Shown piece after piece: positions 1 to 64,000 of a stretch of DNA of 64,000 nucleotides; position 1 is the stretch's first letter; each line of letters opens with the position of its first letter. The notes beneath the pieces are model-generated. The model did not search any database. It was not told the DNA's origin and saw nothing but the letters and a program-made list of their open reading frames with translations. A program made the translations under genes and the position numbers. This stretch comes from an uncultured Gemmatimonadales bacterium. GTDB taxonomy: Bacteria > Gemmatimonadota > Gemmatimonadetes > Gemmatimonadales > GWC2-71-9. The DNA lies in assembly GCA_963748815.1 (NCBI GenBank), contig CAVVKJ010000010.1:1119367-1183366 (forward strand), given 5' to 3'.

Positions 1-2
1 CC

Positions 3-695
3 CAGATCTCCTCGCTTTCCGATACGCTCGGCCAGATCACCCGCCGCGACGCCCGTATCCGCCTGCTCGCCAATCTCGAGCCGACCGATCCGCAGGTGCT
101 GCAGGCGGGCATCGGCGGGCCTGCTCCGGAAACGCCGGTCAGCGGCGCGCCCCGCAGCGAGCTCGTGCGCCAGGCCACGGAAGTCTCCGTCGACCTGAAC
201 GCCATGATCCGGCGCGCCAACCTGCTCGCCTTCTCGTTCGACGAGGCGGCCGACAGCCTGGAGTCGCACCGCGACCGGCTGGCCGCCCTCCCCTCCATCC
301 TGCCGACGCAGGGCTGGCTGACCAGCGCCTTCAGCTCGATGCGCGAACACCCGGTGCTGCACATCGCCCGGGCGCACGAGGGCATCGACGTGGTGGCGCC
401 GATGGGCGCGCCGATCGAGGCCCCCGCCGCCGGCAAGGTGGTCAGCGCAGGGTGGGAAACCGGCTACGGCTACTCCGTCTCGATCGACCACGGCTACGGC
501 ATCACCACCCGTTTCGCCCACGCCTCCAAGCTGCTCGTCCGCCGCGGCGACAAGGTGGAACGCGGCCAGCGCATCGCCCTGGTCGGCAACACCGGATTGG
601 CCACCGGACCGCACCTGCACTACGAGGTGCACGTCCGCGGCCGCGCGGTGAATCCGCTCAACTATGTGCTGCCGGCGGGGGTAGTGACAGACTAA
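3..695 (+). CDS. M23 family peptidase, 5' end truncated by the window
   Basis: HEGID and PHLHYEV zinc motifs; frame is open back to position 3. Confidence 0.9.
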   Translation, partial: QISSLSDTLGQITRRDARIRLLANLEPTDPQVLQAGIGGPAPETPVSGAPRSELVRQATEVSVDLNAMIRRANLLAFSFDEAADSLESHRDRLAALPSILPTQGWLTSAFSSMREHPVLHIARAHEGIDVVAPMGAPIEAPAAGKVVSAGWETGYGYSVSIDHGYGITTRFAHASKLLVRRGDKVERGQRIALVGNTGLATGPHLHYEVHVRGRAVNPLNYVLPAGVVTD

Positions 696-721
696 GGCGG
701 GGAAGCGGGGAAGAAATTACG

Positions 722-754
722 AACGGTGGACTCCCACGGGAATCCACCGTTTTC
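722..754 (+). terminator. Intrinsic terminator-like hairpin
   Basis: AACGGTGGA...TCCACCGTT stem followed by T residues, between convergent genes. Confidence 0.55.
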
Positions 755-763
755 TGTTCCTGC

Positions 764-791
764 CGTCACCCCGGCGAAAGCCGGGGTCCAT
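764..791. repeat. REP-like palindrome
   Basis: CGTCACCCCGGCGAAAGCCGGGGTCCA; related copies near 4396, 4436, 35752, 38804, 39082, 43061 and 43100. Confidence 0.8.
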
Positions 792-822
792 GGGACCCTC
801 CCCGCGTCCCCGCCTCGTGCCC

Positions 823-1392
823 CTAAAACTGTACCTTCGGTACCTCCGCCGCCGCGGCGTTCGTCAGCTCGAAGTAGTCCTTCGGCGCCGACGCGCCGAA
901 CATCTTGGCCGTCAGGTTGTAGGGAAAGGTCCGGACGAAGGTGTTGTACTGCCGGGCCGCCTGGTTGTAGTCCTGCCGGGCGACGGAAATCCGGTTCTCG
1001 GTCCCCTCGAGCTGGTCCTGCAGCTGCCGGAAGTTCTCGTTCGACTTCAGTTCCGGATAATTCTCCACGATGGCCAGCAACCGACCGAGCGGTGCGTTCA
1101 TCGCCTGGTTGGCATCGGCCATTTCCTGCAGGTTGCCTCCCTGCACCGCCCCCGCCAGCCGTGAGCGCGCGTCGGCCACTTCGGTGAAAATGGTCGTTTC
1201 CTGCTTGGCAAACCCCTTGACCGTCTCGACCAGGTTCGGAATCAGGTCGGCCCGGCGCTGCAGCTGGACCTTGATCTGGCTCTCCGCCGAGTTCACCTGC
1301 TCGTCGAGCGCCTGGATCCGGTTGTAGCCGCATCCGGCGAGCAGGGTCAGCAGCACGAGGGCGGGCGCGAGGCGCACGGTACGGCGAGTCAT
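823..1392 (-). CDS. lemA: LemA family protein
   Basis: GYNRIQ..., QLQRRADLIPNLVETVKG, ENYPELKSNENF, LEGTENRI; ATG at 1392. Confidence 0.95.
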   Translation of the reverse strand: MTRRTVRLAPALVLLTLLAGCGYNRIQALDEQVNSAESQIKVQLQRRADLIPNLVETVKGFAKQETTIFTEVADARSRLAGAVQGGNLQEMADANQAMNAPLGRLLAIVENYPELKSNENFRQLQDQLEGTENRISVARQDYNQAARQYNTFVRTFPYNLTAKMFGASAPKDYFELTNAAAAEVPKVQF

Positions 1393-2111
1393 GGACGGTC
1401 TCCAGAGGTCAGGTTGTCGACGTAACGGACCGCGGCCTCCACGGCCGCGATGTATCCGGCAAAGCAATCGGGGGTACAACGCCACTCCCCATCGCCCAGA
1501 TGATTCAGGATCTCGACGAGAGGCGCCGACTCGAAGCCTGCGACGAGCCCCGCGGTGGCCGCCACATCCGGCCGGCCCGGTGGCAGCTGCGCGCCAGCCA
1601 GGACCAGGACACCCCGCAGCAGGACCACCAGCGAGGGGGCCGTGCTGCGCGCGAGGCCGGCGAGCGCCCCGGGGTCCGCCGCCAGCGCCACGAAGCCCTG
1701 CCGGAGCCGGAGAAGGCGGCCACGCAGGTCGCGCTCCAGGGCGGCGCGTAGATCGTCGCGGCGCACCGTCACGTCGACCAGGGGGTCGTCGCCGCGCAGG
1801 ACGCGGTAGGCGCTCCGGATGTCGGTGATTTCCACCGGGAAGACATCGGCGGCGCGGCGCCACTCGGGACGCGAGAGCAGGAGGGGCGGCGCCTGGTTGG
1901 ACTTGGCCCAGAACGCGAATGGGGTGGTCAGCGCGCCCAGCACGTCGGGCGTGGCCGACTCGAGCACCAGGAGCAGGTTCACGTCCGACCAGCCGTCGAG
2001 GTACTCGCCGCGGACCACCGACCCGTGGAGGACCGCGCTGTAGCCGCGGCCCAGGAGACGGTCGCACTCGCGAAGGAACGGTTCGACCAGCGTTGCCGTG
2101 ATGTCCGCCAT
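1389..2111 (-). CDS. Nucleotidyltransferase-fold hypothetical protein
   Basis: LHGSVVRGEY..WSDVNLLLV and DVFPVEITDI; overlaps the lemA start. Confidence 0.7.
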   Translation of the reverse strand: MADITATLVEPFLRECDRLLGRGYSAVLHGSVVRGEYLDGWSDVNLLLVLESATPDVLGALTTPFAFWAKSNQAPPLLLSRPEWRRAADVFPVEITDIRSAYRVLRGDDPLVDVTVRRDDLRAALERDLRGRLLRLRQGFVALAADPGALAGLARSTAPSLVVLLRGVLVLAGAQLPPGRPDVAATAGLVAGFESAPLVEILNHLGDGEWRCTPDCFAGYIAAVEAAVRYVDNLTSGDRP

Positions 2112-2960
2112 CTAGAACCTCCCTCCGGCGCCACCGCCACTGAAGCCGCCGCCGCCGCCGAATCCTCCGAATCCGCCACCGCCGCCGCCGAACCCCCCGC
2201 CGCCCCATCGTCCTCCCCCACCGCCCCCGCCCCAATATACGTGCGGAGTCCGGGGACGCCGCCGACCGGAGCCCCCGCCCGGGGGTGGCCCGCCGCCTCG
2301 CGAGGCGCGGATCATGGTCACGATCACCACCACCGCGATCAGCAGCAGGAAGAACAGCAGTCCCCACGAACGCTCAGCCGCGCGCTGCGGGGGCGCGAGC
2401 GTACTGTCGAGGATGCCGAGGCCGCGGGTCACCCGGGCGGCGAGCAGCCGCGTCCCGGTCACCAGGCCCGGCCCGTACTCCCCCTTGGCCAGCTGGGGCA
2501 CCATGGCGTCCCGGACGCTGCCGGCCGCGGCATCGGTGACGATGCCCTCAAGCCCCTGCCCGGTGCTGATGAAGATGTGCCCGGAGTTCGGGTCGCCCTC
2601 GCGGCGCGGGACCAGCAGGACGACGAGGCCTGCGTTGCGGGTGGCGTCGCCGATCTCGGCGGCCCGCCCGACCCCCCAGGCCCGGCCGATGGCAAGCGCC
2701 ACATCGGAGGCGGGGTAGTCGCCGATGGTGGGCAGGGTGACCACCGCAAGCTCGGCGCCGGTGACGCGCCGCAACCGCGTCGCGATCGAATCGATGACGG
2801 CGGCCGATCCCGGGTCCACCACGCTGGCCACGTCGGTCAGGTACCCGGTGGGCCGGGCGGGAAAGAGCGAGTCCGCCGGCGACTGGGCGGTGGCCGCGCC
2901 GGCGCAGATCGCGAGTTGAAGCACGAGTCCCAGCCCGGTAGCTTTCACCCGACCTGTCAC
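2112..2960 (-). CDS. TPM domain protein
   Basis: PTGYLTDVASVVD, WGVG, GQGLEG and a Gly-rich tail ending GGGAGGRF; typical lemA neighbour. Confidence 0.9.
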   Translation of the reverse strand: MTGRVKATGLGLVLQLAICAGAATAQSPADSLFPARPTGYLTDVASVVDPGSAAVIDSIATRLRRVTGAELAVVTLPTIGDYPASDVALAIGRAWGVGRAAEIGDATRNAGLVVLLVPRREGDPNSGHIFISTGQGLEGIVTDAAAGSVRDAMVPQLAKGEYGPGLVTGTRLLAARVTRGLGILDSTLAPPQRAAERSWGLLFFLLLIAVVVIVTMIRASRGGGPPPGGGSGRRRPRTPHVYWGGGGGGGRWGGGGFGGGGGGFGGFGGGGGFSGGGAGGRF

Positions 2961-2987
2961 CTGACGTCTCCCGCCTTCGAGCTGCCT

Positions 2988-3731
2988 GTGTCCCGCTGGT
3001 GCATCGCCCTGCTCCTCCTGACCGCCGCCTGCGATGGGCCCCGGACCGTGACCGTGATGGCGTCGATTCCCGGCCTCGATTCCGCCGAGGCCCCGACCCC
3101 AGGATTTTCGTTCGTGGTGCTGCCCTACAACCGGGATAGCCTCGTCGCTGCCTTCGAGGCTCGCGCCGCGACCCCGCGGCCCGCCACCGCCCAGCTCGAC
3201 ACGCTCTTCGCCCAGTTCCGGGCGCCTTTCTCGGCGTACACCGCCATCGTCGCCGAAATCGACCGGCTCGGCGATTCCCTGGCGGCGCTGAAGACGCGCC
3301 TCGAGGGGATGTCACGCACGAGTGAGGAGTATAACGCCTCCTATCGGCGCTGGACCGGCCTCCGCGACTCGATCCGTTCGATCGACACGCAGGCGGCCCG
3401 CGCGCGCGCCGACCTCGACGCGGCCCGGCCGAAGTTCCTGGCCCAGAGCGAGTCGCTCCGCGCGGTCGTGCGCGAGTGGCAAGATAGCACGTACCGCGGG
3501 TACGACCGGGTCGTCGATTCGATCGTGCGGGCGACCCACCGCGAGCCGGTGGCCGACACCACCGACGCTTCCGGCGTCGCGCGCGTCACCCTCCGCGGGG
3601 GACCCTGGTGGGTCTACGCCCGCTCCTGGGACCCGGCCGATCCGAACGCCGAGTGGTACTGGAACGTCTCCGTGTCCGCCGATACCGTCCGCCTGAACGC
3701 CACCAGCGGCGTCAACCGCCCCCGCTACTGA
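2988..3731 (+). CDS. Hypothetical lipoprotein
   Basis: GTG start, hydrophobic stretch with LTAAC lipobox, coiled-coil-like middle. Confidence 0.65.
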   Translation: MSRWCIALLLLTAACDGPRTVTVMASIPGLDSAEAPTPGFSFVVLPYNRDSLVAAFEARAATPRPATAQLDTLFAQFRAPFSAYTAIVAEIDRLGDSLAALKTRLEGMSRTSEEYNASYRRWTGLRDSIRSIDTQAARARADLDAARPKFLAQSESLRAVVREWQDSTYRGYDRVVDSIVRATHREPVADTTDASGVARVTLRGGPWWVYARSWDPADPNAEWYWNVSVSADTVRLNATSGVNRPRY

Positions 3732-3745
3732 CTCCGGGACAGATC

Positions 3746-4351
3746 ATGCGCCTCGCCCTCTCGCTCTTCGTCGTCGCGACCCTCGCCGGCCCCCTCCACG
3801 CCCAGGACCCGATGGCGGCGCGCAGCAAGGGCAGCCCGACCGCGCCGGTCACCGTCTATGAGATGTCGGACTTCCAGTGTCCGTACTGCGCCAGGTTTGC
3901 GCTCGACATCTTCCCGGCGCTGGACTCCGCCTACATCCAGACCGGCAAGGTGCGCTGGGTCTTCGTGAACTTCCCGCTCCCGATGCATCCCAACGCCGTC
4001 TCCGCGGCCCAGGTGGCGATGTGCGCGGCGAACCAGAACAAGTTCTGGCCGGTGCACGACCTCCTGTTCCGGAATCAGAAGGTGTGGGCGCCGCTCGAGG
4101 CCCCGGGAGAATACCTCCTGACCTTTGCCGACTCGGCGGCCCTCAACCCGACGACGTTCAAGGAATGCCTGACGACCGGCGCCACCCGCGCCGAGATCGA
4201 GAGCGACGCCCAAGCCTCGGTGCGGGCGGGCGCCAAGAGCACGCCGAGCTTCTATGTCGAGGGGGGCATGATGGCGGGCGCGCAGCCGGTGAGCGTCTTC
4301 GGACCGATTCTCGACTCGATCTATGCGGTGAAGACGGCGGGGGCGAAGTAG
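3746..4351 (+). CDS. DsbA/thioredoxin-fold protein
   Basis: Signal peptide, SDFQCPYC active site, STPSF cis-Pro loop. Confidence 0.9.
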   Translation: MRLALSLFVVATLAGPLHAQDPMAARSKGSPTAPVTVYEMSDFQCPYCARFALDIFPALDSAYIQTGKVRWVFVNFPLPMHPNAVSAAQVAMCAANQNKFWPVHDLLFRNQKVWAPLEAPGEYLLTFADSAALNPTTFKECLTTGATRAEIESDAQASVRAGAKSTPSFYVEGGMMAGAQPVSVFGPILDSIYAVKTAGAK

Positions 4352-4395
4352 GGGCGGGGAAGCGGGGAAGCGGGGAAGCGCAACATGAGACGCCC

Positions 4396-4462
4396 CGTCA
4401 CCCCCGCGAAAGCGGGGGTCCAGTCGAACTGAATCTGGATTCCCGCATTCGCGGGAATGACG
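4396..4462. repeat. Inverted pair of REP-like palindromes, preceded by three GCGGGGAA units
   Basis: CGTCACCCCCGCGAAAGCGGGGGTCCAG ... CTGGATTCCCGCATTCGCGGGAATGACG. Confidence 0.8.
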
Positions 4463-4550
4463 ACCGGGCCCCCTGCCTCCCGGCCCCACCGTCTTCACCT
4501 CACCCGCTGTCCCCCTCACCGTGAGTCCGAGAGGGGGCTCGAGGCTCGGG

Positions 4551-4670
4551 ACAGAAGACGCGGGAAACACGGAAGCAGAGAAGTGCGGAATGGGGATTGG
4601 GGTGCGCCGACACAACCACCAAAGTGGTCTTCCGAGTTTCCCGTTCTTCCGCGCTTCCCGCGTTTCCTGT
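4551..4670. repeat. About 120-bp element with terminal inverted repeats, copy 1
   Basis: ACAGAAGACGCGGGAAACACGGAA...TTCTTCCGCGCTTCCCGCGT; related copy at 40947-41062. Confidence 0.65.
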
Positions 4671-4674
4671 ATGG

Positions 4675-5430
4675 CTACGCAAGCGTCAGCGAAAGAAACA
4701 CATCGTACAGCGCATGGGTCCACGCGGTGATGCCGAAGCCGCGCAGTAGATACAACGCGCTGAAGAGCACGCCGGCCACTGCCCGGAAGGTGAACGAAGC
4801 CAGCTGCAGCTCGTCACCGTAGGGGCCGACGTAGTGGAACGCCGAGAAGATCAGGGCGCCGACCACCACGGCGAAGACTCCGGAGGCCCCCGGAATCCAG
4901 CCGAATCCGACCCGCGCCAGGCGCGCCAGCAATGAGACGAGCAGCACCCGGAAGAGCAGTTCCTCGTAGAGCCCGGCCCCCAGTGAAATCATCAATTGCG
5001 TCGCCAGGTCGAACCCGGCCATTGGCCCGGCCGCCAGCGGCGGCGCGGCGTGCAGGATGAGCCCGGTCAGCGTCCCGGTGACGATGCCAAAGACCAGGGC
5101 GTACGCCACCGACTCCGCCATCATCCCCACGAAATAGCGGCCGGTGATGGTGCCGCCCCGACGGACATCGCGCCACACCAGCACGGCGGAGACGCCGACC
5201 AGCGCCAGGCCGAAGACCAGCAGCCCGTCGCGACCGCCGAGCCAGAGAAAGGCGCTCTTCAGGAGGACGTCCGCGCCGTTCCGGACGCCGCTGATCGCAT
5301 CGCCCGACAGCAGAAACGCCAGCCCCTCGTAGGCGAGAAGCAGGGGGAGCGCGAAGAGGAGCGAGTATCTGGGAGCGCGGGTGTCGCGCCAGTAGGAGGG
5401 GGTGGTTGGGAGCATCCTCAAATCTATCAT
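4675..5430 (-). CDS. CPBP (CAAX/Abi) family intramembrane metalloprotease
   Basis: EELLFR, FSAFH and HALYD motifs; multiple transmembrane segments. Confidence 0.9.
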   Translation of the reverse strand: MIDLRMLPTTPSYWRDTRAPRYSLLFALPLLLAYEGLAFLLSGDAISGVRNGADVLLKSAFLWLGGRDGLLVFGLALVGVSAVLVWRDVRRGGTITGRYFVGMMAESVAYALVFGIVTGTLTGLILHAAPPLAAGPMAGFDLATQLMISLGAGLYEELLFRVLLVSLLARLARVGFGWIPGASGVFAVVVGALIFSAFHYVGPYGDELQLASFTFRAVAGVLFSALYLLRGFGITAWTHALYDVFLSLTLA

Positions 5431-5610
5431 CAGCCTGAAGTTCTGCCCCGCAGCCCGCCTTCTTCACCTCACCCCCGTCCCCCTCTCCGTGATACGGAGA
5501 GGGGGGACACCCGGCGAGACCGGGTGTGAGGCGCTGCCGCCCTGCCTCCCTGCCCCGCGGCCCCTCTGTCCGCCCTTGCCGAACGCCCCCGACGCCCGGA
5601 CATTCCGGCC

Positions 5611-6918
5611 ATGCCTCGCACTTCCCTCCTCTACCGGATCGTGGCCCGCGCCGCATCGGCGCTGGTGCCGGTGGCGGGCCTCGCCAGCGACAAGGTGGCC
5701 CGGAGCCACCGGGGCCGCCGGGGCGCCGTCGATCGGCTCACGACCTGGGGCAACGCCTCCCGGGATCCCTCACGTCCGTTGGTGTGGCTGCACGCCCCCT
5801 CGGTCGGCGAGGGGCTGCAGGCCGAAAGCGTGCTGCACGTCCTCCGCCGTCGGCACCCCGAGTGGCAATACATCTACACCTGGTTCAGCCCGTCGGCCGA
5901 ATCGCTCGGGCGGCGCCTGCCAGTCGATGTCGCGGACTATCTCCCCTACGACCTGCCAGGTGACGTCGACGCCCTGCTCGCCGCCATCCGCCCCGATGTC
6001 CTGGCGTTCTCGAAGCTCGACCTCTGGCCCGAGCTCGCCACCAGAGCCGCCTCCGCCGGCACCCGGGTGGTCATGGTGGCCGCCACGGTATCCCCGGGCA
6101 GCGGGCGGCTCCGCTGGCCGGTGCGCGGCGCACTCCGACCGGGATACGCCAGCCTTTCACTCGCGGGTGCCATCTCCCCCGACGACGCGTCGCGCCTCCA
6201 GCAACTCGGCGTACCCCACGACCGGATTCGGGTGACTGGCGACCCGCGATTCGACAGCGTGATGGAGAAGGTGGCTGCCATCCCGCCCGACGACCCGCTC
6301 CTACGCTTCGGTCAGGGGGCCCCGACCCTGGTGGCCGGTTCCACCTGGCCCGCCGACGAGAAGGTGGTCCTCGACGCCTTCGCCAGGCTGCATGTCCATC
6401 GCCCCGACGCCCGGCTGATCCTTGTCCCCCACGAACCGACCGAGACGCACCTCGTCCCGATCGAGCGGCTCGCCTCCCGCCTCGGGCTGCCGTCCCCGGT
6501 TCGGCTCAGCCGCGCCGAGAACACGGCCGTTCCCTTTCTCCTGGTGGACAAGGTCGGAGTCCTCGCCGCCCTCTATGCCGGGGCGGGGGCGGCGTTTGTC
6601 GGCGGCGGATTCGGCCGGGCGGGCCTCCATTCAGTCCTGGAGCCCGCCGCCTGCGGCATTCCCGTGGTCTTCGGGCCCAACTGGCAGAACAGCCGGGACG
6701 CCGGGTTGCTCCTCACGGCGGGAGGGGCGGAGGCGCTCTCGGCGTTCGGCACCGAGGAGGCGGGCGAGGCGCTGCACGCGCATTGGCACGGGTGGATCGA
6801 AAACGAAACGCGCCGCCTGTCGCAGGGACAGAAGGCGCGTGCGGTGGTCGAACAGGGGCGTGGGGCCGCGGAAGCATCCGCCACGCTGATCGAGGAGGCG
6901 GTGGCCCGGACTACTTGA
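5611..6918 (+). CDS. waaA: 3-deoxy-D-manno-octulosonic acid (Kdo) transferase
   Basis: VWLHAPSVGE, YLPYD, GDPRFD, AGSTW, LVPHE, HSVLEPA. Confidence 0.9.
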   Translation: MPRTSLLYRIVARAASALVPVAGLASDKVARSHRGRRGAVDRLTTWGNASRDPSRPLVWLHAPSVGEGLQAESVLHVLRRRHPEWQYIYTWFSPSAESLGRRLPVDVADYLPYDLPGDVDALLAAIRPDVLAFSKLDLWPELATRAASAGTRVVMVAATVSPGSGRLRWPVRGALRPGYASLSLAGAISPDDASRLQQLGVPHDRIRVTGDPRFDSVMEKVAAIPPDDPLLRFGQGAPTLVAGSTWPADEKVVLDAFARLHVHRPDARLILVPHEPTETHLVPIERLASRLGLPSPVRLSRAENTAVPFLLVDKVGVLAALYAGAGAAFVGGGFGRAGLHSVLEPAACGIPVVFGPNWQNSRDAGLLLTAGGAEALSAFGTEEAGEALHAHWHGWIENETRRLSQGQKARAVVEQGRGAAEASATLIEEAVARTT

Positions 6919-7273
6919 CGACGATTCCCTCGGCCGTGACGGTGCGCGGCACGATGATGCCGACGGTCACGATGGTGATCAGCACATCCGACCAGCGGCT
7001 CCGGACCTTGATCTTCACGTCCACGAGCGCCTTCCCCCCAACCAGCTGACCGGCGAGCGTGTGGTGCAGCGCCGGGCTGCTGATTTCCGTGATGCCCCAC
7101 ATGGCGTACACGGCCTTGCCGGTGACGGTGAACCGTTCGCCGCCGGGAGGCATCGGCGTGCCAGCCGCCGAGGCGAGGGTGACCGGCACGCCGATGCGCG
7201 TGGCGTCGATGTTCTGCACGCAGCCGGCCAGGAGGAGGGCGGCGATCGGCAACATCAGGACGGGGCGCCTCAC
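6911..7273 (-). CDS. Small lipoprotein, Bor-like
   Basis: LLAGC lipobox; C-terminal ITIVTVGIIVPRTVT; overlaps the upstream stop. Confidence 0.6.
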   Translation of the reverse strand: MRRPVLMLPIAALLLAGCVQNIDATRIGVPVTLASAAGTPMPPGGERFTVTGKAVYAMWGITEISSPALHHTLAGQLVGGKALVDVKIKVRSRWSDVLITIVTVGIIVPRTVTAEGIVVK

Positions 7274-7911
7274 AGGCCGAACGACCACTTGGCGCCGACC
7301 GACCAGCTCGACGGGTTCTCGGCACCGTAGTCCGCCCAGTCGTAGGCGGTGCGCAGCCCGAGCCCGAAGATGAAGGCGATGTCGAGGCCGGCGCTGTAGC
7401 CGAAGGCGGAGTTGCTGCCGCTGACGGTCCCCGACACCGAGTTGTAGTCCCAGCGGGGGGCAAACCACGGCTTGAGCCCGAAGATCGGGAGCGGAATCGT
7501 CAGGCCGATGCCGACGCCAACCGGGACGTGCGTGGTCTTGGCGCCGTCGAGGTCGCCGTAGCCGACGCCGGCCTGGAGATTCACGAAGAAGGGGACCAGC
7601 GGCCCCCCGATGAGGCGGAGGTTGGCGGTGCCGCCGTAGACGCCGGTGGAACTGCCACCGGAGAGTTCCGTCGAGCCGAGCGTGGCGGTGAAGCCCAGCA
7701 TCCCGAGCCCGAGAGCGCCGGTGGCGGCGTACGTCGTTCCGCCGCCGGCCGCGTCGTTCGGGAAGCCGACGTCGCCGGCGACGAGGATGCCCCGGGGCAC
7801 TCCGTTGTTCATGACGGGCAGCCGGGGCACCTGGGCCTCAAGCGGCGGGGCCGGCAGCAGCGGGGCCGCGAAGGCGGTCACGGCCGCGAGGGCCAATAGA
7901 CGGCGAAGCAT
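7270..7911 (-). CDS. Putative outer-membrane beta-barrel protein
   Basis: Signal peptide, alternating beta-strand pattern, aromatic C-terminus (WSFGL). Confidence 0.65.
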   Translation of the reverse strand: MLRRLLALAAVTAFAAPLLPAPPLEAQVPRLPVMNNGVPRGILVAGDVGFPNDAAGGGTTYAATGALGLGMLGFTATLGSTELSGGSSTGVYGGTANLRLIGGPLVPFFVNLQAGVGYGDLDGAKTTHVPVGVGIGLTIPLPIFGLKPWFAPRWDYNSVSGTVSGSNSAFGYSAGLDIAFIFGLGLRTAYDWADYGAENPSSWSVGAKWSFGL

Positions 7912-7943
7912 GTCAGGATGTCCAGGTGGCGAGATCGTGGCGG

Positions 7944-8545
7944 CTAGTGCAGCCAGGTGAAGCTGGCGGAGAAGCCGTCGAGGTCGCCGAAGGAGCCGCC
8001 GACGTTCAGGAGAAAGTTGGCGCCGAACTTCATGTCCACCCCGAGGCCCACCGAGAAGTTGATCTCGCTGTTGTCGGCGAAGGTCGGAATCAGCGTCGGG
8101 GTGACGTACGGCACGAAGCTGGTCGTCGAGTTCTCGAGCAGGATCTGGCGGCCGAGCGAGAAGCCGACCGGGATGAAGAGGTGGTTGTTGTTGTCGAGGA
8201 GCGAGGCGCCGACGCCCACGACGAGCGCGCCGTCGAGGGGGAAATTGTCGCTGTGGCGCAGCACCGGGCCCGGTAGTCGCCGCCGAGGAGGAACGCCGTG
8301 GCCCCGGTGTTGTCGGGATTGGCGAAGCCGAGGCGGAACCCGAAGTCGGCCGAGGGACCGGACGCCATGCGGTAGAAGCCCTCGAGCGCGATCCCGCTGT
8401 TCTGTGGGTCCGAGACGGACACGCCGAACGATGTCTTGTCGAAGAGCCGCTGGGACGAGAGGAAGACCGGCGTGCCGGTTTCCTGGGCCAGCGCGGGCGT
8501 GGCCAGCACGAACAACGAAACGGCAGCGATCAGGCTACGACGCAT
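7944..8545 (-). CDS. Putative outer-membrane beta-barrel protein, apparent indel near 8270
   Basis: [21 protein letters not shown] signal peptide; continues in the 7944-8264 frame ending FSASFTWLH. Confidence 0.6.
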
Positions 8546-8794
8546 GGACGACCTCCTTGGCATGTTCGGCGACGACGCGGACGACGTTCCCCACCACCTG
8601 CAGGAACCCGCCGCGCACCGCAAAGGACTGCTCGCCGCCGGCGACCCGCACCTGCAAGGTACCCTCGCCGAGCAGCGTCATGAATGGGGCGTGGTGCGGC
8701 AAGACCCCCACCTGCCCGTCGTAGGCGGGGGCCTGCAGGCTCTCCGCCTCCCCGTCAAAGATGGAGCCTTCGGGGGAAATCACCGTGACTCGCA

Positions 8795-8798
<4 letters not shown>
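8535..8798 (-). CDS. atpC: ATP synthase F1 epsilon subunit, short form
   Basis: VISPEG..., [20 protein letters not shown]. Confidence 0.92.
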
Positions 8799-10230
<1,432 letters not shown>

Positions 10231-10263
10231 GCGTTGGTATCCCGTGAAGTCAGAGTGATCGAG

Positions 10264-12751
<2,488 letters not shown>

Positions 12752-12932
12752 GTGTGTGGTCGCCTGTTTCACCAAAAGGGGTGAGAAGATTCGCTTCGTC
12801 TACAGCTTGTGAAAATAATCACATAGCGGGGTCGGGGGCAACCGCCACTGCCGTTGCGAAGCCCTGGTGTGCCGGCCCGGGATTGCCGCGTCGGCCCCTG
12901 CCGGGGCCTCCTCGCAATGACAGAGTTCGGAG

Positions 12933-13703
12933 CTACAGCCGGCTCCTCGTATGCCCGCGGGCAAACCGGCTGAGCAACTCCGCCGGGGTGGTCTTCGGGA
13001 GGTCCTGCGCCCCGATTCCGGCGATCCGGCGGGCCGTGGAGCCCAGATGGCTCGAGGAGGAGAAGGAGAGGAGCTCCGCGACCCGAGCCACGCTGTAGCC
13101 GGGGTTGTGGAGCAGTTGGGCGGCGGCCACCACTCGCAGGAAGTCGATGACCCGCTTGAGGTTAGGTGCTCCGCCGGCGCCGAATTGCCGGGAGAGATGC
13201 TCGCGGGAGACGCCCTTCCGCCGGGCCAGCGTGGCCGTGGTGACGGGCTGGTCCACCTTGTCGACGAGGGAGTCCCAGAGCTCCCGCTGCAGCGGATCGG
13301 CCAGCCGGAGGAGGCGGGGGGCGTCGGCCAGGGCACGCCGCCGGGCCGCCGCCAGCGAGACCCGCCGCACCAGTTCGCCCACCACCGCGTCGTCCACCCC
13401 CTCGACCAGCACCGCCGCCACCTTCTGCCGTCGGCATTCGGAGAGCAGTGCACCGTCATCGGGGCGAATCGGCGCGTACACCACGATCGGGATGTGAGGG
13501 AAGTCGGACCGGAGTGCGGCCCAGTCATCCAGCAGGCCGGGGCGGGGGGCAAAGACCACCGCCTCGACGATCCGGCGGTCGAGCAGTTGGCGGAGATTGG
13601 CGGGGGTGCGGCAGGTGACGACCCCGGGGCCGCCCCGGGGGAGCGAACGGCGGAGCGCCGTCACGGCGCTCCGCCCCTCGAAGAGGGCGGCGATGGCCGC
13701 CAT
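12933..13703 (-). CDS. AraC-family HTH regulator with receiver-like N-terminus
   Basis: GVSREHLSRQF ... VARVAELLSFSSSSHL; ATG at 13703. Confidence 0.75.
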   Translation of the reverse strand: MAAIAALFEGRSAVTALRRSLPRGGPGVVTCRTPANLRQLLDRRIVEAVVFAPRPGLLDDWAALRSDFPHIPIVVYAPIRPDDGALLSECRRQKVAAVLVEGVDDAVVGELVRRVSLAAARRRALADAPRLLRLADPLQRELWDSLVDKVDQPVTTATLARRKGVSREHLSRQFGAGGAPNLKRVIDFLRVVAAAQLLHNPGYSVARVAELLSFSSSSHLGSTARRIAGIGAQDLPKTTPAELLSRFARGHTRSRL

Positions 13704-13705
13704 CG

Positions 13706-14197
13706 TCAGTTCTCGGCGGCGACGGGGTCCGGCTGCTTCTTCGGCCGACCCGCCCCGACCGCCACCAGGGTGCGGGCCATCTCGCCACCGCGCCGGAGCA
13801 CGCCACGCGCGTTGTCGTAGCTCAGCTGGTCGAGCGCCTGGTCGAGGGGGAGCCACTGGTGATCGGTGATCCCCTCGTCCTCCTGCGGGACCACGTCGCC
13901 CTCGGGGCTCTCGAAGAGGAAGAAGTGGCAGAACTTGTGGATGGCGCGCCCGCGAAAGCGGAAGTGCCAGTCGATGATCCGGATGGGGCCGTGCAGCAGC
14001 AGCGACTCGAGCCCCGTTTCCTCACCGGTCTCGCGCAGCGCCGCCTCGGCGGGGGTCTCCTCCTCCTCGAGGTGCCCCTTCGGAAATCCCCAGTGCCGGT
14101 ACGAGTCCTTGATGAGCAGGAAGCGCGCCTCCGAGCCGAACCGCCGAAAGACGATCCCGCCCGCACTCACCTCGCGCTCCGGCTTCCGCTTGGCCAT
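13706..14197 (-). CDS. NUDIX hydrolase
   Basis: Nudix box GHLEEEETPAEAALRETGEETG. Confidence 0.92.
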   Translation of the reverse strand: MAKRKPEREVSAGGIVFRRFGSEARFLLIKDSYRHWGFPKGHLEEEETPAEAALRETGEETGLESLLLHGPIRIIDWHFRFRGRAIHKFCHFFLFESPEGDVVPQEDEGITDHQWLPLDQALDQLSYDNARGVLRRGGEMARTLVAVGAGRPKKQPDPVAAEN

Positions 14198-14200
14198 CGG

Positions 14201-15209
14201 CTAGAAGACCGAGAACTTGAAGTACTTGCGCGGATTCACCTGGATGTCGGCGATCAGCTTGCGCAACTCGATCATCGTCGCGGTCGTCTCGTTGTAGAGC
14301 GTCGAGTCCTTGGTCAGCATCCCGAGGGTGCCCTGCCCCGCCTGCAGCCGGCCCATGATCGAATCGGCGGCCACGAGGATCCGGACCAGGCTCACCTCGT
14401 GCTCGCGGGCCGCGCCGAGGAGTTCGCGCAGGTCGGCGGTGGCCACGCGCAGGTCGGCAGAGGAGCCCTGGGCGGAGTTCACGATGCTCGCGATCTGGCC
14501 CTCGCTCGTGGCGGAATCGAGCCGGGAGAGGGTGGCGTGGAGGTCCTGGGCCGCTCCGGCAAAGTCGCGGGAGGCGGCGACGCCGCTCGTGGAGATGGCG
14601 TCCACCTTGTCGGTCTGCTTGTTGGCGAAGGCGGTCAGCCGGTTGATCATCGCCAGGAAGTCGTCGAGGCTGTTCCGGACCTTGGCGGCGGTGGTCGAGT
14701 CGAACACGGCGCCGACCCGGTCGGTGAGCAGGGCGATGTCGCCGGCAATGCGCCCGGCCTGGGAGGTCAGCGAGCCGATGTCGGGGAGGGTGGCGCCGGG
14801 CCAGTCGTCCGCGCCGGCCTTCTTGGCCGCCAGCGAGTTCGGCCAGCATCGTCGGGTCCTCGAGCGGGTCGTCGAGCGAGATGATCTTGGCCTCCCACTC
14901 GCCGAAGAGGCTCGCGGTGGAGGCGATGACCGCGGGGCTGGCGGGGATTTCGGTGCGCTGCTCGAGCTTCAGGGTCGCCAGCACCCAGTCGCCGTCGGCC
15001 AGTTCGACGGAAAAGACCTGTCCGATCTTGACGCCGCGGAGGGTGACGGGAGCGCCGACACCCATGCCGCCGACCGTGCGAAACCGCACCGTGACCTTCT
15101 CGGGTCGGCTGCCGAGGTGGATGCGGCCGAGCCAGAGGGCGGCGGCCACCACGACCAGGAGGGCGACGAGGACGGTGCCCCCGACCACGAACGCATTGCG
15201 CCGCTTCAC
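14201..15209 (-). CDS. mlaD: MlaD/MCE family protein, apparent indel near 14830
   Basis: N-terminal TM helix, GMGVGAPVTLRGVKIGQV, helical tail GTLGMLTKD...NPRKY. Confidence 0.85.
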
Positions 15210-15940
15210 ACGCCCCCCTCCGGACGCCCCTCGATGAACTGTCGCACCACGGGATCCTCCGTCTGCTGAATCTCCTGGACCGTGCCCACCTGCCGGATCC
15301 GTCCCTCGTACAGCATCGCGATCCGGTCGCCCACGGTGTAGGCGCTCCGCATGTCGTGGGTGACCACGATGGCGGTGGTGCCGTACTGCTCGCGGACCCG
15401 GACCATCAACTGGTCGATGACCGCCGAGGTCACGGGGTCGAGCCCGGTGGTCGGTTCGTCGTACAGAATGTACCGCGGCCGGAGCGCGATCGCGCGGGCC
15501 ACGCCCACCCGCTTCCGCATGCCGCCCGAGAGCTCGGCGGGATAGTGGTCCTCAGTGCCCGTGAGGTCGACGACGTCGAGGCTCTGTGCGACCCGCTCCT
15601 CGATCTCTCCCGGCTCCAGCCCGCGGCGGGCGAGCCCCAGCCGGATGTTGTCGCCGATGGTCATCGAGTCGAAGAGCGCGGCAAACTGGAAGACGTAGCC
15701 GATCTTGCTGCGCAGCGCGGTCAGGCCGTCCCAATCGAGCTCGTGCACCACCTCGTCGTCCACCGTCACCGATCCCGCGTCGGGTGACAGCAACCCGACC
15801 ACGTGCTTCAGCAGGACGCTCTTTCCCGAGCCGGAAAAGCCGATCAGCACGGTGGTCTCCCCTTCCGGGATGTCGAGCGTGAGGCCGTCGAGCACGACCT
15901 TGTCGCCGAAGGCTTTGTGGACGTCGTGGAACCGAATCAT
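15206..15940 (-). CDS. mlaF: MlaF-type ABC ATPase
   Basis: GFSGSGKS, LSGGMRKR, YDEPTTGLDP. Confidence 0.92.
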   Translation of the reverse strand: MIRFHDVHKAFGDKVVLDGLTLDIPEGETTVLIGFSGSGKSVLLKHVVGLLSPDAGSVTVDDEVVHELDWDGLTALRSKIGYVFQFAALFDSMTIGDNIRLGLARRGLEPGEIEERVAQSLDVVDLTGTEDHYPAELSGGMRKRVGVARAIALRPRYILYDEPTTGLDPVTSAVIDQLMVRVREQYGTTAIVVTHDMRSAYTVGDRIAMLYEGRIRQVGTVQEIQQTEDPVVRQFIEGRPEGGV

Positions 15941-15983
15941 GATTTACGTCCCCGCTTCCCCGCTTCCCCGCTTCCCCGCCGCT

Positions 15984-16746
15984 TCACAGCAGCACCACCG
16001 CCCAGAAGGCATCCAGCACCAGGATCGCCTCGCAGCCGTAGACGACGGCCAGCGTGGTGCGGCGCCCGACGCCGGCCGCGCCGCCCGAGGTGGCGCAGGC
16101 CCTGCAGGCAGCCGAGGAGGGTGACGGCGGCGCCGAAGCTGGCCGCCTTCACGAGGCCGTACCAGATGTCCTTGAACTGGTAGAAGATCTGCAGCCCCTT
16201 GATGAACTCGGCGCTGGAGAGGTCGAGCAGGTTGAGCGAGGTCACGTACCCCGCGGAGACGCCGAGGGCGACGGCGAGGGCGGTCACCACGGGGAACATC
16301 AGCGTGCCGGCGATGACGCGGGGGACGACGAGGTAGGCGTACTTGTCGTAGGCCAGCGTCTCGAGGGCGTCCACCTGTTCGGTGACCTTCATGGTGCCGA
16401 GCTCGGCGGCGATGTTGGCCCCGACCCGACCGGCGAGCGCCATGCCGGTGAGCACGGGACCGAGCTCCAGCATGATCGCCTTGCCGACGAGGGTCCCGAC
16501 GAAGTAGATGGGGACGGCGCCGGTGAAGATGTACTTGGAGAGGAGGGCGAGGACGATGCCGGTGAAGAGCGCGATGAAGAGCGCGATCGGCACGGATGCG
16601 ACGCCGAGGCGCCGCATCTGCTCGAGCAGCAGGGGTCCCCAGGTGCGGCGGTCGCGGAGGGCGCGTGCGGCGTCGAGCGCGAAGGTGCCGACGCGGCTGA
16701 CCTGCCGACCCGGGGCGGAGTCCCGAAGGGTCGCGGGGTGGGTCAC
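15984..16746 (-). CDS. mlaE: MlaE-type ABC permease, apparent indel near the 3' end
   Basis: ELGPVLTG, AELGTMKVTEQVDAL; C-terminal TTLAVV...DAFWAVVLL in a shifted frame. Confidence 0.9.
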
Positions 16747-16761
16747 GAGTGGAAGGTACGC

Positions 16762-17713
16762 CTAGGCCGCATAGCTCGCCAGCGCCCGGCCGATGTCGCC
16801 CTCGCCGAGCCGCTTGAGGGCGCGATCGCGGAGCTGGCGCACCCGCTCGCGGGTCACGCCGAGCATGGTGCCGATTTCCTCGAGGGTGTGTTCCGGCCGT
16901 CGTCGAGGCCGAAGTAGAGGCGGAGGACCTGGCGTCGCGCGGCGGCAGCGAGGCGAGGGCGTGCTCGACTTCCTCGGAGAGGAAGCGTTCCATCGCTCGG
17001 GCCTCGACGTCGCTGGAGTCGTCGGCGACGAAGCGGTCGATGAGGGTGCGTTCGCCGCCGGGATCGAGGGGCGCATCGAGCCGCACGTCGCTGGTGTTGA
17101 GCGCCGTCGAGCGACTGGACCACATCCCGGAGAGCGGTCACCTCGCGGCGACTTCCTCGGGGGTCGGCTCGCGCACCAGTTTCTGGCGGAGGAGTTCGGT
17201 AGCGCGGATGATCCGCGAGAGATCGGCGGTGCGGTTGAGCGGGACGCGGACGGTGCGCCCCTGGCTTGGCGAGTGGCGGCGAGGATGGCCTGGCGGATCC
17301 ACCAGACGGCGTAGGAGATGAACTTCACGCCCTGTCGGGATCGAACTTCCGGGCGGCGGTGAGCAGGCCGATGTTGCCCTCGCCGATGAGGTCGGTGAGG
17401 GCCATGCCGCGGTTCTGGTACTTCTTGGCGACGGAGATGACGAAGCGGAGGTTGCGCTTGACGAGCTCCTGCATGGCGTCCTGGTCGCCGGCGCGGACCC
17501 GCCGGGCGACGGCGATTTCCTGTTCGCGGGGTGAGGAGGGGGGTCTTGGAGACCTCGTGGAGGTACTGGTCGAGGATATCGCGCTCGGCGGCGCCCGCGC
17601 CAATGGCGCGGGGCGCGCGCCGCGGCGCGAGGCGGGGAAGCGGGGAAGCGGGGAGGCGGGGAGGGCTCGGCGGCTTCGGGCTTCGGCTTCTTGGCGGACT
17701 TCTTGACGGGCAT
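16762..17713 (-). CDS. RpoD/SigA-family sigma factor lacking region 1.1, apparent indels
   Basis: [59 protein letters not shown]. Confidence 0.92.
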
Positions 17714-17730
17714 GGAGGGGCCTTTTCTGC

Positions 17731-17759
17731 TTGACACAAGTGCAGCCCGCGTCTAGGTT
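17731..17759 (+). promoter_or_regulatory. sigma70 promoter of the tRNA operon
   Basis: TTGACA-N17-TAGGTT upstream of the first tRNA. Confidence 0.7.
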
Positions 17760-17813
17760 TGTGTGCTGTCGCCCAAGCGCTTTTCCGGGCCGGGGTGGCA
17801 GGGAATAGATAAT

Positions 17814-17886
17814 GGGGGCGTAGCTCAGTTGGGAGAGCGCGTGAATGGCATTCACGAGGTCAGGGGTTCGATCCCCCTCGCCTCCA
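17814..17886 (+). tRNA. tRNA-Ala(GGC)
   Basis: Cloverleaf; anticodon stem CGTGA/TCACG with GGC; TTCGA T-loop. Confidence 0.95.
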
Positions 17887-17971
17887 CTCCCAGACAGGAC
17901 CGGGTGGCGGGATGCGCTCGGAGTGGTTGCGCGAGGGCGGGGACTCGGCTAGACTCCCGTCCCTCGTCATT

Positions 17972-18044
17972 GCGGGAATAGCTCAGTTGGTAGAGCACAA
18001 CCTTGCCAAGGTTGGGGTCGCGGGTTCGAGTCCCGTTTCCCGCT
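17972..18044 (+). tRNA. tRNA-Gly(GCC)
   Basis: GCGGGAATAGCTCAG...; GCC anticodon. Confidence 0.95.
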
Positions 18045-18060
18045 CTCCAGAGGACAACGT

Positions 18061-18134
18061 CGCGGGGTGGAGCAGTCTGGTAGCTCGCCGGGCTCATAAC
18101 CCGGAGGTCGTGGGTTCAAATCCCACCCCCGCTA
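18061..18134 (+). tRNA. tRNA-fMet(CAT), initiator type
   Basis: CAT anticodon, GGG/CCC anticodon stem, unpaired C1:T72. Confidence 0.93.
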
Positions 18135-18145
18135 TTGCAGGACCA

Positions 18146-18174
18146 GGACTGGGGACTGAGGACTGAGGACTGAG
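18146..18174 (+). repeat. Heptamer tandem repeat (GGACTGR)n
   Basis: GGACTGGGGACTGAGGACTGAGGACTGAG; same motif at 58317-58341. Confidence 0.6.
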
Positions 18175-18232
18175 AGGTCGCAGGTCGCCGCCCTCGGTGT
18201 TCGGATCTTCGGGAACCAGTCCTTGCGGTTTC

Positions 18233-18306
18233 GGGCGGTTAGCTCAGTTGGTTAGAGCGCCACGTTGACATCGTGGAGGTCACAAGTTCGAGCCTTGTAC
18301 CGCCCA
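18233..18306 (+). tRNA. tRNA-Val(GAC)
   Basis: CCACG-TTGACAT-CGTGG anticodon arm. Confidence 0.95.
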
Positions 18307-18314
18307 TGCAGTCT

Positions 18315-18388
18315 GCGCCCATAGCTCAATTGGATAGAGCATCTGACTACGGATCAGAAGGTTAGGGGTTCGAGTCCCTTTGGGCGCA
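18315..18388 (+). tRNA. tRNA-Arg(ACG)
   Basis: TCTGA-CTACGGA-TCAGA anticodon arm. Confidence 0.95.
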
Positions 18389-18400
18389 TTGTTGCAGGGA

Positions 18401-18474
18401 CGGGGCGTAGCGTAGCCTGGTAGCGCGCCTGCTTCGGGAGCAGGAGGTCGCCGGTTCAAATCCGGCCGCCCCGA
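18401..18474 (+). tRNA. tRNA-Pro(CGG)
   Basis: CCTGC-TTCGGGA-GCAGG anticodon arm. Confidence 0.95.
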
Positions 18475-18502
18475 TTTACATTAGGATGGTAGGGAAGGGT
18501 TC

Positions 18503-18576
18503 GGGTCCGTAGCTCAGTTGGATAGAGCGCTTGCCTCCGGAGCAAGAGGTCGTAGGTTCGAATCCTATCGGGCCCA
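18503..18576 (+). tRNA. tRNA-Arg(CCG)
   Basis: CTTGC-CTCCGGA-GCAAG anticodon arm. Confidence 0.95.
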
Positions 18577-18582
18577 TCACAC

Positions 18583-18630
18583 ACACACGACACCCCGTCC
18601 TCCACGAAGTGGGGGGCGGGGTTTGTGTGT
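18583..18630 (+). terminator. Hairpin terminator of the tRNA operon; degenerate duplicate at 30150-30192
   Basis: ACCCCGTCCTCCAC-GAA-GTGGGGGGCGGGGT followed by TTGTGT. Confidence 0.7.
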
Positions 18631-18650
18631 CAGGGACTTGTCGAGACGCG

Positions 18651-20840
18651 CTAGTTCCCGGTCCAGACTCCGGGCCGCACCGATCCCACCCAGGCCGGAT
18701 TGTGGCCGTTGCCACTCTTGTCCGCGACGTCCGTGGGAGTTGGGTTCAGGTTCAGGTACCACGGCGTCCGCACCGAGCCAGGCGAGGCGATCTCCTGGGC
18801 GATCTGGGCCGGAGTCAGCACCACATCATAGAATTGATAGCCGCGCAGGATGGCGTTGGGAATTTCCTTCCCCTGATTCCACGGCGCATCCCCGATGATG
18901 ATCGCCGGGTCGCTCACCATCGAGAGGGCTCGCGCGTGCGTCCACTGGACCACGCCAGTGGTCGTGTTCGGCCAATTGAAATAGTAGGTATACACCTCAT
19001 TGTTGCCCACCAGTTCGGCGGTGGCCACCTGCTGGTACCACTGGTTGTACCCCACGGGCACACCCTGCGCCCCGGACGTCGCCGTTCGGTCATCGCAGTA
19101 CCCTGCGATTTCCCACTTGTGTTCCATGTTGGTTTCCCGGTCAGGCCACGGGTGGAAGCCGTAGTAGGTGTGACACGGTACCTCTCCCTGCGTCCACGTG
19201 GTTTCATACCTGGCATAGAATAGGAATGTCCAATAGGACTGGAGAAAATTGTTGTTCGCCCGTGGGTATGCCCGCCAAATGTAGGTCGCCGGATAGGCGG
19301 GCATCGGGGCAGCCCCGCTCCGCGCCTGATTCCAGGTAAGGATGGCAGACGGGCTCTTCGAGGGGAAGTTGACATTCCCGGGGAAATCGAGGCCGGTGAG
19401 CAGCCCGGACGCCTGGGTCACCGTGACCGTACTGGTATCCGCCAGGCTCCCGCTCTGCTGCTGGGCGATGACCCGGAAGCTGCCCGCCGTATTGCCCGCC
19501 GCGTAGAATCCGCCGGAACTGATGCTGCCACCGGTGGCAGTATAGGTTACCGCCGGCGCCGTCGTGGCTCCGTCGCTCCACTGCCCGCTCACGCTGAACT
19601 GCTGCGCGCCGCCGGTGGTGAGCGACGCGGTGCTCGGCGTCAGGATCACCGCCTGGAGGACCGGCGGCGTGGTGGTCAGCGTGACCGTCGAGGTGTCTGC
19701 CAAGGTCCCGCTCTGCTGCCGGGCGATGACCCGGAAGCTCCCCGCCGTATTCCCCGCCGTGTAGAGCCCAGCACTGGTGACGCCGCCGCCCGTGGCAGTG
19801 TAGGTCACCGCCGGTGCCGTTGTGGCCCCATTACTCCACTGCCCGCTCACGCTGAACTGCTGCGTGCCGCCGGTGGTGAGCGACGCGGTGCTCGGCGTCA
19901 GGATCACGGCCTGGAGGACCGGCGGGGTGGAGCTGAGGGTCACCGCGCTGGTGTCGGCCAGGGTCCCGCCCTGCTGCACGGCGATGACCCGGAAGCTCCC
20001 CGCCGTATTTCCAGCCGTGTAGAGCCCAGCACTGGTGACGCCGCCGCCCGTGGCACTGTAGGTCACCGCCGGTGCCGTTGTGGCCCCATTACTCCACTGC
20101 CCGCTTACGCTGAATTGCTGCGTGGCGCCGGTGCTGAGCGACGCGCTGCTCGGCGTCAGGAGCACGGCCTGGAGGACCGGCGGGGTGGTGGTGATGGTTA
20201 CGGCGCTGGTGTCGGCCAAAGTCCCACCTTGCTGCGTGGCGATCACCCGGAAGCTGCCGGCCGTGCTTCCCGCCGCGTAGAGCCCGCCGGCATTGATGGA
20301 CCCGCCGGTGGCGCTGTACGTCACCGCCGGCGCCGTCGTGGTCCCGTTGCTCCACTGCCCGCTCACGCTGAACTGCTGCGTGCCGCCGGTGGTGAGAGAC
20401 GCCGTGCTCGGCGTCAGGATCACCGCCTGGAGGACCGGCGGGGTCACCACGATGATGGTGGAATCCTTCGGGGTACACCTGTACCTGCGGCACCACCAAA
20501 CCCAGAAAGAGCCAGCACTCAGGGAGCTGAACCGGGCGGTGGAATCCGTGAGTACCTCGACAGAGCCGCCGCTGGAGCCCCACTCGCCGTCCATCGCCAC
20601 CTCCTCGCCACCCGGGTTCATGACGCTGGCTCGCAGCAGGGAACTTTCTCCAATCAGAAGGGCGGCCTTCTCTGCGGTAAGCGTCACCGACTCAACCGCA
20701 TCCGGGCCAAGACTGTTCTTCAGCTCACCAGGGGCACAGGCAACGATCAACGATGCAAGCCCGAACGAAACGCGACGCAGGATAGCGCGGATCGCCGGCG
20801 GAGCTCGGAGTGCAGAAATTAGATTTGCCACGCTTGTCAC
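18651..20840 (-). CDS. Surface lipoprotein with tandem Ig-like repeats and a C-terminal LamG/ConA-like domain
   Basis: LIVAC lipobox; four 86-aa repeats; C-terminal NQWYQQVAT...IIIG...YQFYDVVLTPAQI...DKSGNG pattern. Confidence 0.8.
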   Translation of the reverse strand: MTSVANLISALRAPPAIRAILRRVSFGLASLIVACAPGELKNSLGPDAVESVTLTAEKAALLIGESSLLRASVMNPGGEEVAMDGEWGSSGGSVEVLTDSTARFSSLSAGSFWVWWCRRYRCTPKDSTIIVVTPPVLQAVILTPSTASLTTGGTQQFSVSGQWSNGTTTAPAVTYSATGGSINAGGLYAAGSTAGSFRVIATQQGGTLADTSAVTITTTPPVLQAVLLTPSSASLSTGATQQFSVSGQWSNGATTAPAVTYSATGGGVTSAGLYTAGNTAGSFRVIAVQQGGTLADTSAVTLSSTPPVLQAVILTPSTASLTTGGTQQFSVSGQWSNGATTAPAVTYTATGGGVTSAGLYTAGNTAGSFRVIARQQSGTLADTSTVTLTTTPPVLQAVILTPSTASLTTGGAQQFSVSGQWSDGATTAPAVTYTATGGSISSGGFYAAGNTAGSFRVIAQQQSGSLADTSTVTVTQASGLLTGLDFPGNVNFPSKSPSAILTWNQARSGAAPMPAYPATYIWRAYPRANNNFLQSYWTFLFYARYETTWTQGEVPCHTYYGFHPWPDRETNMEHKWEIAGYCDDRTATSGAQGVPVGYNQWYQQVATAELVGNNEVYTYYFNWPNTTTGVVQWTHARALSMVSDPAIIIGDAPWNQGKEIPNAILRGYQFYDVVLTPAQIAQEIASPGSVRTPWYLNLNPTPTDVADKSGNGHNPAWVGSVRPGVWTGN
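19412..20443 (-). repeat. Four intragenic 258-bp tandem repeats encoding Ig-like domains
   Basis: PPVLQAVILTPSTASLTTGGTQQFSVSGQWS... recurs every 258 nt. Confidence 0.9.
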
Positions 20841-21160
20841 CTCATTGGAGTTCCCACGTCAAGGCCAATCAGCCGACTCTCGCGTTCTTGACCCGACGAG
20901 GTGGTCTGCTTGGAACTACCGGAAGGATTTACCGGCGAGTGCCGTAGAACCATCGCTCGAAGGGACGGATTGTGGGCTACACCGGAAGGTGGACAGGCGG
21001 CATGTGGGAGGTCGCTGGAGGGAGCTTGGCCGACCGCATTGGTTAGGAATCCGGCGTCACTCCTGGATCGCCAGTCGGTCTCGGAAGCGTGGGCGAGTGC
21101 GAGGATTGTTGGGGGGGGACCAAGTGCGATATCACAAGTCAGGTCAATGAGATCCTATCC

Positions 21161-22264
21161 CTAGGGTCCGGTCCAGACTCCCGGCCGCCCCGGTCCCACC
21201 CAAGCCGGGTTGTGGCCGTTGCCACTCTTGTCCGCGACGTCCGTGGGAGTTGGATTCAGGTTCAGGTACCACGGCGTCCGCACCGAGCCGGGGGAGGCGA
21301 TCTCCTGGGCGATCTGGGCCGGCGTGAGCGCCACATCATAGAACTGGTAGCCCCGCAGAATGGCATTGGGCACTTCCCTGCCCTGATTCCATGGTGCGTC
21401 CCCGATGATGATGGCAGGATCGGTGTTGGGCAAGTCCTTCGCGTGCGTCCACCGGATCACATCGGTCGTCGTGTTCGGCCAGTTGAAATAGTAGGTGTAC
21501 ACCTCGTTGCCGCCAATCAGTTCGGTGGTGGCGACCTGCTGGTACCATTGGTTGTACCCGATGGGCACGCCCTGCGCCCCGGACGTCGCCGTCCGGTCGT
21601 CACCAAAAGCGGAAATCTCCCACTTGTGCTCCATATTGGTTTCCCGGTCAGGCCACGGGTGAAAGCCATAGTACGTCTTGGACGGGATCTCCCCCTGCGT
21701 CCACGTAGTCTCGTACCTGGCATAGAACAAGAAGGTCCAGTAGGACTGGAAAAAATTGTTATTCGGTCGTGGGTAGGCTCGCCAAATGTAGGTCGCCGGA
21801 TAGGCCGGGAACGGAGCCGCGCCGCTCCGAGACTGATTCCATGTGAGGATGGCGGACGGGCTCGGAGATGGGTAGTTGACGTTCCCGGGGAAATCGAGGC
21901 CGGCAAGTGACTCCGATGGCTGTGTCACCGTCGCCGACGCCGAACCGCGTTGACCTTCACTCGCCGCCGCGATATCAGACAACCCGGCCGCCACTGCTTT
22001 GACGAGGCCGTTCCCGTCAACCGTGGCCCGGGAAGGCTGACTCGACGCCCAAGTCACGATCCGCCCCGTGAGCACAACCCCCGCCGCATCACGCAGCGTC
22101 GCCACCAATTGTCTTGACTGCCCTACTTCCAGGACCAGGTTTCCGGGGGAAACCGTTACCGAGGCGACTGACGCCGGAACGGACTCCGTCGCGTCCGGAC
22201 TGCACGAGAACGCCGCACACACCGCCGCGAGCATGGCGGAGAGGTTGCGCGCCTGGCTCCACAC
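21161..22264 (-). CDS. Paralogous surface lipoprotein with one Big_2-like domain and the same LamG/ConA-like domain; start uncertain (22234, 22264 or 22372)
   Basis: AAFSC lipobox-like motif; VASVTVSP..VTWASSQPSRATVDGNGLV; C-terminal ~250 aa closely similar to the 18651 gene. Confidence 0.8.
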   Translation of the reverse strand: MWSQARNLSAMLAAVCAAFSCSPDATESVPASVASVTVSPGNLVLEVGQSRQLVATLRDAAGVVLTGRIVTWASSQPSRATVDGNGLVKAVAAGLSDIAAASEGQRGSASATVTQPSESLAGLDFPGNVNYPSPSPSAILTWNQSRSGAAPFPAYPATYIWRAYPRPNNNFFQSYWTFLFYARYETTWTQGEIPSKTYYGFHPWPDRETNMEHKWEISAFGDDRTATSGAQGVPIGYNQWYQQVATTELIGGNEVYTYYFNWPNTTTDVIRWTHAKDLPNTDPAIIIGDAPWNQGREVPNAILRGYQFYDVALTPAQIAQEIASPGSVRTPWYLNLNPTPTDVADKSGNGHNPAWVGPGRPGVWTGP

Positions 22265-22371
22265 GCCCCCGCGTCGATATTCCGGCACGGCGGGGAGCGC
22301 CGTGGGCGCCGACGGGAGGAGCACTTCGAGGTGGCCAGATTCCGGGAAAGCAGGTGGGTACCATCGGGGCA

Positions 22372-23550
22372 TCAGATCGTCCGTTGCGGCGAGCCCAGCG
22401 CCTTCGCGAAGCGCCACCAGCGTCGTCCGGCCTGCAACTGCCCGGCGAGGCGCTCCCCCACCCCCCGGTCCCGGTCGAGCCTGAAGACGCGTTTGAAGAG
22501 CTCGTTGGACTGCCAGGGCCGGGAGTCGCCGTGCCCGGAAGCGCGTGGCTGGATTCCGGCGCTCCAGAGGAGCTTCGCCATCCAGACGGACGGACAGGCC
22601 CCGAAGAGCCCGGTCGTGATGTAGCCCCGCTCCAGCGCGTGGCTCAGGACCGCGGGCTGCTGTGGACGGAGGGCTTCGAGGACGGTCTTCGGGATCGGCG
22701 TACCCGACAGGGTGTGTGTGATCGCGAGCGTCCAGTACGCACACGTTCCGGCTCGTGTGCGGACGGCCAGCTCGGTGAATCGGTCCCAGTCGAAGGGTGC
22801 CGCGGCCAGGATGGTCGCGATGTCCCGGACCGTGCGGCCCATGCCGCTGAACATGTGCGACCAGGCGAAGTGCACGGACAGGTGCAGCAGTTGATGATGA
22901 TCGGACGGCACCCACGCCTCGACATCGCCAAGCCTGACCGGCCTGGCGTCACGCCAGAGCTCGGCCACGTCAAGCTGAAACGGCCCGGTCGGAGGCAGCA
23001 TGGAACGGTGAATTTCCAGCACCAGATTGAGACCCTTTGGATCCACCAGGCCGGGGAGGTGCTGGTGCCCCTCGAAGAACTGTTCGCCTCCCTCCAGTTC
23101 AAGCCCCCACCCGGCCTCCCGCATGATCTGCCAGGCGCGTTCCGACTCACCGACTGGCACCAGGATGTCGAAGTCTCCCATCGGCCGCTTCAGAAACGAC
23201 CCATAGACCGTGGTCGCCAGCGCCGCCCCCTTGAGCAGCATGACGCGGATCCCGTTGCGCGCGAGCGTCGCGGCCACCTCCCGCAGGGCGGTCTCCGTCA
23301 ACGCCATCCGGAACTCGGTCACGGCGGCCTGGGCCTGGAACGCCGCCCGGACATCCGGGGGGACGAGCTCGGACTGTGCCCGCATGTACTTCCAGAGCAC
23401 GGGGAGCAGCTTCTCCCGTTCCGCCAGCGCACCAACCGCCCGCCAGTTCGGCCGGGAGGCCGCGAGTGCGGCAAAGTACGTCTCCCCGCACACGGCGTCC
23501 GGACGTGCGGCAAGGAAGAGCAACCGGGCCTCGTCAGGGAGCAGTGGCAT
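22372..23550 (-). CDS. Nucleotidyltransferase (NTP_transf_5 type), lasso cluster 1
   Basis: LLKGAALA...RPMGDFDILV, LEIH; paralog at 52864. Confidence 0.85.
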   Translation of the reverse strand: MPLLPDEARLLFLAARPDAVCGETYFAALAASRPNWRAVGALAEREKLLPVLWKYMRAQSELVPPDVRAAFQAQAAVTEFRMALTETALREVAATLARNGIRVMLLKGAALATTVYGSFLKRPMGDFDILVPVGESERAWQIMREAGWGLELEGGEQFFEGHQHLPGLVDPKGLNLVLEIHRSMLPPTGPFQLDVAELWRDARPVRLGDVEAWVPSDHHQLLHLSVHFAWSHMFSGMGRTVRDIATILAAAPFDWDRFTELAVRTRAGTCAYWTLAITHTLSGTPIPKTVLEALRPQQPAVLSHALERGYITTGLFGACPSVWMAKLLWSAGIQPRASGHGDSRPWQSNELFKRVFRLDRDRGVGERLAGQLQAGRRWWRFAKALGSPQRTI

Positions 23551-23564
23551 GGGAGAAAACCGGT

Positions 23565-24365
23565 TCAATATTGGGCCAGGGTGCCCTGTCGGCGCGCGTA
23601 CCGAAAGGCGGCGGTGATGGCGGCTGTGCCGATCAAGAAGAGTATAACCGTCGCGGCCGAGAGCGCGAGGAGGTCAGGGGCGACGTCGGCGATGGACGCG
23701 TCCTGAAGCACCACGCGCCGGAGCGCGCGGAGTCCGTAGCTCAGGGGGAGCAGATCCGAGACCGACTGCAGCCAGGAGGGGATCACGTGCGTCGGGTAAT
23801 AGACTCCGCCAAGCAGCCCGGAGATCATCAGCACCCCCTTCGGCAAGGGGCCGGCGGTGCGAAAGGCGAGCACGAGGGCCGCCCCGACCAGGCCGATGGG
23901 GACGTGCGCCAACACGACGAGCAGCAGGATGGCGAGCCCCGGCAGGAATTGCCCGGGCATGAGATTGGCGCCAAGGAGCCACCCGGCCATGAGGAGGATG
24001 GCCCCCTTCAGGGCGGCCCACAGCATGTCGAAGGCGTTCAGGCCGGCGAGGAGGGCGGGGCCGGAGGTCGGCGTGGCCAGCAACGCCTCGAGCACCCCGC
24101 TGGCAACTGCGCTGCCGACCGCCGCGGGGAGGGCTACGACGGCGACGGAAACCACCGAGAACGTGGTCAGGCCGACTAGCAGAAAGCCAAACGACTGCCC
24201 CCCCTCCATCTTGATGGCGTTGGCCATGACCGGCTGGAGTGCGCCGGAGATGAAGTAGAGCGGAACGACCGTAGCGAGGAGGCCGGCGATCGAGACCACC
24301 ATTTGCAGCCGATAGCTGAGCATCGTCTGCCAGTGTGCACGGCACAGTGCAGCAATCCGTCTCAT
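23565..24365 (-). CDS. ABC-2 type permease, lasso cluster 1
   Basis: About six TM segments; GVLEALLATP, GGVYYP, LPLSYGLRALR. Confidence 0.88.
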   Translation of the reverse strand: MRRIAALCRAHWQTMLSYRLQMVVSIAGLLATVVPLYFISGALQPVMANAIKMEGGQSFGFLLVGLTTFSVVSVAVVALPAAVGSAVASGVLEALLATPTSGPALLAGLNAFDMLWAALKGAILLMAGWLLGANLMPGQFLPGLAILLLVVLAHVPIGLVGAALVLAFRTAGPLPKGVLMISGLLGGVYYPTHVIPSWLQSVSDLLPLSYGLRALRRVVLQDASIADVAPDLLALSAATVILFLIGTAAITAAFRYARRQGTLAQY

Positions 24366-25450
24366 TGCGGTCCCCTCGCGACGACCCGCTCGATCAGATC
24401 CGCCAGGCTCAGCGGGACATGCGAGAGCTCGCTTACCGGTACACCCTCGGCGACGAGTCGGCTCGTGAGGTCAGCGCACGCCAAAGCGCCGCCGGGGATG
24501 GCGCCCTCGAGCTCGCACCATCCAGACTCGGGCGCGGGCTGCTCGATGAACGGGCCAAGGCCGGTCGTCTGGAGGACTTGTCGTGCCTCGCGCATTCGGT
24601 CGGCTGCGACTGAAATCCGGTAGCGGTTCTCGCCGGCGATCGCGGCGAGTTCCGATGCAGATCCGTGGGCGATGACCGTGCCCCGGTCCAGCACCGCCAG
24701 CCGGTCGCAGAGCTCGAATGCCTCGTCCGCGTCGTGGGTCGCCAGGAGGACGGTACACCCCTGTCGACCGACAATCTCCTCGCGGAGAAATCGGCGAAAG
24801 TCGCGGGCGCTCACGGGGTCGAGACTGCGGGTCGGCTCGTCGAGGAGGAGGACGGCTGGGCGGGAGAGGAGGGCACGCGCGATCAGCAGGCGCTGCTTCA
24901 TGCCGGAGGAGTAGGTACCGACCATTCGGCTTCCCGCGTGGGCAGAGTCCGACCGCATCGAGGAGCCGCTCGGCGGTCCGCTCCCGCTCCGCCTGGTTTC
25001 ACGTCATACAGTGCGGCGTAGAGCGCCAGATTCTGCAGACCGGAGAGTCGCCAGTAGAGGCTTCGCTCATCGGCGATGACGGGAGTGAGCATCCCGCGCA
25101 CGGCAGCCGGATCGGTCAGGACGCTGCGACCGCCGACTTCGACGGAGCCGGCGTCGGGGAGCACCAGGGTCGCCAGGATCTTGAAGAGGGTCGTCTTCCC
25201 CGCCCCGTTGGGTCCCAGCAGTCCAAAGAACTCGCCCTTGTCGAACGTCGAGCGACACGCCCGCGCAGCACCTCGACTTGCTCCCGGTGGAAGGGACGCC
25301 GGAGTGTGTCGGTCCACGATCGGCGCAGGGGAAAGGTCTTCACCAGCCCGTCGACATGAACAATAGGCTTGTGCGCCGGGTCGCCGCGCGAGGCGCCCAC
25401 GTCCGGCCTGGACCCATCGCGAGCGACCCGAGCGTCATCGACTGGCTCAT
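24362..25450 (-). CDS. ABC exporter ATPase, lasso cluster 1, apparent indels; start approximate
   Basis: [28 protein letters not shown]. Confidence 0.88.
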
Positions 25451-26413
25451 GCCGGGCCCGGAGCGGAGCTGGGGACTCTTGCGCGGAGTGCCATCCCATC
25501 AGACTGGAGGTCAGCTCCCCGATCCGCTCGAAGTCGCGCGGAATTTCCAGCCGGTAGACAGGCACCCGCTCCCCCAGCTCCACCAGGCGCTGCAGCAGCA
25601 CCGCCCGCCGTTCGACGCCGAGGAGCGCGCCCGACCTTCGTCTGGCCGAGGAGCGCGAGGGCAGCTTCGACAGCCGATAGGCGCGTTCCGGTTCACGATG
25701 CCCCCTGCGTCAGACTTGATCGGAGCGAGGAGGTAGACGCGCCGCGAGCGGGACCGCGGCTGTGGCATTCCGATCGGGGTCTTTCCAGGCGACCTGGAGC
25801 TTTGGCGCCAGCTGCTCCGGCGTCACGGGTGAGGCTTGGCCCGCGACCCGTGCGGCGGAGTCGGCCCAGAGTTGCACGACGGGGACGCTGGGCAACACCA
25901 GGGGATGCTCGCCGGAGGTGACGGGGACGAGGTCGTCGGCGAGCAGCCGTCCCCCGGCGTTCACGAGCGCGGTGGCGGTGGTGGACTTTCCGTGGAACTT
26001 TGGGCGCGAGAAAGGCGACGGCAACGTCGCCGAGGGCGACGGCGCTCCCGTGGAGCGTGATGATATCCTCCTGGTCCAGCGCCACGGCGAAGACTCGCCC
26101 GAGGATGTCCTTGCGGACGGCGTCCATGTCGGGTTCGGGCGGTGGCAGCCCAGTCGATCCTCCGGCCATCTGCGGAAATGTCGAACACCCCGGTATCGTC
26201 GAACGCGAGGCGGAGGGCCCGACCTGCACGGTAGAGTGACACGCTGACCCCGGCATCGACGTCCTCTGTCCCCAGTCGGCTCAGGTCAGGGAGAGGGGGT
26301 GGTGCGTTCAGGCGGTGGAGGGACCAATCAGGGAATTGGGCGGGGCGGGGAATGAGCTCAGGAAACTCTACTTCCGAGCGGAAGACACCGCCGAAGAGAT
26401 GGTAGTCTGGCAT
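25447..26413 (-). CDS. HPr-kinase-like peptide kinase, lasso cluster 1, apparent indels; end approximate
   Basis: LHGSAV..., PKFHGKSTT, LLADD, VPVYRLEIPRD; paralog at 50062. Confidence 0.82.
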
Positions 26414-26477
26414 TGGGAGTCCGGGTTGGAGGGTCGGACGGCCTGACCCGCTGGCCGCCCGGCCCCACAGTCGGAAC

Positions 26478-26616
26478 CTACGACCGCGTGCACCCAACGG
26501 TGCAGCCGTCAAGGAAGCCGCTGCCGAGAAACGCCACCGTCCCCATCGGCGCCAGTGCCGACGAGGGTGAGGGCCCGAAGGTCCCCGAACCGCTGAAGAG
26601 CAGGCTTCTGATACAT
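26478..26616 (-). CDS. Lasso peptide precursor A1; one extra base in the core
   Basis: AAGGAG RBS; MYQKPALQRFGDLRALTL-VGTGADGDGGV; removing one T near 26530 gives ..LGSGFLDGCTVGCTRS*. Confidence 0.85.
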
Positions 26617-26638
26617 GATGCGCTCCTTCGAACAGTAT

Positions 26639-28633
26639 TCACGGGCAGCTGGCCCGCACAGCCCACGGCCTCATGCCGCAGGAAACTCCACTGCCCGGTC
26701 GCTTGACCCGATGGAGGACAGTGACCGGCGATTCACGTTGTTCCAGCCCACGCAGCCAAAATTCGGTCTTGATCGTGTGAAAGAGGTTCACTCTCACGAA
26801 CTCGTTGCACCAGTCACTGGAGTAACTGTCCACCGCCCTCCGGAGGGCCGGCAAGTCCACGATGCCAAGTTCCGCGAGTCGCAGCGGTTCGGAGAAGAGT
26901 TTCGCGAATAGTGCCGGATAGGATTCGCTCATCCGGCGTTGTGAGAATCCGATGGTCATTCCCGTTCGGTGAGGTCGCGGCGCCAAGACCGATTCCGGCA
27001 GCAAGCCAACCATCGCCTGGCGGAGGAGGATCTTGGTCTCGGTGCCGTCAGCACGCTCGGCAATTGGCCGCCGAAGTGCGAAGTCCACGATCCTCAAGTC
27101 CAGCAGCGGCGATCGAACCTCGACCCCTTCTTGTAGCAGCGGACCCCGCATGAACGCCCCACCCCACCCCCAAACCGGCAGCGTGAGGTAGAGCAGGCTC
27201 TCGGTCTGCGCCAGTCCGTGGCCTCGTACCCTCCCGAACACCGAAAGATCCCGCTCGCGCAGGCTGCTGCACGGCCAGGAACTCCGGGCGAACCCATGTC
27301 GCCGGGGCGCGCTCGAGGTAGTGCCGGGGGAGCCGGTGCCCGAGCACTCGCTCCCCAAATTGGACGACCGATCGGGGAAGGAGTGGCAGCACTCCGGCTC
27401 GGACGAGGTGCCGCCAGCCGCGCGGCCATCGCGTCCGCGCCGAGCTTCAACGAACTCCCCCCAGCGGCCGGTTCGGAGCAGGTCCGCAAGCAGGACGTCT
27501 GACACCTGGAAGAGCTGATCGCCACCACATCCGTCCAGCGTGACCCGTGCGCCGGCGCGGCGCGTGCCCTGCGCAAGGCCTCGATTCCAGAGTTCGTACA
27601 AATGCGCCGGCGGCTCGTCGTACTGTGCCGCGCGGTCCTCAAGTCGTTCGAGCATCTGGAGATCGTCGCTCTGGAGCCAATGAACCTCAGCCTTCCAGTG
27701 CTCAGCGACCTGACGTGATGAACTCGTCCTCGTGGCCTGGGTCACCCTCCGGATAACTGATCGACACCGGACGAAGTCGTGGCCGTGTCTCGGGGGTCAG
27801 GGCATGTTGACCGGCGCGCAAAGACAGCCGTCGAGTCCCAGCCACCGCTCATCCAGACCGTGCGTCACGCCGCTGGCAGAGCCGTTGGGAGACGGCCGTG
27901 CACAGCAGTTCCCGAAGTTCATCTGCGGCCTCAGCGGACGGCGCTGGATGCCGGTCGGGAGCCTCCCGAGGTTGCCACCAGGTCGCCGTCGCTGCGTCGC
28001 CGTCCCGCCAGACGACTCTACGCCCGGGGAGAAGCGTGTCAACTCCCCTGATACGCTGTGTCCATTCCGTTCGACCATGCCAACCCGGCGACTTGGCCGC
28101 CGAGATTGGCCAGGTTCAGCTGGTTGGTCGTGCCCCGCAGTTCTGCCAGCGCCCGGCAGGAGGAGGCCACGGCAATCCCGGAGCCGAGGCTCGCGCACAA
28201 AAAGTGGGCGCCCACCGATCGGGTCCCGCGCCGCGAGCAGGGTTCGGCGGCGGCGGTCCCAGATCACGAACGCGTAGTCACCGTTCAGGTGGTGGACCAT
28301 CTCCGAGCCCCACGCGCGGTAGGCCGCTTCCAGGTAGTGGCTCGCCGTCTCGCCCCGCGCTCGCACGCCAGCCGTCGAGAGCTTCCGCGCGAGTCCCTTC
28401 TTGTCAAAGAGCGAGGCGTCCGCCGCCACCACCAGGTCTGGCGTCTCGAGTACCAGCACGTCGACCGCTGAAATCGTCGTCGAGCTGCCATTCCTTCCGC
28501 GTCACGACGAGGAGCGCGTCCTCCTCCGACCAGACCTGCTCCCGGTCGCCGCCGAGGTAGCGGAGCGGCGCCGAGCGCCGACTCCACCCGGGAGTCGCGC
28601 ACCTGACCGATCGACCGCGAGGATGCCGCTCAT
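26639..28633 (-). CDS. Lasso cyclase (asparagine-synthetase-like), cluster 1, several apparent indels
   Basis: Starts MSG with no catalytic Cys; GDYAFVIWD..ARDP, DGCGGDQLF, EVRSPLLDLRIV, KILLR. Confidence 0.88.
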
Positions 28634-29082
28634 GGCGCCAGCGCCGAGAAATCGTGCAGCGGCGTGAAGCGGCTGCACCCGCGACCTGCTCGTCACCGAT
28701 GACCCGGCCCTCGAGCTCGATCCAGGCGTGGGCCAGCAGCTCCCCCGCAACCTGCGCCACGCCGACCCGGACGACGGCGGGCCCGGCGTTGGCCCGCCGG
28801 ATCTGGCGCTCCAGCGCCACCGCCCGGACGAGGCAGGTGGGCCGGAAGAGTCCGAAGCGGGCCACGCGGTCCACCGCCAGGGCCAGCCGCTCCAGACGCG
28901 CATCGTTGCGGACACCCGCTCGCCGTCGGTGCCGCGCTCAGCGGGCGGAGCAGCTCGCCCTTCGGGCGTCGCCGGATCGTCCAGAGCGCCGCCAGGAGAT
29001 ACCACTGGGCGAGGACCAGGTCGGCAAACTCCCGCGGCGTGAGGGTGAAGAGCCTCCTCACGACACCGCATCCAGCGGTCAA
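28630..29082 (-). CDS. Lasso leader peptidase B2, cluster 1, apparent indel
   Basis: PTCLVRAVAL, VRVGV, AHAWIE (Cys-His-Glu triad). Confidence 0.88.
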
Positions 29083-29399
29083 ACACCGGCGTCGTCCTCA
29101 CGTCGACGTCCACCAGCAGCTTGGCCTCGCGGAGCTGATCGAGCAGTTCCGATGACATCCGCCGCGAGCTGCGCTCCGGGGACGTCGGGATAGACCTGTC
29201 CGAGCCGTGCGCAGAGATCTTCCAGGCTGGCGCACGCAGGTGGCAGCAACTGCCAGATCCGCGCACCAACATCATTGAGCCCGAAGTAGATCTCATCCTC
29301 CATCTGCAGGAGGACGGCGCCTTCGGAGACTTCCCGGAACATGACGGCCGGGTGGGGACGAGGAAGAATGGTCGGAGCCTCCGCATGAGCGCGGTTCAC
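29079..29399 (-). CDS. PqqD-family RiPP recognition element B1, cluster 1, apparent indel
   Basis: EGAVLL..EIYFGLNDVGARIWQLL, ELLDQLREAKLL. Confidence 0.88.
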   Translation of the reverse strand: MNRAHAEAPTILPRPHPAVMFREVSEGAVLLQMEDEIYFGLNDVGARIWQLLPPACASLEDLCARLGQVYPDVPGAQLAADVIGTARSAPRGQAAGGRRREDDAGV

Positions 29400-29721
29400 G
29401 GGAAATCCCGGATTCGAATTGATTGAGGAACGCCGGGGCCTCCGGCGAGAGAAGAGCTTGAGGCAAGGACAATTCCCGAACTGCCACCGTGTCGGGAGTC
29501 GCCACAAATGCTTGTCAGTGAATGGCTTAGAAACTGATGCCACGGGGGATTCGGCGCCCGTGCCGAGTCATCGGCGCCGAGCCGGATCCACGGGAATGTC
29601 GGGGGGGCACGACACGACTGCAGAGAGTTGTCAGTGCACGGGGCTGTCTGTGCGGTGTTGGCTCCTGGGCGAGAGACCGGACGGGCTCGTGTGCGAACCG
29701 CCCAGTCTCCCAGAACGTGGC

Positions 29722-29863
29722 CTACGATCTCCCGGCGCACCCGATGGTGACAACCATCGATGTACCCGGTGCCGAAGATGCCACCGTCCCCATCGGGACC
29801 GAGCCCGATGAGTGTGAGGGCCCGAAGGTCCCCAAACCGCCGAAGTACGGGTTTCTCGTACAA
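29722..29863 (-). CDS. Lasso peptide precursor A2; TTG start, one extra base in the tail
   Basis: CAGGAG RBS; MYEKPVLRRFGDLRALTL-IGLGPDGDGGIFGTGYIDGC; removing one base near 29750 gives ..TIGCAGRS*. Confidence 0.85.
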
Positions 29864-29972
29864 GCGGGCTCCTGGGAAGAGTGTCACGGGCAACTGGCCC
29901 GCACAGTTCGCGACATGGCGCCGCGCCGACCGTGACAGACGGTCAAGCGCCCCGCTCGTCACCAGCGGTAAG

Positions 29973-29988
29973 GGCAACTCCCGTTCCA
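29973..29988 (-). promoter_or_regulatory. Putative sigma54 (-24/-12) promoter for precursor A2 / cluster 1
   Basis: TGGAACGGGAGTTGCC (GG-N10-GC); IHF consensus TATCAACACTTTA at 30049-30061. Confidence 0.55.
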
Positions 29989-30218
29989 GTGATCACGGTC
30001 GATGCGGCCAATTGCGCTTCGGAAGACCGCTTGACCAAGCAGTTGCAATATCAACACTTTAGGAGCGGTGATCCTCGAGATGGACCGTGCAAATTGTGAT
30101 GTGGACAACCGGGGAGCCGAGTACCGCAGCGACTACGCCACACTTCCCGACACACAACACCCCGTCCCTCCTCTCGGAGAGCGGGGCTTGTGCACTCCCC
30201 CGGACCGACCCTCCGGGG

Positions 30219-30620
30219 TCAGACCCGCGCGTTCGCCACCGCGCGGACCACGTCGCTCTGCGAGATGACTCCCAGCAACTCGCCGTCCTTCTCGACGAAG
30301 AGCCGGTGCACGTTGGCGTAGAGCATCTGCTGCGCCGCCTGCTTCACCTCCGCCTGCGGCTCGATGGTCATCGGCTTCGGCGTCATCAGGTCCCGTACCA
30401 GCATGTTCTCGAACATCGCCCCCGCCTCGGCGTCGACGCCCCGCTCCGCCAACGCGGTCAGGATGTCGCTCGTGGAGAGCACCCCCACCAGGTGCAGGCT
30501 GGCATCCACCACCGGCAACCCGGTCACGTGCGCGTCGGCCAGGGAAATGATCGCTTCGGACATCGGGCTGTCACTGGGGATCGTCACCAGGTTGGACTGC
30601 ATCAGCTCACTGACTCGCAT
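30219..30620 (-). CDS. CBS domain pair protein
   Basis: VTGLPVVD..LVGVLSTSD, VRDLMT, LLGVISQSD. Confidence 0.9.
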   Translation of the reverse strand: MRVSELMQSNLVTIPSDSPMSEAIISLADAHVTGLPVVDASLHLVGVLSTSDILTALAERGVDAEAGAMFENMLVRDLMTPKPMTIEPQAEVKQAAQQMLYANVHRLFVEKDGELLGVISQSDVVRAVANARV

Positions 30621-30901
30621 AACGACCTCCCGCTAGGGTCACCTGCAACCTACCCCCCTCCAACGTGCCACACCGTGAACCACCCGTGAACGGGCCTTCA
30701 CGCAACCATCACCATCCCTTTACCCGGCCGGTCCAGATTCCCAATCATGCGCACCCGCCCCCGCCCGACCCCTGAGTTCCTCGAGGAATTCCCCTGGCTG
30801 GCCCCGGATCCCGAGGCCGCCGAGCGTGACTCTTACCGCCCCCATCCCAAGGCCCTCGTGCACCCGGTTCGGCAGTGGCCCCGTCGGCGGAAGGCTCAGG
30901 C

Positions 30902-31777
30902 TCAACCCTCCCCCAAGGGGGGGTGAAGGGCCAGCACCGGCACGTCGGAGCCACGCACCACCTTGTCGGTCACACTCCCCAGCACCAATCGCTTGACCCC
31001 CACCGCGCCCCGCGTGGCGATGGCCACGCAGTCGGTGGCCTCCGGTCGTGCCTGGTCCAGGATCGCCTGCGCCGGCGAGTCCGACACCACCACCGTGGTG
31101 CTCACCCGGCAGCCGCGCCGCTCCAGCCGATCCGCGACTTCGTCCAGATAGATTGCCGCCGCACTCCGGCCCTGCGCCGCCGCGTTGGCCTCCGGGGTCA
31201 CGACCCGCAACAGCGCCAGCTCGGCCGTCGGCGGCGGGCAGAGCGCCAGCGCCGGCTCGATAACCGCTTCGGCCCGCTCCGACCCGTCGAGCGCAATCAG
31301 CATCCGCCGAAACGCCATCCGGCTCTCCTGCACCGTCTCCTCCTTGTGCCTGAGCAGCAGGAGCGGCACGTCAAGATGCCGCAGCAGGTGATCGGCCACA
31401 CTCCCCAGCCAGAACCGGCTCACGGCGCCGCGGCCGTGCGTGGTCATCACCACCATCCCCGCCCCGATCCGGGTCACATACGCTGCGAGCGTCTCGGCGA
31501 CCGGGCCGTCCAGGATCTTCGTTTCGGTGTGAATGCCGTAGTGGAGACGCATCCGCTCCGCGAGTTGCACCAGGTACTGCTCCTCGCCCTCCCGGGCCAG
31601 GCGATCGAGGTCGTCGATGGCCGTCGCCATCGCCGCCGAGTCCGCGCTTGGAGCGACCGGGTGGTGAACCAGCGCCATATGGAGCACGGCGCCGGTGCGG
31701 CGTGCGGTGGCGCAGGCGGCGCGCAACGACTCCTCCGCGAGCCGGGATCCGTCGAGCGGGGTCAGGATGGCGCGCAC
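30902..31777 (-). CDS. Tandem-domain universal stress protein
   Basis: ILTPLDGS, MTTHGRG..WLGSVAD, LIALDGS, LGSVTDKVVR. Confidence 0.9.
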   Translation of the reverse strand: MRAILTPLDGSRLAEESLRAACATARRTGAVLHMALVHHPVAPSADSAAMATAIDDLDRLAREGEEQYLVQLAERMRLHYGIHTETKILDGPVAETLAAYVTRIGAGMVVMTTHGRGAVSRFWLGSVADHLLRHLDVPLLLLRHKEETVQESRMAFRRMLIALDGSERAEAVIEPALALCPPPTAELALLRVVTPEANAAAQGRSAAAIYLDEVADRLERRGCRVSTTVVVSDSPAQAILDQARPEATDCVAIATRGAVGVKRLVLGSVTDKVVRGSDVPVLALHPPLGEG

Positions 31778-31871
31778 AGGGGCTTCTCCTCGGGGAGAGG
31801 GATGCTGGAACGTGGGCCACCGAGTATGAAGGAAGGTTGAAATCAGATGGAACGGGCCTTCCGGCCCAGAG

Positions 31872-32915
31872 TCAGGCGAGGGTCTCGCGCATCTCCCCAA
31901 TGAACGCGTCGACGTCATCTTCCGTCGTGTCGAACGAGCACATCCACCGCACCTCCCCCGCCCCCTCGTCCCACATATAAAAGAATCGCCGGGCCTGCAG
32001 CGCCGCAATCCGGCCCTTCGGCAGGCGGGCAAAGACGGCGTTCGCATCCACCGGCTGCGTGACCGTCACCCCGGGTACCGTGGCCGCTCCCTCGGCGAGG
32101 CGCCGGGCCATCCGGTTGGCGTGCCGCGCGTTCCGCGACCAGAGTCCGTCGCGGAGGAGCGCCGCGAACTGCGCCGCGACGAATCGCATCTTGGAGGGGA
32201 GCTGCATCGCCTGCTTGCGGCCGAAGCGGACCGCCTCGTCCCGCCCCGCGTCAAAGAAGACGACGGCCTCCGCCGCCATGGCGCCGTTCTTGGTGCCGCC
32301 GAACGAGAGCACATCCACCCCCACATCAGCGGTCAGCGCGCGGAGTGGGAGGTCGAGCGCCGCCGCCGCGTTGCCGAGCCGGGCCCCATCCATGTGCAGG
32401 AGGAGCTGGTGCTCCTTCGCCACCACCGAGAGCGCATGGATCTCCTCCGCGGTGTAGACCGTGCCGTACTCGGTGGACTGGCTGATGGAGATGACGCGGG
32501 GCCGAACGTGGTGGGCGGCGTGATCGATGCTGACCGCGGATGCCGCGGCCCGAACCTGCTCCGGTCGGAGCTTGCCATCGGCGGTCGTGAGGGGAATGAG
32601 CTTGCAGCCGATGAACCGTTCAGGCGCGCCGCACTCGTCCACATTGATGTGCGCCGTGGCGGCGCAGAGCACGGCGTCCCAGGGGTGGAGCAGCGCGCCG
32701 AGCCCGACCACGTTGGCCCCGGTGCCGCCGTACACCAGTTCAGTGGACGAGGACTCACCGAACTCCCGCCGGAACAGGTCCAGCGCCGCCGCCGTCCAGC
32801 GGTCGGCCCCATAGGCCAGCGCATGCCCCTCGTTGGCGGCCGCGATGGCCGCCAGCACCTCCGGATGGATGCTGGCGGAGTTGTCGCTCGCGAAGTGGCG
32901 AGCCGGAGCGGTCAC
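31872..32915 (-). CDS. ltaE: Low-specificity threonine aldolase family enzyme
   Basis: FASDN, AHINVDECGAPE, HMDGARL, SFGGTKNG. Confidence 0.88.
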   Translation of the reverse strand: MTAPARHFASDNSASIHPEVLAAIAAANEGHALAYGADRWTAAALDLFRREFGESSSTELVYGGTGANVVGLGALLHPWDAVLCAATAHINVDECGAPERFIGCKLIPLTTADGKLRPEQVRAAASAVSIDHAAHHVRPRVISISQSTEYGTVYTAEEIHALSVVAKEHQLLLHMDGARLGNAAAALDLPLRALTADVGVDVLSFGGTKNGAMAAEAVVFFDAGRDEAVRFGRKQAMQLPSKMRFVAAQFAALLRDGLWSRNARHANRMARRLAEGAATVPGVTVTQPVDANAVFARLPKGRIAALQARRFFYMWDEGAGEVRWMCSFDTTEDDVDAFIGEMRETLA

Positions 32916-32922
32916 CGCGGGC

Positions 32923-34857
32923 CTAGTTGCCCGTGGCGGCAGGCCAGGTGTTGTCCGCCGGGTTGCTGTCCGGGAACCGACGCGCGGGGTCGTAGGTGAC
33001 CCGCTCGATCTTCCGGCCGCCGAAGTTGAGCTCGGCCACGAACGTGCGGCTGCCGGCGAACCAGACATCCACCGGATAGGTCACCAGCGCCGTGTTGCCG
33101 GTGACGACGGCATTCGGCATCGGCTTGAGGGCCGGACCGTCCGCGGCGAACTCCACCTGCAGGATCACCGGCGCCGGCATCTCGCCGGCCTGCTTGACGG
33201 TCACGTAGGTCTTGCCGCTCGAGTTCGTGACGGATGCGATCGACCCGTTCGACGACTCGGTCGTGAAGAGCCAGTAGTACCAGAACCAGCCGAGGTCCAT
33301 CTGGAACTCGCGGTTCATCGCGAACATGAAGTCCCAGGGCGACGGGTGCTTGAAGCGCCAGGTCTTCGCGTAGTTCGACATGGCGCGGGTCACGTTCGAG
33401 TCGCCTACGATGCCGCCGAGCATGGAAAGCATCATCGGCGCCTTGCCGTAGGTCGTGAACCCGTACATCGGTCCGTCGTAGTTGGCGTCGGTCATCATGT
33501 TGGTTTCCGACTCGTTGCCCGAGATGCGGCCGTAGTTCTGGCCCACCCCGTTCAGCTCGGCGGGCTTCGTCTGGTAGGCGGCGCCCGAGAGAATGTTCAT
33601 GTAGCTGTTGAACCCCTCGTCCATCCACCCGTACCAGGTCTCGTTGACGCCGACCATCATCGGCCACCACTGGTGCCCGATCTCGTGATCCGTCACGCCG
33701 AAACCGGGGCCGCTCATGGTCAGCATCGGGTATTCCATCCCGCCCTCGGGCCCGTCCACCTGGGTGAACACCGGCCAGGCATACGGCATCCAGAGGTTCG
33801 AGTAGAACTCGAGCGCGTGCCGCGCCATGGCGCCGGTCTGCTTGTAGCGGGAGTTTTCCGGGAGATACAGCAGGTAGATCGGGATCGCTCCGCGACCGGG
33901 GATGGTGGCGCGGGTGGCGTCCCAGACGTACTCGTTGGAGGCGGCCCAGGCAAAGTCCGCCACGCTGTCCGCAATGAAGTGCCACACCAGCCGGGAGCCG
34001 GCCACGGTGCTCGTCCCCGCCGCACGCTCGTCGGGACCGACGATCACGATCTGGCTGTCGCTCGCCGTCGCGCGACCGAGGCGCTCCAGCACCGTCGGGG
34101 TGAGCACGTCGCCCGAATTGACGAGCTGCCCGGTCGCACCCACGAGCCAGCCCGCCGGCACGTCGATCCGGACGTCGAACTGGCCGAAGTTGTTGTAGAA
34201 CTCGGAGCCGCCCATGTACGGGTCGCGGTCCCAGCCACGCAGGTCGTCATAGTTCGCCACGCGCGGGTACCACTGGGCCTGCTGGAAGAGCCTGTTGCCC
34301 CAGGCGCCCATGCGGTCGCCCCGGGTTCCCTCGGGGATGACCGGCACCTTGAACGCCCAGCTGACTTCCAGCGTGCCGGTGCCACCGGCGGCAATCGGGG
34401 TTCCAAGCCGGACGCGGATCAACGTCTCGTCGGCCCAGCTCGCCGCGAGGCTGTCCACGTTGATGTCGCGCCCGTTGGCCCGCATCCGGGTGATCGTCAT
34501 CCCGGAGGTGGTGGCCGCGGCCGGACGGGATCGCGGTGCCTTTGCCATGAACATGTTCTGGTCGAGTCGAATGGCGAGCAAGGTCAGCGCCGAGTCGCTC
34601 GGATTGGTGATGGTGACAGTCTCCCGCCCGGAGACGATCCCGGTGACGGGATCGAGGCGGGTATCGATCGAGTAGTCGGTCCGGAGCTGCCAGTACTTGG
34701 CGCCGGGGCGGCCGGTCGAGTCGCGGGAGCCCGCATTGAGCCCGCGCTGGAAGGCGTTCGTGATCGGGATGGTCCGGCGGACGGCGCGCTCCGGCACCTG
34801 GGCGGTGAGCGGCGCGGCGACGGTCAGCGTGGCGAGAAGCAGGGCAGGAATGCGCAT
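32923..34857 (-). CDS. Secreted M1 family metallopeptidase
   Basis: Signal peptide, GGMEYP, HEIGH...WMDEG. Confidence 0.92.
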   Translation of the reverse strand: MRIPALLLATLTVAAPLTAQVPERAVRRTIPITNAFQRGLNAGSRDSTGRPGAKYWQLRTDYSIDTRLDPVTGIVSGRETVTITNPSDSALTLLAIRLDQNMFMAKAPRSRPAAATTSGMTITRMRANGRDINVDSLAASWADETLIRVRLGTPIAAGGTGTLEVSWAFKVPVIPEGTRGDRMGAWGNRLFQQAQWYPRVANYDDLRGWDRDPYMGGSEFYNNFGQFDVRIDVPAGWLVGATGQLVNSGDVLTPTVLERLGRATASDSQIVIVGPDERAAGTSTVAGSRLVWHFIADSVADFAWAASNEYVWDATRATIPGRGAIPIYLLYLPENSRYKQTGAMARHALEFYSNLWMPYAWPVFTQVDGPEGGMEYPMLTMSGPGFGVTDHEIGHQWWPMMVGVNETWYGWMDEGFNSYMNILSGAAYQTKPAELNGVGQNYGRISGNESETNMMTDANYDGPMYGFTTYGKAPMMLSMLGGIVGDSNVTRAMSNYAKTWRFKHPSPWDFMFAMNREFQMDLGWFWYYWLFTTESSNGSIASVTNSSGKTYVTVKQAGEMPAPVILQVEFAADGPALKPMPNAVVTGNTALVTYPVDVWFAGSRTFVAELNFGGRKIERVTYDPARRFPDSNPADNTWPAATGN

Positions 34858-35084
34858 CGAACGCTCGTGAGAGAGTGTTGAGGGGTCGGGGGAACCTGTA
34901 ACCTAGGTGCGTGGGGGGCGGAACGGTACGGCGGAGGGTCGGCTCAGCGGGCGGGGATGTTGGTCCGGCTCTTGGAGGAGCGGCGACCCGGCCAGATCCA
35001 GCGCGGCGTCGACCAGGCGCGGGGCGACAGGCGAACCGGCACCGCGGCGCGGGGCCGGCGTGTGACGGGACGGCGACACATCCG

Positions 35085-35267
35085 CTAGCGATCCCTGAGC
35101 AGGGTCCGCATCCGGATGGCGAGCGCTTCGATTTCCCGGATGCTGGTGAGCGTCTCTGGGTCCAGTTTGGATTCGTTCAGGAGGAGCAGCTGGGCCTCCG
35201 CCAGCAGGGCGGAGAGTGGGTTGGCCAGGTCGTGCCGCAGGCGATTGACTGTTTCGGTGTCGCTCAT
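35085..35267 (-). CDS. Stand-alone HisKA (phosphoacceptor) mini-protein, 60 aa
   Basis: MSDTETVNRLRHDLANPLSALLAEAQLL H-box; starts 1 nt after the upstream stop. Confidence 0.7.
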   Translation of the reverse strand: MSDTETVNRLRHDLANPLSALLAEAQLLLLNESKLDPETLTSIREIEALAIRMRTLLRDR

Positions 35268-35268
35268 G

Positions 35269-35556
35269 CTATTCCAGCGAGCGGTAGAGGTCGCGGAAGT
35301 GATGCTCACGCAGCGACTGCACCGATTCCCAGAGATCCTGCTCCCGGGCGCCGCAGAAGATCTCGAACGTCTCGCGGGGGACATCGACATCGGCCGCCTG
35401 GAACTGCAGCTTGCCGCGCCAGATGCGGTGCTCGTCGAGCCGCAGCACGAGGCGGACGGCGAGGGACTGTCCAGCGTATGTGAGGGTCGGGAGATCGAGC
35501 AGGACCGGCTCGCGGGAATCGCGGGCCAGGGTGGTACGGAGCGTCTGTGCCGGCAT
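35269..35556 (-). CDS. Hypothetical protein
   Basis: 95-aa ORF with normal composition, coupled to the HisKA mini-gene. Confidence 0.65.
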   Translation of the reverse strand: MPAQTLRTTLARDSREPVLLDLPTLTYAGQSLAVRLVLRLDEHRIWRGKLQFQAADVDVPRETFEIFCGAREQDLWESVQSLREHHFRDLYRSLE

Positions 35557-35672
35557 AGCTTAGCCTCCCCAGAAGCCGTTGGCGAACGGCTTACCGTCAG
35601 GTGGAACCTCGCTAAAGATATGGCATTGTGGGAATTACGCAATAGTCCGGAAGTACTTTGGAAGGGGAGCAG

Positions 35673-35778
35673 GCGGGGAAGCGGGGAAGCGGGGAAGCGG
35701 GGAAGCGGGGAAGCGGGGAAGCGGGGAAGCGGGGCCGAAGGTACGAGTTGCCGTCATCCCGGCGCAAGCCGGGATCCA
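35673..35778 (+). repeat. Seven GCGGGGAA units plus a REP-like palindrome
   Basis: Seven perfect octamers, then GCGGGGCCGAAGGT...CGTCATCCCGGCGCAAGCCGGGATCCAG. Confidence 0.9.
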
Positions 35779-35793
35779 GCTTCGCCGTGCTCC

Positions 35794-35822
35794 TTGACGT
35801 ATCGCTGGGGAAGCCGTAGCTT
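35794..35822 (+). promoter_or_regulatory. Putative sigma70 promoter of rho
   Basis: TTGACG-N17-TAGCTT. Confidence 0.55.
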
Positions 35823-36001
35823 GATGCTACCTCTAAGCATCTGTAGAAAATCTCCCCAGAGACACGAGCACGTCGCCCCCGCCCTTGCGGGGCACTCCCC
35901 ATAGACGGTCGACACCCGATTCCCACACTGGATTTCCCCATCTCGCACCACCCTGCCACCGGCCCTCTTCGGGCTGGGCGCCCCATTTCGGAGCCACGTC
36001 C

Positions 36002-37249
<1,248 letters not shown>

Positions 37250-37307
37250 GGACACGGCGCGCCGTGTCCCGACTGCGCCCCCACCACATCGCCGCCATCG
37301 CCGACGC

Positions 37308-37755
37308 ATGACCATCATCCCGCGTGTTGGGCGCATCATCGCATTGGACTGGGGCGAGATCCGGTTCGGCGTGGCGCGCTCCGACGAGGGGCAAATCCTC
37401 GCCTCGCCCCTCGCCACCCTGACCCGCCGCGCCGGGCAAGCGCTTCCCGATGCCGCAGCTGCTCGCCCTCCTCGATGCCGAGCCGATCGTCGGCATCGTC
37501 GTCGGACTCCCCATCTCGCTCGAAGGCGCGGAGACTCCCTCCAGCGAAGCGGCGCGCGCGCTTGCCAGTGACGTGGGCCGACGGACCGGCCTCCCGGTCG
37601 AACTGGCCGACGAGCGGTTCACCACCGCGATTGCGCTCGACGCGGTGCGGGAAATGGGGGGCAGTACCCGCGGCCGCAAGGCGGATGTCGATGCACTCGC
37701 CGCGACGGTCCTCCTCCAGCAGTACCTCGACCATCGCAGGGTCCCTGCCCCATGA
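37308..37755 (+). CDS. ruvX: YqgF/RuvX family nuclease, apparent indel near 37435
   Basis: IALDWGEIRFGVARSD, VVGLP, DERFTT, VDALAA. Confidence 0.9.
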
Positions 37756-38741
37756 GGCGACTGCTTCTCGGTTCGATGTGTGTCCTCGCCGCCTGCGCCG
37801 GGCCCGCCCCCGACGCCCCCCTCGAGCAGGTCACGATCCCGTCGGGTGCCACGCTTCGAGCGGTCAGCGAATCCCTCGCCGTCCACCAGATTCTCGAGCA
37901 CCCCAAGTGGTTCCGGACCCTCGCCCGGCTCAAGCAGGACGACCGGCGGGTCCAGGCCGGCATCTACGAGCTGCGGCACGGCGAACGCGCCAGCACCGTT
38001 CTCCGCATCCTCCGGGAGGGCCGGGGAAAGCTGGTGCGGTTCACGGTCCCCGAAGGGGAGCCCCTCCGCAGCATTGCCCAGATGGCCGAGGAGCAGCTCG
38101 ACATCTCGGCGGACAGCTTCCTGGCTGCCACCACCGACACGGCGCGATTGAGGGCGGCCGGCGCCGAGGGGCCGTCGTATGAGGGGTGGCTGCATCCGGA
38201 GACCTACCTGGTGCCGCTCACGATCGTGCCGGAGGACCTCGTGGACCTGATGGTGCGGCAGAGCGTCTCGCTCTGGACGCCGGAGCGGGAGGCGCAGCGG
38301 GACTCGCTGGGGATGACGCGGCTCGAGGTGCTGACGCTGGCGTCGATCGTCGAGGGGGAGGCGCTGGTCAATGACGAACGGCCGGTGATTGCGGGGGTGT
38401 ACCTGAATCGGCTGCGGCTCCGCATGCCGCTCCAGGCCGACCCGACGGTCCAGTATGGAATCGAACTGGCGACTGGCGCCCGCAAGCCGCGCCTGCTGAT
38501 CAAGGACTACAAGTTCCCGTCGCCGTACAACACCTACCTGAATCCCGGGCTGCCGCCAGGTCCGATCAACTCGCCCGGCACCGCGAGCATCGACGCGGTG
38601 CTGAACCCTGCCAGCGTGCCGTACCTGTTCTTCGTGGCCGGGCCGGACCGGCGGCATGTCTTCAGCCGCACCTACCGGGAACACCTCACGGCGATCCGAC
38701 GGGTGCGGTCAGGGGTGTTGCCGCCGCCGGAGATCAACTAG
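37752..38741 (+). CDS. mltG: Endolytic transglycosylase MltG
   Basis: TVPEG, EGWLHPETY, LASIVEGE, LQADPTVQY, SPYNTY..GLPPGPI. Confidence 0.93.
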   Translation: MRRLLLGSMCVLAACAGPAPDAPLEQVTIPSGATLRAVSESLAVHQILEHPKWFRTLARLKQDDRRVQAGIYELRHGERASTVLRILREGRGKLVRFTVPEGEPLRSIAQMAEEQLDISADSFLAATTDTARLRAAGAEGPSYEGWLHPETYLVPLTIVPEDLVDLMVRQSVSLWTPEREAQRDSLGMTRLEVLTLASIVEGEALVNDERPVIAGVYLNRLRLRMPLQADPTVQYGIELATGARKPRLLIKDYKFPSPYNTYLNPGLPPGPINSPGTASIDAVLNPASVPYLFFVAGPDRRHVFSRTYREHLTAIRRVRSGVLPPPEIN

Positions 38742-38944
38742 GCGGGGAAGCGGGGAAGCGGGGAAGCGGGGAAGCGGGGAAGCGGGGCCGAAGGTGTGAA
38801 TCGCCGTCATTCCCGCGCAAGCGGGAATCCAGAAGTCTCCTCACTGGACCCCGGCGACCCTGCCCCGGCGAAAGCCGGGATCCATTGAAACCGCGCGAAT
38901 GCTAACCCCTCACCCCCGACCCCTCTCCCTCCGGGAGAGGGGGG
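38742..38944 (+). repeat. Five GCGGGGAA units, REP-like palindromes and a CCTCACCCC...GGGAGAGG hairpin element
   Basis: Same composite layout as 35673; hairpin family also at 5468-5507 and 61657-61692. Confidence 0.8.
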
Positions 38945-38977
38945 ACCTCGCGGAACTGTTCAACCGGGATGATTTCG

Positions 38978-39754
38978 TCATCCGGCACAACTGGTTGAAT
39001 GCATTTGAATAGGGGTGGGCATATGCCCACCCCGGTCCGTCCGTCCGCGCATGCGATTGATCCGCGCACCGGGGCATGACCCTGGACCCCGGCTTTCGCC
39101 GGGGTGACGATCAGGTGCCGAGCCCGTGGCTTTAGCCACGAGCTCAGAATACGCCCGCGCCGCACTCTCCACGTCCTCCGTGCCCAGAATCCCCCGCACC
39201 ACCGCCACACCGGCCCCACCTGCCGCTCGCACCTCTGCCACATCCTCCGGCAGCACGCCGCCGATGGCGATGCACGGCACTCCCTTCGGCGCCAGCTGCG
39301 CAATTCGCGCAAAGCCATCCACGCCGATCGCGGAGCCGGCGTCCGCTTTGGTGGCGGTGCCGCGCAGCGGGCCGACGCCCCAATAGTCGGCAACCGCCCC
39401 CTGGCCCGCCTCCGCGGCGGATCCAACCGATGCGCCGAGGAGAAAACCCTCCGGCACAATTCGCCTGGCCATGGCCACCGGGATATCATCGGGACCGAGG
39501 TGCACCCCCGCCGCACCGACGGCGAGCGCCACATCCAACCGATCATTGACGAAGAGAGGGACGTTCAGCGCGGCCAGGAGTTCGCGGGCCGCGGCCGCCA
39601 GCTCGCCGGCGCTGGCGCGCTTCAACCGCAGCTGCACCGCCGTCACCCCGCCACGTTCCGCCGCCTGGCAGAGCGCGACGAGGTCCCTGCCACCGATCAG
39701 CGCGTCGTCGGTGACCAGCACCAGCCTCAGGATTCCCGCTAGATTGTGCGTCAT
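38978..39754 (-). CDS. thiE: Thiamine-phosphate synthase; 3' end reads through a REP element, true end uncertain
   Basis: VQLRLK, VNDRLDVALA..GVHLGPDD, TATK, AIGG. Confidence 0.9.
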   Translation of the reverse strand: MTHNLAGILRLVLVTDDALIGGRDLVALCQAAERGGVTAVQLRLKRASAGELAAAARELLAALNVPLFVNDRLDVALAVGAAGVHLGPDDIPVAMARRIVPEGFLLGASVGSAAEAGQGAVADYWGVGPLRGTATKADAGSAIGVDGFARIAQLAPKGVPCIAIGGVLPEDVAEVRAAGGAGVAVVRGILGTEDVESAARAYSELVAKATGSAPDRHPGESRGPGSCPGARINRMRGRTDRGGHMPTPIQMHSTSCAG

Positions 39755-39787
39755 GACCGACCGAACCTACCGACCCGGGGGCCGCTG

Positions 39788-40942
39788 GTGAAGCCCGTAC
39801 GCGTGAGCGACCGAGGCGCCGCCCGCTGGACCCGCGGTCACCCGTGGATCTTTCGCAGCGACTTGATGGACGACGTCGAGTCCGCCGGTGTCGTCTCCGT
39901 CACCGACCCGCGCGGCCGCTTCCTCGGCCAGGCGCTGGCCTCGCCCCGGTCCGAAATCCGGCTCCGCCTTCTCGACCGGACCGAGACGCCCATCGACGTT
40001 GCCTGGTGGCGCGCCCAGATCGGTGCGGCGCTGTCCCGACGCGAGGGGATCGACGCCAACGCCTTCCGTGTGGTCCACGGCGAAGGAGACGGGCTCCCCT
40101 CCCTGGTGGTGGACAAGTACGACCGCTGGATCGTCGCACAGGTCCTCTCCGCCGGTCTCGAGACGATGCGGGACGACATATCCGCTGCGCTGCTCGAGAT
40201 CTTCGAGCCGGAGGGCATCCTGCTGCGGAACGACGTGGCCGTGCGGAAGCAGGAGGGGCTGCCGGAAGAAATCGTCCTGATGCATGGCACCGTCCCCGAG
40301 TCGATCGAGATTCGGGAGGGCGCGGTGCGCTACCTTGCCGCGCCGTGGGAGGGCCAGAAGACAGGCGCCTTCCTCGACCAGCGCGAGAATCGCCTGCTGG
40401 CGGCGCAGCTGGTCCGCCCGGGCGGCACCGCACTCGACTGCTTCTCCTACCACGGGTCCTTCGCCCTGCACCTCGCCGGCAAGGCGGGCCGCGTCGCAGC
40501 GCTCGACGCAAGCCGGGAGGCGCTGACACGTGGCACCGAGAACGCCGTGCTGAATGGCGTCGACAACATCGACTGGGTGGAGGGGGACGCCTTCGAGGCG
40601 CTCCGCGACTGGGAGCGCGCCGGCCGTCGCTTCGACATGGTGGTGGTGGACCCGCCCGCCTTCGCCAAGCATCGCGGCGCGCTGGGGCAGGCGTTGCGGG
40701 GATACTCCGAGATCAACCTGCGCGCGATGCGGATCCTCGCGCCGGGGGGCGTGCTGCTGACGGCGTCGTGCTCACATCACCTGAGCCGCGCCGATTTCCT
40801 CAAGATGCTCGCGAACGCCGCGGCCGACAGCGGCCGGCGGCTGACGCTGGAGCGTGTGCTCGGGCAGGCGGTGGATCACCCCGAGGTGATCACGATTCCG
40901 GAGACCGGCTACCTCAAGGGGGCAGTCCTGCGAGCCGACTAG
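39788..40942 (+). CDS. RlmI-family class I SAM-dependent rRNA methyltransferase
   Basis: GHPWIF, HGEGDGLPSL, GQKTGAFLDQRENR, VVVDPPAF, TASCS. Confidence 0.92.
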   Translation: MKPVRVSDRGAARWTRGHPWIFRSDLMDDVESAGVVSVTDPRGRFLGQALASPRSEIRLRLLDRTETPIDVAWWRAQIGAALSRREGIDANAFRVVHGEGDGLPSLVVDKYDRWIVAQVLSAGLETMRDDISAALLEIFEPEGILLRNDVAVRKQEGLPEEIVLMHGTVPESIEIREGAVRYLAAPWEGQKTGAFLDQRENRLLAAQLVRPGGTALDCFSYHGSFALHLAGKAGRVAALDASREALTRGTENAVLNGVDNIDWVEGDAFEALRDWERAGRRFDMVVVDPPAFAKHRGALGQALRGYSEINLRAMRILAPGGVLLTASCSHHLSRADFLKMLANAAADSGRRLTLERVLGQAVDHPEVITIPETGYLKGAVLRAD

Positions 40943-40946
40943 TTGA

Positions 40947-41062
40947 ACAGAAAACGCGGGAAACACGGAATGGAATGAAGCGCGGAAGAACAACTTGGTG
41001 GGTGCGGCCGCGACCACCAAGCATTTTTCCGAGCTTCTGATTCTTCCGCGCTTCCCGCGTTG
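40947..41062. repeat. About 120-bp terminal-inverted-repeat element, copy 2
   Basis: ACAGAAAACGCGGGAAACACGGAA...TTCTTCCGCGCTTCCCGCGT. Confidence 0.65.
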
Positions 41063-41088
41063 CAATTGCCCTGGAACATCACTGGGAC

Positions 41089-42076
41089 TTACCGCGGCGG
41101 CAGGCCCCGTAGCCACTCCGCGATGTCCGCAGATGACCTGCGGTTCCACCGTCCCCGCCACCCCGTATTCCGCCGGATTCGGCGCTCCGGTGCCTGCAAT
41201 GAACAGGTGATTGAGGCTCGGATACTCCCGAAATTCCACCGCTGTATTCCCCGCCAGCCCCTCCCGCCACGCCTCGAAGTCCACCATCGTCACCTGGTAG
41301 TCGCGGCCCCCCTGCAAGATGAGGATCGGTATCGGGAGCTTGGCCGCGACAGAGACCGGGTGGTACGCCGCCAAGTCCAGCCAGTAGGCCGCCGGCGCGC
41401 CGAGGAGGAGCGTCCGCGAGCCAGAGTCTGCGGGGGTCAGCGCGCGGACCGCCGCCAGGCTCGGCGCGAGCCCCACGAGCGCCTTGTCGATGCCGGCGGT
41501 GTCCGCGCCCGGCAGGCCGCGCATGTAGGTGATTTGCTCCTCCATCATGTCGGCCAGCGATCGGGTGGCGCCCGCCAGGATGACCAGCCCCGCGAGCGCG
41601 GTGTCCCGCGCACCGATCCGCGGCGCGAGCATGCCGCCCAGGCTGTGGCCCAGCACCACCACCCGGCCGGGGTCGACCTCGGGGAGGCCCCTGAGAAGCG
41701 CCGCTGCGGAGAGCGCGTCGTCCACCACTTCCTCGTCGACGGTGAACGTCCCGCCCATGAAGGAAATCGGTGCCGCCTTGCTTCGCTTGTCATATCGGAG
41801 CACCACGATCCCACGTTCGGCGAGGCCCCAGGCCAGGTCCCGGAAGGGCTTGTTGGCACCGACCGTCTCGTCACGGTCGTTGGGGCCGGAGCCGTGCACC
41901 AGGACGATGCCGGCCGCGCGCACCGCGTTGGTGGGAATCGACAAAGTCGCAGGCAACCGGATCTTGCCGGTGACCACCGCGGTATCACGCTCCACGAAGC
42001 TGATGGACTGCGCCGTCAGCATGGAAGGCCAGGCCAGCGCCATGACCAGGAGAACGACGGAGGCCCGACGACTCAT
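41089..42076 (-). CDS. Secreted alpha/beta hydrolase, apparent indel near the 3' end
   Basis: HGSGPNDRD, GHSLG, GGRDYQV, LNHLF. Confidence 0.88.
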
Positions 42077-42744
42077 CCGGCGGTCGGGTTCCTGCCGGTG
42101 CCGCTCTCCTCCTTCTCCCGCCGCCACTCGAGGTAGGAGTAGACCACCGGCCAGAGCACCATGCCGAAGACCGCCACCAGCATTGCGGTGGTGGAGTTTC
42201 GGCCCATCGGAATGAACGCTGTGGCAACGAATACCAGCCCGGCGATCGTAAATGCGTAGCCGCCAATTCGGTGCGTCTTCCGCCACACCCGCTCGCTGCT
42301 CAGCGTCCACGGCGTCCGGATGCCCATGAACCAGTTCGGCCGGATCCGGGGCAGCAGGTTCCCCATGAAGACAAACAGCGCGCCGAGGAGGATCGGAAGC
42401 ACCGACCGCATGTCGAACGGCCAGCCCAGAGCTGATCCGAGAATCAGGACCTGGACGATACCGACGAAGCCGATGATCACGTTGACCAGCAGGAAGTACA
42501 CCGACCCGTGGAACTCATAGTTCTTCTTGAGGGGGTCGATGTTCGGGAGGGCGGCGAAGATCAGCGTCATCAGCGCCATCACCGCCGGCATGAGGAAGGC
42601 GGCGAAGGCGGGGGACGACCACCCGTTGGGCTGGCCGTTGACGCCCCAGTGCGTCGCAACCCGTTCCGGAAGCTGCGGCCAGGCCCACCACGAGAAGGCC
42701 AGAGTCGCGAGGGTGACGAGAATGGCGGGCATCAGCTTACGCAT
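42073..42744 (-). CDS. sdpI: SdpI-family membrane immunity protein
   Basis: LPERVATHW, NWFMGIRTPWTLSSERVWRKTHR. Confidence 0.9.
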   Translation of the reverse strand: MRKLMPAILVTLATLAFSWWAWPQLPERVATHWGVNGQPNGWSSPAFAAFLMPAVMALMTLIFAALPNIDPLKKNYEFHGSVYFLLVNVIIGFVGIVQVLILGSALGWPFDMRSVLPILLGALFVFMGNLLPRIRPNWFMGIRTPWTLSSERVWRKTHRIGGYAFTIAGLVFVATAFIPMGRNSTTAMLVAVFGMVLWPVVYSYLEWRREKEESGTGRNPTAG

Positions 42745-43018
42745 TGCGGCGCTCCTTGCGGCGAGGGGCGATTTCGAGCAGGTGCTGCAGGGCATCCTGC
42801 ACCACCGTGGTGTTGAGGGAGTACCGGATGAACTGGCCGTCCCGGGTGGCGAGCACCAGCCCGGCTTCCTTCAGCACCGAGAGGTGGTGCGACACCGACG
42901 CCCACGCCACCGGAAATTGCGCGGCAATCTCGCCGGCAGGGAGGTCCCCGTCCCGCAGCATGGCGAGAATGGCCCGGCGGGTCGGGTCGGCGAGCGCCTT
43001 GAAGGTCTGGTCGATCAC
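42737..43018 (-). CDS. sdpR: ArsR/SdpR family repressor
   Basis: FKALADPTRRAIL, SHHLSVLKEAGLV, GQFIRYSLNTTV; directly upstream of sdpI. Confidence 0.88.
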   Translation of the reverse strand: MIDQTFKALADPTRRAILAMLRDGDLPAGEIAAQFPVAWASVSHHLSVLKEAGLVLATRDGQFIRYSLNTTVVQDALQHLLEIAPRRKERRNA

Positions 43019-43022
43019 AACG

Positions 43023-43052
43023 CTAAGATATCTGTCTAATTATCTAAGTCAA
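43023..43052 (-). promoter_or_regulatory. Promoter/operator of sdpR
   Basis: TTGACT-N16-TATCTT ending 6 nt before the GTG; overlapping imperfect inverted repeat CTAAGATA...TATCTAAG. Confidence 0.55.
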
Positions 43053-43060
43053 GTATTCGG

Positions 43061-43127
43061 CGTCACCCCCGCGAAAGCGGGGGTCCAGCGCCCGTGCATC
43101 TGGATTCCCGCTTGCGCGGGAATGACG
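43061..43127. repeat. Inverted pair of REP-like palindromes
   Basis: CGTCACCCCCGCGAAAGCGGGGGTCCAG ... CTGGATTCCCGCTTGCGCGGGAATGACG. Confidence 0.8.
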
Positions 43128-43233
43128 GGAGGACCCTCACCTGCCTCCCTGCCCCCCTGCCCCTGCCCCTTGCCCCGCTGCCCTGCTGTCTTGATGCCTT
43201 GCCCTGCCTCCCCAGCAGTACGACTTTTCTTCC

Positions 43234-44112
43234 ATGCCCCGCCCCGATTCCGCCGTCGAGGAACGCACCCGCCTGGTGCGGCGCGTTCTGCTGGGCGTCC
43301 TCCTCGCCAACCTGGCGGTGGTCGCCGTCAAGTTCCTGGTGGGTTTCGGAATCGGCTCGCTCGCCGTGGTGGGTGACGCGGTGCACTCCTCGGTCGATGC
43401 GATCAACAACCTCTTCGGGCTGGCCGTGGTGCGTTTCGCCTCGAAGGGGCCCGACGCCGAGCACCCCTACGGCCACGCCAAGTTCGAGAGTCTCGGCGCG
43501 CTCCTGATCGTCGTCTTCCTCTCCCTCTCCGTGTTCGAGCTGCTGCGCGGCGCCTGGGCCCGCCTCGTGGAGGGCGCCCCCGCGCTCGTCATCAGCCCCG
43601 TGCAGGTCATCCTCCTCCTCTTCACCCTGCTCATCAATCTCTGGGTCGTCTGGTACGAGACCCGGGCCGGTCGCCGGCTGAAGAGTCCGATCCTCCTCGC
43701 CGACGCCTCCCACACCCGCGTCGACGTGTTCATCACGATCGCCGTCCTCGGCGGGCTGTACCTGACCCATCTCGGCTACCCGATCGCCGATCCCATCCTG
43801 GCCATCGTCGTCGCGTTCCTCGTGGTGCGGGTAGGCTGGGAAATCGTCGGGCACTCGCTCCCGACGCTGGTGGACGGCGCCGCGGTGGACGAGCCCTCGA
43901 TCCGGGTGGCGGCCGAGGCGGTGGATGGGGTGCGCTCGGCGTATGCCATCCGTTCCCGCACGGCGGCGGCGCTTTCCTTCGCCGAGGTGACGATTGCGGT
44001 CGACGGCGCTCAGAACGTGACCGCGGCGCACGAGATCGCCGATGCGGTCGAGGACAAGCTGCGCGACGACCTCGGCTTCAACCACGTCCAGGTGCACGTC
44101 GAGCCATGCTGA
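43234..44112 (+). CDS. Cation diffusion facilitator family transporter
   Basis: DAVHSSVD, DAEHPYGHAKFE, DASHTRVD, VHVEP. Confidence 0.92.
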   Translation: MPRPDSAVEERTRLVRRVLLGVLLANLAVVAVKFLVGFGIGSLAVVGDAVHSSVDAINNLFGLAVVRFASKGPDAEHPYGHAKFESLGALLIVVFLSLSVFELLRGAWARLVEGAPALVISPVQVILLLFTLLINLWVVWYETRAGRRLKSPILLADASHTRVDVFITIAVLGGLYLTHLGYPIADPILAIVVAFLVVRVGWEIVGHSLPTLVDGAAVDEPSIRVAAEAVDGVRSAYAIRSRTAAALSFAEVTIAVDGAQNVTAAHEIADAVEDKLRDDLGFNHVQVHVEPC

Positions 44113-44939
44113 CCCTCGAGCAGGCCCGACAGCAGCGCCGCCGCCGGTCCCCGCCGTCGCTCAAGCAGCAGTACCAGGAATTCGTGATGCAGCGGGTCGA
44201 GGCCTTCAAGAACTCGATGTCGCGCGAGGAACTGCTCCGGCTCGGCGACGAGGCCGTCTCCGAAATGGAGGCCACCATCCAGGGTCAGTTCATGCTGACC
44301 GAGGTGCTGATGGTGGACCAGGTGGATCGCCTCATCATCAAGCGCCTCCGGCTTCGCTCGTACGCCAAGTGGCGTGAGCAGTACCTGACGCTGCGGGCGG
44401 CGCAGCGGGAGCCGATGCACTGGGGGGTCGACCCGAGCAGTCCCGTGGCGCGCATCCTTCCGCGGCTGGAGCCCGGCGATTCCGCGCTGGTTTTCGGCAC
44501 CGGCGCCGAGCCGACGACGTACCTCCTCGCAGCGCACGACGTCGAAGTCACCTTCGTGGCGGGGAATATCGGGACGGTCGAGCGGGTCGAGTCGCGGATG
44601 GCTTCGGAATCGCTGGGGAGCCAGTTCGAGGCATTCGTGGTGCCGATCGGCGGCAGATTCACCAGCTTCGTCCCGCGGGTGGACCTGGTGGTCATCGATG
44701 CCGGCGAGCTCACGCCGCTCGACCCGGATGGCCGACGGGCAGTGGTGGAACAGGTGCAGTGGCTTACGGAGCCCGGGGGCGTCCATGCCGTGCTGCCGAC
44801 GCGCAGCCTCGCGCCGCACGCGTTTCGCACATTGTACGAGGGGTGGACCGAGGAGGAAGCGGAACGGGTGGGAGGAGGGCGAGGCCGGCGCGAGGGGCTG
44901 CTCTTCTCGAAGGAACTGGGTCGAATCGACACGAAGTGA
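44106..44939 (+). CDS. Hypothetical protein, possible methyltransferase-like C-terminal fold
   Basis: Overlaps the upstream stop; helical N-terminus; ALVFGTG...VDLVVID...LTEPGGV. Confidence 0.65.
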   Translation: MLTLEQARQQRRRRSPPSLKQQYQEFVMQRVEAFKNSMSREELLRLGDEAVSEMEATIQGQFMLTEVLMVDQVDRLIIKRLRLRSYAKWREQYLTLRAAQREPMHWGVDPSSPVARILPRLEPGDSALVFGTGAEPTTYLLAAHDVEVTFVAGNIGTVERVESRMASESLGSQFEAFVVPIGGRFTSFVPRVDLVVIDAGELTPLDPDGRRAVVEQVQWLTEPGGVHAVLPTRSLAPHAFRTLYEGWTEEEAERVGGGRGRREGLLFSKELGRIDTK

Positions 44940-44999
44940 CCAACCGGAGCGTGTCGCTTCGACACGGTAACCTTCGGTACAGTTTTGTAAGCCACATAT

Positions 45000-45043
45000 T
45001 ATCAACCACTTACATTGAACTCCAGCACGGCACGGCTGGTGCT
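45000..45043 (+). promoter_or_regulatory. IHF site plus putative sigma54 promoter
   Basis: TATCAACCACTTA (exact WATCAANNNNTTR) then CGGCACGGCTGGTGCT (GG-N10-GC). Confidence 0.5.
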
Positions 45044-45098
45044 CCTTGGTCGTGGTCCCGGCACGAGGCCGGGAATCACCACCGCAAGGAAGTGCCAG

Positions 45099-45272
45099 AT
45101 GACCAGCCTCCCCGTACTGCTCGACGAGACGACTGTCGGCATCGTGATCCGGACCCCGAGCGCGGCCCCGCGCCCCGTGCGGTTCTGGGCCTATCTGTGG
45201 GCCACCGATGAGGCCACCGAAGGCCGTCCCTGGCATGAGCGGGTCCCGGTGGAGCGCATCGCGGCCGCCTGA
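45099..45272 (+). CDS. Small hypothetical protein, 57 aa
   Basis: AAGGA RBS; MTSLPVLLDETTVGIVIRTP...; flanked by a promoter candidate and a terminator. Confidence 0.5.
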   Translation: MTSLPVLLDETTVGIVIRTPSAAPRPVRFWAYLWATDEATEGRPWHERVPVERIAAA

Positions 45273-45297
45273 TTGCGTGGTTGGTCCAGGAAAGTGA

Positions 45298-45328
45298 AAG
45301 GCCCCCGGTTTGGGGGCCTTTGTTTTTG
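45298..45328 (+). terminator. Intrinsic terminator, probably bidirectional
   Basis: AAAGGCCCCC-GGTTT-GGGGGCCTTT-GTTTTT. Confidence 0.8.
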
Positions 45329-45331
45329 CCT

Positions 45332-46309
45332 CTACGGCGTCACGATCGTCCCCATCCGAACCACCTCGAAGTCGCTCCCCTTCACGTTCCGGAAGGCGTC
45401 GAAGATGGCGGGATCCCACCGCGTATCGGAGACGCCGGAGACGTACCAGTTCGATCCGTTGTCGGCCAGGATCATTCCGTACTTCTTGAGAGCATCGAGC
45501 ACGACGCGCGCATCCTGCGGGTACCCGCTGGTGTCGAAGGTGGCCTTGAGTCGCACCCGCATACCCATCGGCGGCCGCGCGGGGTCGGTGGATGCGCTGG
45601 CCCAATGTCGGGCCGGGTGCACATAGGCCTGACGCGTCTGGGCGGCCGTGAACCGGAGCGCGTGGTTGATGGCGCCTGCGGCGACCTCGTCGTAGCGGGC
45701 GAGGCCTGGAAAGATCGGGAGCCCCGCGGCGTCGGCGGAGGTCCACCCCGCGGGGCGGAGCGCGTTGGAGTTCAGGTCGAAGATCGCGCCGGAGCCCGCC
45801 CGCCACCCCGCCCCACCCGATGGCGGATAGGCGGCGTAGAGCTCGTAGAGGATCCAGTTGTCGCGATCGATGATCAAAATGTGGCGGTCCCCCGAGCTGC
45901 CGGCGCCTCCTTCGATCGGCGCGTTGGAGGGAATCGGGTACGGGCCGGCGTCGCTCTCGTCGGCGTAGTCGAAGGTGACAGGCAGCTTCGGCGTGTTCCC
46001 GGCGACGACGACGTAGGGAATCCCGTAGTACGTCTCGGTCGTCCCCCAGTCGGGGTGCAGGCTGGTGTTGAGGCCGATGCTGGCGATGAGGACGTCCGAG
46101 GCGGGATCGACCGCAGCGGTGTCGATCCGGAGGTTCCAGGCGTTGTCGGGGGGAAAGGGCATGCGCCCGTTGAGGGAGGCGTTGACGCCCAGGTCGGCGG
46201 AGCCGGTGGGCGTGTCGAGGCCGGTCGGTTCGGATCCGCTGCCGCATGCGGCGAGGCCAAGCACGCAAAACGCCGCGATGAACGCGTTGGACATGCGGGA
46301 ACTCTTCAT
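45332..46309 (-). CDS. Conserved-looking hypothetical lipoprotein
   Basis: GLAAC lipobox; FPPDNAWN, GDRHILI, SADAAGLPI, KYGMILADNG. Confidence 0.75.
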   Translation of the reverse strand: MKSSRMSNAFIAAFCVLGLAACGSGSEPTGLDTPTGSADLGVNASLNGRMPFPPDNAWNLRIDTAAVDPASDVLIASIGLNTSLHPDWGTTETYYGIPYVVVAGNTPKLPVTFDYADESDAGPYPIPSNAPIEGGAGSSGDRHILIIDRDNWILYELYAAYPPSGGAGWRAGSGAIFDLNSNALRPAGWTSADAAGLPIFPGLARYDEVAAGAINHALRFTAAQTRQAYVHPARHWASASTDPARPPMGMRVRLKATFDTSGYPQDARVVLDALKKYGMILADNGSNWYVSGVSDTRWDPAIFDAFRNVKGSDFEVVRMGTIVTP

Positions 46310-46439
46310 GCCCGGATGGAACCCGCACATTCCGGACCTGCCGCAGCAAGCCAACTCAAATTGTGATGGGGAGCACTTCGCGGTGCGGAGGGAAACGCAT
46401 GGGGCCGGCGGCAGGCCGGCCCCGTTGCATCCGGTGGAG

Positions 46440-46580
46440 CTACTTGCCCTTCTTCGCCGGTGCCTTCTTCTTGGCGGGCGCCCGCTTCTTGGCAGGAGCC
46501 TTCTTCACGGCCTTCTTCGCTGCCTTCTTTGCCGGCGCCTTCTTGGCGGCCTTCTTGGCTGCGCGCTTCTTGACTGCCAT
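46440..46580 (-). CDS. Histone H1-like Lys/Ala-rich small protein, 46 aa; absent from the ORF track
   Basis: GAGG RBS; MAVKKRAAKKAAKKAPAKKAAKKAVKKAPAKKRAPAKKKAPAKKGK*. Confidence 0.8.
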   Translation of the reverse strand: MAVKKRAAKKAAKKAPAKKAAKKAVKKAPAKKRAPAKKKAPAKKGK

Positions 46581-47002
46581 GCTGACCTCTGGTGTCGAGG
46601 AGTTCCGCCGGCCCGAATGGCCATCCGGATGTTACAACATCGCGCATTTCGATTTTCGCGCAATAGCCGGGGCGGGGCGAAGTCGTTGGGATCCGGCAAG
46701 ATGTGATCACGAGTTCGAGCAGTTACTCAGGGGCCGTTGCGAAGCCCCACCCTCGCCAGCGAAGCTCCGAAATCCGATATCGAATTCGACCTGAGGTGCC
46801 GTGAGCTGCAATCAATGGCAGGCGAAGTTTGAAAACGTCGCGCATCGGCCCGCCGCCCCCTGCGGCCGGAAAGAACCTGCCGGGCTACAGACCTGCGGCA
46901 CTGGCAACACGATCGGCCTCATTCCATGCTTGTCACCTGAGGCAGCCACCATCTAAACACCTACATAACAACAAGATATGAGTTTGGCCCGAGGGGGAAT
47001 AT

Positions 47003-47018
47003 CGGCATACTCTTTGCC
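47003..47018 (+). promoter_or_regulatory. Putative sigma54 promoter of lasso cluster 2
   Basis: CGGCATACTCTTTGCC (GG-N10-GC) with an AT-rich IHF-like tract at 46966-46978. Confidence 0.55.
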
Positions 47019-47099
47019 CATACGAAGTGCAGCTCGAACCAAGGGTGACCATCCGCACCCCTGGTCTCCGGGCTCCCCACGCGAGAGGACTGTTCCTCC

Positions 47100-47365
47100 A
47101 TGCTCCCACGACCACACCCAGGTGTGCTGTTCAAGCCCGTTTCGGACGGGGCCGTGCTGCTGCATGTGGAGGAGGAGATCTACTTCGGCCTCAATGAGGT
47201 CGGCACACGCATCTGGCAGATGCTGCCTCCCACGTGCGCCGATCTCGATGACCTCTGTGCGCGATTGTCCGGGTTTACGCGGATGTGGCCCCGGACGTCC
47301 TCAGGAGCGACGTAGTCGAGCTCCTGGCTGAACTCGAGGCAAATCAGTTGGTGGTGACTGCGTGA
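47100..47365 (+). CDS. PqqD-family RRE B1, cluster 2, apparent indel near 47272
   Basis: DGAVLLHVEEEIYFGLNEVGTRIWQML...DVVELLAELEANQLV. Confidence 0.88.
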
Positions 47366-47832
47366 CGAATCCGGTTGCCTCGGAGTCCCGCCTCGGGCAC
47401 CTGACGCGCCGGCTGTTCAGCCTGCCGGCGCGGGAGTTCGGAGAACTCCTGGTTGCACAGGGCTACCTCGTACGGGCGCTCTGGACCGTGCGCCGGCGAC
47501 CAAAGGGCGAGTTGCTCCGTCCCGTGGACGGGGTCGCGCCTACCCACTCGCATCCCGATGCTGCCCAACTCACCCGGCTCGTCACCGCGGTCGACCGGGC
47601 GGCCAATCACGGTGTATTCCGTCCCACCTGTCTGGTTCGCGCGGTGGCCCTCGAACGGATGATCGTCCGCGCCGGGGCCGGCCCGGCGGTCGTCCGGGTC
47701 GGGGTGCAACGCGACGACCAGCAATTCCACGCTCACGCGTGGATCGAGCTTGATGGCCGTGTGGTCGGCGATGAACCGTCCCGGATCCGGCGCTTCACGC
47801 CCCTCCACGATTTCTCGGCGCTGGCACGGTGA
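47362..47832 (+). CDS. Lasso leader peptidase B2, cluster 2
   Basis: PTCLVRAVAL, VRVGV, HAHAWIE. Confidence 0.9.
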   Translation: MTNPVASESRLGHLTRRLFSLPAREFGELLVAQGYLVRALWTVRRRPKGELLRPVDGVAPTHSHPDAAQLTRLVTAVDRAANHGVFRPTCLVRAVALERMIVRAGAGPAVVRVGVQRDDQQFHAHAWIELDGRVVGDEPSRIRRFTPLHDFSALAR

Positions 47833-49778
47833 GCGGGCTTCTCGCCGTGACCGGTGCGGTCAACGAAGCGCGGATCGACGCGGCGCTCGCGTGCCTCGCG
47901 CGACTTGGCGGGGAGGACGAGGAGGTCTGGTCCGAAGCGAGCACCACGCTCGCGGTGACGCGGAAGCCGTGGGAGCTGCACGGTGACTTCTCCGGAGATG
48001 TCCTGCTGCTCGAGAAGACCGACCTCGTGGTGGCGGCAGACGCGTCCCTGTACGATCGCGCGGGACTCACGCGGGCACTCGCTTCCGCCGGCGTCACTCC
48101 CGACGGCTTCACTCCGACTGCCCTTATCGAGGCAGCGTATCGGGCGTGGGGCCCTGCCCTGGCTGAGCACCTGGTCGGCGACTACGCGTTCGTACTCTGG
48201 GACCGGCGGCTGCGCCGGCTGGTGGCCGCGCGCGATCCGCTCGGCATGCGAACGTTGTATTGGGCGAAGCTCGGGGACCGGGTCGCGGTCGCATCGTCCT
48301 CGAGGGCACTCGCCGAATTGACGGGCCGCGCTGACACACTGAACCTCGCCTCCCTCGGCGCCCAGGTGGCCGGCCTGATCTGGAGCAACGGAACCGATAC
48401 CGCGTACGTGGGCGTCGATCCCGTCCCTGCCGCCCACCGCCTGATTTGGGAAGCGGGGCGCAGTCGGCTGGAGCGGTTCTGGCATCCGCCGGTCGCACCC
48501 GACCGCCGGCCGACCGATGCCGCCGAGGCGGCGCTCGAGCTCCGATCCCTGCTGAGCAAGGCCGTCGTCGAGCGCATGGGAAGTGGCCAGAAGCAGCGTG
48601 TGGATGAGTGGGGGCTGGGACTCAACGGCAGTGTTCGCGGCCGGTCAGTGGGCGCTCCCAGAATCGGAGCGGTCGCGCCTTCGCCCGGTGTCCATCAGTT
48701 ACCCCCAGGGGGATCCTGGGACGGGAAGACGAGCTCATTGAACAGGTGAGTCGGCACTGGAATTCGACCATCCACTGGATCGACAGCGCCGACATTCCGC
48801 TCCTCGACGAACTCGAGGTGCGCGCTGGCCTGACCGACGAACCACCGGTTCACCTGTACGAACTCTGGAACCGGGAACTCGCGCGCGGTTCCCGGGCCAT
48901 GGGCGCCCGGGTCGCACTCGATGGCTGCGGCGGCGACAATCTCTTCCAGGTCTCGGATGTGATTCTCGCCGACCTGCTTCGTACTGGCCGGCTGATCGCA
49001 TTTGCGAAACGAGCGCGATCCCGCCGAGGAATGGGGTGGAAGTACCTCGCGAAGGCGGGTGTGCTCCCCTTGCTCCCCGACGCGCTGGTCCGGGGGGGGG
49101 AGCAGGTGGCCGGGCGCCGCCTCCCCAGGCACTACATGGAGCATCGCCCGGCCGAGTGGATGCGCGACGAGTTTCTCGCGCGCGCATGGGCTTCGGGACC
49201 GTGCGCTGGAAACACTCCGCGCCGGCCCAGGCGACAGCTTGGCACAAGCAGAAAACATTCTTTTCGTCAACGCCCCGCTATGGGGATGGGCGGGCGGCTA
49301 CATGCGGAGCGCGCTGCTGCAGGAGGGGGTCGAGGTTCGCTCCCCGCTGCTCGACCTGCGGGTCGTCGAGTTTGCGCTCCGCCGTCCGGTTGCGGAGCGG
49401 GCGGATCGGTGGGAGACCAAGATCCTCCTCCGACGCGCGATGCGCGGGCTCCTCCCCGAGCCCGTCCTCGCGCCCAGGGCACATCGCACCGGAACCACGG
49501 CGGGCTTCTCGAAGCGACACATGCAGGCGGCCTACCCGGCGCTGCTCCGGCGACTCTTCGAACAGCCGCTCCGCCTTGCCGAGCTCGGCATCGTCGACGC
49601 GGCCACCCTTCGTACCGCGGCGGACCGCTGGAGCACCGGCGGCGATGCGTCGATTCGCGTCGGATTGTTCGATGTGATGAGGGTGGAGTTCTGGCTGCGC
49701 GGGCTGGAGCGATCGACCAAACCCACGAGGACCCGGTCCGGTCGATCGAGAGCATTGAGTGAAGTTTCCGTCGCCTAG
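47829..49778 (+). CDS. Lasso cyclase, cluster 2, apparent indels
   Basis: No N-terminal Cys; GDYAFVLWD..ARDPLG, DGCGGDNLF, EVRSPLLDLRVVEF. Confidence 0.9.
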
Positions 49779-49842
49779 CGCGACGGGCTGTGCCGGCAGA
49801 TTCCGGCGAGACTCAAGCGTACCACGAGGAGGTGATTGTCAC

Positions 49843-49995
49843 ATGTATAACAAGCCAGCACTGCAGCGGTTCGGTTCGCTCAGAGACCTGACCCTGATCG
49901 GATGGGGTGCCGACGGAGACGGCGGCATCCAGGGGTACGGGCTCATCGTAGCAGGCATTACCGACGGCTGTGAATGGTCTGGCTGCCGGTCCTAG
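49843..49995 (+). CDS. Lasso peptide precursor A3, intact, 50 aa
   Basis: GAGGAGG RBS; MYNKPALQRFGSLRDLTL-IGWGADGDGGIQGYGLIVAGITDGCEWSGCRS*. Confidence 0.92.
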   Translation: MYNKPALQRFGSLRDLTLIGWGADGDGGIQGYGLIVAGITDGCEWSGCRS

Positions 49996-50061
49996 GACCG
50001 ATCGGGTTGTCCGGTCGGCGGCTCCCAATCGCGCCGTCCGGGCCCCCCAGCCTCCCCGCCA

Positions 50062-51005
50062 ATGCCTGATTACAACATCTTCGGAGGGAGCTTTCGCTCG
50101 GGACTGGTTTTCCCGGAGCTCACGCCGAATCCCGGGGCTTCCGGTGCGGTGGCTGCTCGATATCGGCTCCCGTGCCCGCGAAATTGCCGACGCGACCACG
50201 GTCGGCCGCGAGGAGGTCGAGAAGGGGGTTGCAGTGACCCTTGCCCAGCATGCCGATGGGTTCCGGCTGGTGTTCGACGACACGGGCACCTTCGATATTT
50301 CTGTGGACGGCAGCCGGATTGAATGGACGCCGCCTCGCTGATCCAGACCTCGCGGCTGCCCGCAAGGACATCTTGGGGCGCGTATTCGCCGTCTGCCTGC
50401 ACCAGCAGGGGGTCTTGGCGTTGCACGGCAGCGCAGTGGAGCTCTCGGGAAGCGCCGTGGCGTTCCTGGCCCCGAAGTTCCATGGCAAGTCCACCACAGC
50501 CGCTGCGCTGGTCGACGCCGGGGGTCGGCTGCTCGCCGACGATATCGTCGCGATTACCACGGACGGCGCTCCAGTCGTCCTCCCCAGCATCCCCTTCATC
50601 CAGCTCTGGAAGGATTCGGCCGACCATGTCGCGCCAGCATCAGTCGCCGTGCCGGGAGACGAGGGTGGACCGAAGCTCCAGCGGCGATGGAAGGGGCCCG
50701 ACCAGAACTCGAGTGCGCCCTCGCCGCTGGCCGCCGTCTACCTGCTGACGCCGGTCCTGCCTGGCGGATCAGGTGGCGTCAAACGCACACGCCTGTCCGC
50801 CGTCGAGGGAGCACTCGCCATGCTTGGGCAGGCAAAGATCGGGAACCTGCTTGGCGTGGAGCGCCGGGCCGAATTGCTGCAGGCCACGGGTGAGCTGGCG
50901 GACCGCGTCCCTGTCTACCGTCTGGAAATCCCGCGAGACTTTGAACGCCTCCACGAGCTCACAGCCGCCCTCTGGAGCTGGCACCCGGCGAGTGCGGACT
51001 TGTGA
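50062..51005 (+). CDS. HPr-kinase-like peptide kinase, cluster 2, apparent indels
   Basis: LHGSAV, APKFHGKSTT, LLADD, VPVYRLEIPRD. Confidence 0.85.
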
Positions 51006-52052
51006 CGACCAGGCACGGACCGACGCCGCCGCCAACGAATCATTCCCTGATCCGCGTGGACGGTCTGGTCAAGAGCTTTCCGGTACGCCGCCCGTGGGCG
51101 GCAACCCTCCGGCATCCGCTCCAGCGTTCCCGGGTCGAGGTGCTCCGCGGCGTTTCGCTCGAGGTGCGGCGGGGGGAATTCTTCGGGCTCCTCGGCCCCA
51201 ACGGAGCCGGCAAGACCACCCTTTTCAAGATCCTCGCTACCCTGATCCTGCCGGAGGCGGGCACCGTCGAGGTGGCCGGCATCGATGCGCTGCTGCGCCC
51301 GGCCGCGGTCCGCGACCTGCTCACCCCCGTCATTGCCGACGAGCGGAGCCTCAACTGGAGGCTGACGGGGACGGAAAACCTCCTGCTGTACGCCGCGCTC
51401 TACGGCGTACCGCCCACGGAACGGAAGCCTACCGCGCGTCGCCTGCTGGAGACGGTCGGCCTCACCGAGGCGGGTGGTCGAATGGCGGGGACCTATTCCT
51501 CCGGGATGAAGCAGCGGCTCCTCATTGCGCGGGCATTGCTGTCGCGCCCTTCGGTGCTGCTCCTCGACGAACCGACCCGCAGCCTGGACCCGGTGAGCGC
51601 CCGCGACTTCCGTCGGTTCCTGCGGGAGGAGGTGGCGGGCCGGCAGGGGTGCACCGTCATGCTGGCCACGCACGACGCCGACGAGGCTCTCGAGCTGTGC
51701 GACCGGCTTGCCGTGCTGCATCGCGGCCGCCTGGTGGCGCAGGGCACGGCTCGGGAGCTGGCTGATGTCGCCGGCGAGCGCCGCTACCGGATTGTTGTTC
51801 CAGGGGAGATGGCGCCCACGGCACTGGCGCTCCTTTCGACCTTGGGGCACCCCGGCTTCGCCGGAGTCGCCGCAGAAGCCACCGACGGATGGATGAGCCT
51901 CGAAGGGGAGCTTTCCGGAGGCGTGGCCGCGTCCGCCGAGGTGCTGCGCCGGCTGGGTGCGGCGGACCTGCCGGTCGCGGAGTTCGCTCGGATTCCGATG
52001 CCGCTCGCCGATCTCATCGAGCGGCTCGTGGTGAGGAGGCGATCCGACATGA
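51002..52052 (+). CDS. ABC exporter ATPase, cluster 2; reads in frame into the permease as sequenced
   Basis: [24 protein letters not shown]. Confidence 0.88.
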
Positions 52053-52849
52053 GCAGGGTCCTGGCCCTGATCGAGGCGCAATGGCGGGTCGCGATGAGCT
52101 ATCGCCTGCAGACCCTGCTCTCCTTCGGCGGGCTCGTCTTTACCGTGGTGCCGCTCTTCTTCATCGCGCAGGCGGTGCAGCCGGTGATGGCGAACGCGAT
52201 CCGCGACGAGGGAGGCAATGCGTTCGGGTTCCTCCTGATCGGCACCGTGGCGCTCCTCCTGGTGACCACCGCGCTCTCGGTCGTCCCTTCCGCGCTCGCC
52301 GGGGGCATCGGAAGCGGGACACTTGAGGCGCTGCTGAGTACCCCGACCCCGATGTCCACCCTGGTCGTCGGCATGAGCGCCTTCCCGCTCCTCATGGCAT
52401 CGCTGCGGGCGGGCGTGCTTCTGGCCGGAGGATGGCTCCTCGGCGCGAGCATCTCGCCGGCGTCGCTTCCGCTCGCGCTCCTCATCCTTGCCGTCATCGT
52501 ACTGGCACACGCCGCCATCGGGCTCATGAGCGGCGCGATGGTGCTCGCGTTCCGGACGGCGGGCCCCCTGTCACGCCTGGTACTCATCTCCTCCAGCCTG
52601 CTCGGCGGCGTGTATTATCCAACCCATGTCATTCCTTCCTGGCTCCGAGTGGTGTCGGATATGCTCCCGTTGAGCTACGGCCTGCGCGCCCTCCGACGAG
52701 TCCTGCTGCAGGATGCCTCGATCCGTGACGTGGCCCCGGACCTGGCCTTCCTCCTCGGGGAAACGGCCGTGCTGGTGGTGCTGGGAGTCGGTGTCTTCTC
52801 GCTCGCCTTTCGCCATGCGCGCCGCCAGGGCACGCTGGCCCAGTACTAG
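52049..52849 (+). CDS. ABC-2 type permease, cluster 2
   Basis: Own GAGGAGG RBS and ATG; 801 nt, same length as the cluster 1 paralog; ends RRQGTLAQY. Confidence 0.88.
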   Translation: MSRVLALIEAQWRVAMSYRLQTLLSFGGLVFTVVPLFFIAQAVQPVMANAIRDEGGNAFGFLLIGTVALLLVTTALSVVPSALAGGIGSGTLEALLSTPTPMSTLVVGMSAFPLLMASLRAGVLLAGGWLLGASISPASLPLALLILAVIVLAHAAIGLMSGAMVLAFRTAGPLSRLVLISSSLLGGVYYPTHVIPSWLRVVSDMLPLSYGLRALRRVLLQDASIRDVAPDLAFLLGETAVLVVLGVGVFSLAFRHARRQGTLAQY

Positions 52850-52863
52850 CGACCCGGCCGCAG

Positions 52864-54070
52864 ATGCCTGTCCTTCCTCCGGAGGCACGCCTCCTGCTTT
52901 TCGCCACCCGCGCCCCCACCCCGGAGGACGATCGTGTCATCCGCGAGCTCGTCGAGGGGCCGATAAATTGGCGCCTGGTAGGGGCACTCGCGGAGCGCGA
53001 AAAGTTGCTCCCGGTACTGTGGAACCGGCTCCACGGCCACACCGCCGCGGTGCCGCCCGAAATTGCTGAGCGGATTCACGCCCAGGCCGCCGTGACCGAA
53101 TTTCGGATGGCGATGACGGAGACGGTACTCCAGGACGTGGTGCGAGCGACTCGCGGCCGAGAACATTCACGTCATGCTGCTCAAGGGCGCTGCGCTTGCA
53201 CTGACGGTGTACCCGTCGTTTGCCGCGCGGCCAATGGGAGACGTGGACATCCTCGTCCACCCGGAGGAGGCCCAGCGCGCCTGGCAATGCCTCGTGGACG
53301 CGGGATGGACGGCGGAACTCAGCGGAGGGGAGAAATTCTACGAGGGACATCACCATCTGGTCGCCCTGAAGGACCCGAACGGGCTGCAGCTCGTCCTCGA
53401 GGTGCATCGCGCCATGCTTCCGATGGCCGGCCCATTCCTCCTCGACGAGTCGCGAGGTGTGGCGGGAGGCGCGCACCGATTCAGGTCGGGTCGGATCGAC
53501 GGCATGGGTGCCAGCTCGATGGCATCACCTACTGCTTCACCTCTGCGTCCACTTCGGCATGGTCGGACATGCTATTCGTCCGGACTGGGCAGGACGGTGC
53601 GCGATGTCACAACGCTGCTCGAGCTCGAAGCGATGTGACTGGCCGGGCTTCATCGAGCTCGCGCGCCGGGACACGGGCATCGTCGCTGTGCCTACTGGAC
53701 ACTCGATGATCGCGCGAGACTCTGTCCGGGGCTCGGCGTGCCCGAATCGGTGATTGACCGCGCTGCGCCCACGCGGTGCAGCTCCTGGCGGGGTCGCTCA
53801 GGCGATCGAGCGCGCCACACATCGCGTCCGCGCTGACGGGGGCGTGTCCGTCGATTCGAGCTCATGCGGGTGCTCTGGAGCGCCGCCATTCGCCCGAACG
53901 CCTCCGGGCATGGGACGGCCCGCCCATGGCAGGTCGGTGAGGGGTTCGCCGAGGCATTTCCGGCATCGAGCAGGCTGAGTCGGGCCGCCCGAGTGCGCTC
54001 CCATCTCAAGGGATGGGCCGGGTGGCTCCGATTTGCAGGGATTGTCGGAATTCCGCGGCGGATCGTGTGA
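52864..54070 (+). CDS. Nucleotidyltransferase (NTP_transf_5 type), cluster 2, apparent indels
   Basis: LAEREKLLPVLW, LLKGAALA..RPMGDVDILV, LEVH. Confidence 0.85.
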
Positions 54071-54097
54071 CGACGCGATGGGCAGGCCCTGCCCCGG

Positions 54098-55306
54098 CTA
54101 GCCGCGCCTGAAGAGTCCCATCCACCGGCCTCCCCTCGCCCCTATCCACGCCCCGAACATCGCCATCAGCACGACCGGCCACTCCGGGTACGCGCACCCG
54201 GCCCGGTTGGCGCTCAGGAAGAGCGCCATCACGACGGCGACCGCAAGGAAGATCGGGCGGTTCGCCAGCGCCAGCCCAAGCACAATGAAGGAGATGAAGG
54301 ACGGAATGAGGACCCACCACACGATTCCGTCGGTGGCGCGATTGAACAACGCACTGAGGTAGAGGTCGGGCGAGAGAGTGAGTGATGATTCGCGCACGAT
54401 ATCGCCCCGGGTCGCAGCGAGTCGCAAGTGCTTCGCCGTGCCTGTCAGGCTGATCCGCACCGTGTCCCCGGCCGTGCTGGGGATGGCATCGCTCACCGCC
54501 ATCCAGGGGCTCGACAACCCAACCCAGACCAACTCGAGTCGCTGATACGCCTTGAGCGTCTGCCCCTCCTGCCGCAGGATCAGGAAGGGTTTGTTCCCTT
54601 CACCCACCTTGATCTCGAACAACTGCTGAGCCTCTAGAGACGCCGGTCCGGTGATGATCATGGCACTGAACGAGGTCGTATCTGACGCGGAGAGCAGGGT
54701 TCGTAGTGCAGATTGGTTTGGCACGCGACCGGGAGACAGCGGGACTCCCTGAAGGCTCACGTCAACGAGTTTGCCCCCGAACGGCTGTAGTCCATCCGCG
54801 TCGTGCCCCCACTCCACCGCCCATTCGGCTGGGCCAGGGATGGCCGGCCGAACCACTTGCGCCCCAAAGAGCCAGACCAGGACAACCATGACCGCGGCGA
54901 CCGGCGCCACTCTCGGCCACCAGTGAGCACGCCTATGCCAATGCACGACCACCAGCACACCGAGCAGAGCACCCGCCGCATTGGCTCCCACATCGGCGAT
55001 CGAGGCGAATCGGCCTGCGATCCACCAGTACTGGGCCAACTCGATGGCAAGGCTGACGAGGGAGGCGGTTGCCATTGCCGCCAAAGGGCGGAGCCCGAAC
55101 AACACGAGGCCGGCGCCCAGTGGGGCGAAAAGCACGACGTTGAGCACAACATCGGACGGAGAGCAGCAGGAGGCGGCAAGGAACAGGTGGGCGGCGGGAT
55201 GGGGCCGCAGCGTCGCCCAGGCGATCAACGCCACTCCGGCCATCGAAAGTACCATCCCGCCGAGTCGATGGGTTTCCGACTGCGCCGGGCGATCGGTTCT
55301 TGGCAT
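54098..55306 (-). CDS. VanZ-like membrane protein
   Basis: DVVLNVVLFAPLG, SLAIELAQ..GRFASIADVGANAAG. Confidence 0.78.
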   Translation of the reverse strand: MPRTDRPAQSETHRLGGMVLSMAGVALIAWATLRPHPAAHLFLAASCCSPSDVVLNVVLFAPLGAGLVLFGLRPLAAMATASLVSLAIELAQYWWIAGRFASIADVGANAAGALLGVLVVVHWHRRAHWWPRVAPVAAVMVVLVWLFGAQVVRPAIPGPAEWAVEWGHDADGLQPFGGKLVDVSLQGVPLSPGRVPNQSALRTLLSASDTTSFSAMIITGPASLEAQQLFEIKVGEGNKPFLILRQEGQTLKAYQRLELVWVGLSSPWMAVSDAIPSTAGDTVRISLTGTAKHLRLAATRGDIVRESSLTLSPDLYLSALFNRATDGIVWWVLIPSFISFIVLGLALANRPIFLAVAVVMALFLSANRAGCAYPEWPVVLMAMFGAWIGARGGRWMGLFRRG

Positions 55307-55393
55307 CTCCAAAGCTACACCGATGCCCTTGCCGCCACGCCTCCAGCCCCGTAGAATCGAACCATCCCTTCCACGCGTGAGTCGTACCCGACG

Positions 55394-58330
55394 ATGCCTT
55401 CGCTGACAGTCAACGGACAATCCGTGCCGATCGCCGAGGGCGATACCATCCTCGATGCGGCACGCGCGCACGGCGTGGAGATTCCCACCCTCTGCTGGTA
55501 CCCGAAGCTCCCCACCGTCGGGAACTGCCGCATCTGCCTCGTTTCCGTCGAGGGACAGAACAAGCTGCTCCCCGCCTGCGCCACGCCGGCCGCCGATGGC
55601 ATGGTGGTCGAGACCGAGAGCGCGGCCGCCGCCGACAACCGCCGCGGCGTGCTCGGCATGCTGCTGGAGCGCTATCCAGTGGAGCACATGCAGGGGAATG
55701 GCAACGCCCCTCGCCTCGCAACGAGTTCGAAGCGTACGTACAGCAGTACGAGGTGCCGTTCCCGACAGAACAACCACTCGGCCTGCGCGGGGGAGATACC
55801 AGGCCCGGCGATGTCATGATCCAGCATGACATGTCGCTCTGCATCCTCTGCACCCGCTGCGTCCGCGCCTGCGACGACATCCAGGAAGTCGGCGTCCTCG
55901 ACGTCGGCCAGCGCGGCCCGCACACCGAGATCATCGTCGGCGGCGACGGCGACCCGGACCACGCCGGCTGCACCTGGTGCGGCGAGTGCGTCCGGGTCTG
56001 TCCCACCGGCGCCATCTTCGAGGTGATTCCCCGCGAACGGTTCGGGGCGGAGGCGGTTCGCCATCCCGACACGGTCACGCGGTCGGTCTGCCCCTATTGC
56101 GGCGTCGGATGCCAGGTGGATCTCCACGTGAAGGACGGGGAGCTGGTGCGCGTCACGTCGCCCTGGATCGAGGAGAACACGCCGAACCAGGGCAGCACCT
56201 GCGTGAAGGGTCGGTTCGGCACCGACTACGCGCAGCATCGCGACCGGCTCACTGTCCCGCTGATCCGGAAGGGTTGGGTCCAGGAGGGGAACGACCTGGC
56301 GCTGGACGGGCGAGACGCCGAGACGCCGGGAGGGACCGTGGCAGACCATCGAGGAGATTGGCGGCGGCAGGAAGCCGCGCCCCCCGAAGCGCAGCGTCGG
56401 GAAGCCGCCCCAGACCGGCCTGCCGATCGTCGGCGACGGCGACGTGCGCGACAGGGCGACCACCCCGGCCGAATGGTACGACGCCTTCCGTGAGGCCACC
56501 TGGGAGGAGGCGATGAGCCTCACCGCCCAGGAACTTCTCCGCATCAAGACCCGGCACGGCCCCCGCGCCCTCGCCGCACTCTCCTCAGCCAAGTGCAGCA
56601 ACGAGGACAACTACCTCTTCATGCGGATGGTGCGCGGCGCCCTCGGCACCAACAGCGTGGATCACTGCACCCGCCTCTGTCACTCGACCTCGGTGTCCGC
56701 CATGAGCCGCGCCCTGAGCACCTCGGCGGCGTCAGGCTCGATGCGGGAAATCGAGGAGGCGTGCGACGTCATCTTCATCTCCGGCGCCAACGTCACCGAG
56801 AACCACCCAGTCTTCGGGGCACTCATCAAGCGGGCCGTGACCCGGGGCGCCAAGCTGGTGGTGGCCGACGTGCGGCGCACCGAACTCGCCGCCCTGGCCG
56901 ATGTGCACCTGCAGCTCCTTCCCGGCACCGACGTGGCGCTCTACAGCACCATGCTCAATCACATCCTGGGCAAGGGCCTCGAGAACAAGGAGTTCATTCG
57001 CACCCGCACGAAGGAGTTCGAGCAGGTGCGGGCCGCCGTGGCGCCCTACACGCTCGATGTCGGGCAGAAGCTCACCGGCGTGCCGGCCGCCCTGATCGCG
57101 CGGGCTGCCGAACTCTATGCAAGCGGACCAAACACCTCCACGCTCTGGGCCATGGGACTGACCCAGCACGCCACCGGCACCGACATCGTGGCGAGCCTGC
57201 TGAACCTGCTGCTGGCGTGCGGGATGATCGGCCGCTGGGGCGCGGCGATGCTGCCGATCCGCGGCCAGAACAACGTGCAGGGGGCCAGCGACGTCGGCGC
57301 GATCCCCTTCGCCTACACCGACTACCGCTCCGTCACGAATCCGGAAAACCGGGCCGACTACGCCAGGGCGTGGGGACTCCCCGAGGAGGCGCTCTCCCTC
57401 GAAAACGGCCTGATGGTGACGGAAATGACCAAGTCCGACAGCGGGGTTCGTGGCCTGTATATCATGGGAGAGAATCCCGTCATTTCCGACCCCGACGTGG
57501 CGCACGCGGAAGAATGGGTGCGCGGGCTCGAGTTTCTCGGCGTGCAGGACCTCTTCCTGACCGACACCGCGCGGTGGGCCGACGTGGTCCTCCCCGGATC
57601 CTCCTTCGCGGAGAAGGAGGGGACGTTCGCCAACACCGAGCGGCGGATCCAGCTCTCCTCTCCCGCCCTGGCGCCCCCCGGCCAGGCCCGGCGCGACCTC
57701 GATATCCTGATCGACTTGACCGAGCGCCTGGGTCTCAAGAGCGAGTACGCCGGTGCCGAAGCGGTGATGAAGGAGATCGCGTCGGTGACACCCTCCTGGG
57801 CCGGCCTCACCTACGAGGGCCTGCGCCAGCACAACTTCGGCCTCCAGTATCCGGTGCTGACGCCCGACTCCGACGGCACCGCGTTTCTCTTCGAGGACAA
57901 GTTCCCGACACCCGATGGCCGGGCGCTCTTCGTGCCGGTGGAGTTCCTGCCGCCCAACGAACTGCCCGATGCCGAGTACCCGTTCGTGATGGGCACCGGC
58001 CGGCAGATGTACCACTGGCACACGGGGACCATGACCCGCCGCTCGACCGGCCTGGACTCCCGTGAACCCGTGCCGACGGTGGAGATGCATCCGGAAGACG
58101 TGGCAGCACTCGGCGTGACCGACGGCGAGACCGTCCGCATCACCTCCCGCCGCGGGAGCATCCTGATCGGCGTGCGCGCGTCAGGCCGGCAGGCCCGCGG
58201 CCAGGTGTTCGTGCCGATGCACTACCGCGAGGCGGCGGCCAACCTGCTGACCAATCCGGCGCTGGATCCGTATGCGAAGATTGCAAGCTTCAAGGTGAGT
58301 GCGGTGAGAATTGAGAGGACTGGGGACTGA
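55394..58330 (+). CDS. Formate dehydrogenase alpha-like molybdopterin oxidoreductase with N-terminal Fe-S domains, apparent indels near 55710 and 56300
   Basis: IPTLC..GNCRICLV, CILCTRC, CGECVRVCP, CPYCGVGC, HCTRLCHS, RGQNNVQG, TGRQMYHWH. Confidence 0.9.
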
Positions 58331-58381
58331 GGACTGAGGACCGCTGTTATCTTCAGCAGAACTTTCCGAACGAAAGAGACT

Positions 58382-59428
58382 ATGCGCGCACTTGTCAAGA
58401 CCGCCCCCGGCATCGGCATGGAGCTGCGGGAGGTCCCCGTTCCCGCCTGCGGCCCCAACGACGTCCTCATCCGGGTGCACCACGCCGGCGTCTGCGGCAC
58501 CGACCTCCACATCTGGGAGTGGGACGCCTGGGCCAGCAACCGGCTCAAGCCACCGGTGGTGATCGGCCACGAGTTCGCCGGCGAGATCGAGAAGATGGGC
58601 CCGGAAGCCGAGGCGGAAGGACTGCTCGCACGTCGGCGACCTGGTCACCGCCGAGGGGCACATCATCTGCGGCCACTGCCTCCAGTGCCGCACCGGCAAC
58701 GGGCACCTCTGCCAGCGCACCTCGATCATCGGCGTGGACCGCGACGGCGCCTTCGCCGACTACATCGCGATGCCGGCCTCCAACGTGATGAAGCTGGACG
58801 GGATCCCCACCGATATCGGCGCCATCATGGACCCGATCGGCAACGCCGTCCACACCGTGCTCGAGGGGGATGCCGTCATCGGGAGCGCCGTGCTGGTGCT
58901 GGGCTGCGGCCCGATCGGCTGCTTCGCGGTGGGGGTGGCCCGCGCGGCCGGCGCCTCGCTGGTCATCGCCACCGACTTCAACGCCCAGCGGCTCGGCATC
59001 GCCGAAGCAGATGGGCGCCCACCGTCACCCTCGACCCGGCGACCGACGACGTCGTCGCGCGGGTGCGGGAACTCACCGGCGGCGACGGCGTGGACCTCGT
59101 CTGCGAGATGAGCGGCCACCCGGCCGGACATGCCCAGGCGTTCGCCGCGGCGCGTCTCGGCGGTCGCGTCAACCTCCTCGGCACGCCGAGCAAGACGACC
59201 GAGGTGAGCTTCGCGCGCGACATCATCTTCAAGGGACTGACGCTCTACGGCGTGACCGGCCGACGGATGTACCGCACCTGGATCGAGATGCAGCGCTTCC
59301 TCCGCGCCGGCCAGCTCGACCCGCGGCCCGTCGTCACCCACCGCTTCCCGCTCGAGCAGATCGCCGACGCCATCGCGGTCATCAAGGACGGGCAGGCGGG
59401 CAAGGTCATCCTGGAGATCGGCTCATGA
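58382..59428 (+). CDS. tdh: L-threonine 3-dehydrogenase, apparent indels
   Basis: CGTDLHIWEWD, IGHEFAG, GCGPIG, IIFKGL..GVTGR; adjacent to kbl. Confidence 0.92.
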   Translation: MRALVKTAPGIGMELREVPVPACGPNDVLIRVHHAGVCGTDLHIWEWDAWASNRLKPPVVIGHEFAGEIEKMGPEAEAEGLLARRRPGHRRGAHHLRPLPPVPHRQRAPLPAHLDHRRGPRRRLRRLHRDAGLQRDEAGRDPHRYRRHHGPDRQRRPHRARGGCRHRERRAGAGLRPDRLLRGGGGPRGRRLAGHRHRLQRPAARHRRSRWAPTVTLDPATDDVVARVRELTGGDGVDLVCEMSGHPAGHAQAFAAARLGGRVNLLGTPSKTTEVSFARDIIFKGLTLYGVTGRRMYRTWIEMQRFLRAGQLDPRPVVTHRFPLEQIADAIAVIKDGQAGKVILEIGS

Positions 59429-60625
59429 GCACCACCCTCGACACCCGGCTCCACGCCGAGCTGGCGCAGTTCAGGCCGACGGCGTCTACAAGACGCTCAA
59501 CCACCTCGCCAGCCCGCAGGCCGCGCGCGTGCGAGATGGAGGGACGCGGCGAGGTCATCATCCTCTCCTCCAACAACTATCTCGGACTGTCCAACGAGCC
59601 GACGGTGATGGCGGCGGGCAAGGCAGGCGCTCGACCAGTACGGCGCCGGCACCGGCTCGGTGCGCTTCATCTGCGGCACCTTCACGATCCACCGCGAGCT
59701 CGAGGCGGCCTGTGCCCGGCTGGTCGGCACCGAGGCGTCGCTCAGCTTCGTGAGCTGCTGGAACGCCAACGAGGCGGTGCCCGGCACGGTGCTCACCGAC
59801 GACGACCTCATCCTCTCCGACCAGCTCAACCACGCCTCGATCATCGACGGCCTGCGGCTGGCCAAGTCCATCACCAAGTGCCAGACCGGCGTCTACAAGC
59901 ACGGCGACCTCGCCGACCTCGACGCCAAGCTGGCCGCGGCCGCCGACCGCAAGGTGAAGATGGTGGTCACCGACGGCGTCTTCTCGATGGAGGGGGCGAT
60001 CGCCAAGCTCCCCGACATCGCCGCGATCTGCCGCAAGCACGGCGCGGTGCTCGTGGTGGACGACTCCCACGCGACCGGCGTGCTCGGCAAGACCGGCCGC
60101 GGCACCGCCGAGCATTTCGGGCTGGTGGGCGAGGTGGACATCATCACCTCGACCCTCGGCAAGGCGCTCGGCGGGGCGGCGGGCGGCTTCGTGGCCGGCA
60201 CCGCCGCGGTCTGCGATTACCTGACGCAACGCGCTCGGCCGCAGCTCTTCTCCAATGCCCTGCCGGCCACGGTGGCCGCGAGCGCGCTGGCCAGCATCGA
60301 GGTCCTCGAGGCAGCAGCCGGAGCGGGTCACCCGGCTCCGGGAGAACGCCCGCTACTTCCGGGAGCGGCTCCTCGAGCTCGGCTTCGCACCGCTGCCGGG
60401 CGATACGCCGATCGTCCCCGTCATTCTCGGCGAGACCGCGGCCGCCATCCGGATGAGCGAGATGCTGCTGGACGAGGGGGTCTTCGTGACCGGCTTCGGC
60501 TTCCCGGTGGTGCCGCAGGGCCAGGCCCGGGTCCGCTGCCAGGTCTCGGCGGCCCACACGCGGGCCGATCTGGACGAGGCCCTGGCGGCCTTCGAGAAGG
60601 TGGGACGAAGCTGGGGCTGATCTAG
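59425..60625 (+). CDS. kbl: Glycine C-acetyltransferase, apparent indels
   Basis: SSNNYLGL, VRFICGT, LNHASIIDG, DGVFSMEG, DDSHA, STLGKALGG. Confidence 0.92.
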
Positions 60626-60915
60626 CCCCCAACCCCAATCCCCAAGGCGTCTTGCAACCCCCCCGTCACCCTGCAAGTCGGTGCGCGGGTTCCCCCCGTC
60701 CCCCCCACCCCAGAGACGCTCCCAATCTGCCCGAGATGACCGAGGTCAACCCATTGGGGTCTAGTGTTTTAGGACGATCCTTCCTATCTTGGACAGGCCC
60801 CGTTCCTCACCCCCACGGCCGTGGGGGCAAGGAATTTGCCCGAAGGTGACACCAATCGCAGTGTCGTGACCGGTCCTTGGACCCCCTTGGGCCGATTCTT
60901 CCAGGAGGCAGACTG

Positions 60916-61578
60916 ATGCGTGTGCTCACCCGTGCCCTTGCGACGCTCGGCCTGGCAGCCCTTGCCGGCGCCACCGCGCTCAGCGCCCAGTCCGCTGGTG
61001 TGGGCGCGTATCGCTTCTACCTCGGCGCCTCCGGTGGTGCCATGAGCTTCGAGACCGAGAGCCAGTCCCGCGGCACCATCCCGATGTTCGGCGGGAACGC
61101 ACTGATCACCGCCAAGCGGGCCGCCCTCCTGATCGGGGTCGACATCGGTCTTGGCAGCAGCGAGAACGCCTCGATGTACGACGCGGTGGACACCACCTTC
61201 ACCCTCACCCGCGACGTCACCTTCGACAACATCAATCGCTACTACTTCATGCTGATGGCGTATCCGCTGAAGTCGCATATCCAGCCCTTCTTCGGGATCG
61301 GCTGGGGCATCCAGACGCTGTCGAACGTCCAGGTGCAGGGCACCTTCGCGGACAACTATGAGAAGGAACTCCAGCAGCAGCAGGCCGAAGACCTCGGCAG
61401 CACCGCCTACATGCAGTTCGTGGCGGGTCTCGAGATTCGGGTCGGCATCGTAAACGTCTTCGGCTCGCTCTCCGCGGCCACGGCCCCCAACAGCTACGAC
61501 CTGGTCAATCATTCGATCTATACAGGCCAGGCAGGCCTCCGGCTCAGCCTCGGCAAGTCGCGCGACGACATCGACTAG
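60916..61578 (+). CDS. Putative outer-membrane beta-barrel protein
   Basis: Signal peptide ending LSAQ; IQPFFGIGWG; amphipathic strands. Confidence 0.65.
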   Translation: MRVLTRALATLGLAALAGATALSAQSAGVGAYRFYLGASGGAMSFETESQSRGTIPMFGGNALITAKRAALLIGVDIGLGSSENASMYDAVDTTFTLTRDVTFDNINRYYFMLMAYPLKSHIQPFFGIGWGIQTLSNVQVQGTFADNYEKELQQQQAEDLGSTAYMQFVAGLEIRVGIVNVFGSLSAATAPNSYDLVNHSIYTGQAGLRLSLGKSRDDID

Positions 61579-61598
61579 GCAACTCAGCAGCGACACGC

Positions 61599-61637
61599 GA
61601 AACGGGCGCACCAGTCTGGTGCGCCCGTTTCTTTTTC
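61599..61637 (+). terminator. Intrinsic terminator
   Basis: GAAACGGGCGCACC...GGTGCGCCCGTTTC followed by TTTTT. Confidence 0.85.
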
Positions 61638-61691
61638 CCCTCTCCTCGCTGAAACCCCTCACCCCCAACCCCCTCTCCCCGGGAGAGCGGG

Positions 61692-62276
61692 CTAGCCGCG
61701 AGGCGCCGATCGAGACGCCCAGCGAGTGCCGCCCTCCACGAATCTCAGGGGCCAGTCCACGGCCCTGGTGATGCCGATCCTCGGAGTGGCCACCGGGGGC
61801 GCCAGGGCGTCGCCCTGGTAGATCCGGAGCACCGCACCGCGCATTGGCTGCTGATCGAGCGAGCGGGTGATGCCGAGGGCCTGGGTGAGCCGTCCGGGGC
61901 CGGCGGCGAGCAGCCGGTCGGCCACCCCTCCCCGCCGCCGGCGCATCGTCGGGAGGCCCTCCAGCGGCTCCACGGCGCGCAGCAGCACCGCCCCCTCGTT
62001 GGGGGTGCGGCCGGCCACCAGGTTGGCGCACCAGTGCACGCCGTAGGAGAGGTAGACGTACCAGGTGCCCGCTGGCCCGTAGAGCCCCTCGTTCTGGGCG
62101 TGGCGGCGGTTCTGGAAGCCGTGGGAGGCGGGGTCGCGCTGGCCAAGGTAGGCCTCCACCTCGACGATGCGCCCCGTGGTCCTCGTACCACGCACCGTCG
62201 ACACGATGACGGTGCCGATCAGCTCCCGCGCCACCACCTCGACGGGGCGGCGGAAAAAGGAAACGGGGAGTAACAT
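61692..62276 (-). CDS. mpg: 3-methyladenine DNA glycosylase (MPG/AAG family)
   Basis: GRIVEVEAY..DPASH, YVYLSYG, AVLLRA, GPGRL, PRIGI. Confidence 0.93.
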   Translation of the reverse strand: MLLPVSFFRRPVEVVARELIGTVIVSTVRGTRTTGRIVEVEAYLGQRDPASHGFQNRRHAQNEGLYGPAGTWYVYLSYGVHWCANLVAGRTPNEGAVLLRAVEPLEGLPTMRRRRGGVADRLLAAGPGRLTQALGITRSLDQQPMRGAVLRIYQGDALAPPVATPRIGITRAVDWPLRFVEGGTRWASRSAPRG

Positions 62277-62350
62277 TCGATGGCGTGCGACTTGCGTTCG
62301 CCCCTTGTTGGCCATTTCTGGATCGACCCTCTCCACCCCGAGCGCTCCTG

Positions 62351-64000
62351 ATGTGTGGAATCACCGGATTCTGGGGTCCTGGTTTTCGAGCCGAGGAAGC
62401 CGACCGGATCCTCGGTCAGATGACGGAGACAATCCGTCATCGCGGGCCAGACGACGAAGGATACTGGAACGACCCTGACCAGGGCGTCGCGCTGGGCCAT
62501 CGCCGACTCTCGATCCTGGACCTGAGTCCCGCCGGGCATCAGCCGATGATCTCCCGCGATGGGCGCTACGTCATCGTGTTCAACGGGGAAATCTACAACT
62601 TCGCCGAGTTGCGACGGCGACTCGTTGACGCTGGAGAGTCGTTCCGCGGACACAGCGATACTGAAGTCATGCTGGCCGCAATATCACGCTGGGGCCTCCT
62701 GGCTGCCGTCCAGTCGTTTGCAGGCCAATTCGCGTTCGCTCTCTGGAACCGGGAGTCGCATCAGCTCCACCTGGTGCGCGACAGACTTGGCGAGAAGCCT
62801 CTGTACTTTGGTCGGATGGGCCGGACGCTATTGTTCGGCTCCGAACTCAAGGCGCTGAGGGCCCACCCGGAGTGGCGCGGTTCGGTCGATCGTGAAGCGC
62901 TCACCCTCTACATGCGGCACGGATGTGTGCCGGCCCCGTACTCCATTTATGAAGGCGTCTCCAAGGTCGAGCCAGCCAGCATCGTGACCGTGTTCGCGGA
63001 TGGCATGGTCGAGTCCGCCCGCTACTGGGTCTTTGAGGATGTCGTCCGGCAAGGACGAGCAAACCCCCTGGATGGCAGTGACTCCGAGATCATCGACCAG
63101 GTGGAGCAGGGGCTGCGTGCGGCCGTCAGCGAGCAGATGGTCGCCGATGTCCCGGTCGGCGCATTTCTCTCCGGAGGCATCGACTCCTCGGTCATCGTCG
63201 CGCTGATGCAGGCCCAGAGCGCTCAGCGGGTCCGCACATTCACGATCGGATTTCACGAGGGGGCGTACGACGAAGCCGTGCACGCCAGGGCGGTCGCGGA
63301 TCACCTGGGGACGGACCACACAGAGCTCTACATCAGCCCGGGTGAGGCCCGCTCGGTCATTCCCCTGCTTCCCGCAATGTTCGACGAGCCACTCGCCGAC
63401 TCCTCCCAAATTCCCACGTTCCTAGTCGCGCAACTTGCGAGGCAGCATGTCACCGTTTCGCTCAGCGGCGACGGCGGGGATGAACTCTTCGGCGGCTACT
63501 ATCGATATTTCATGGGTGATCGACTGTGGCGCGCCCTGAGCCCCATGCCTGCCTGGCTGCGCGGATTCGGCGCATCGGCGGCTCTGGCGGTGCCGCCCAA
63601 CTTGTGGGACTCGGTGGCCGGAGGCATCCAGTCCGCCATCCCGGGCATCAAGCGGACTCCCCGACTCGGCGAGAGGATCCACAAGCTCGCGACGGTGGCG
63701 GCAGCCGAGGACGCCCCGGATTTCTATCGCGCCATGGTGTCCTACTGGCAACGGCCGGAAGAGGTTGTGCGAGGTGGTCACGAACCGGCGACCATCTTGA
63801 CCAGGGACCGCGCGCTCATGGAAGCACTTCCGACCGTCGAGCAGATGATGTACTTCGATGCGCGGAGCTACCTGCCAGACGACATCCTGGCCAAAGTCGA
63901 CCGGGCCACGATGGCGGTGAGCCTCGAATCGCGGGCACCGCTCCTCGACCATCGAGTGGTCGAGTTGGGCTGGCGCGTGCCCATGTCGTTGAAAGTGCGG
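62351..64000 (+). CDS. asnB: Glutamine-hydrolysing asparagine synthase, truncated by the window end; absent from the ORF track
   Basis: MCGITG, HRGPD, HRRLSILD, FNGEIYN, SDTEV, LSGGIDSS, SGDGGDELFGGY. Confidence 0.93.
   Translation, partial: MCGITGFWGPGFRAEEADRILGQMTETIRHRGPDDEGYWNDPDQGVALGHRRLSILDLSPAGHQPMISRDGRYVIVFNGEIYNFAELRRRLVDAGESFRGHSDTEVMLAAISRWGLLAAVQSFAGQFAFALWNRESHQLHLVRDRLGEKPLYFGRMGRTLLFGSELKALRAHPEWRGSVDREALTLYMRHGCVPAPYSIYEGVSKVEPASIVTVFADGMVESARYWVFEDVVRQGRANPLDGSDSEIIDQVEQGLRAAVSEQMVADVPVGAFLSGGIDSSVIVALMQAQSAQRVRTFTIGFHEGAYDEAVHARAVADHLGTDHTELYISPGEARSVIPLLPAMFDEPLADSSQIPTFLVAQLARQHVTVSLSGDGGDELFGGYYRYFMGDRLWRALSPMPAWLRGFGASAALAVPPNLWDSVAGGIQSAIPGIKRTPRLGERIHKLATVAAAEDAPDFYRAMVSYWQRPEEVVRGGHEPATILTRDRALMEALPTVEQMMYFDARSYLPDDILAKVDRATMAVSLESRAPLLDHRVVELGWRVPMSLKVR

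Follow-up and report, generated by a model that had tools for sequence, protein, structure and literature searches.

Gene content of the two clusters

The window, a 64,000-nt stretch of one contig from an uncultured Gemmatimonadales bacterium, carries two lasso peptide gene clusters on opposite strands. In each of them Pfam profiles recognise PqqD, Transglut_core3, GATase_7 with Asn_synthase, ABC_tran, ABC2_membrane and NTP_transf_5, together with Hpr_kinase_C as a weak match under the cut-off. Both follow the order B1-B2-C-A-K-D1-D2-N. A preliminary description had placed the clusters at these positions, with these orientations and this order, and Pfam or NCBIfam matches bear it out for every gene. 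It also proposed that they are diverged paralogues and no assembly duplicate, which agrees with a nucleotide identity of 65-67% in alignment, and that the host belongs to Gemmatimonadota, as do the close homologues, titled Gemmatimonadales or Gemmatimonadaceae. A genome search found no third copy.

The clusters are separated by 17 kb of conserved genes, and no meaning was found for their inverted orientation. Promoter and terminator scans gave no more matches than in shuffled sequences; an Rfam scan of the window returned tRNAs only.

Table 1. Features of the two lasso peptide loci in the window.
Feature	Position	Strand	Evidence or remark
Seven tRNA genes	17814..18576	+	last is tRNA-Arg(CCG), 18503-18576, bordering the variable slot of cluster 1
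Variable slot: two Ig-like protein genes and cluster 1	18630..30150	.	limits approximate; congener comparison
Cluster 1 nucleotidyltransferase (N), intact, GDxD	22372..23568	-	PF14907, E 1.5e-43; alignment; model and fold search
Cluster 1 ABC-2 permease, intact	23565..24365	-	PF01061
Cluster 1 ABC ATPase, 4 frameshifts	24362..25450	-	PF00005 in two fragments; start approximate
Cluster 1 HPr-type kinase (K), 6 frameshifts, His-Lys-Asp-Asp present	25450..26413	-	end approximate
Precursor A1, YxxPxL leader, predicted Val1-Asp8 ring	26478..26616	-	NF033521; orthologue alignment
Cluster 1 lasso cyclase (C), 11 frameshifts, SGGxDS and DGxGGD, no N-terminal Cys	26639..28633	-	
Cluster 1 leader peptidase B2, 2 frameshifts, Cys-His-Glu/Asp motifs	28630..29101	-	NF033537, 44 bits; start approximate
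Cluster 1 RRE (B1), 1 frameshift	29098..29399	-	PF05402, E 4.4e-11; ends approximate
Extra precursor A0, TTG start, predicted Ile1-Asp8 ring	29722..29863	-	NF033521, 24.5 bits
Present/absent block: cluster 2 and VanZ-like gene	46689..55325	.	missing from C18 and G150, same junction
Cluster 2 RRE (B1), 1 frameshift	47100..47365	+	PF05402
Cluster 2 leader peptidase B2, intact	47362..47832	+	NF033537, 70 bits
Cluster 2 lasso cyclase (C), 3 frameshifts, no N-terminal Cys	47829..49778	+	
Precursor A2, intact, 50 aa	49843..49995	+	11 database homologues
Cluster 2 kinase (K), 2 frameshifts, His-Lys-Asp-Asp present	50062..51005	+	
Cluster 2 ABC ATPase and ABC-2 permease, one frame as assembled	51002..52849	+	
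Cluster 2 nucleotidyltransferase (N), 10 frameshifts, GDxD present	52864..54070	+	
VanZ-like membrane protein gene, travels with cluster 2	54098..55330	-	PF04892; start approximate

An RRE and a leader peptidase are identified in both clusters by PF05402, PF13471 and NF033537, all above cut-off; lasso_biosyn_B2 of NCBIfam scores 44 bits in cluster 1 and 70 bits in cluster 2, against a cut-off of 33. The cyclases match PF00733, contain SGGxDS and lack the N-terminal glutaminase Cys, as lasso cyclases do. Their fragments score best with the lasso models NF033535 and NF033561, far under cut-offs meant for whole proteins. We rejected the possibility that they are ordinary AsnB enzymes: a true AsnB at the window's end has the N-terminal Cys that both are missing, and lasso models fit them best. 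In the PDB, a sequence search with the cyclase found TsnB-like and AsnB entries and no others.

The kinases show weak matches to PF07475 and TIGR04352, under the Pfam and NCBIfam cut-offs, and an atypical P-loop; both have the His-Lys-Asp-Asp motif of HPr-type kinases (PMC9266682). This motif, the Cys and His of B2 and the GDxD of N are retained in both copies. In cluster 2 the ABC ATPase and permease form a single 615-aa frame, probably due to one extra base at the junction; the two genes are separate in congeners.

Predicted peptides and proposed pathway

There are three precursor genes (A0, A1 and A2), not two: the lasso leader profile NF033521 is above cut-off at three places. All the genes listed earlier are present, and the list had omitted A0, which lies upstream of B1 within the coordinates of cluster 1. 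A0 has the same type of leader as A1 and is likely its local duplicate, since about 45 nt of upstream sequence are common to both. The leaders of the two cassettes are almost identical.

A2 consists of an 18-aa leader and a 32-aa core, with a predicted Ile1-Asp8 ring, two tail Cys and a terminal Ser. A1, with Thr at -2, has one extra base within its core gene, and the frame beyond it encodes two Cys and a terminal Arg-Ser; in A0 one extra base lies close to the end. All three present the hallmarks of a lasso precursor, namely YxxPxL, Thr at -2 and Asp/Glu at core positions 7-9, here always Asp8. The class IV pattern of two Cys, both in the tail, is seen in A2, and in A0 and A1 by alignment. 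The C-terminal Ser is read directly in A2, and by alignment beyond the extra base in A0 and A1; it occurs in 52 of 69 precursors across the order.

The 24 nearest database precursors all have Ile or Val at position 1, Asp8 and a terminal Arg-Ser, and 21 of them have at least two tail Cys, the pair missing in the other three. The leader register Tyr-17, Pro-14, Leu-12 and Thr-2 agrees with that of bsf (PMC10368454). Of the 69 related precursors, 65 carry Phe or Leu at -6, comparable to Phe-6 of fusilassin (PMC6784204). Core position 3 is variable here (Trp, Thr, Leu); the terminal Ser is conserved.

We modelled the B1 and B2 of a congener in complex with A2 and obtained a score of 0.82 versus 0.42 for the best control; the mark used is reached by 51 of 78 solved pairs and 2 of 108 mismatched pairs. 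Model runs had at least 64% of contacts in common, with a partner pLDDT of at least 49. The catalytic Cys and His of B2 and precursor residues 16-19 lie at the predicted interface. As similar complexes have already been solved, the model indicates likeness only.

Altogether, we consider it likely that two old paralogous cassettes make lassos closed between Ile/Val1 and Asp8, which carry a disulfide in the tail and phosphate on the terminal Ser. The chemistry, as well as expression and any sharing of enzymes between the cassettes, we infer along the following lines. B1 would bind the YxxPxL leader, and the kinase would phosphorylate the precursor, still linear, on its last Ser. B2 would then cleave two residues past the leader Thr, and the cyclase would close the ring around the tail, whose two Cys could oxidise without a dedicated enzyme. 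N may add a further group to the phosphate, a hexose by analogy to pseudomycoidin, which is the weakest step; the ABC-2 pair would export the product.

The phosphate is placed on the terminal Ser by analogy. Counting against the predicted product as a whole, BsfK phosphorylates a ring Ser and not the terminus (PMC10368454), the terminal Ser is limited to the share of precursors given above, and a few of the nearest ones do without the Cys pair.

As for N, its two Asp are invariant in all 57 aligned proteins, as fits a DxD-bearing NTP-transferase. Its structure is predicted with a pLDDT of 93.7, and a fold search finds resemblance to MenT1, LnuA, ANT(2'')-Ia and FKRP: the modelled fold is that of a nucleotidyltransferase, not a glycosyltransferase. 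A single-sequence fold (pLDDT 39) was unusable, and a PDB sequence search gave no match. In a paeninodin-type lasso cluster of Paenibacillus, the homologue of N aligns at 24% over 178 aa and that of K at 32%. Plasmid searches returned distant homologues only; a Bacillus plasmid cluster has no annotated N gene.

The only characterised lasso N is PsmN, whose DxD motif is required for the +162 and +324 Da species of pseudomycoidin (PMC6993621). That PsmN itself glycosylates the phospho-Ser, as had been stated, is unsettled: the pseudomycoidin authors allow for a host enzyme adding the sugar (PMC6993621, PMC9266682), and deletion of the related lppN caused no change (PMC13381572). It may also be that lasso and phosphate form as predicted while N adds a nucleotide, or a phospho-sugar or alditol from an NDP donor, or idles without a partner. 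To this tentative reading the modelled fold and its neighbours LnuA, ANT(2'')-Ia and FKRP lend weight, as do the possible host origin of the pseudomycoidin sugar and the silent lppN deletion; in addition, no N turned up at 18 of the 69 loci that carry the kinase, contig ends truncating some of the 18. The dependence of both PsmN species on a motif that is invariant here speaks for the hexose. No function was shown for BsfN (PMC10368454).

A different ring is unlikely. Were B2 to cut one residue later, a seven-residue Gly1-Asp7 ring with a conventional first residue would result: in 61 of the 69 related precursors the residue after the predicted first one is Gly, and the predicted first residue itself varies over ten amino acids. 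The accessible part of a lasso review does not list Ile or Val as a first residue; it gives Gly as the usual one and describes seven-residue rings (PMC6784204). However, this cut moves Thr to -3 and breaks the -17/-14/-12/-6/-2 register (PMC10368454, PMC6784204), and relatives with Gly right after Thr-x keep Asp at 8 or 9.

The biological role is the least constrained part of our explanation. A secreted signal or surface-associated product is likelier than an antibiotic, because paeninodin and pseudomycoidin showed no antibacterial activity (PMC6993621).

Frameshifts, genomic slots and history

The clusters had been called complete. This is true of their gene content, but as assembled nine of the 14 enzyme and transporter genes are frameshifted, and so are two of the three precursors. 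Cluster 1 contains 24 frameshifts and cluster 2 another 16; of these 40, 37 are +1, and no in-frame stop occurs over about 13 kb of coding alignment. Substitutions concentrate at third codon positions (158 vs 46 and 32 at the others in cluster 2; 291 vs 148 and 115 in cluster 1). With G138 as reference, positions 4675-15925, which include the ATP synthase genes, hold 30 single extra bases vs 6 missing ones, and 19 out-of-frame extra bases in 10-12 kb appear against both G138 and G150. The frameshifts look like assembly errors on account of the +1 excess, the absence of stops and the equal bias in the ATP synthase genes.

That one or both clusters are instead decaying in this strain, cluster 1 being a pseudogene cassette of which only the precursors or nothing is used, we find improbable. 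The conserved housekeeping genes between the clusters (32-46 kb) have no frameshifts, so the clusters are denser in them; both cassettes are absent from some congeners, and the orthologue of cluster 1 in the same slot of G083 comprises only B1, C and A. Against decay stand the prevalence of +1 shifts and lack of stops, the extra-base bias beyond the clusters and the third-position excess in both of them.

An independent sequencing run yields short contigs that agree at 98-100% with parts of cluster 1 and with the sequence on either side of it; they overlie neither the precursors nor any frameshift. A sequencing-run search listed one DNA run, with 6% of the words, and no RNA run. An assembly or binning artefact behind the side-by-side clusters is very improbable: the bin does hold strain-variant contigs, C18 among them lacking cluster 2, and no run covering the region was found, but the flanking gene order agrees with congeners, four of five of them have cluster 2 in the same place, the G083 slot houses the cluster 1 orthologue, and the independent contigs match.

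Both clusters vary among congeners, some having a given copy and others lacking it. Cluster 1 occupies a slot at tRNA-Arg(CCG) whose flanks are conserved and whose content differs in five of five congeners. G138 has, at the same tRNA, an integrase element in which 47 bp of the tRNA 3' end are repeated; neither an integrase nor a duplicated tRNA 3' end was found in the window's slot, and we do not class it as an integrative island. The sole repeat found there is a degenerate one, of the hairpin behind the tRNA. Cluster 2, intact in G083 and G151, lies within a block of 8.6 kb. Congener G150 and the co-binned contig C18 lack this block at the same junction, and no direct repeats were found at the block ends.

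The cluster copies separated before the sampled congeners diverged. Recent duplication within the genome was rejected in topology tests on 17-19 rows chosen from over 80, in which a clade of the window's copies has a p-AU of 1e-137 for the cyclase, 0.004 for the kinase and 3e-5 for N.

The architecture is not rare; it is spread widely across the order. This cyclase type occurs in 71 of 401 Gemmatimonadales genomes, the identical gene order in 25 of 73 loci of the order, and two full clusters in three other genomes. A fixed link to surface-glycan genes is unsupported: in a neighbour survey of 150 of 193 picked ORFs, from 42 of 48 chosen loci, polysaccharide-related genes lay beside only about seven loci.

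Relation to known systems

Lasso clusters with a kinase and a nucleotidyltransferase are already known, from pseudomycoidin and, in a diderm, from bsf, and the type is common in Gemmatimonadales. The psm cluster of Bacillus pseudomycoides (PMC6993621) shares C, A, an HPr-type K, B1, B2, an N with DxD and an ABC exporter, adjacent C-A-K and a precursor ending in Ser; PsmN was likewise modelled on ANT(2''). Its order is C-A-K-B1-B2-N-D, a descriptive difference that does not define the chemistry. Unlike psm, the clusters described here have an ATPase and ABC-2 permease as exporter, a diderm host and a 28-32 aa core that starts with Ile or Val and has Asp8 and two Cys in its tail.

Precedents for K and N are not confined to Firmicutes, the source of those named earlier: SyanK of Sphingobium (PMC9266682) and bsf of Bradymonas sediminis, with both K and N (PMC10368454), come from diderms. 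Paeninodin, ThcoK and SyanK share the His-Lys-Asp-Asp kinase and the terminal Ser (PMC9266682, PMC8498205); paeninodin belongs to class II and has no Cys, and N is missing from its cluster, whereas the clusters here have both Cys pair and N. With bsf (A, B1, B2, C, D, K, N) they have in common YxxPxL at -17 to -12 and a ring to Asp8; bsf differs in Ile at -2, Gly1 and phosphorylation at Ser3 (PMC10368454), a position not conserved here.

The class IV peptides LP2006, pandonodin and felipeptins likewise have one disulfide wholly within the tail, which is predicted here, and a long core (33 aa in pandonodin), and need no dedicated oxidase; the accessible portions of these papers mention neither a kinase nor a nucleotidyltransferase in their clusters and report no phosphorylated member (PMC9266682, PMC13352647). 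The linear polyphosphorylated lpp peptides of Bacillota also combine an RRE, an HPr-type kinase and an NTP-transferase, and raise the same question of cross-talk between co-occurring clusters; lpp has a signal-peptidase-like protease and no cyclase (PMC13381572), in contrast to the B2 and C found here.

The new element may be the product, with its combination of branched first residue, disulfide and phosphate. In line with the preliminary description, the literature searched contained no characterised lasso product or cluster from Gemmatimonadota. If the prediction holds, these would be the first lasso peptides of this phylum and, within that literature, the first both locked by a tail disulfide and phosphorylated; the twin arrangement itself carries little weight. 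That ten different residues occur at position 1 in the family suggests cyclases of broad tolerance, which would be of use in engineering. Intact congener clusters could reveal what PsmN-like nucleotidyltransferases transfer, and whether two lasso pathways with a common leader, when they occur in the same cell, use each other's enzymes or keep them apart.

More speculatively, the loci could represent an undescribed Gemmatimonadales lasso family, with a free or beta-branched residue 1, a tail disulfide and a phospho(glyco)-Ser end, whose cassettes are swapped among a few slots and whose co-resident clusters pool enzymes, since the cassettes share one leader. Such cyclases would accept an unusually wide range of residues at position 1; through N, which is intact and well modelled, the question of PsmN-like transfer could be put to the test. 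The slot copy of G083, for its part, retains an RRE, a cyclase and a precursor only.

Gene content and enzymes of the two clusters

The two lasso-peptide clusters reported for this window in a preliminary description are real and were correctly placed, with Pfam families in the same order on opposite strands. Each contains PqqD, Transglut_core3, GATase_7 with Asn_synthase, a weak Hpr_kinase_C, ABC_tran, ABC2_membrane and NTP_transf_5. The expected lasso identity held for the leader peptidase B2, which scores above the cut-off of the NCBIfam lasso B2 model in both clusters, and in part for the cyclases: lasso cyclase models are their top NCBIfam matches, but the fragments score below cut-off. 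The same search also found lasso leader matches. The clusters align at 65-67% nucleotide identity, and blastn and family searches of the 3.16-Mb, 86% complete genome revealed no third copy. There are three precursor genes, A0, A1 and A2; A0 and A1 have about 45 nt of upstream sequence in common, so A0 is a likely local duplicate.

Features of the window and of the loci compared with it
Feature	Position	Strand	Remark
Cluster 1, Pfam span	22372-29399	minus	
Cluster 2, Pfam span	47100-54070	plus	
Precursor A2 (cluster 2)	49843-49995	plus	intact
Precursor A1 (cluster 1)	26616-26478	minus	one extra base relative to six homologues
Precursor A0 (cluster 1)	29863-29722	minus	upstream of B1; one extra base relative to six homologues
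Cluster 2 block with VanZ-like gene	46689-55325		
Two paralogous Big_2 genes	18651-22364		variable slot
8-nt tandem unit, then palindromic element	17630-17662, 35663-35787, 38732-38855, 43077-43128		
Place of the different insert in contig C18	40942-42105		
AsnB-type amidotransferase	62336-64000		truncated by contig end
Slot cassette of G083	L052:5596-8030		
Full cassette of G150	L053:1900-8940		CBS/Usp flank
Lasso genes, no adjoining cyclase	L038:8925-11781 (G023), L085:14660 region (G399)		
Two ferritin-like genes	L094:10157-11694 (G235)		
Cassettes flanked by rpsG and fusA	L089, L092, L106, L125, L127, L130, L133, L136, L138, L144, L148, L154		
Precursors running past their final Ser, or with Arg, Glu or Asp as last residue	L100, L103, L074, L081, L043		

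B2 keeps its Cys and His. The cyclases have no N-terminal Cys and keep SGGxDS; a true AsnB-type amidotransferase with an N-terminal Cys lies at the end of the window. In the kinases, the His-Lys-Asp-Asp residues known from paeninodin-type enzymes (PMC9266682) are all in place. In the nucleotidyltransferase N, two Asp are kept in all 57 aligned proteins; its model (pLDDT 93.7) resembles MenT1, LnuA, ANT(2'')-Ia and FKRP, and only one match of the structure search reaches E ≤ 0.001, so N has the fold of a nucleotidyltransferase, with no solved structure closely related to it.

A modelled complex of the RRE protein B1 and B2 of congener G151 with A2 scores 0.82 (best control, 0.42), a mark reached by 51 of 78 solved pairs and 2 of 108 mismatched ones; shared contacts are at least 64% and partner pLDDT at least 49. 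The model places the leader on B1, with residues 16-19 close to the active site of B2, and leaves the cut site unfixed. Because RRE-leader complexes have already been solved, the model shows likeness only.

The gene set equals that of pseudomycoidin (PMC6993621), in a paper that describes psmN-like genes as widespread among diverse bacteria, and that of bsf, from a diderm host (PMC10368454). Such precedents are not restricted to Firmicutes: bsf and SyanK (PMC9266682) are both diderm cases. The window clusters differ from pseudomycoidin in gene order, as first noted, in their two-gene ABC-2 exporter and in the predicted peptide. Judged by sequence, they have every feature open to test here of a lasso cluster and of its kinase-type family, and by analogy they would work like a pseudomycoidin-type cluster.

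Predicted peptides and their maturation

The leaders carry Tyr -17, Pro -14, Leu -12 and Thr -2, a register also reported for bsf (PMC10368454). At position -6, Phe or Leu occurs in 65 of 69 related precursors, in agreement with Phe-6 of fusilassin (PMC6784204). Ile or Val is the predicted first core residue, and Asp occupies position 8. Among 69 distinct precursors of the order, 59 have Asp or Glu at core position 8, where only the choice among positions 7-10 is informative, as the filter demanded an acid there. Ten different first residues occur, and Gly is second in 61; a ring between Gly1 and Asp7 is a possible alternative to the predicted one, with a mass differing by one residue.

At least two tail Cys are present in 49 of the 69, and the last residue is Ser in 52 and another residue in 17; some precursors run one or two residues past their final Ser, or finish with Arg, Glu or Asp, although a kinase is present. 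Ile/Val1, Asp8 and a terminal Arg-Ser are shared by all 24 of the nearest database precursors, and 21 of these have two tail Cys, so that the Cys pair varies more than the terminal Ser. The accessible literature yielded neither Ile/Val as a lasso first residue (PMC6784204) nor a phosphorylated class IV peptide (PMC9266682, PMC13352647); subscription journals, MIBiG and supplementary tables such as those of RODEO may hold cases of either.

By analogy with paeninodin and pseudomycoidin, the kinase would phosphorylate the last Ser on the linear precursor, the leader would then be removed and the ring closed; the tail disulfide would form spontaneously (class IV clusters are described as needing no oxidase; PMC9266682), an N-dependent further group would be placed on the phosphate, and the finished product exported. 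The product is probably a lasso with a terminal phospho-Ser and, if so, its hexosylation has roughly even chances. The phosphorylated lassos that have been characterised showed no antibacterial activity (PMC6993621), and the genome neighbours of the loci give no steady clue to the peptide's role.

Sites, history and frameshifts of the cassettes

Trees of the cyclase, kinase and N place cluster 2 as sister to the copy of congener G138 (cyclase and kinase 89-92% identical), inside the clade of resident congener copies; the cyclase of cluster 1 has its sister in the G083 tRNA slot (99/97). Trees that unite the two window copies as a clade are rejected (p-AU 1e-137 for the cyclase, 0.004 for the kinase and 3e-5 for N). 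These tests used 17-19 rows chosen from over 80, with proteins projected on one reference, and a 39-row quick tree agrees. The sequences indicate that the cluster copies parted before the sampled congeners diverged, whether through duplication or because one came in from a sister lineage. The twin clusters are thus old paralogues, each on an exchangeable cassette.

The slot occupied by cluster 1 is bounded by tRNA-Arg(CCG) and a CBS gene. It is empty in G053, whereas in G138 it contains an integrase element in which 47 bp of the tRNA end are repeated. It holds glycosyltransferase genes in G151, an unrelated lasso cassette on the CBS side in G150, and in G083 B1, cyclase and precursor with other cargo, adjoining two family-2 glycosyltransferases. 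The full cassette of G150 at this flank is distantly related, with its closest relatives in other genera. No integrase was found in the window's slot, where the hairpin that follows the tRNA is repeated in degenerate form only. The slot also holds two paralogous genes for bacterial Ig-like (Big_2) domain proteins, 84-89% alike over long stretches, one with four 258-nt repeats.

The G083 slot copy is without B2, kinase, exporter and N, and the only B2 and the only kinase seen in that genome belong to the resident cluster, from which the slot genes would have to borrow them. Because the three leaders of the window are nearly the same and that copy lacks its own B2 and kinase, the sequences suggest that the cassettes may share enzymes.

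The cluster 2 block sits at the same site in four of five congeners and is missing from G150 and from contig C18 of the window's own bin, whose flanks are 96-98% identical; in both, the same ends meet across a spacer of 17 nt that is nearly identical, and no end repeats of the block were found. C18 also has a different 10-kb insert with an AsnB-like gene. Since several small contigs (C15, C16, C18, C12 and C4) are 95-99% copies of parts of larger ones, the bin mixes strains. An 8-nt tandem unit followed by a palindromic, REP-like element recurs in the window; genome-wide, the palindrome is present in about 30 copies and runs of the octamer number 62.

Scored against intact proteins of G151, the reading frames of the 14 enzyme and transporter genes shift 40 times, with 24 of the shifts in cluster 1 and 16 in cluster 2. 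Of these, 37 were scored as +1; no in-frame stop occurs, and five genes have no shift. The +1 bias reaches core genes: window 4675-15925, in which ATP synthase genes lie, has 30 single extra bases and 6 missing ones against G138, and 19 out-of-frame extras in 10-12 kb against G138 and G150 alike. Substitutions at codon positions 1/2/3 number 46/32/158 for the cluster 2 cyclase against G138, and 148/115/291 for that of cluster 1 against the G083 slot copy. Bias and codon pattern fit selected genes that were misassembled. Counting against such error, no frameshift is seen in conserved genes at 32-46 kb, so the errors would be patchy; if only part of the population carries the cassettes, lower read depth there may be the cause. 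The sole sequencing run found accounts for 6% of words, with the frameshift breaks outside its coverage.

Distribution in Gemmatimonadota

Lasso clusters have been counted, not described, for 29 marine Gemmatimonadota genomes (PMC11316326), and we found no characterised lasso peptide of the phylum in the literature, although subscription journals, MIBiG and RODEO tables may hold one. A kinase search of the species collection gave 23 loci, all titled Gemmatimonadota. Lasso B2 was matched in 102 of 301 genomes of the phylum, and, at E ≤ 1e-40, the cyclase type was found in 71 of the order's 401 genomes, all five congeners included; both tallies count the window's genome and the unpublished genome G157.

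We compared 73 cyclase loci from 62 of the 71 genomes, a set leaving out the window's genome, the congeners, two further genomes and G157. The exact order B1-B2-cyclase-precursor-kinase-ABC-permease-N occurs in 25 loci (22 genomes, 11 genera); a kinase is present in 69 and kinase plus N in 51, with many loci cut by contig ends. The system is of a known kind, common in the order, and what is new is plausibly the predicted peptides. The twin state is not rare: two cyclase loci occur in 11 of these 62 genomes, and G481, G050 and G237 each have two full clusters in B1-to-N order.

In the sister family, the same cassette type sits between rpsG and fusA (str operon), on the same strand. Both flanks are present in 12 of the 73 loci and one flank in 14 more, across 11 genera; the lasso cassettes of the window's genome are not at this site, and a literature search on cassettes between rpsG and fusA found none. 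Two further loci have B1, B2 and kinase with N or exporter and no adjoining cyclase, and in another, two ferritin-like genes lie within the lasso cluster, between precursor and B1.
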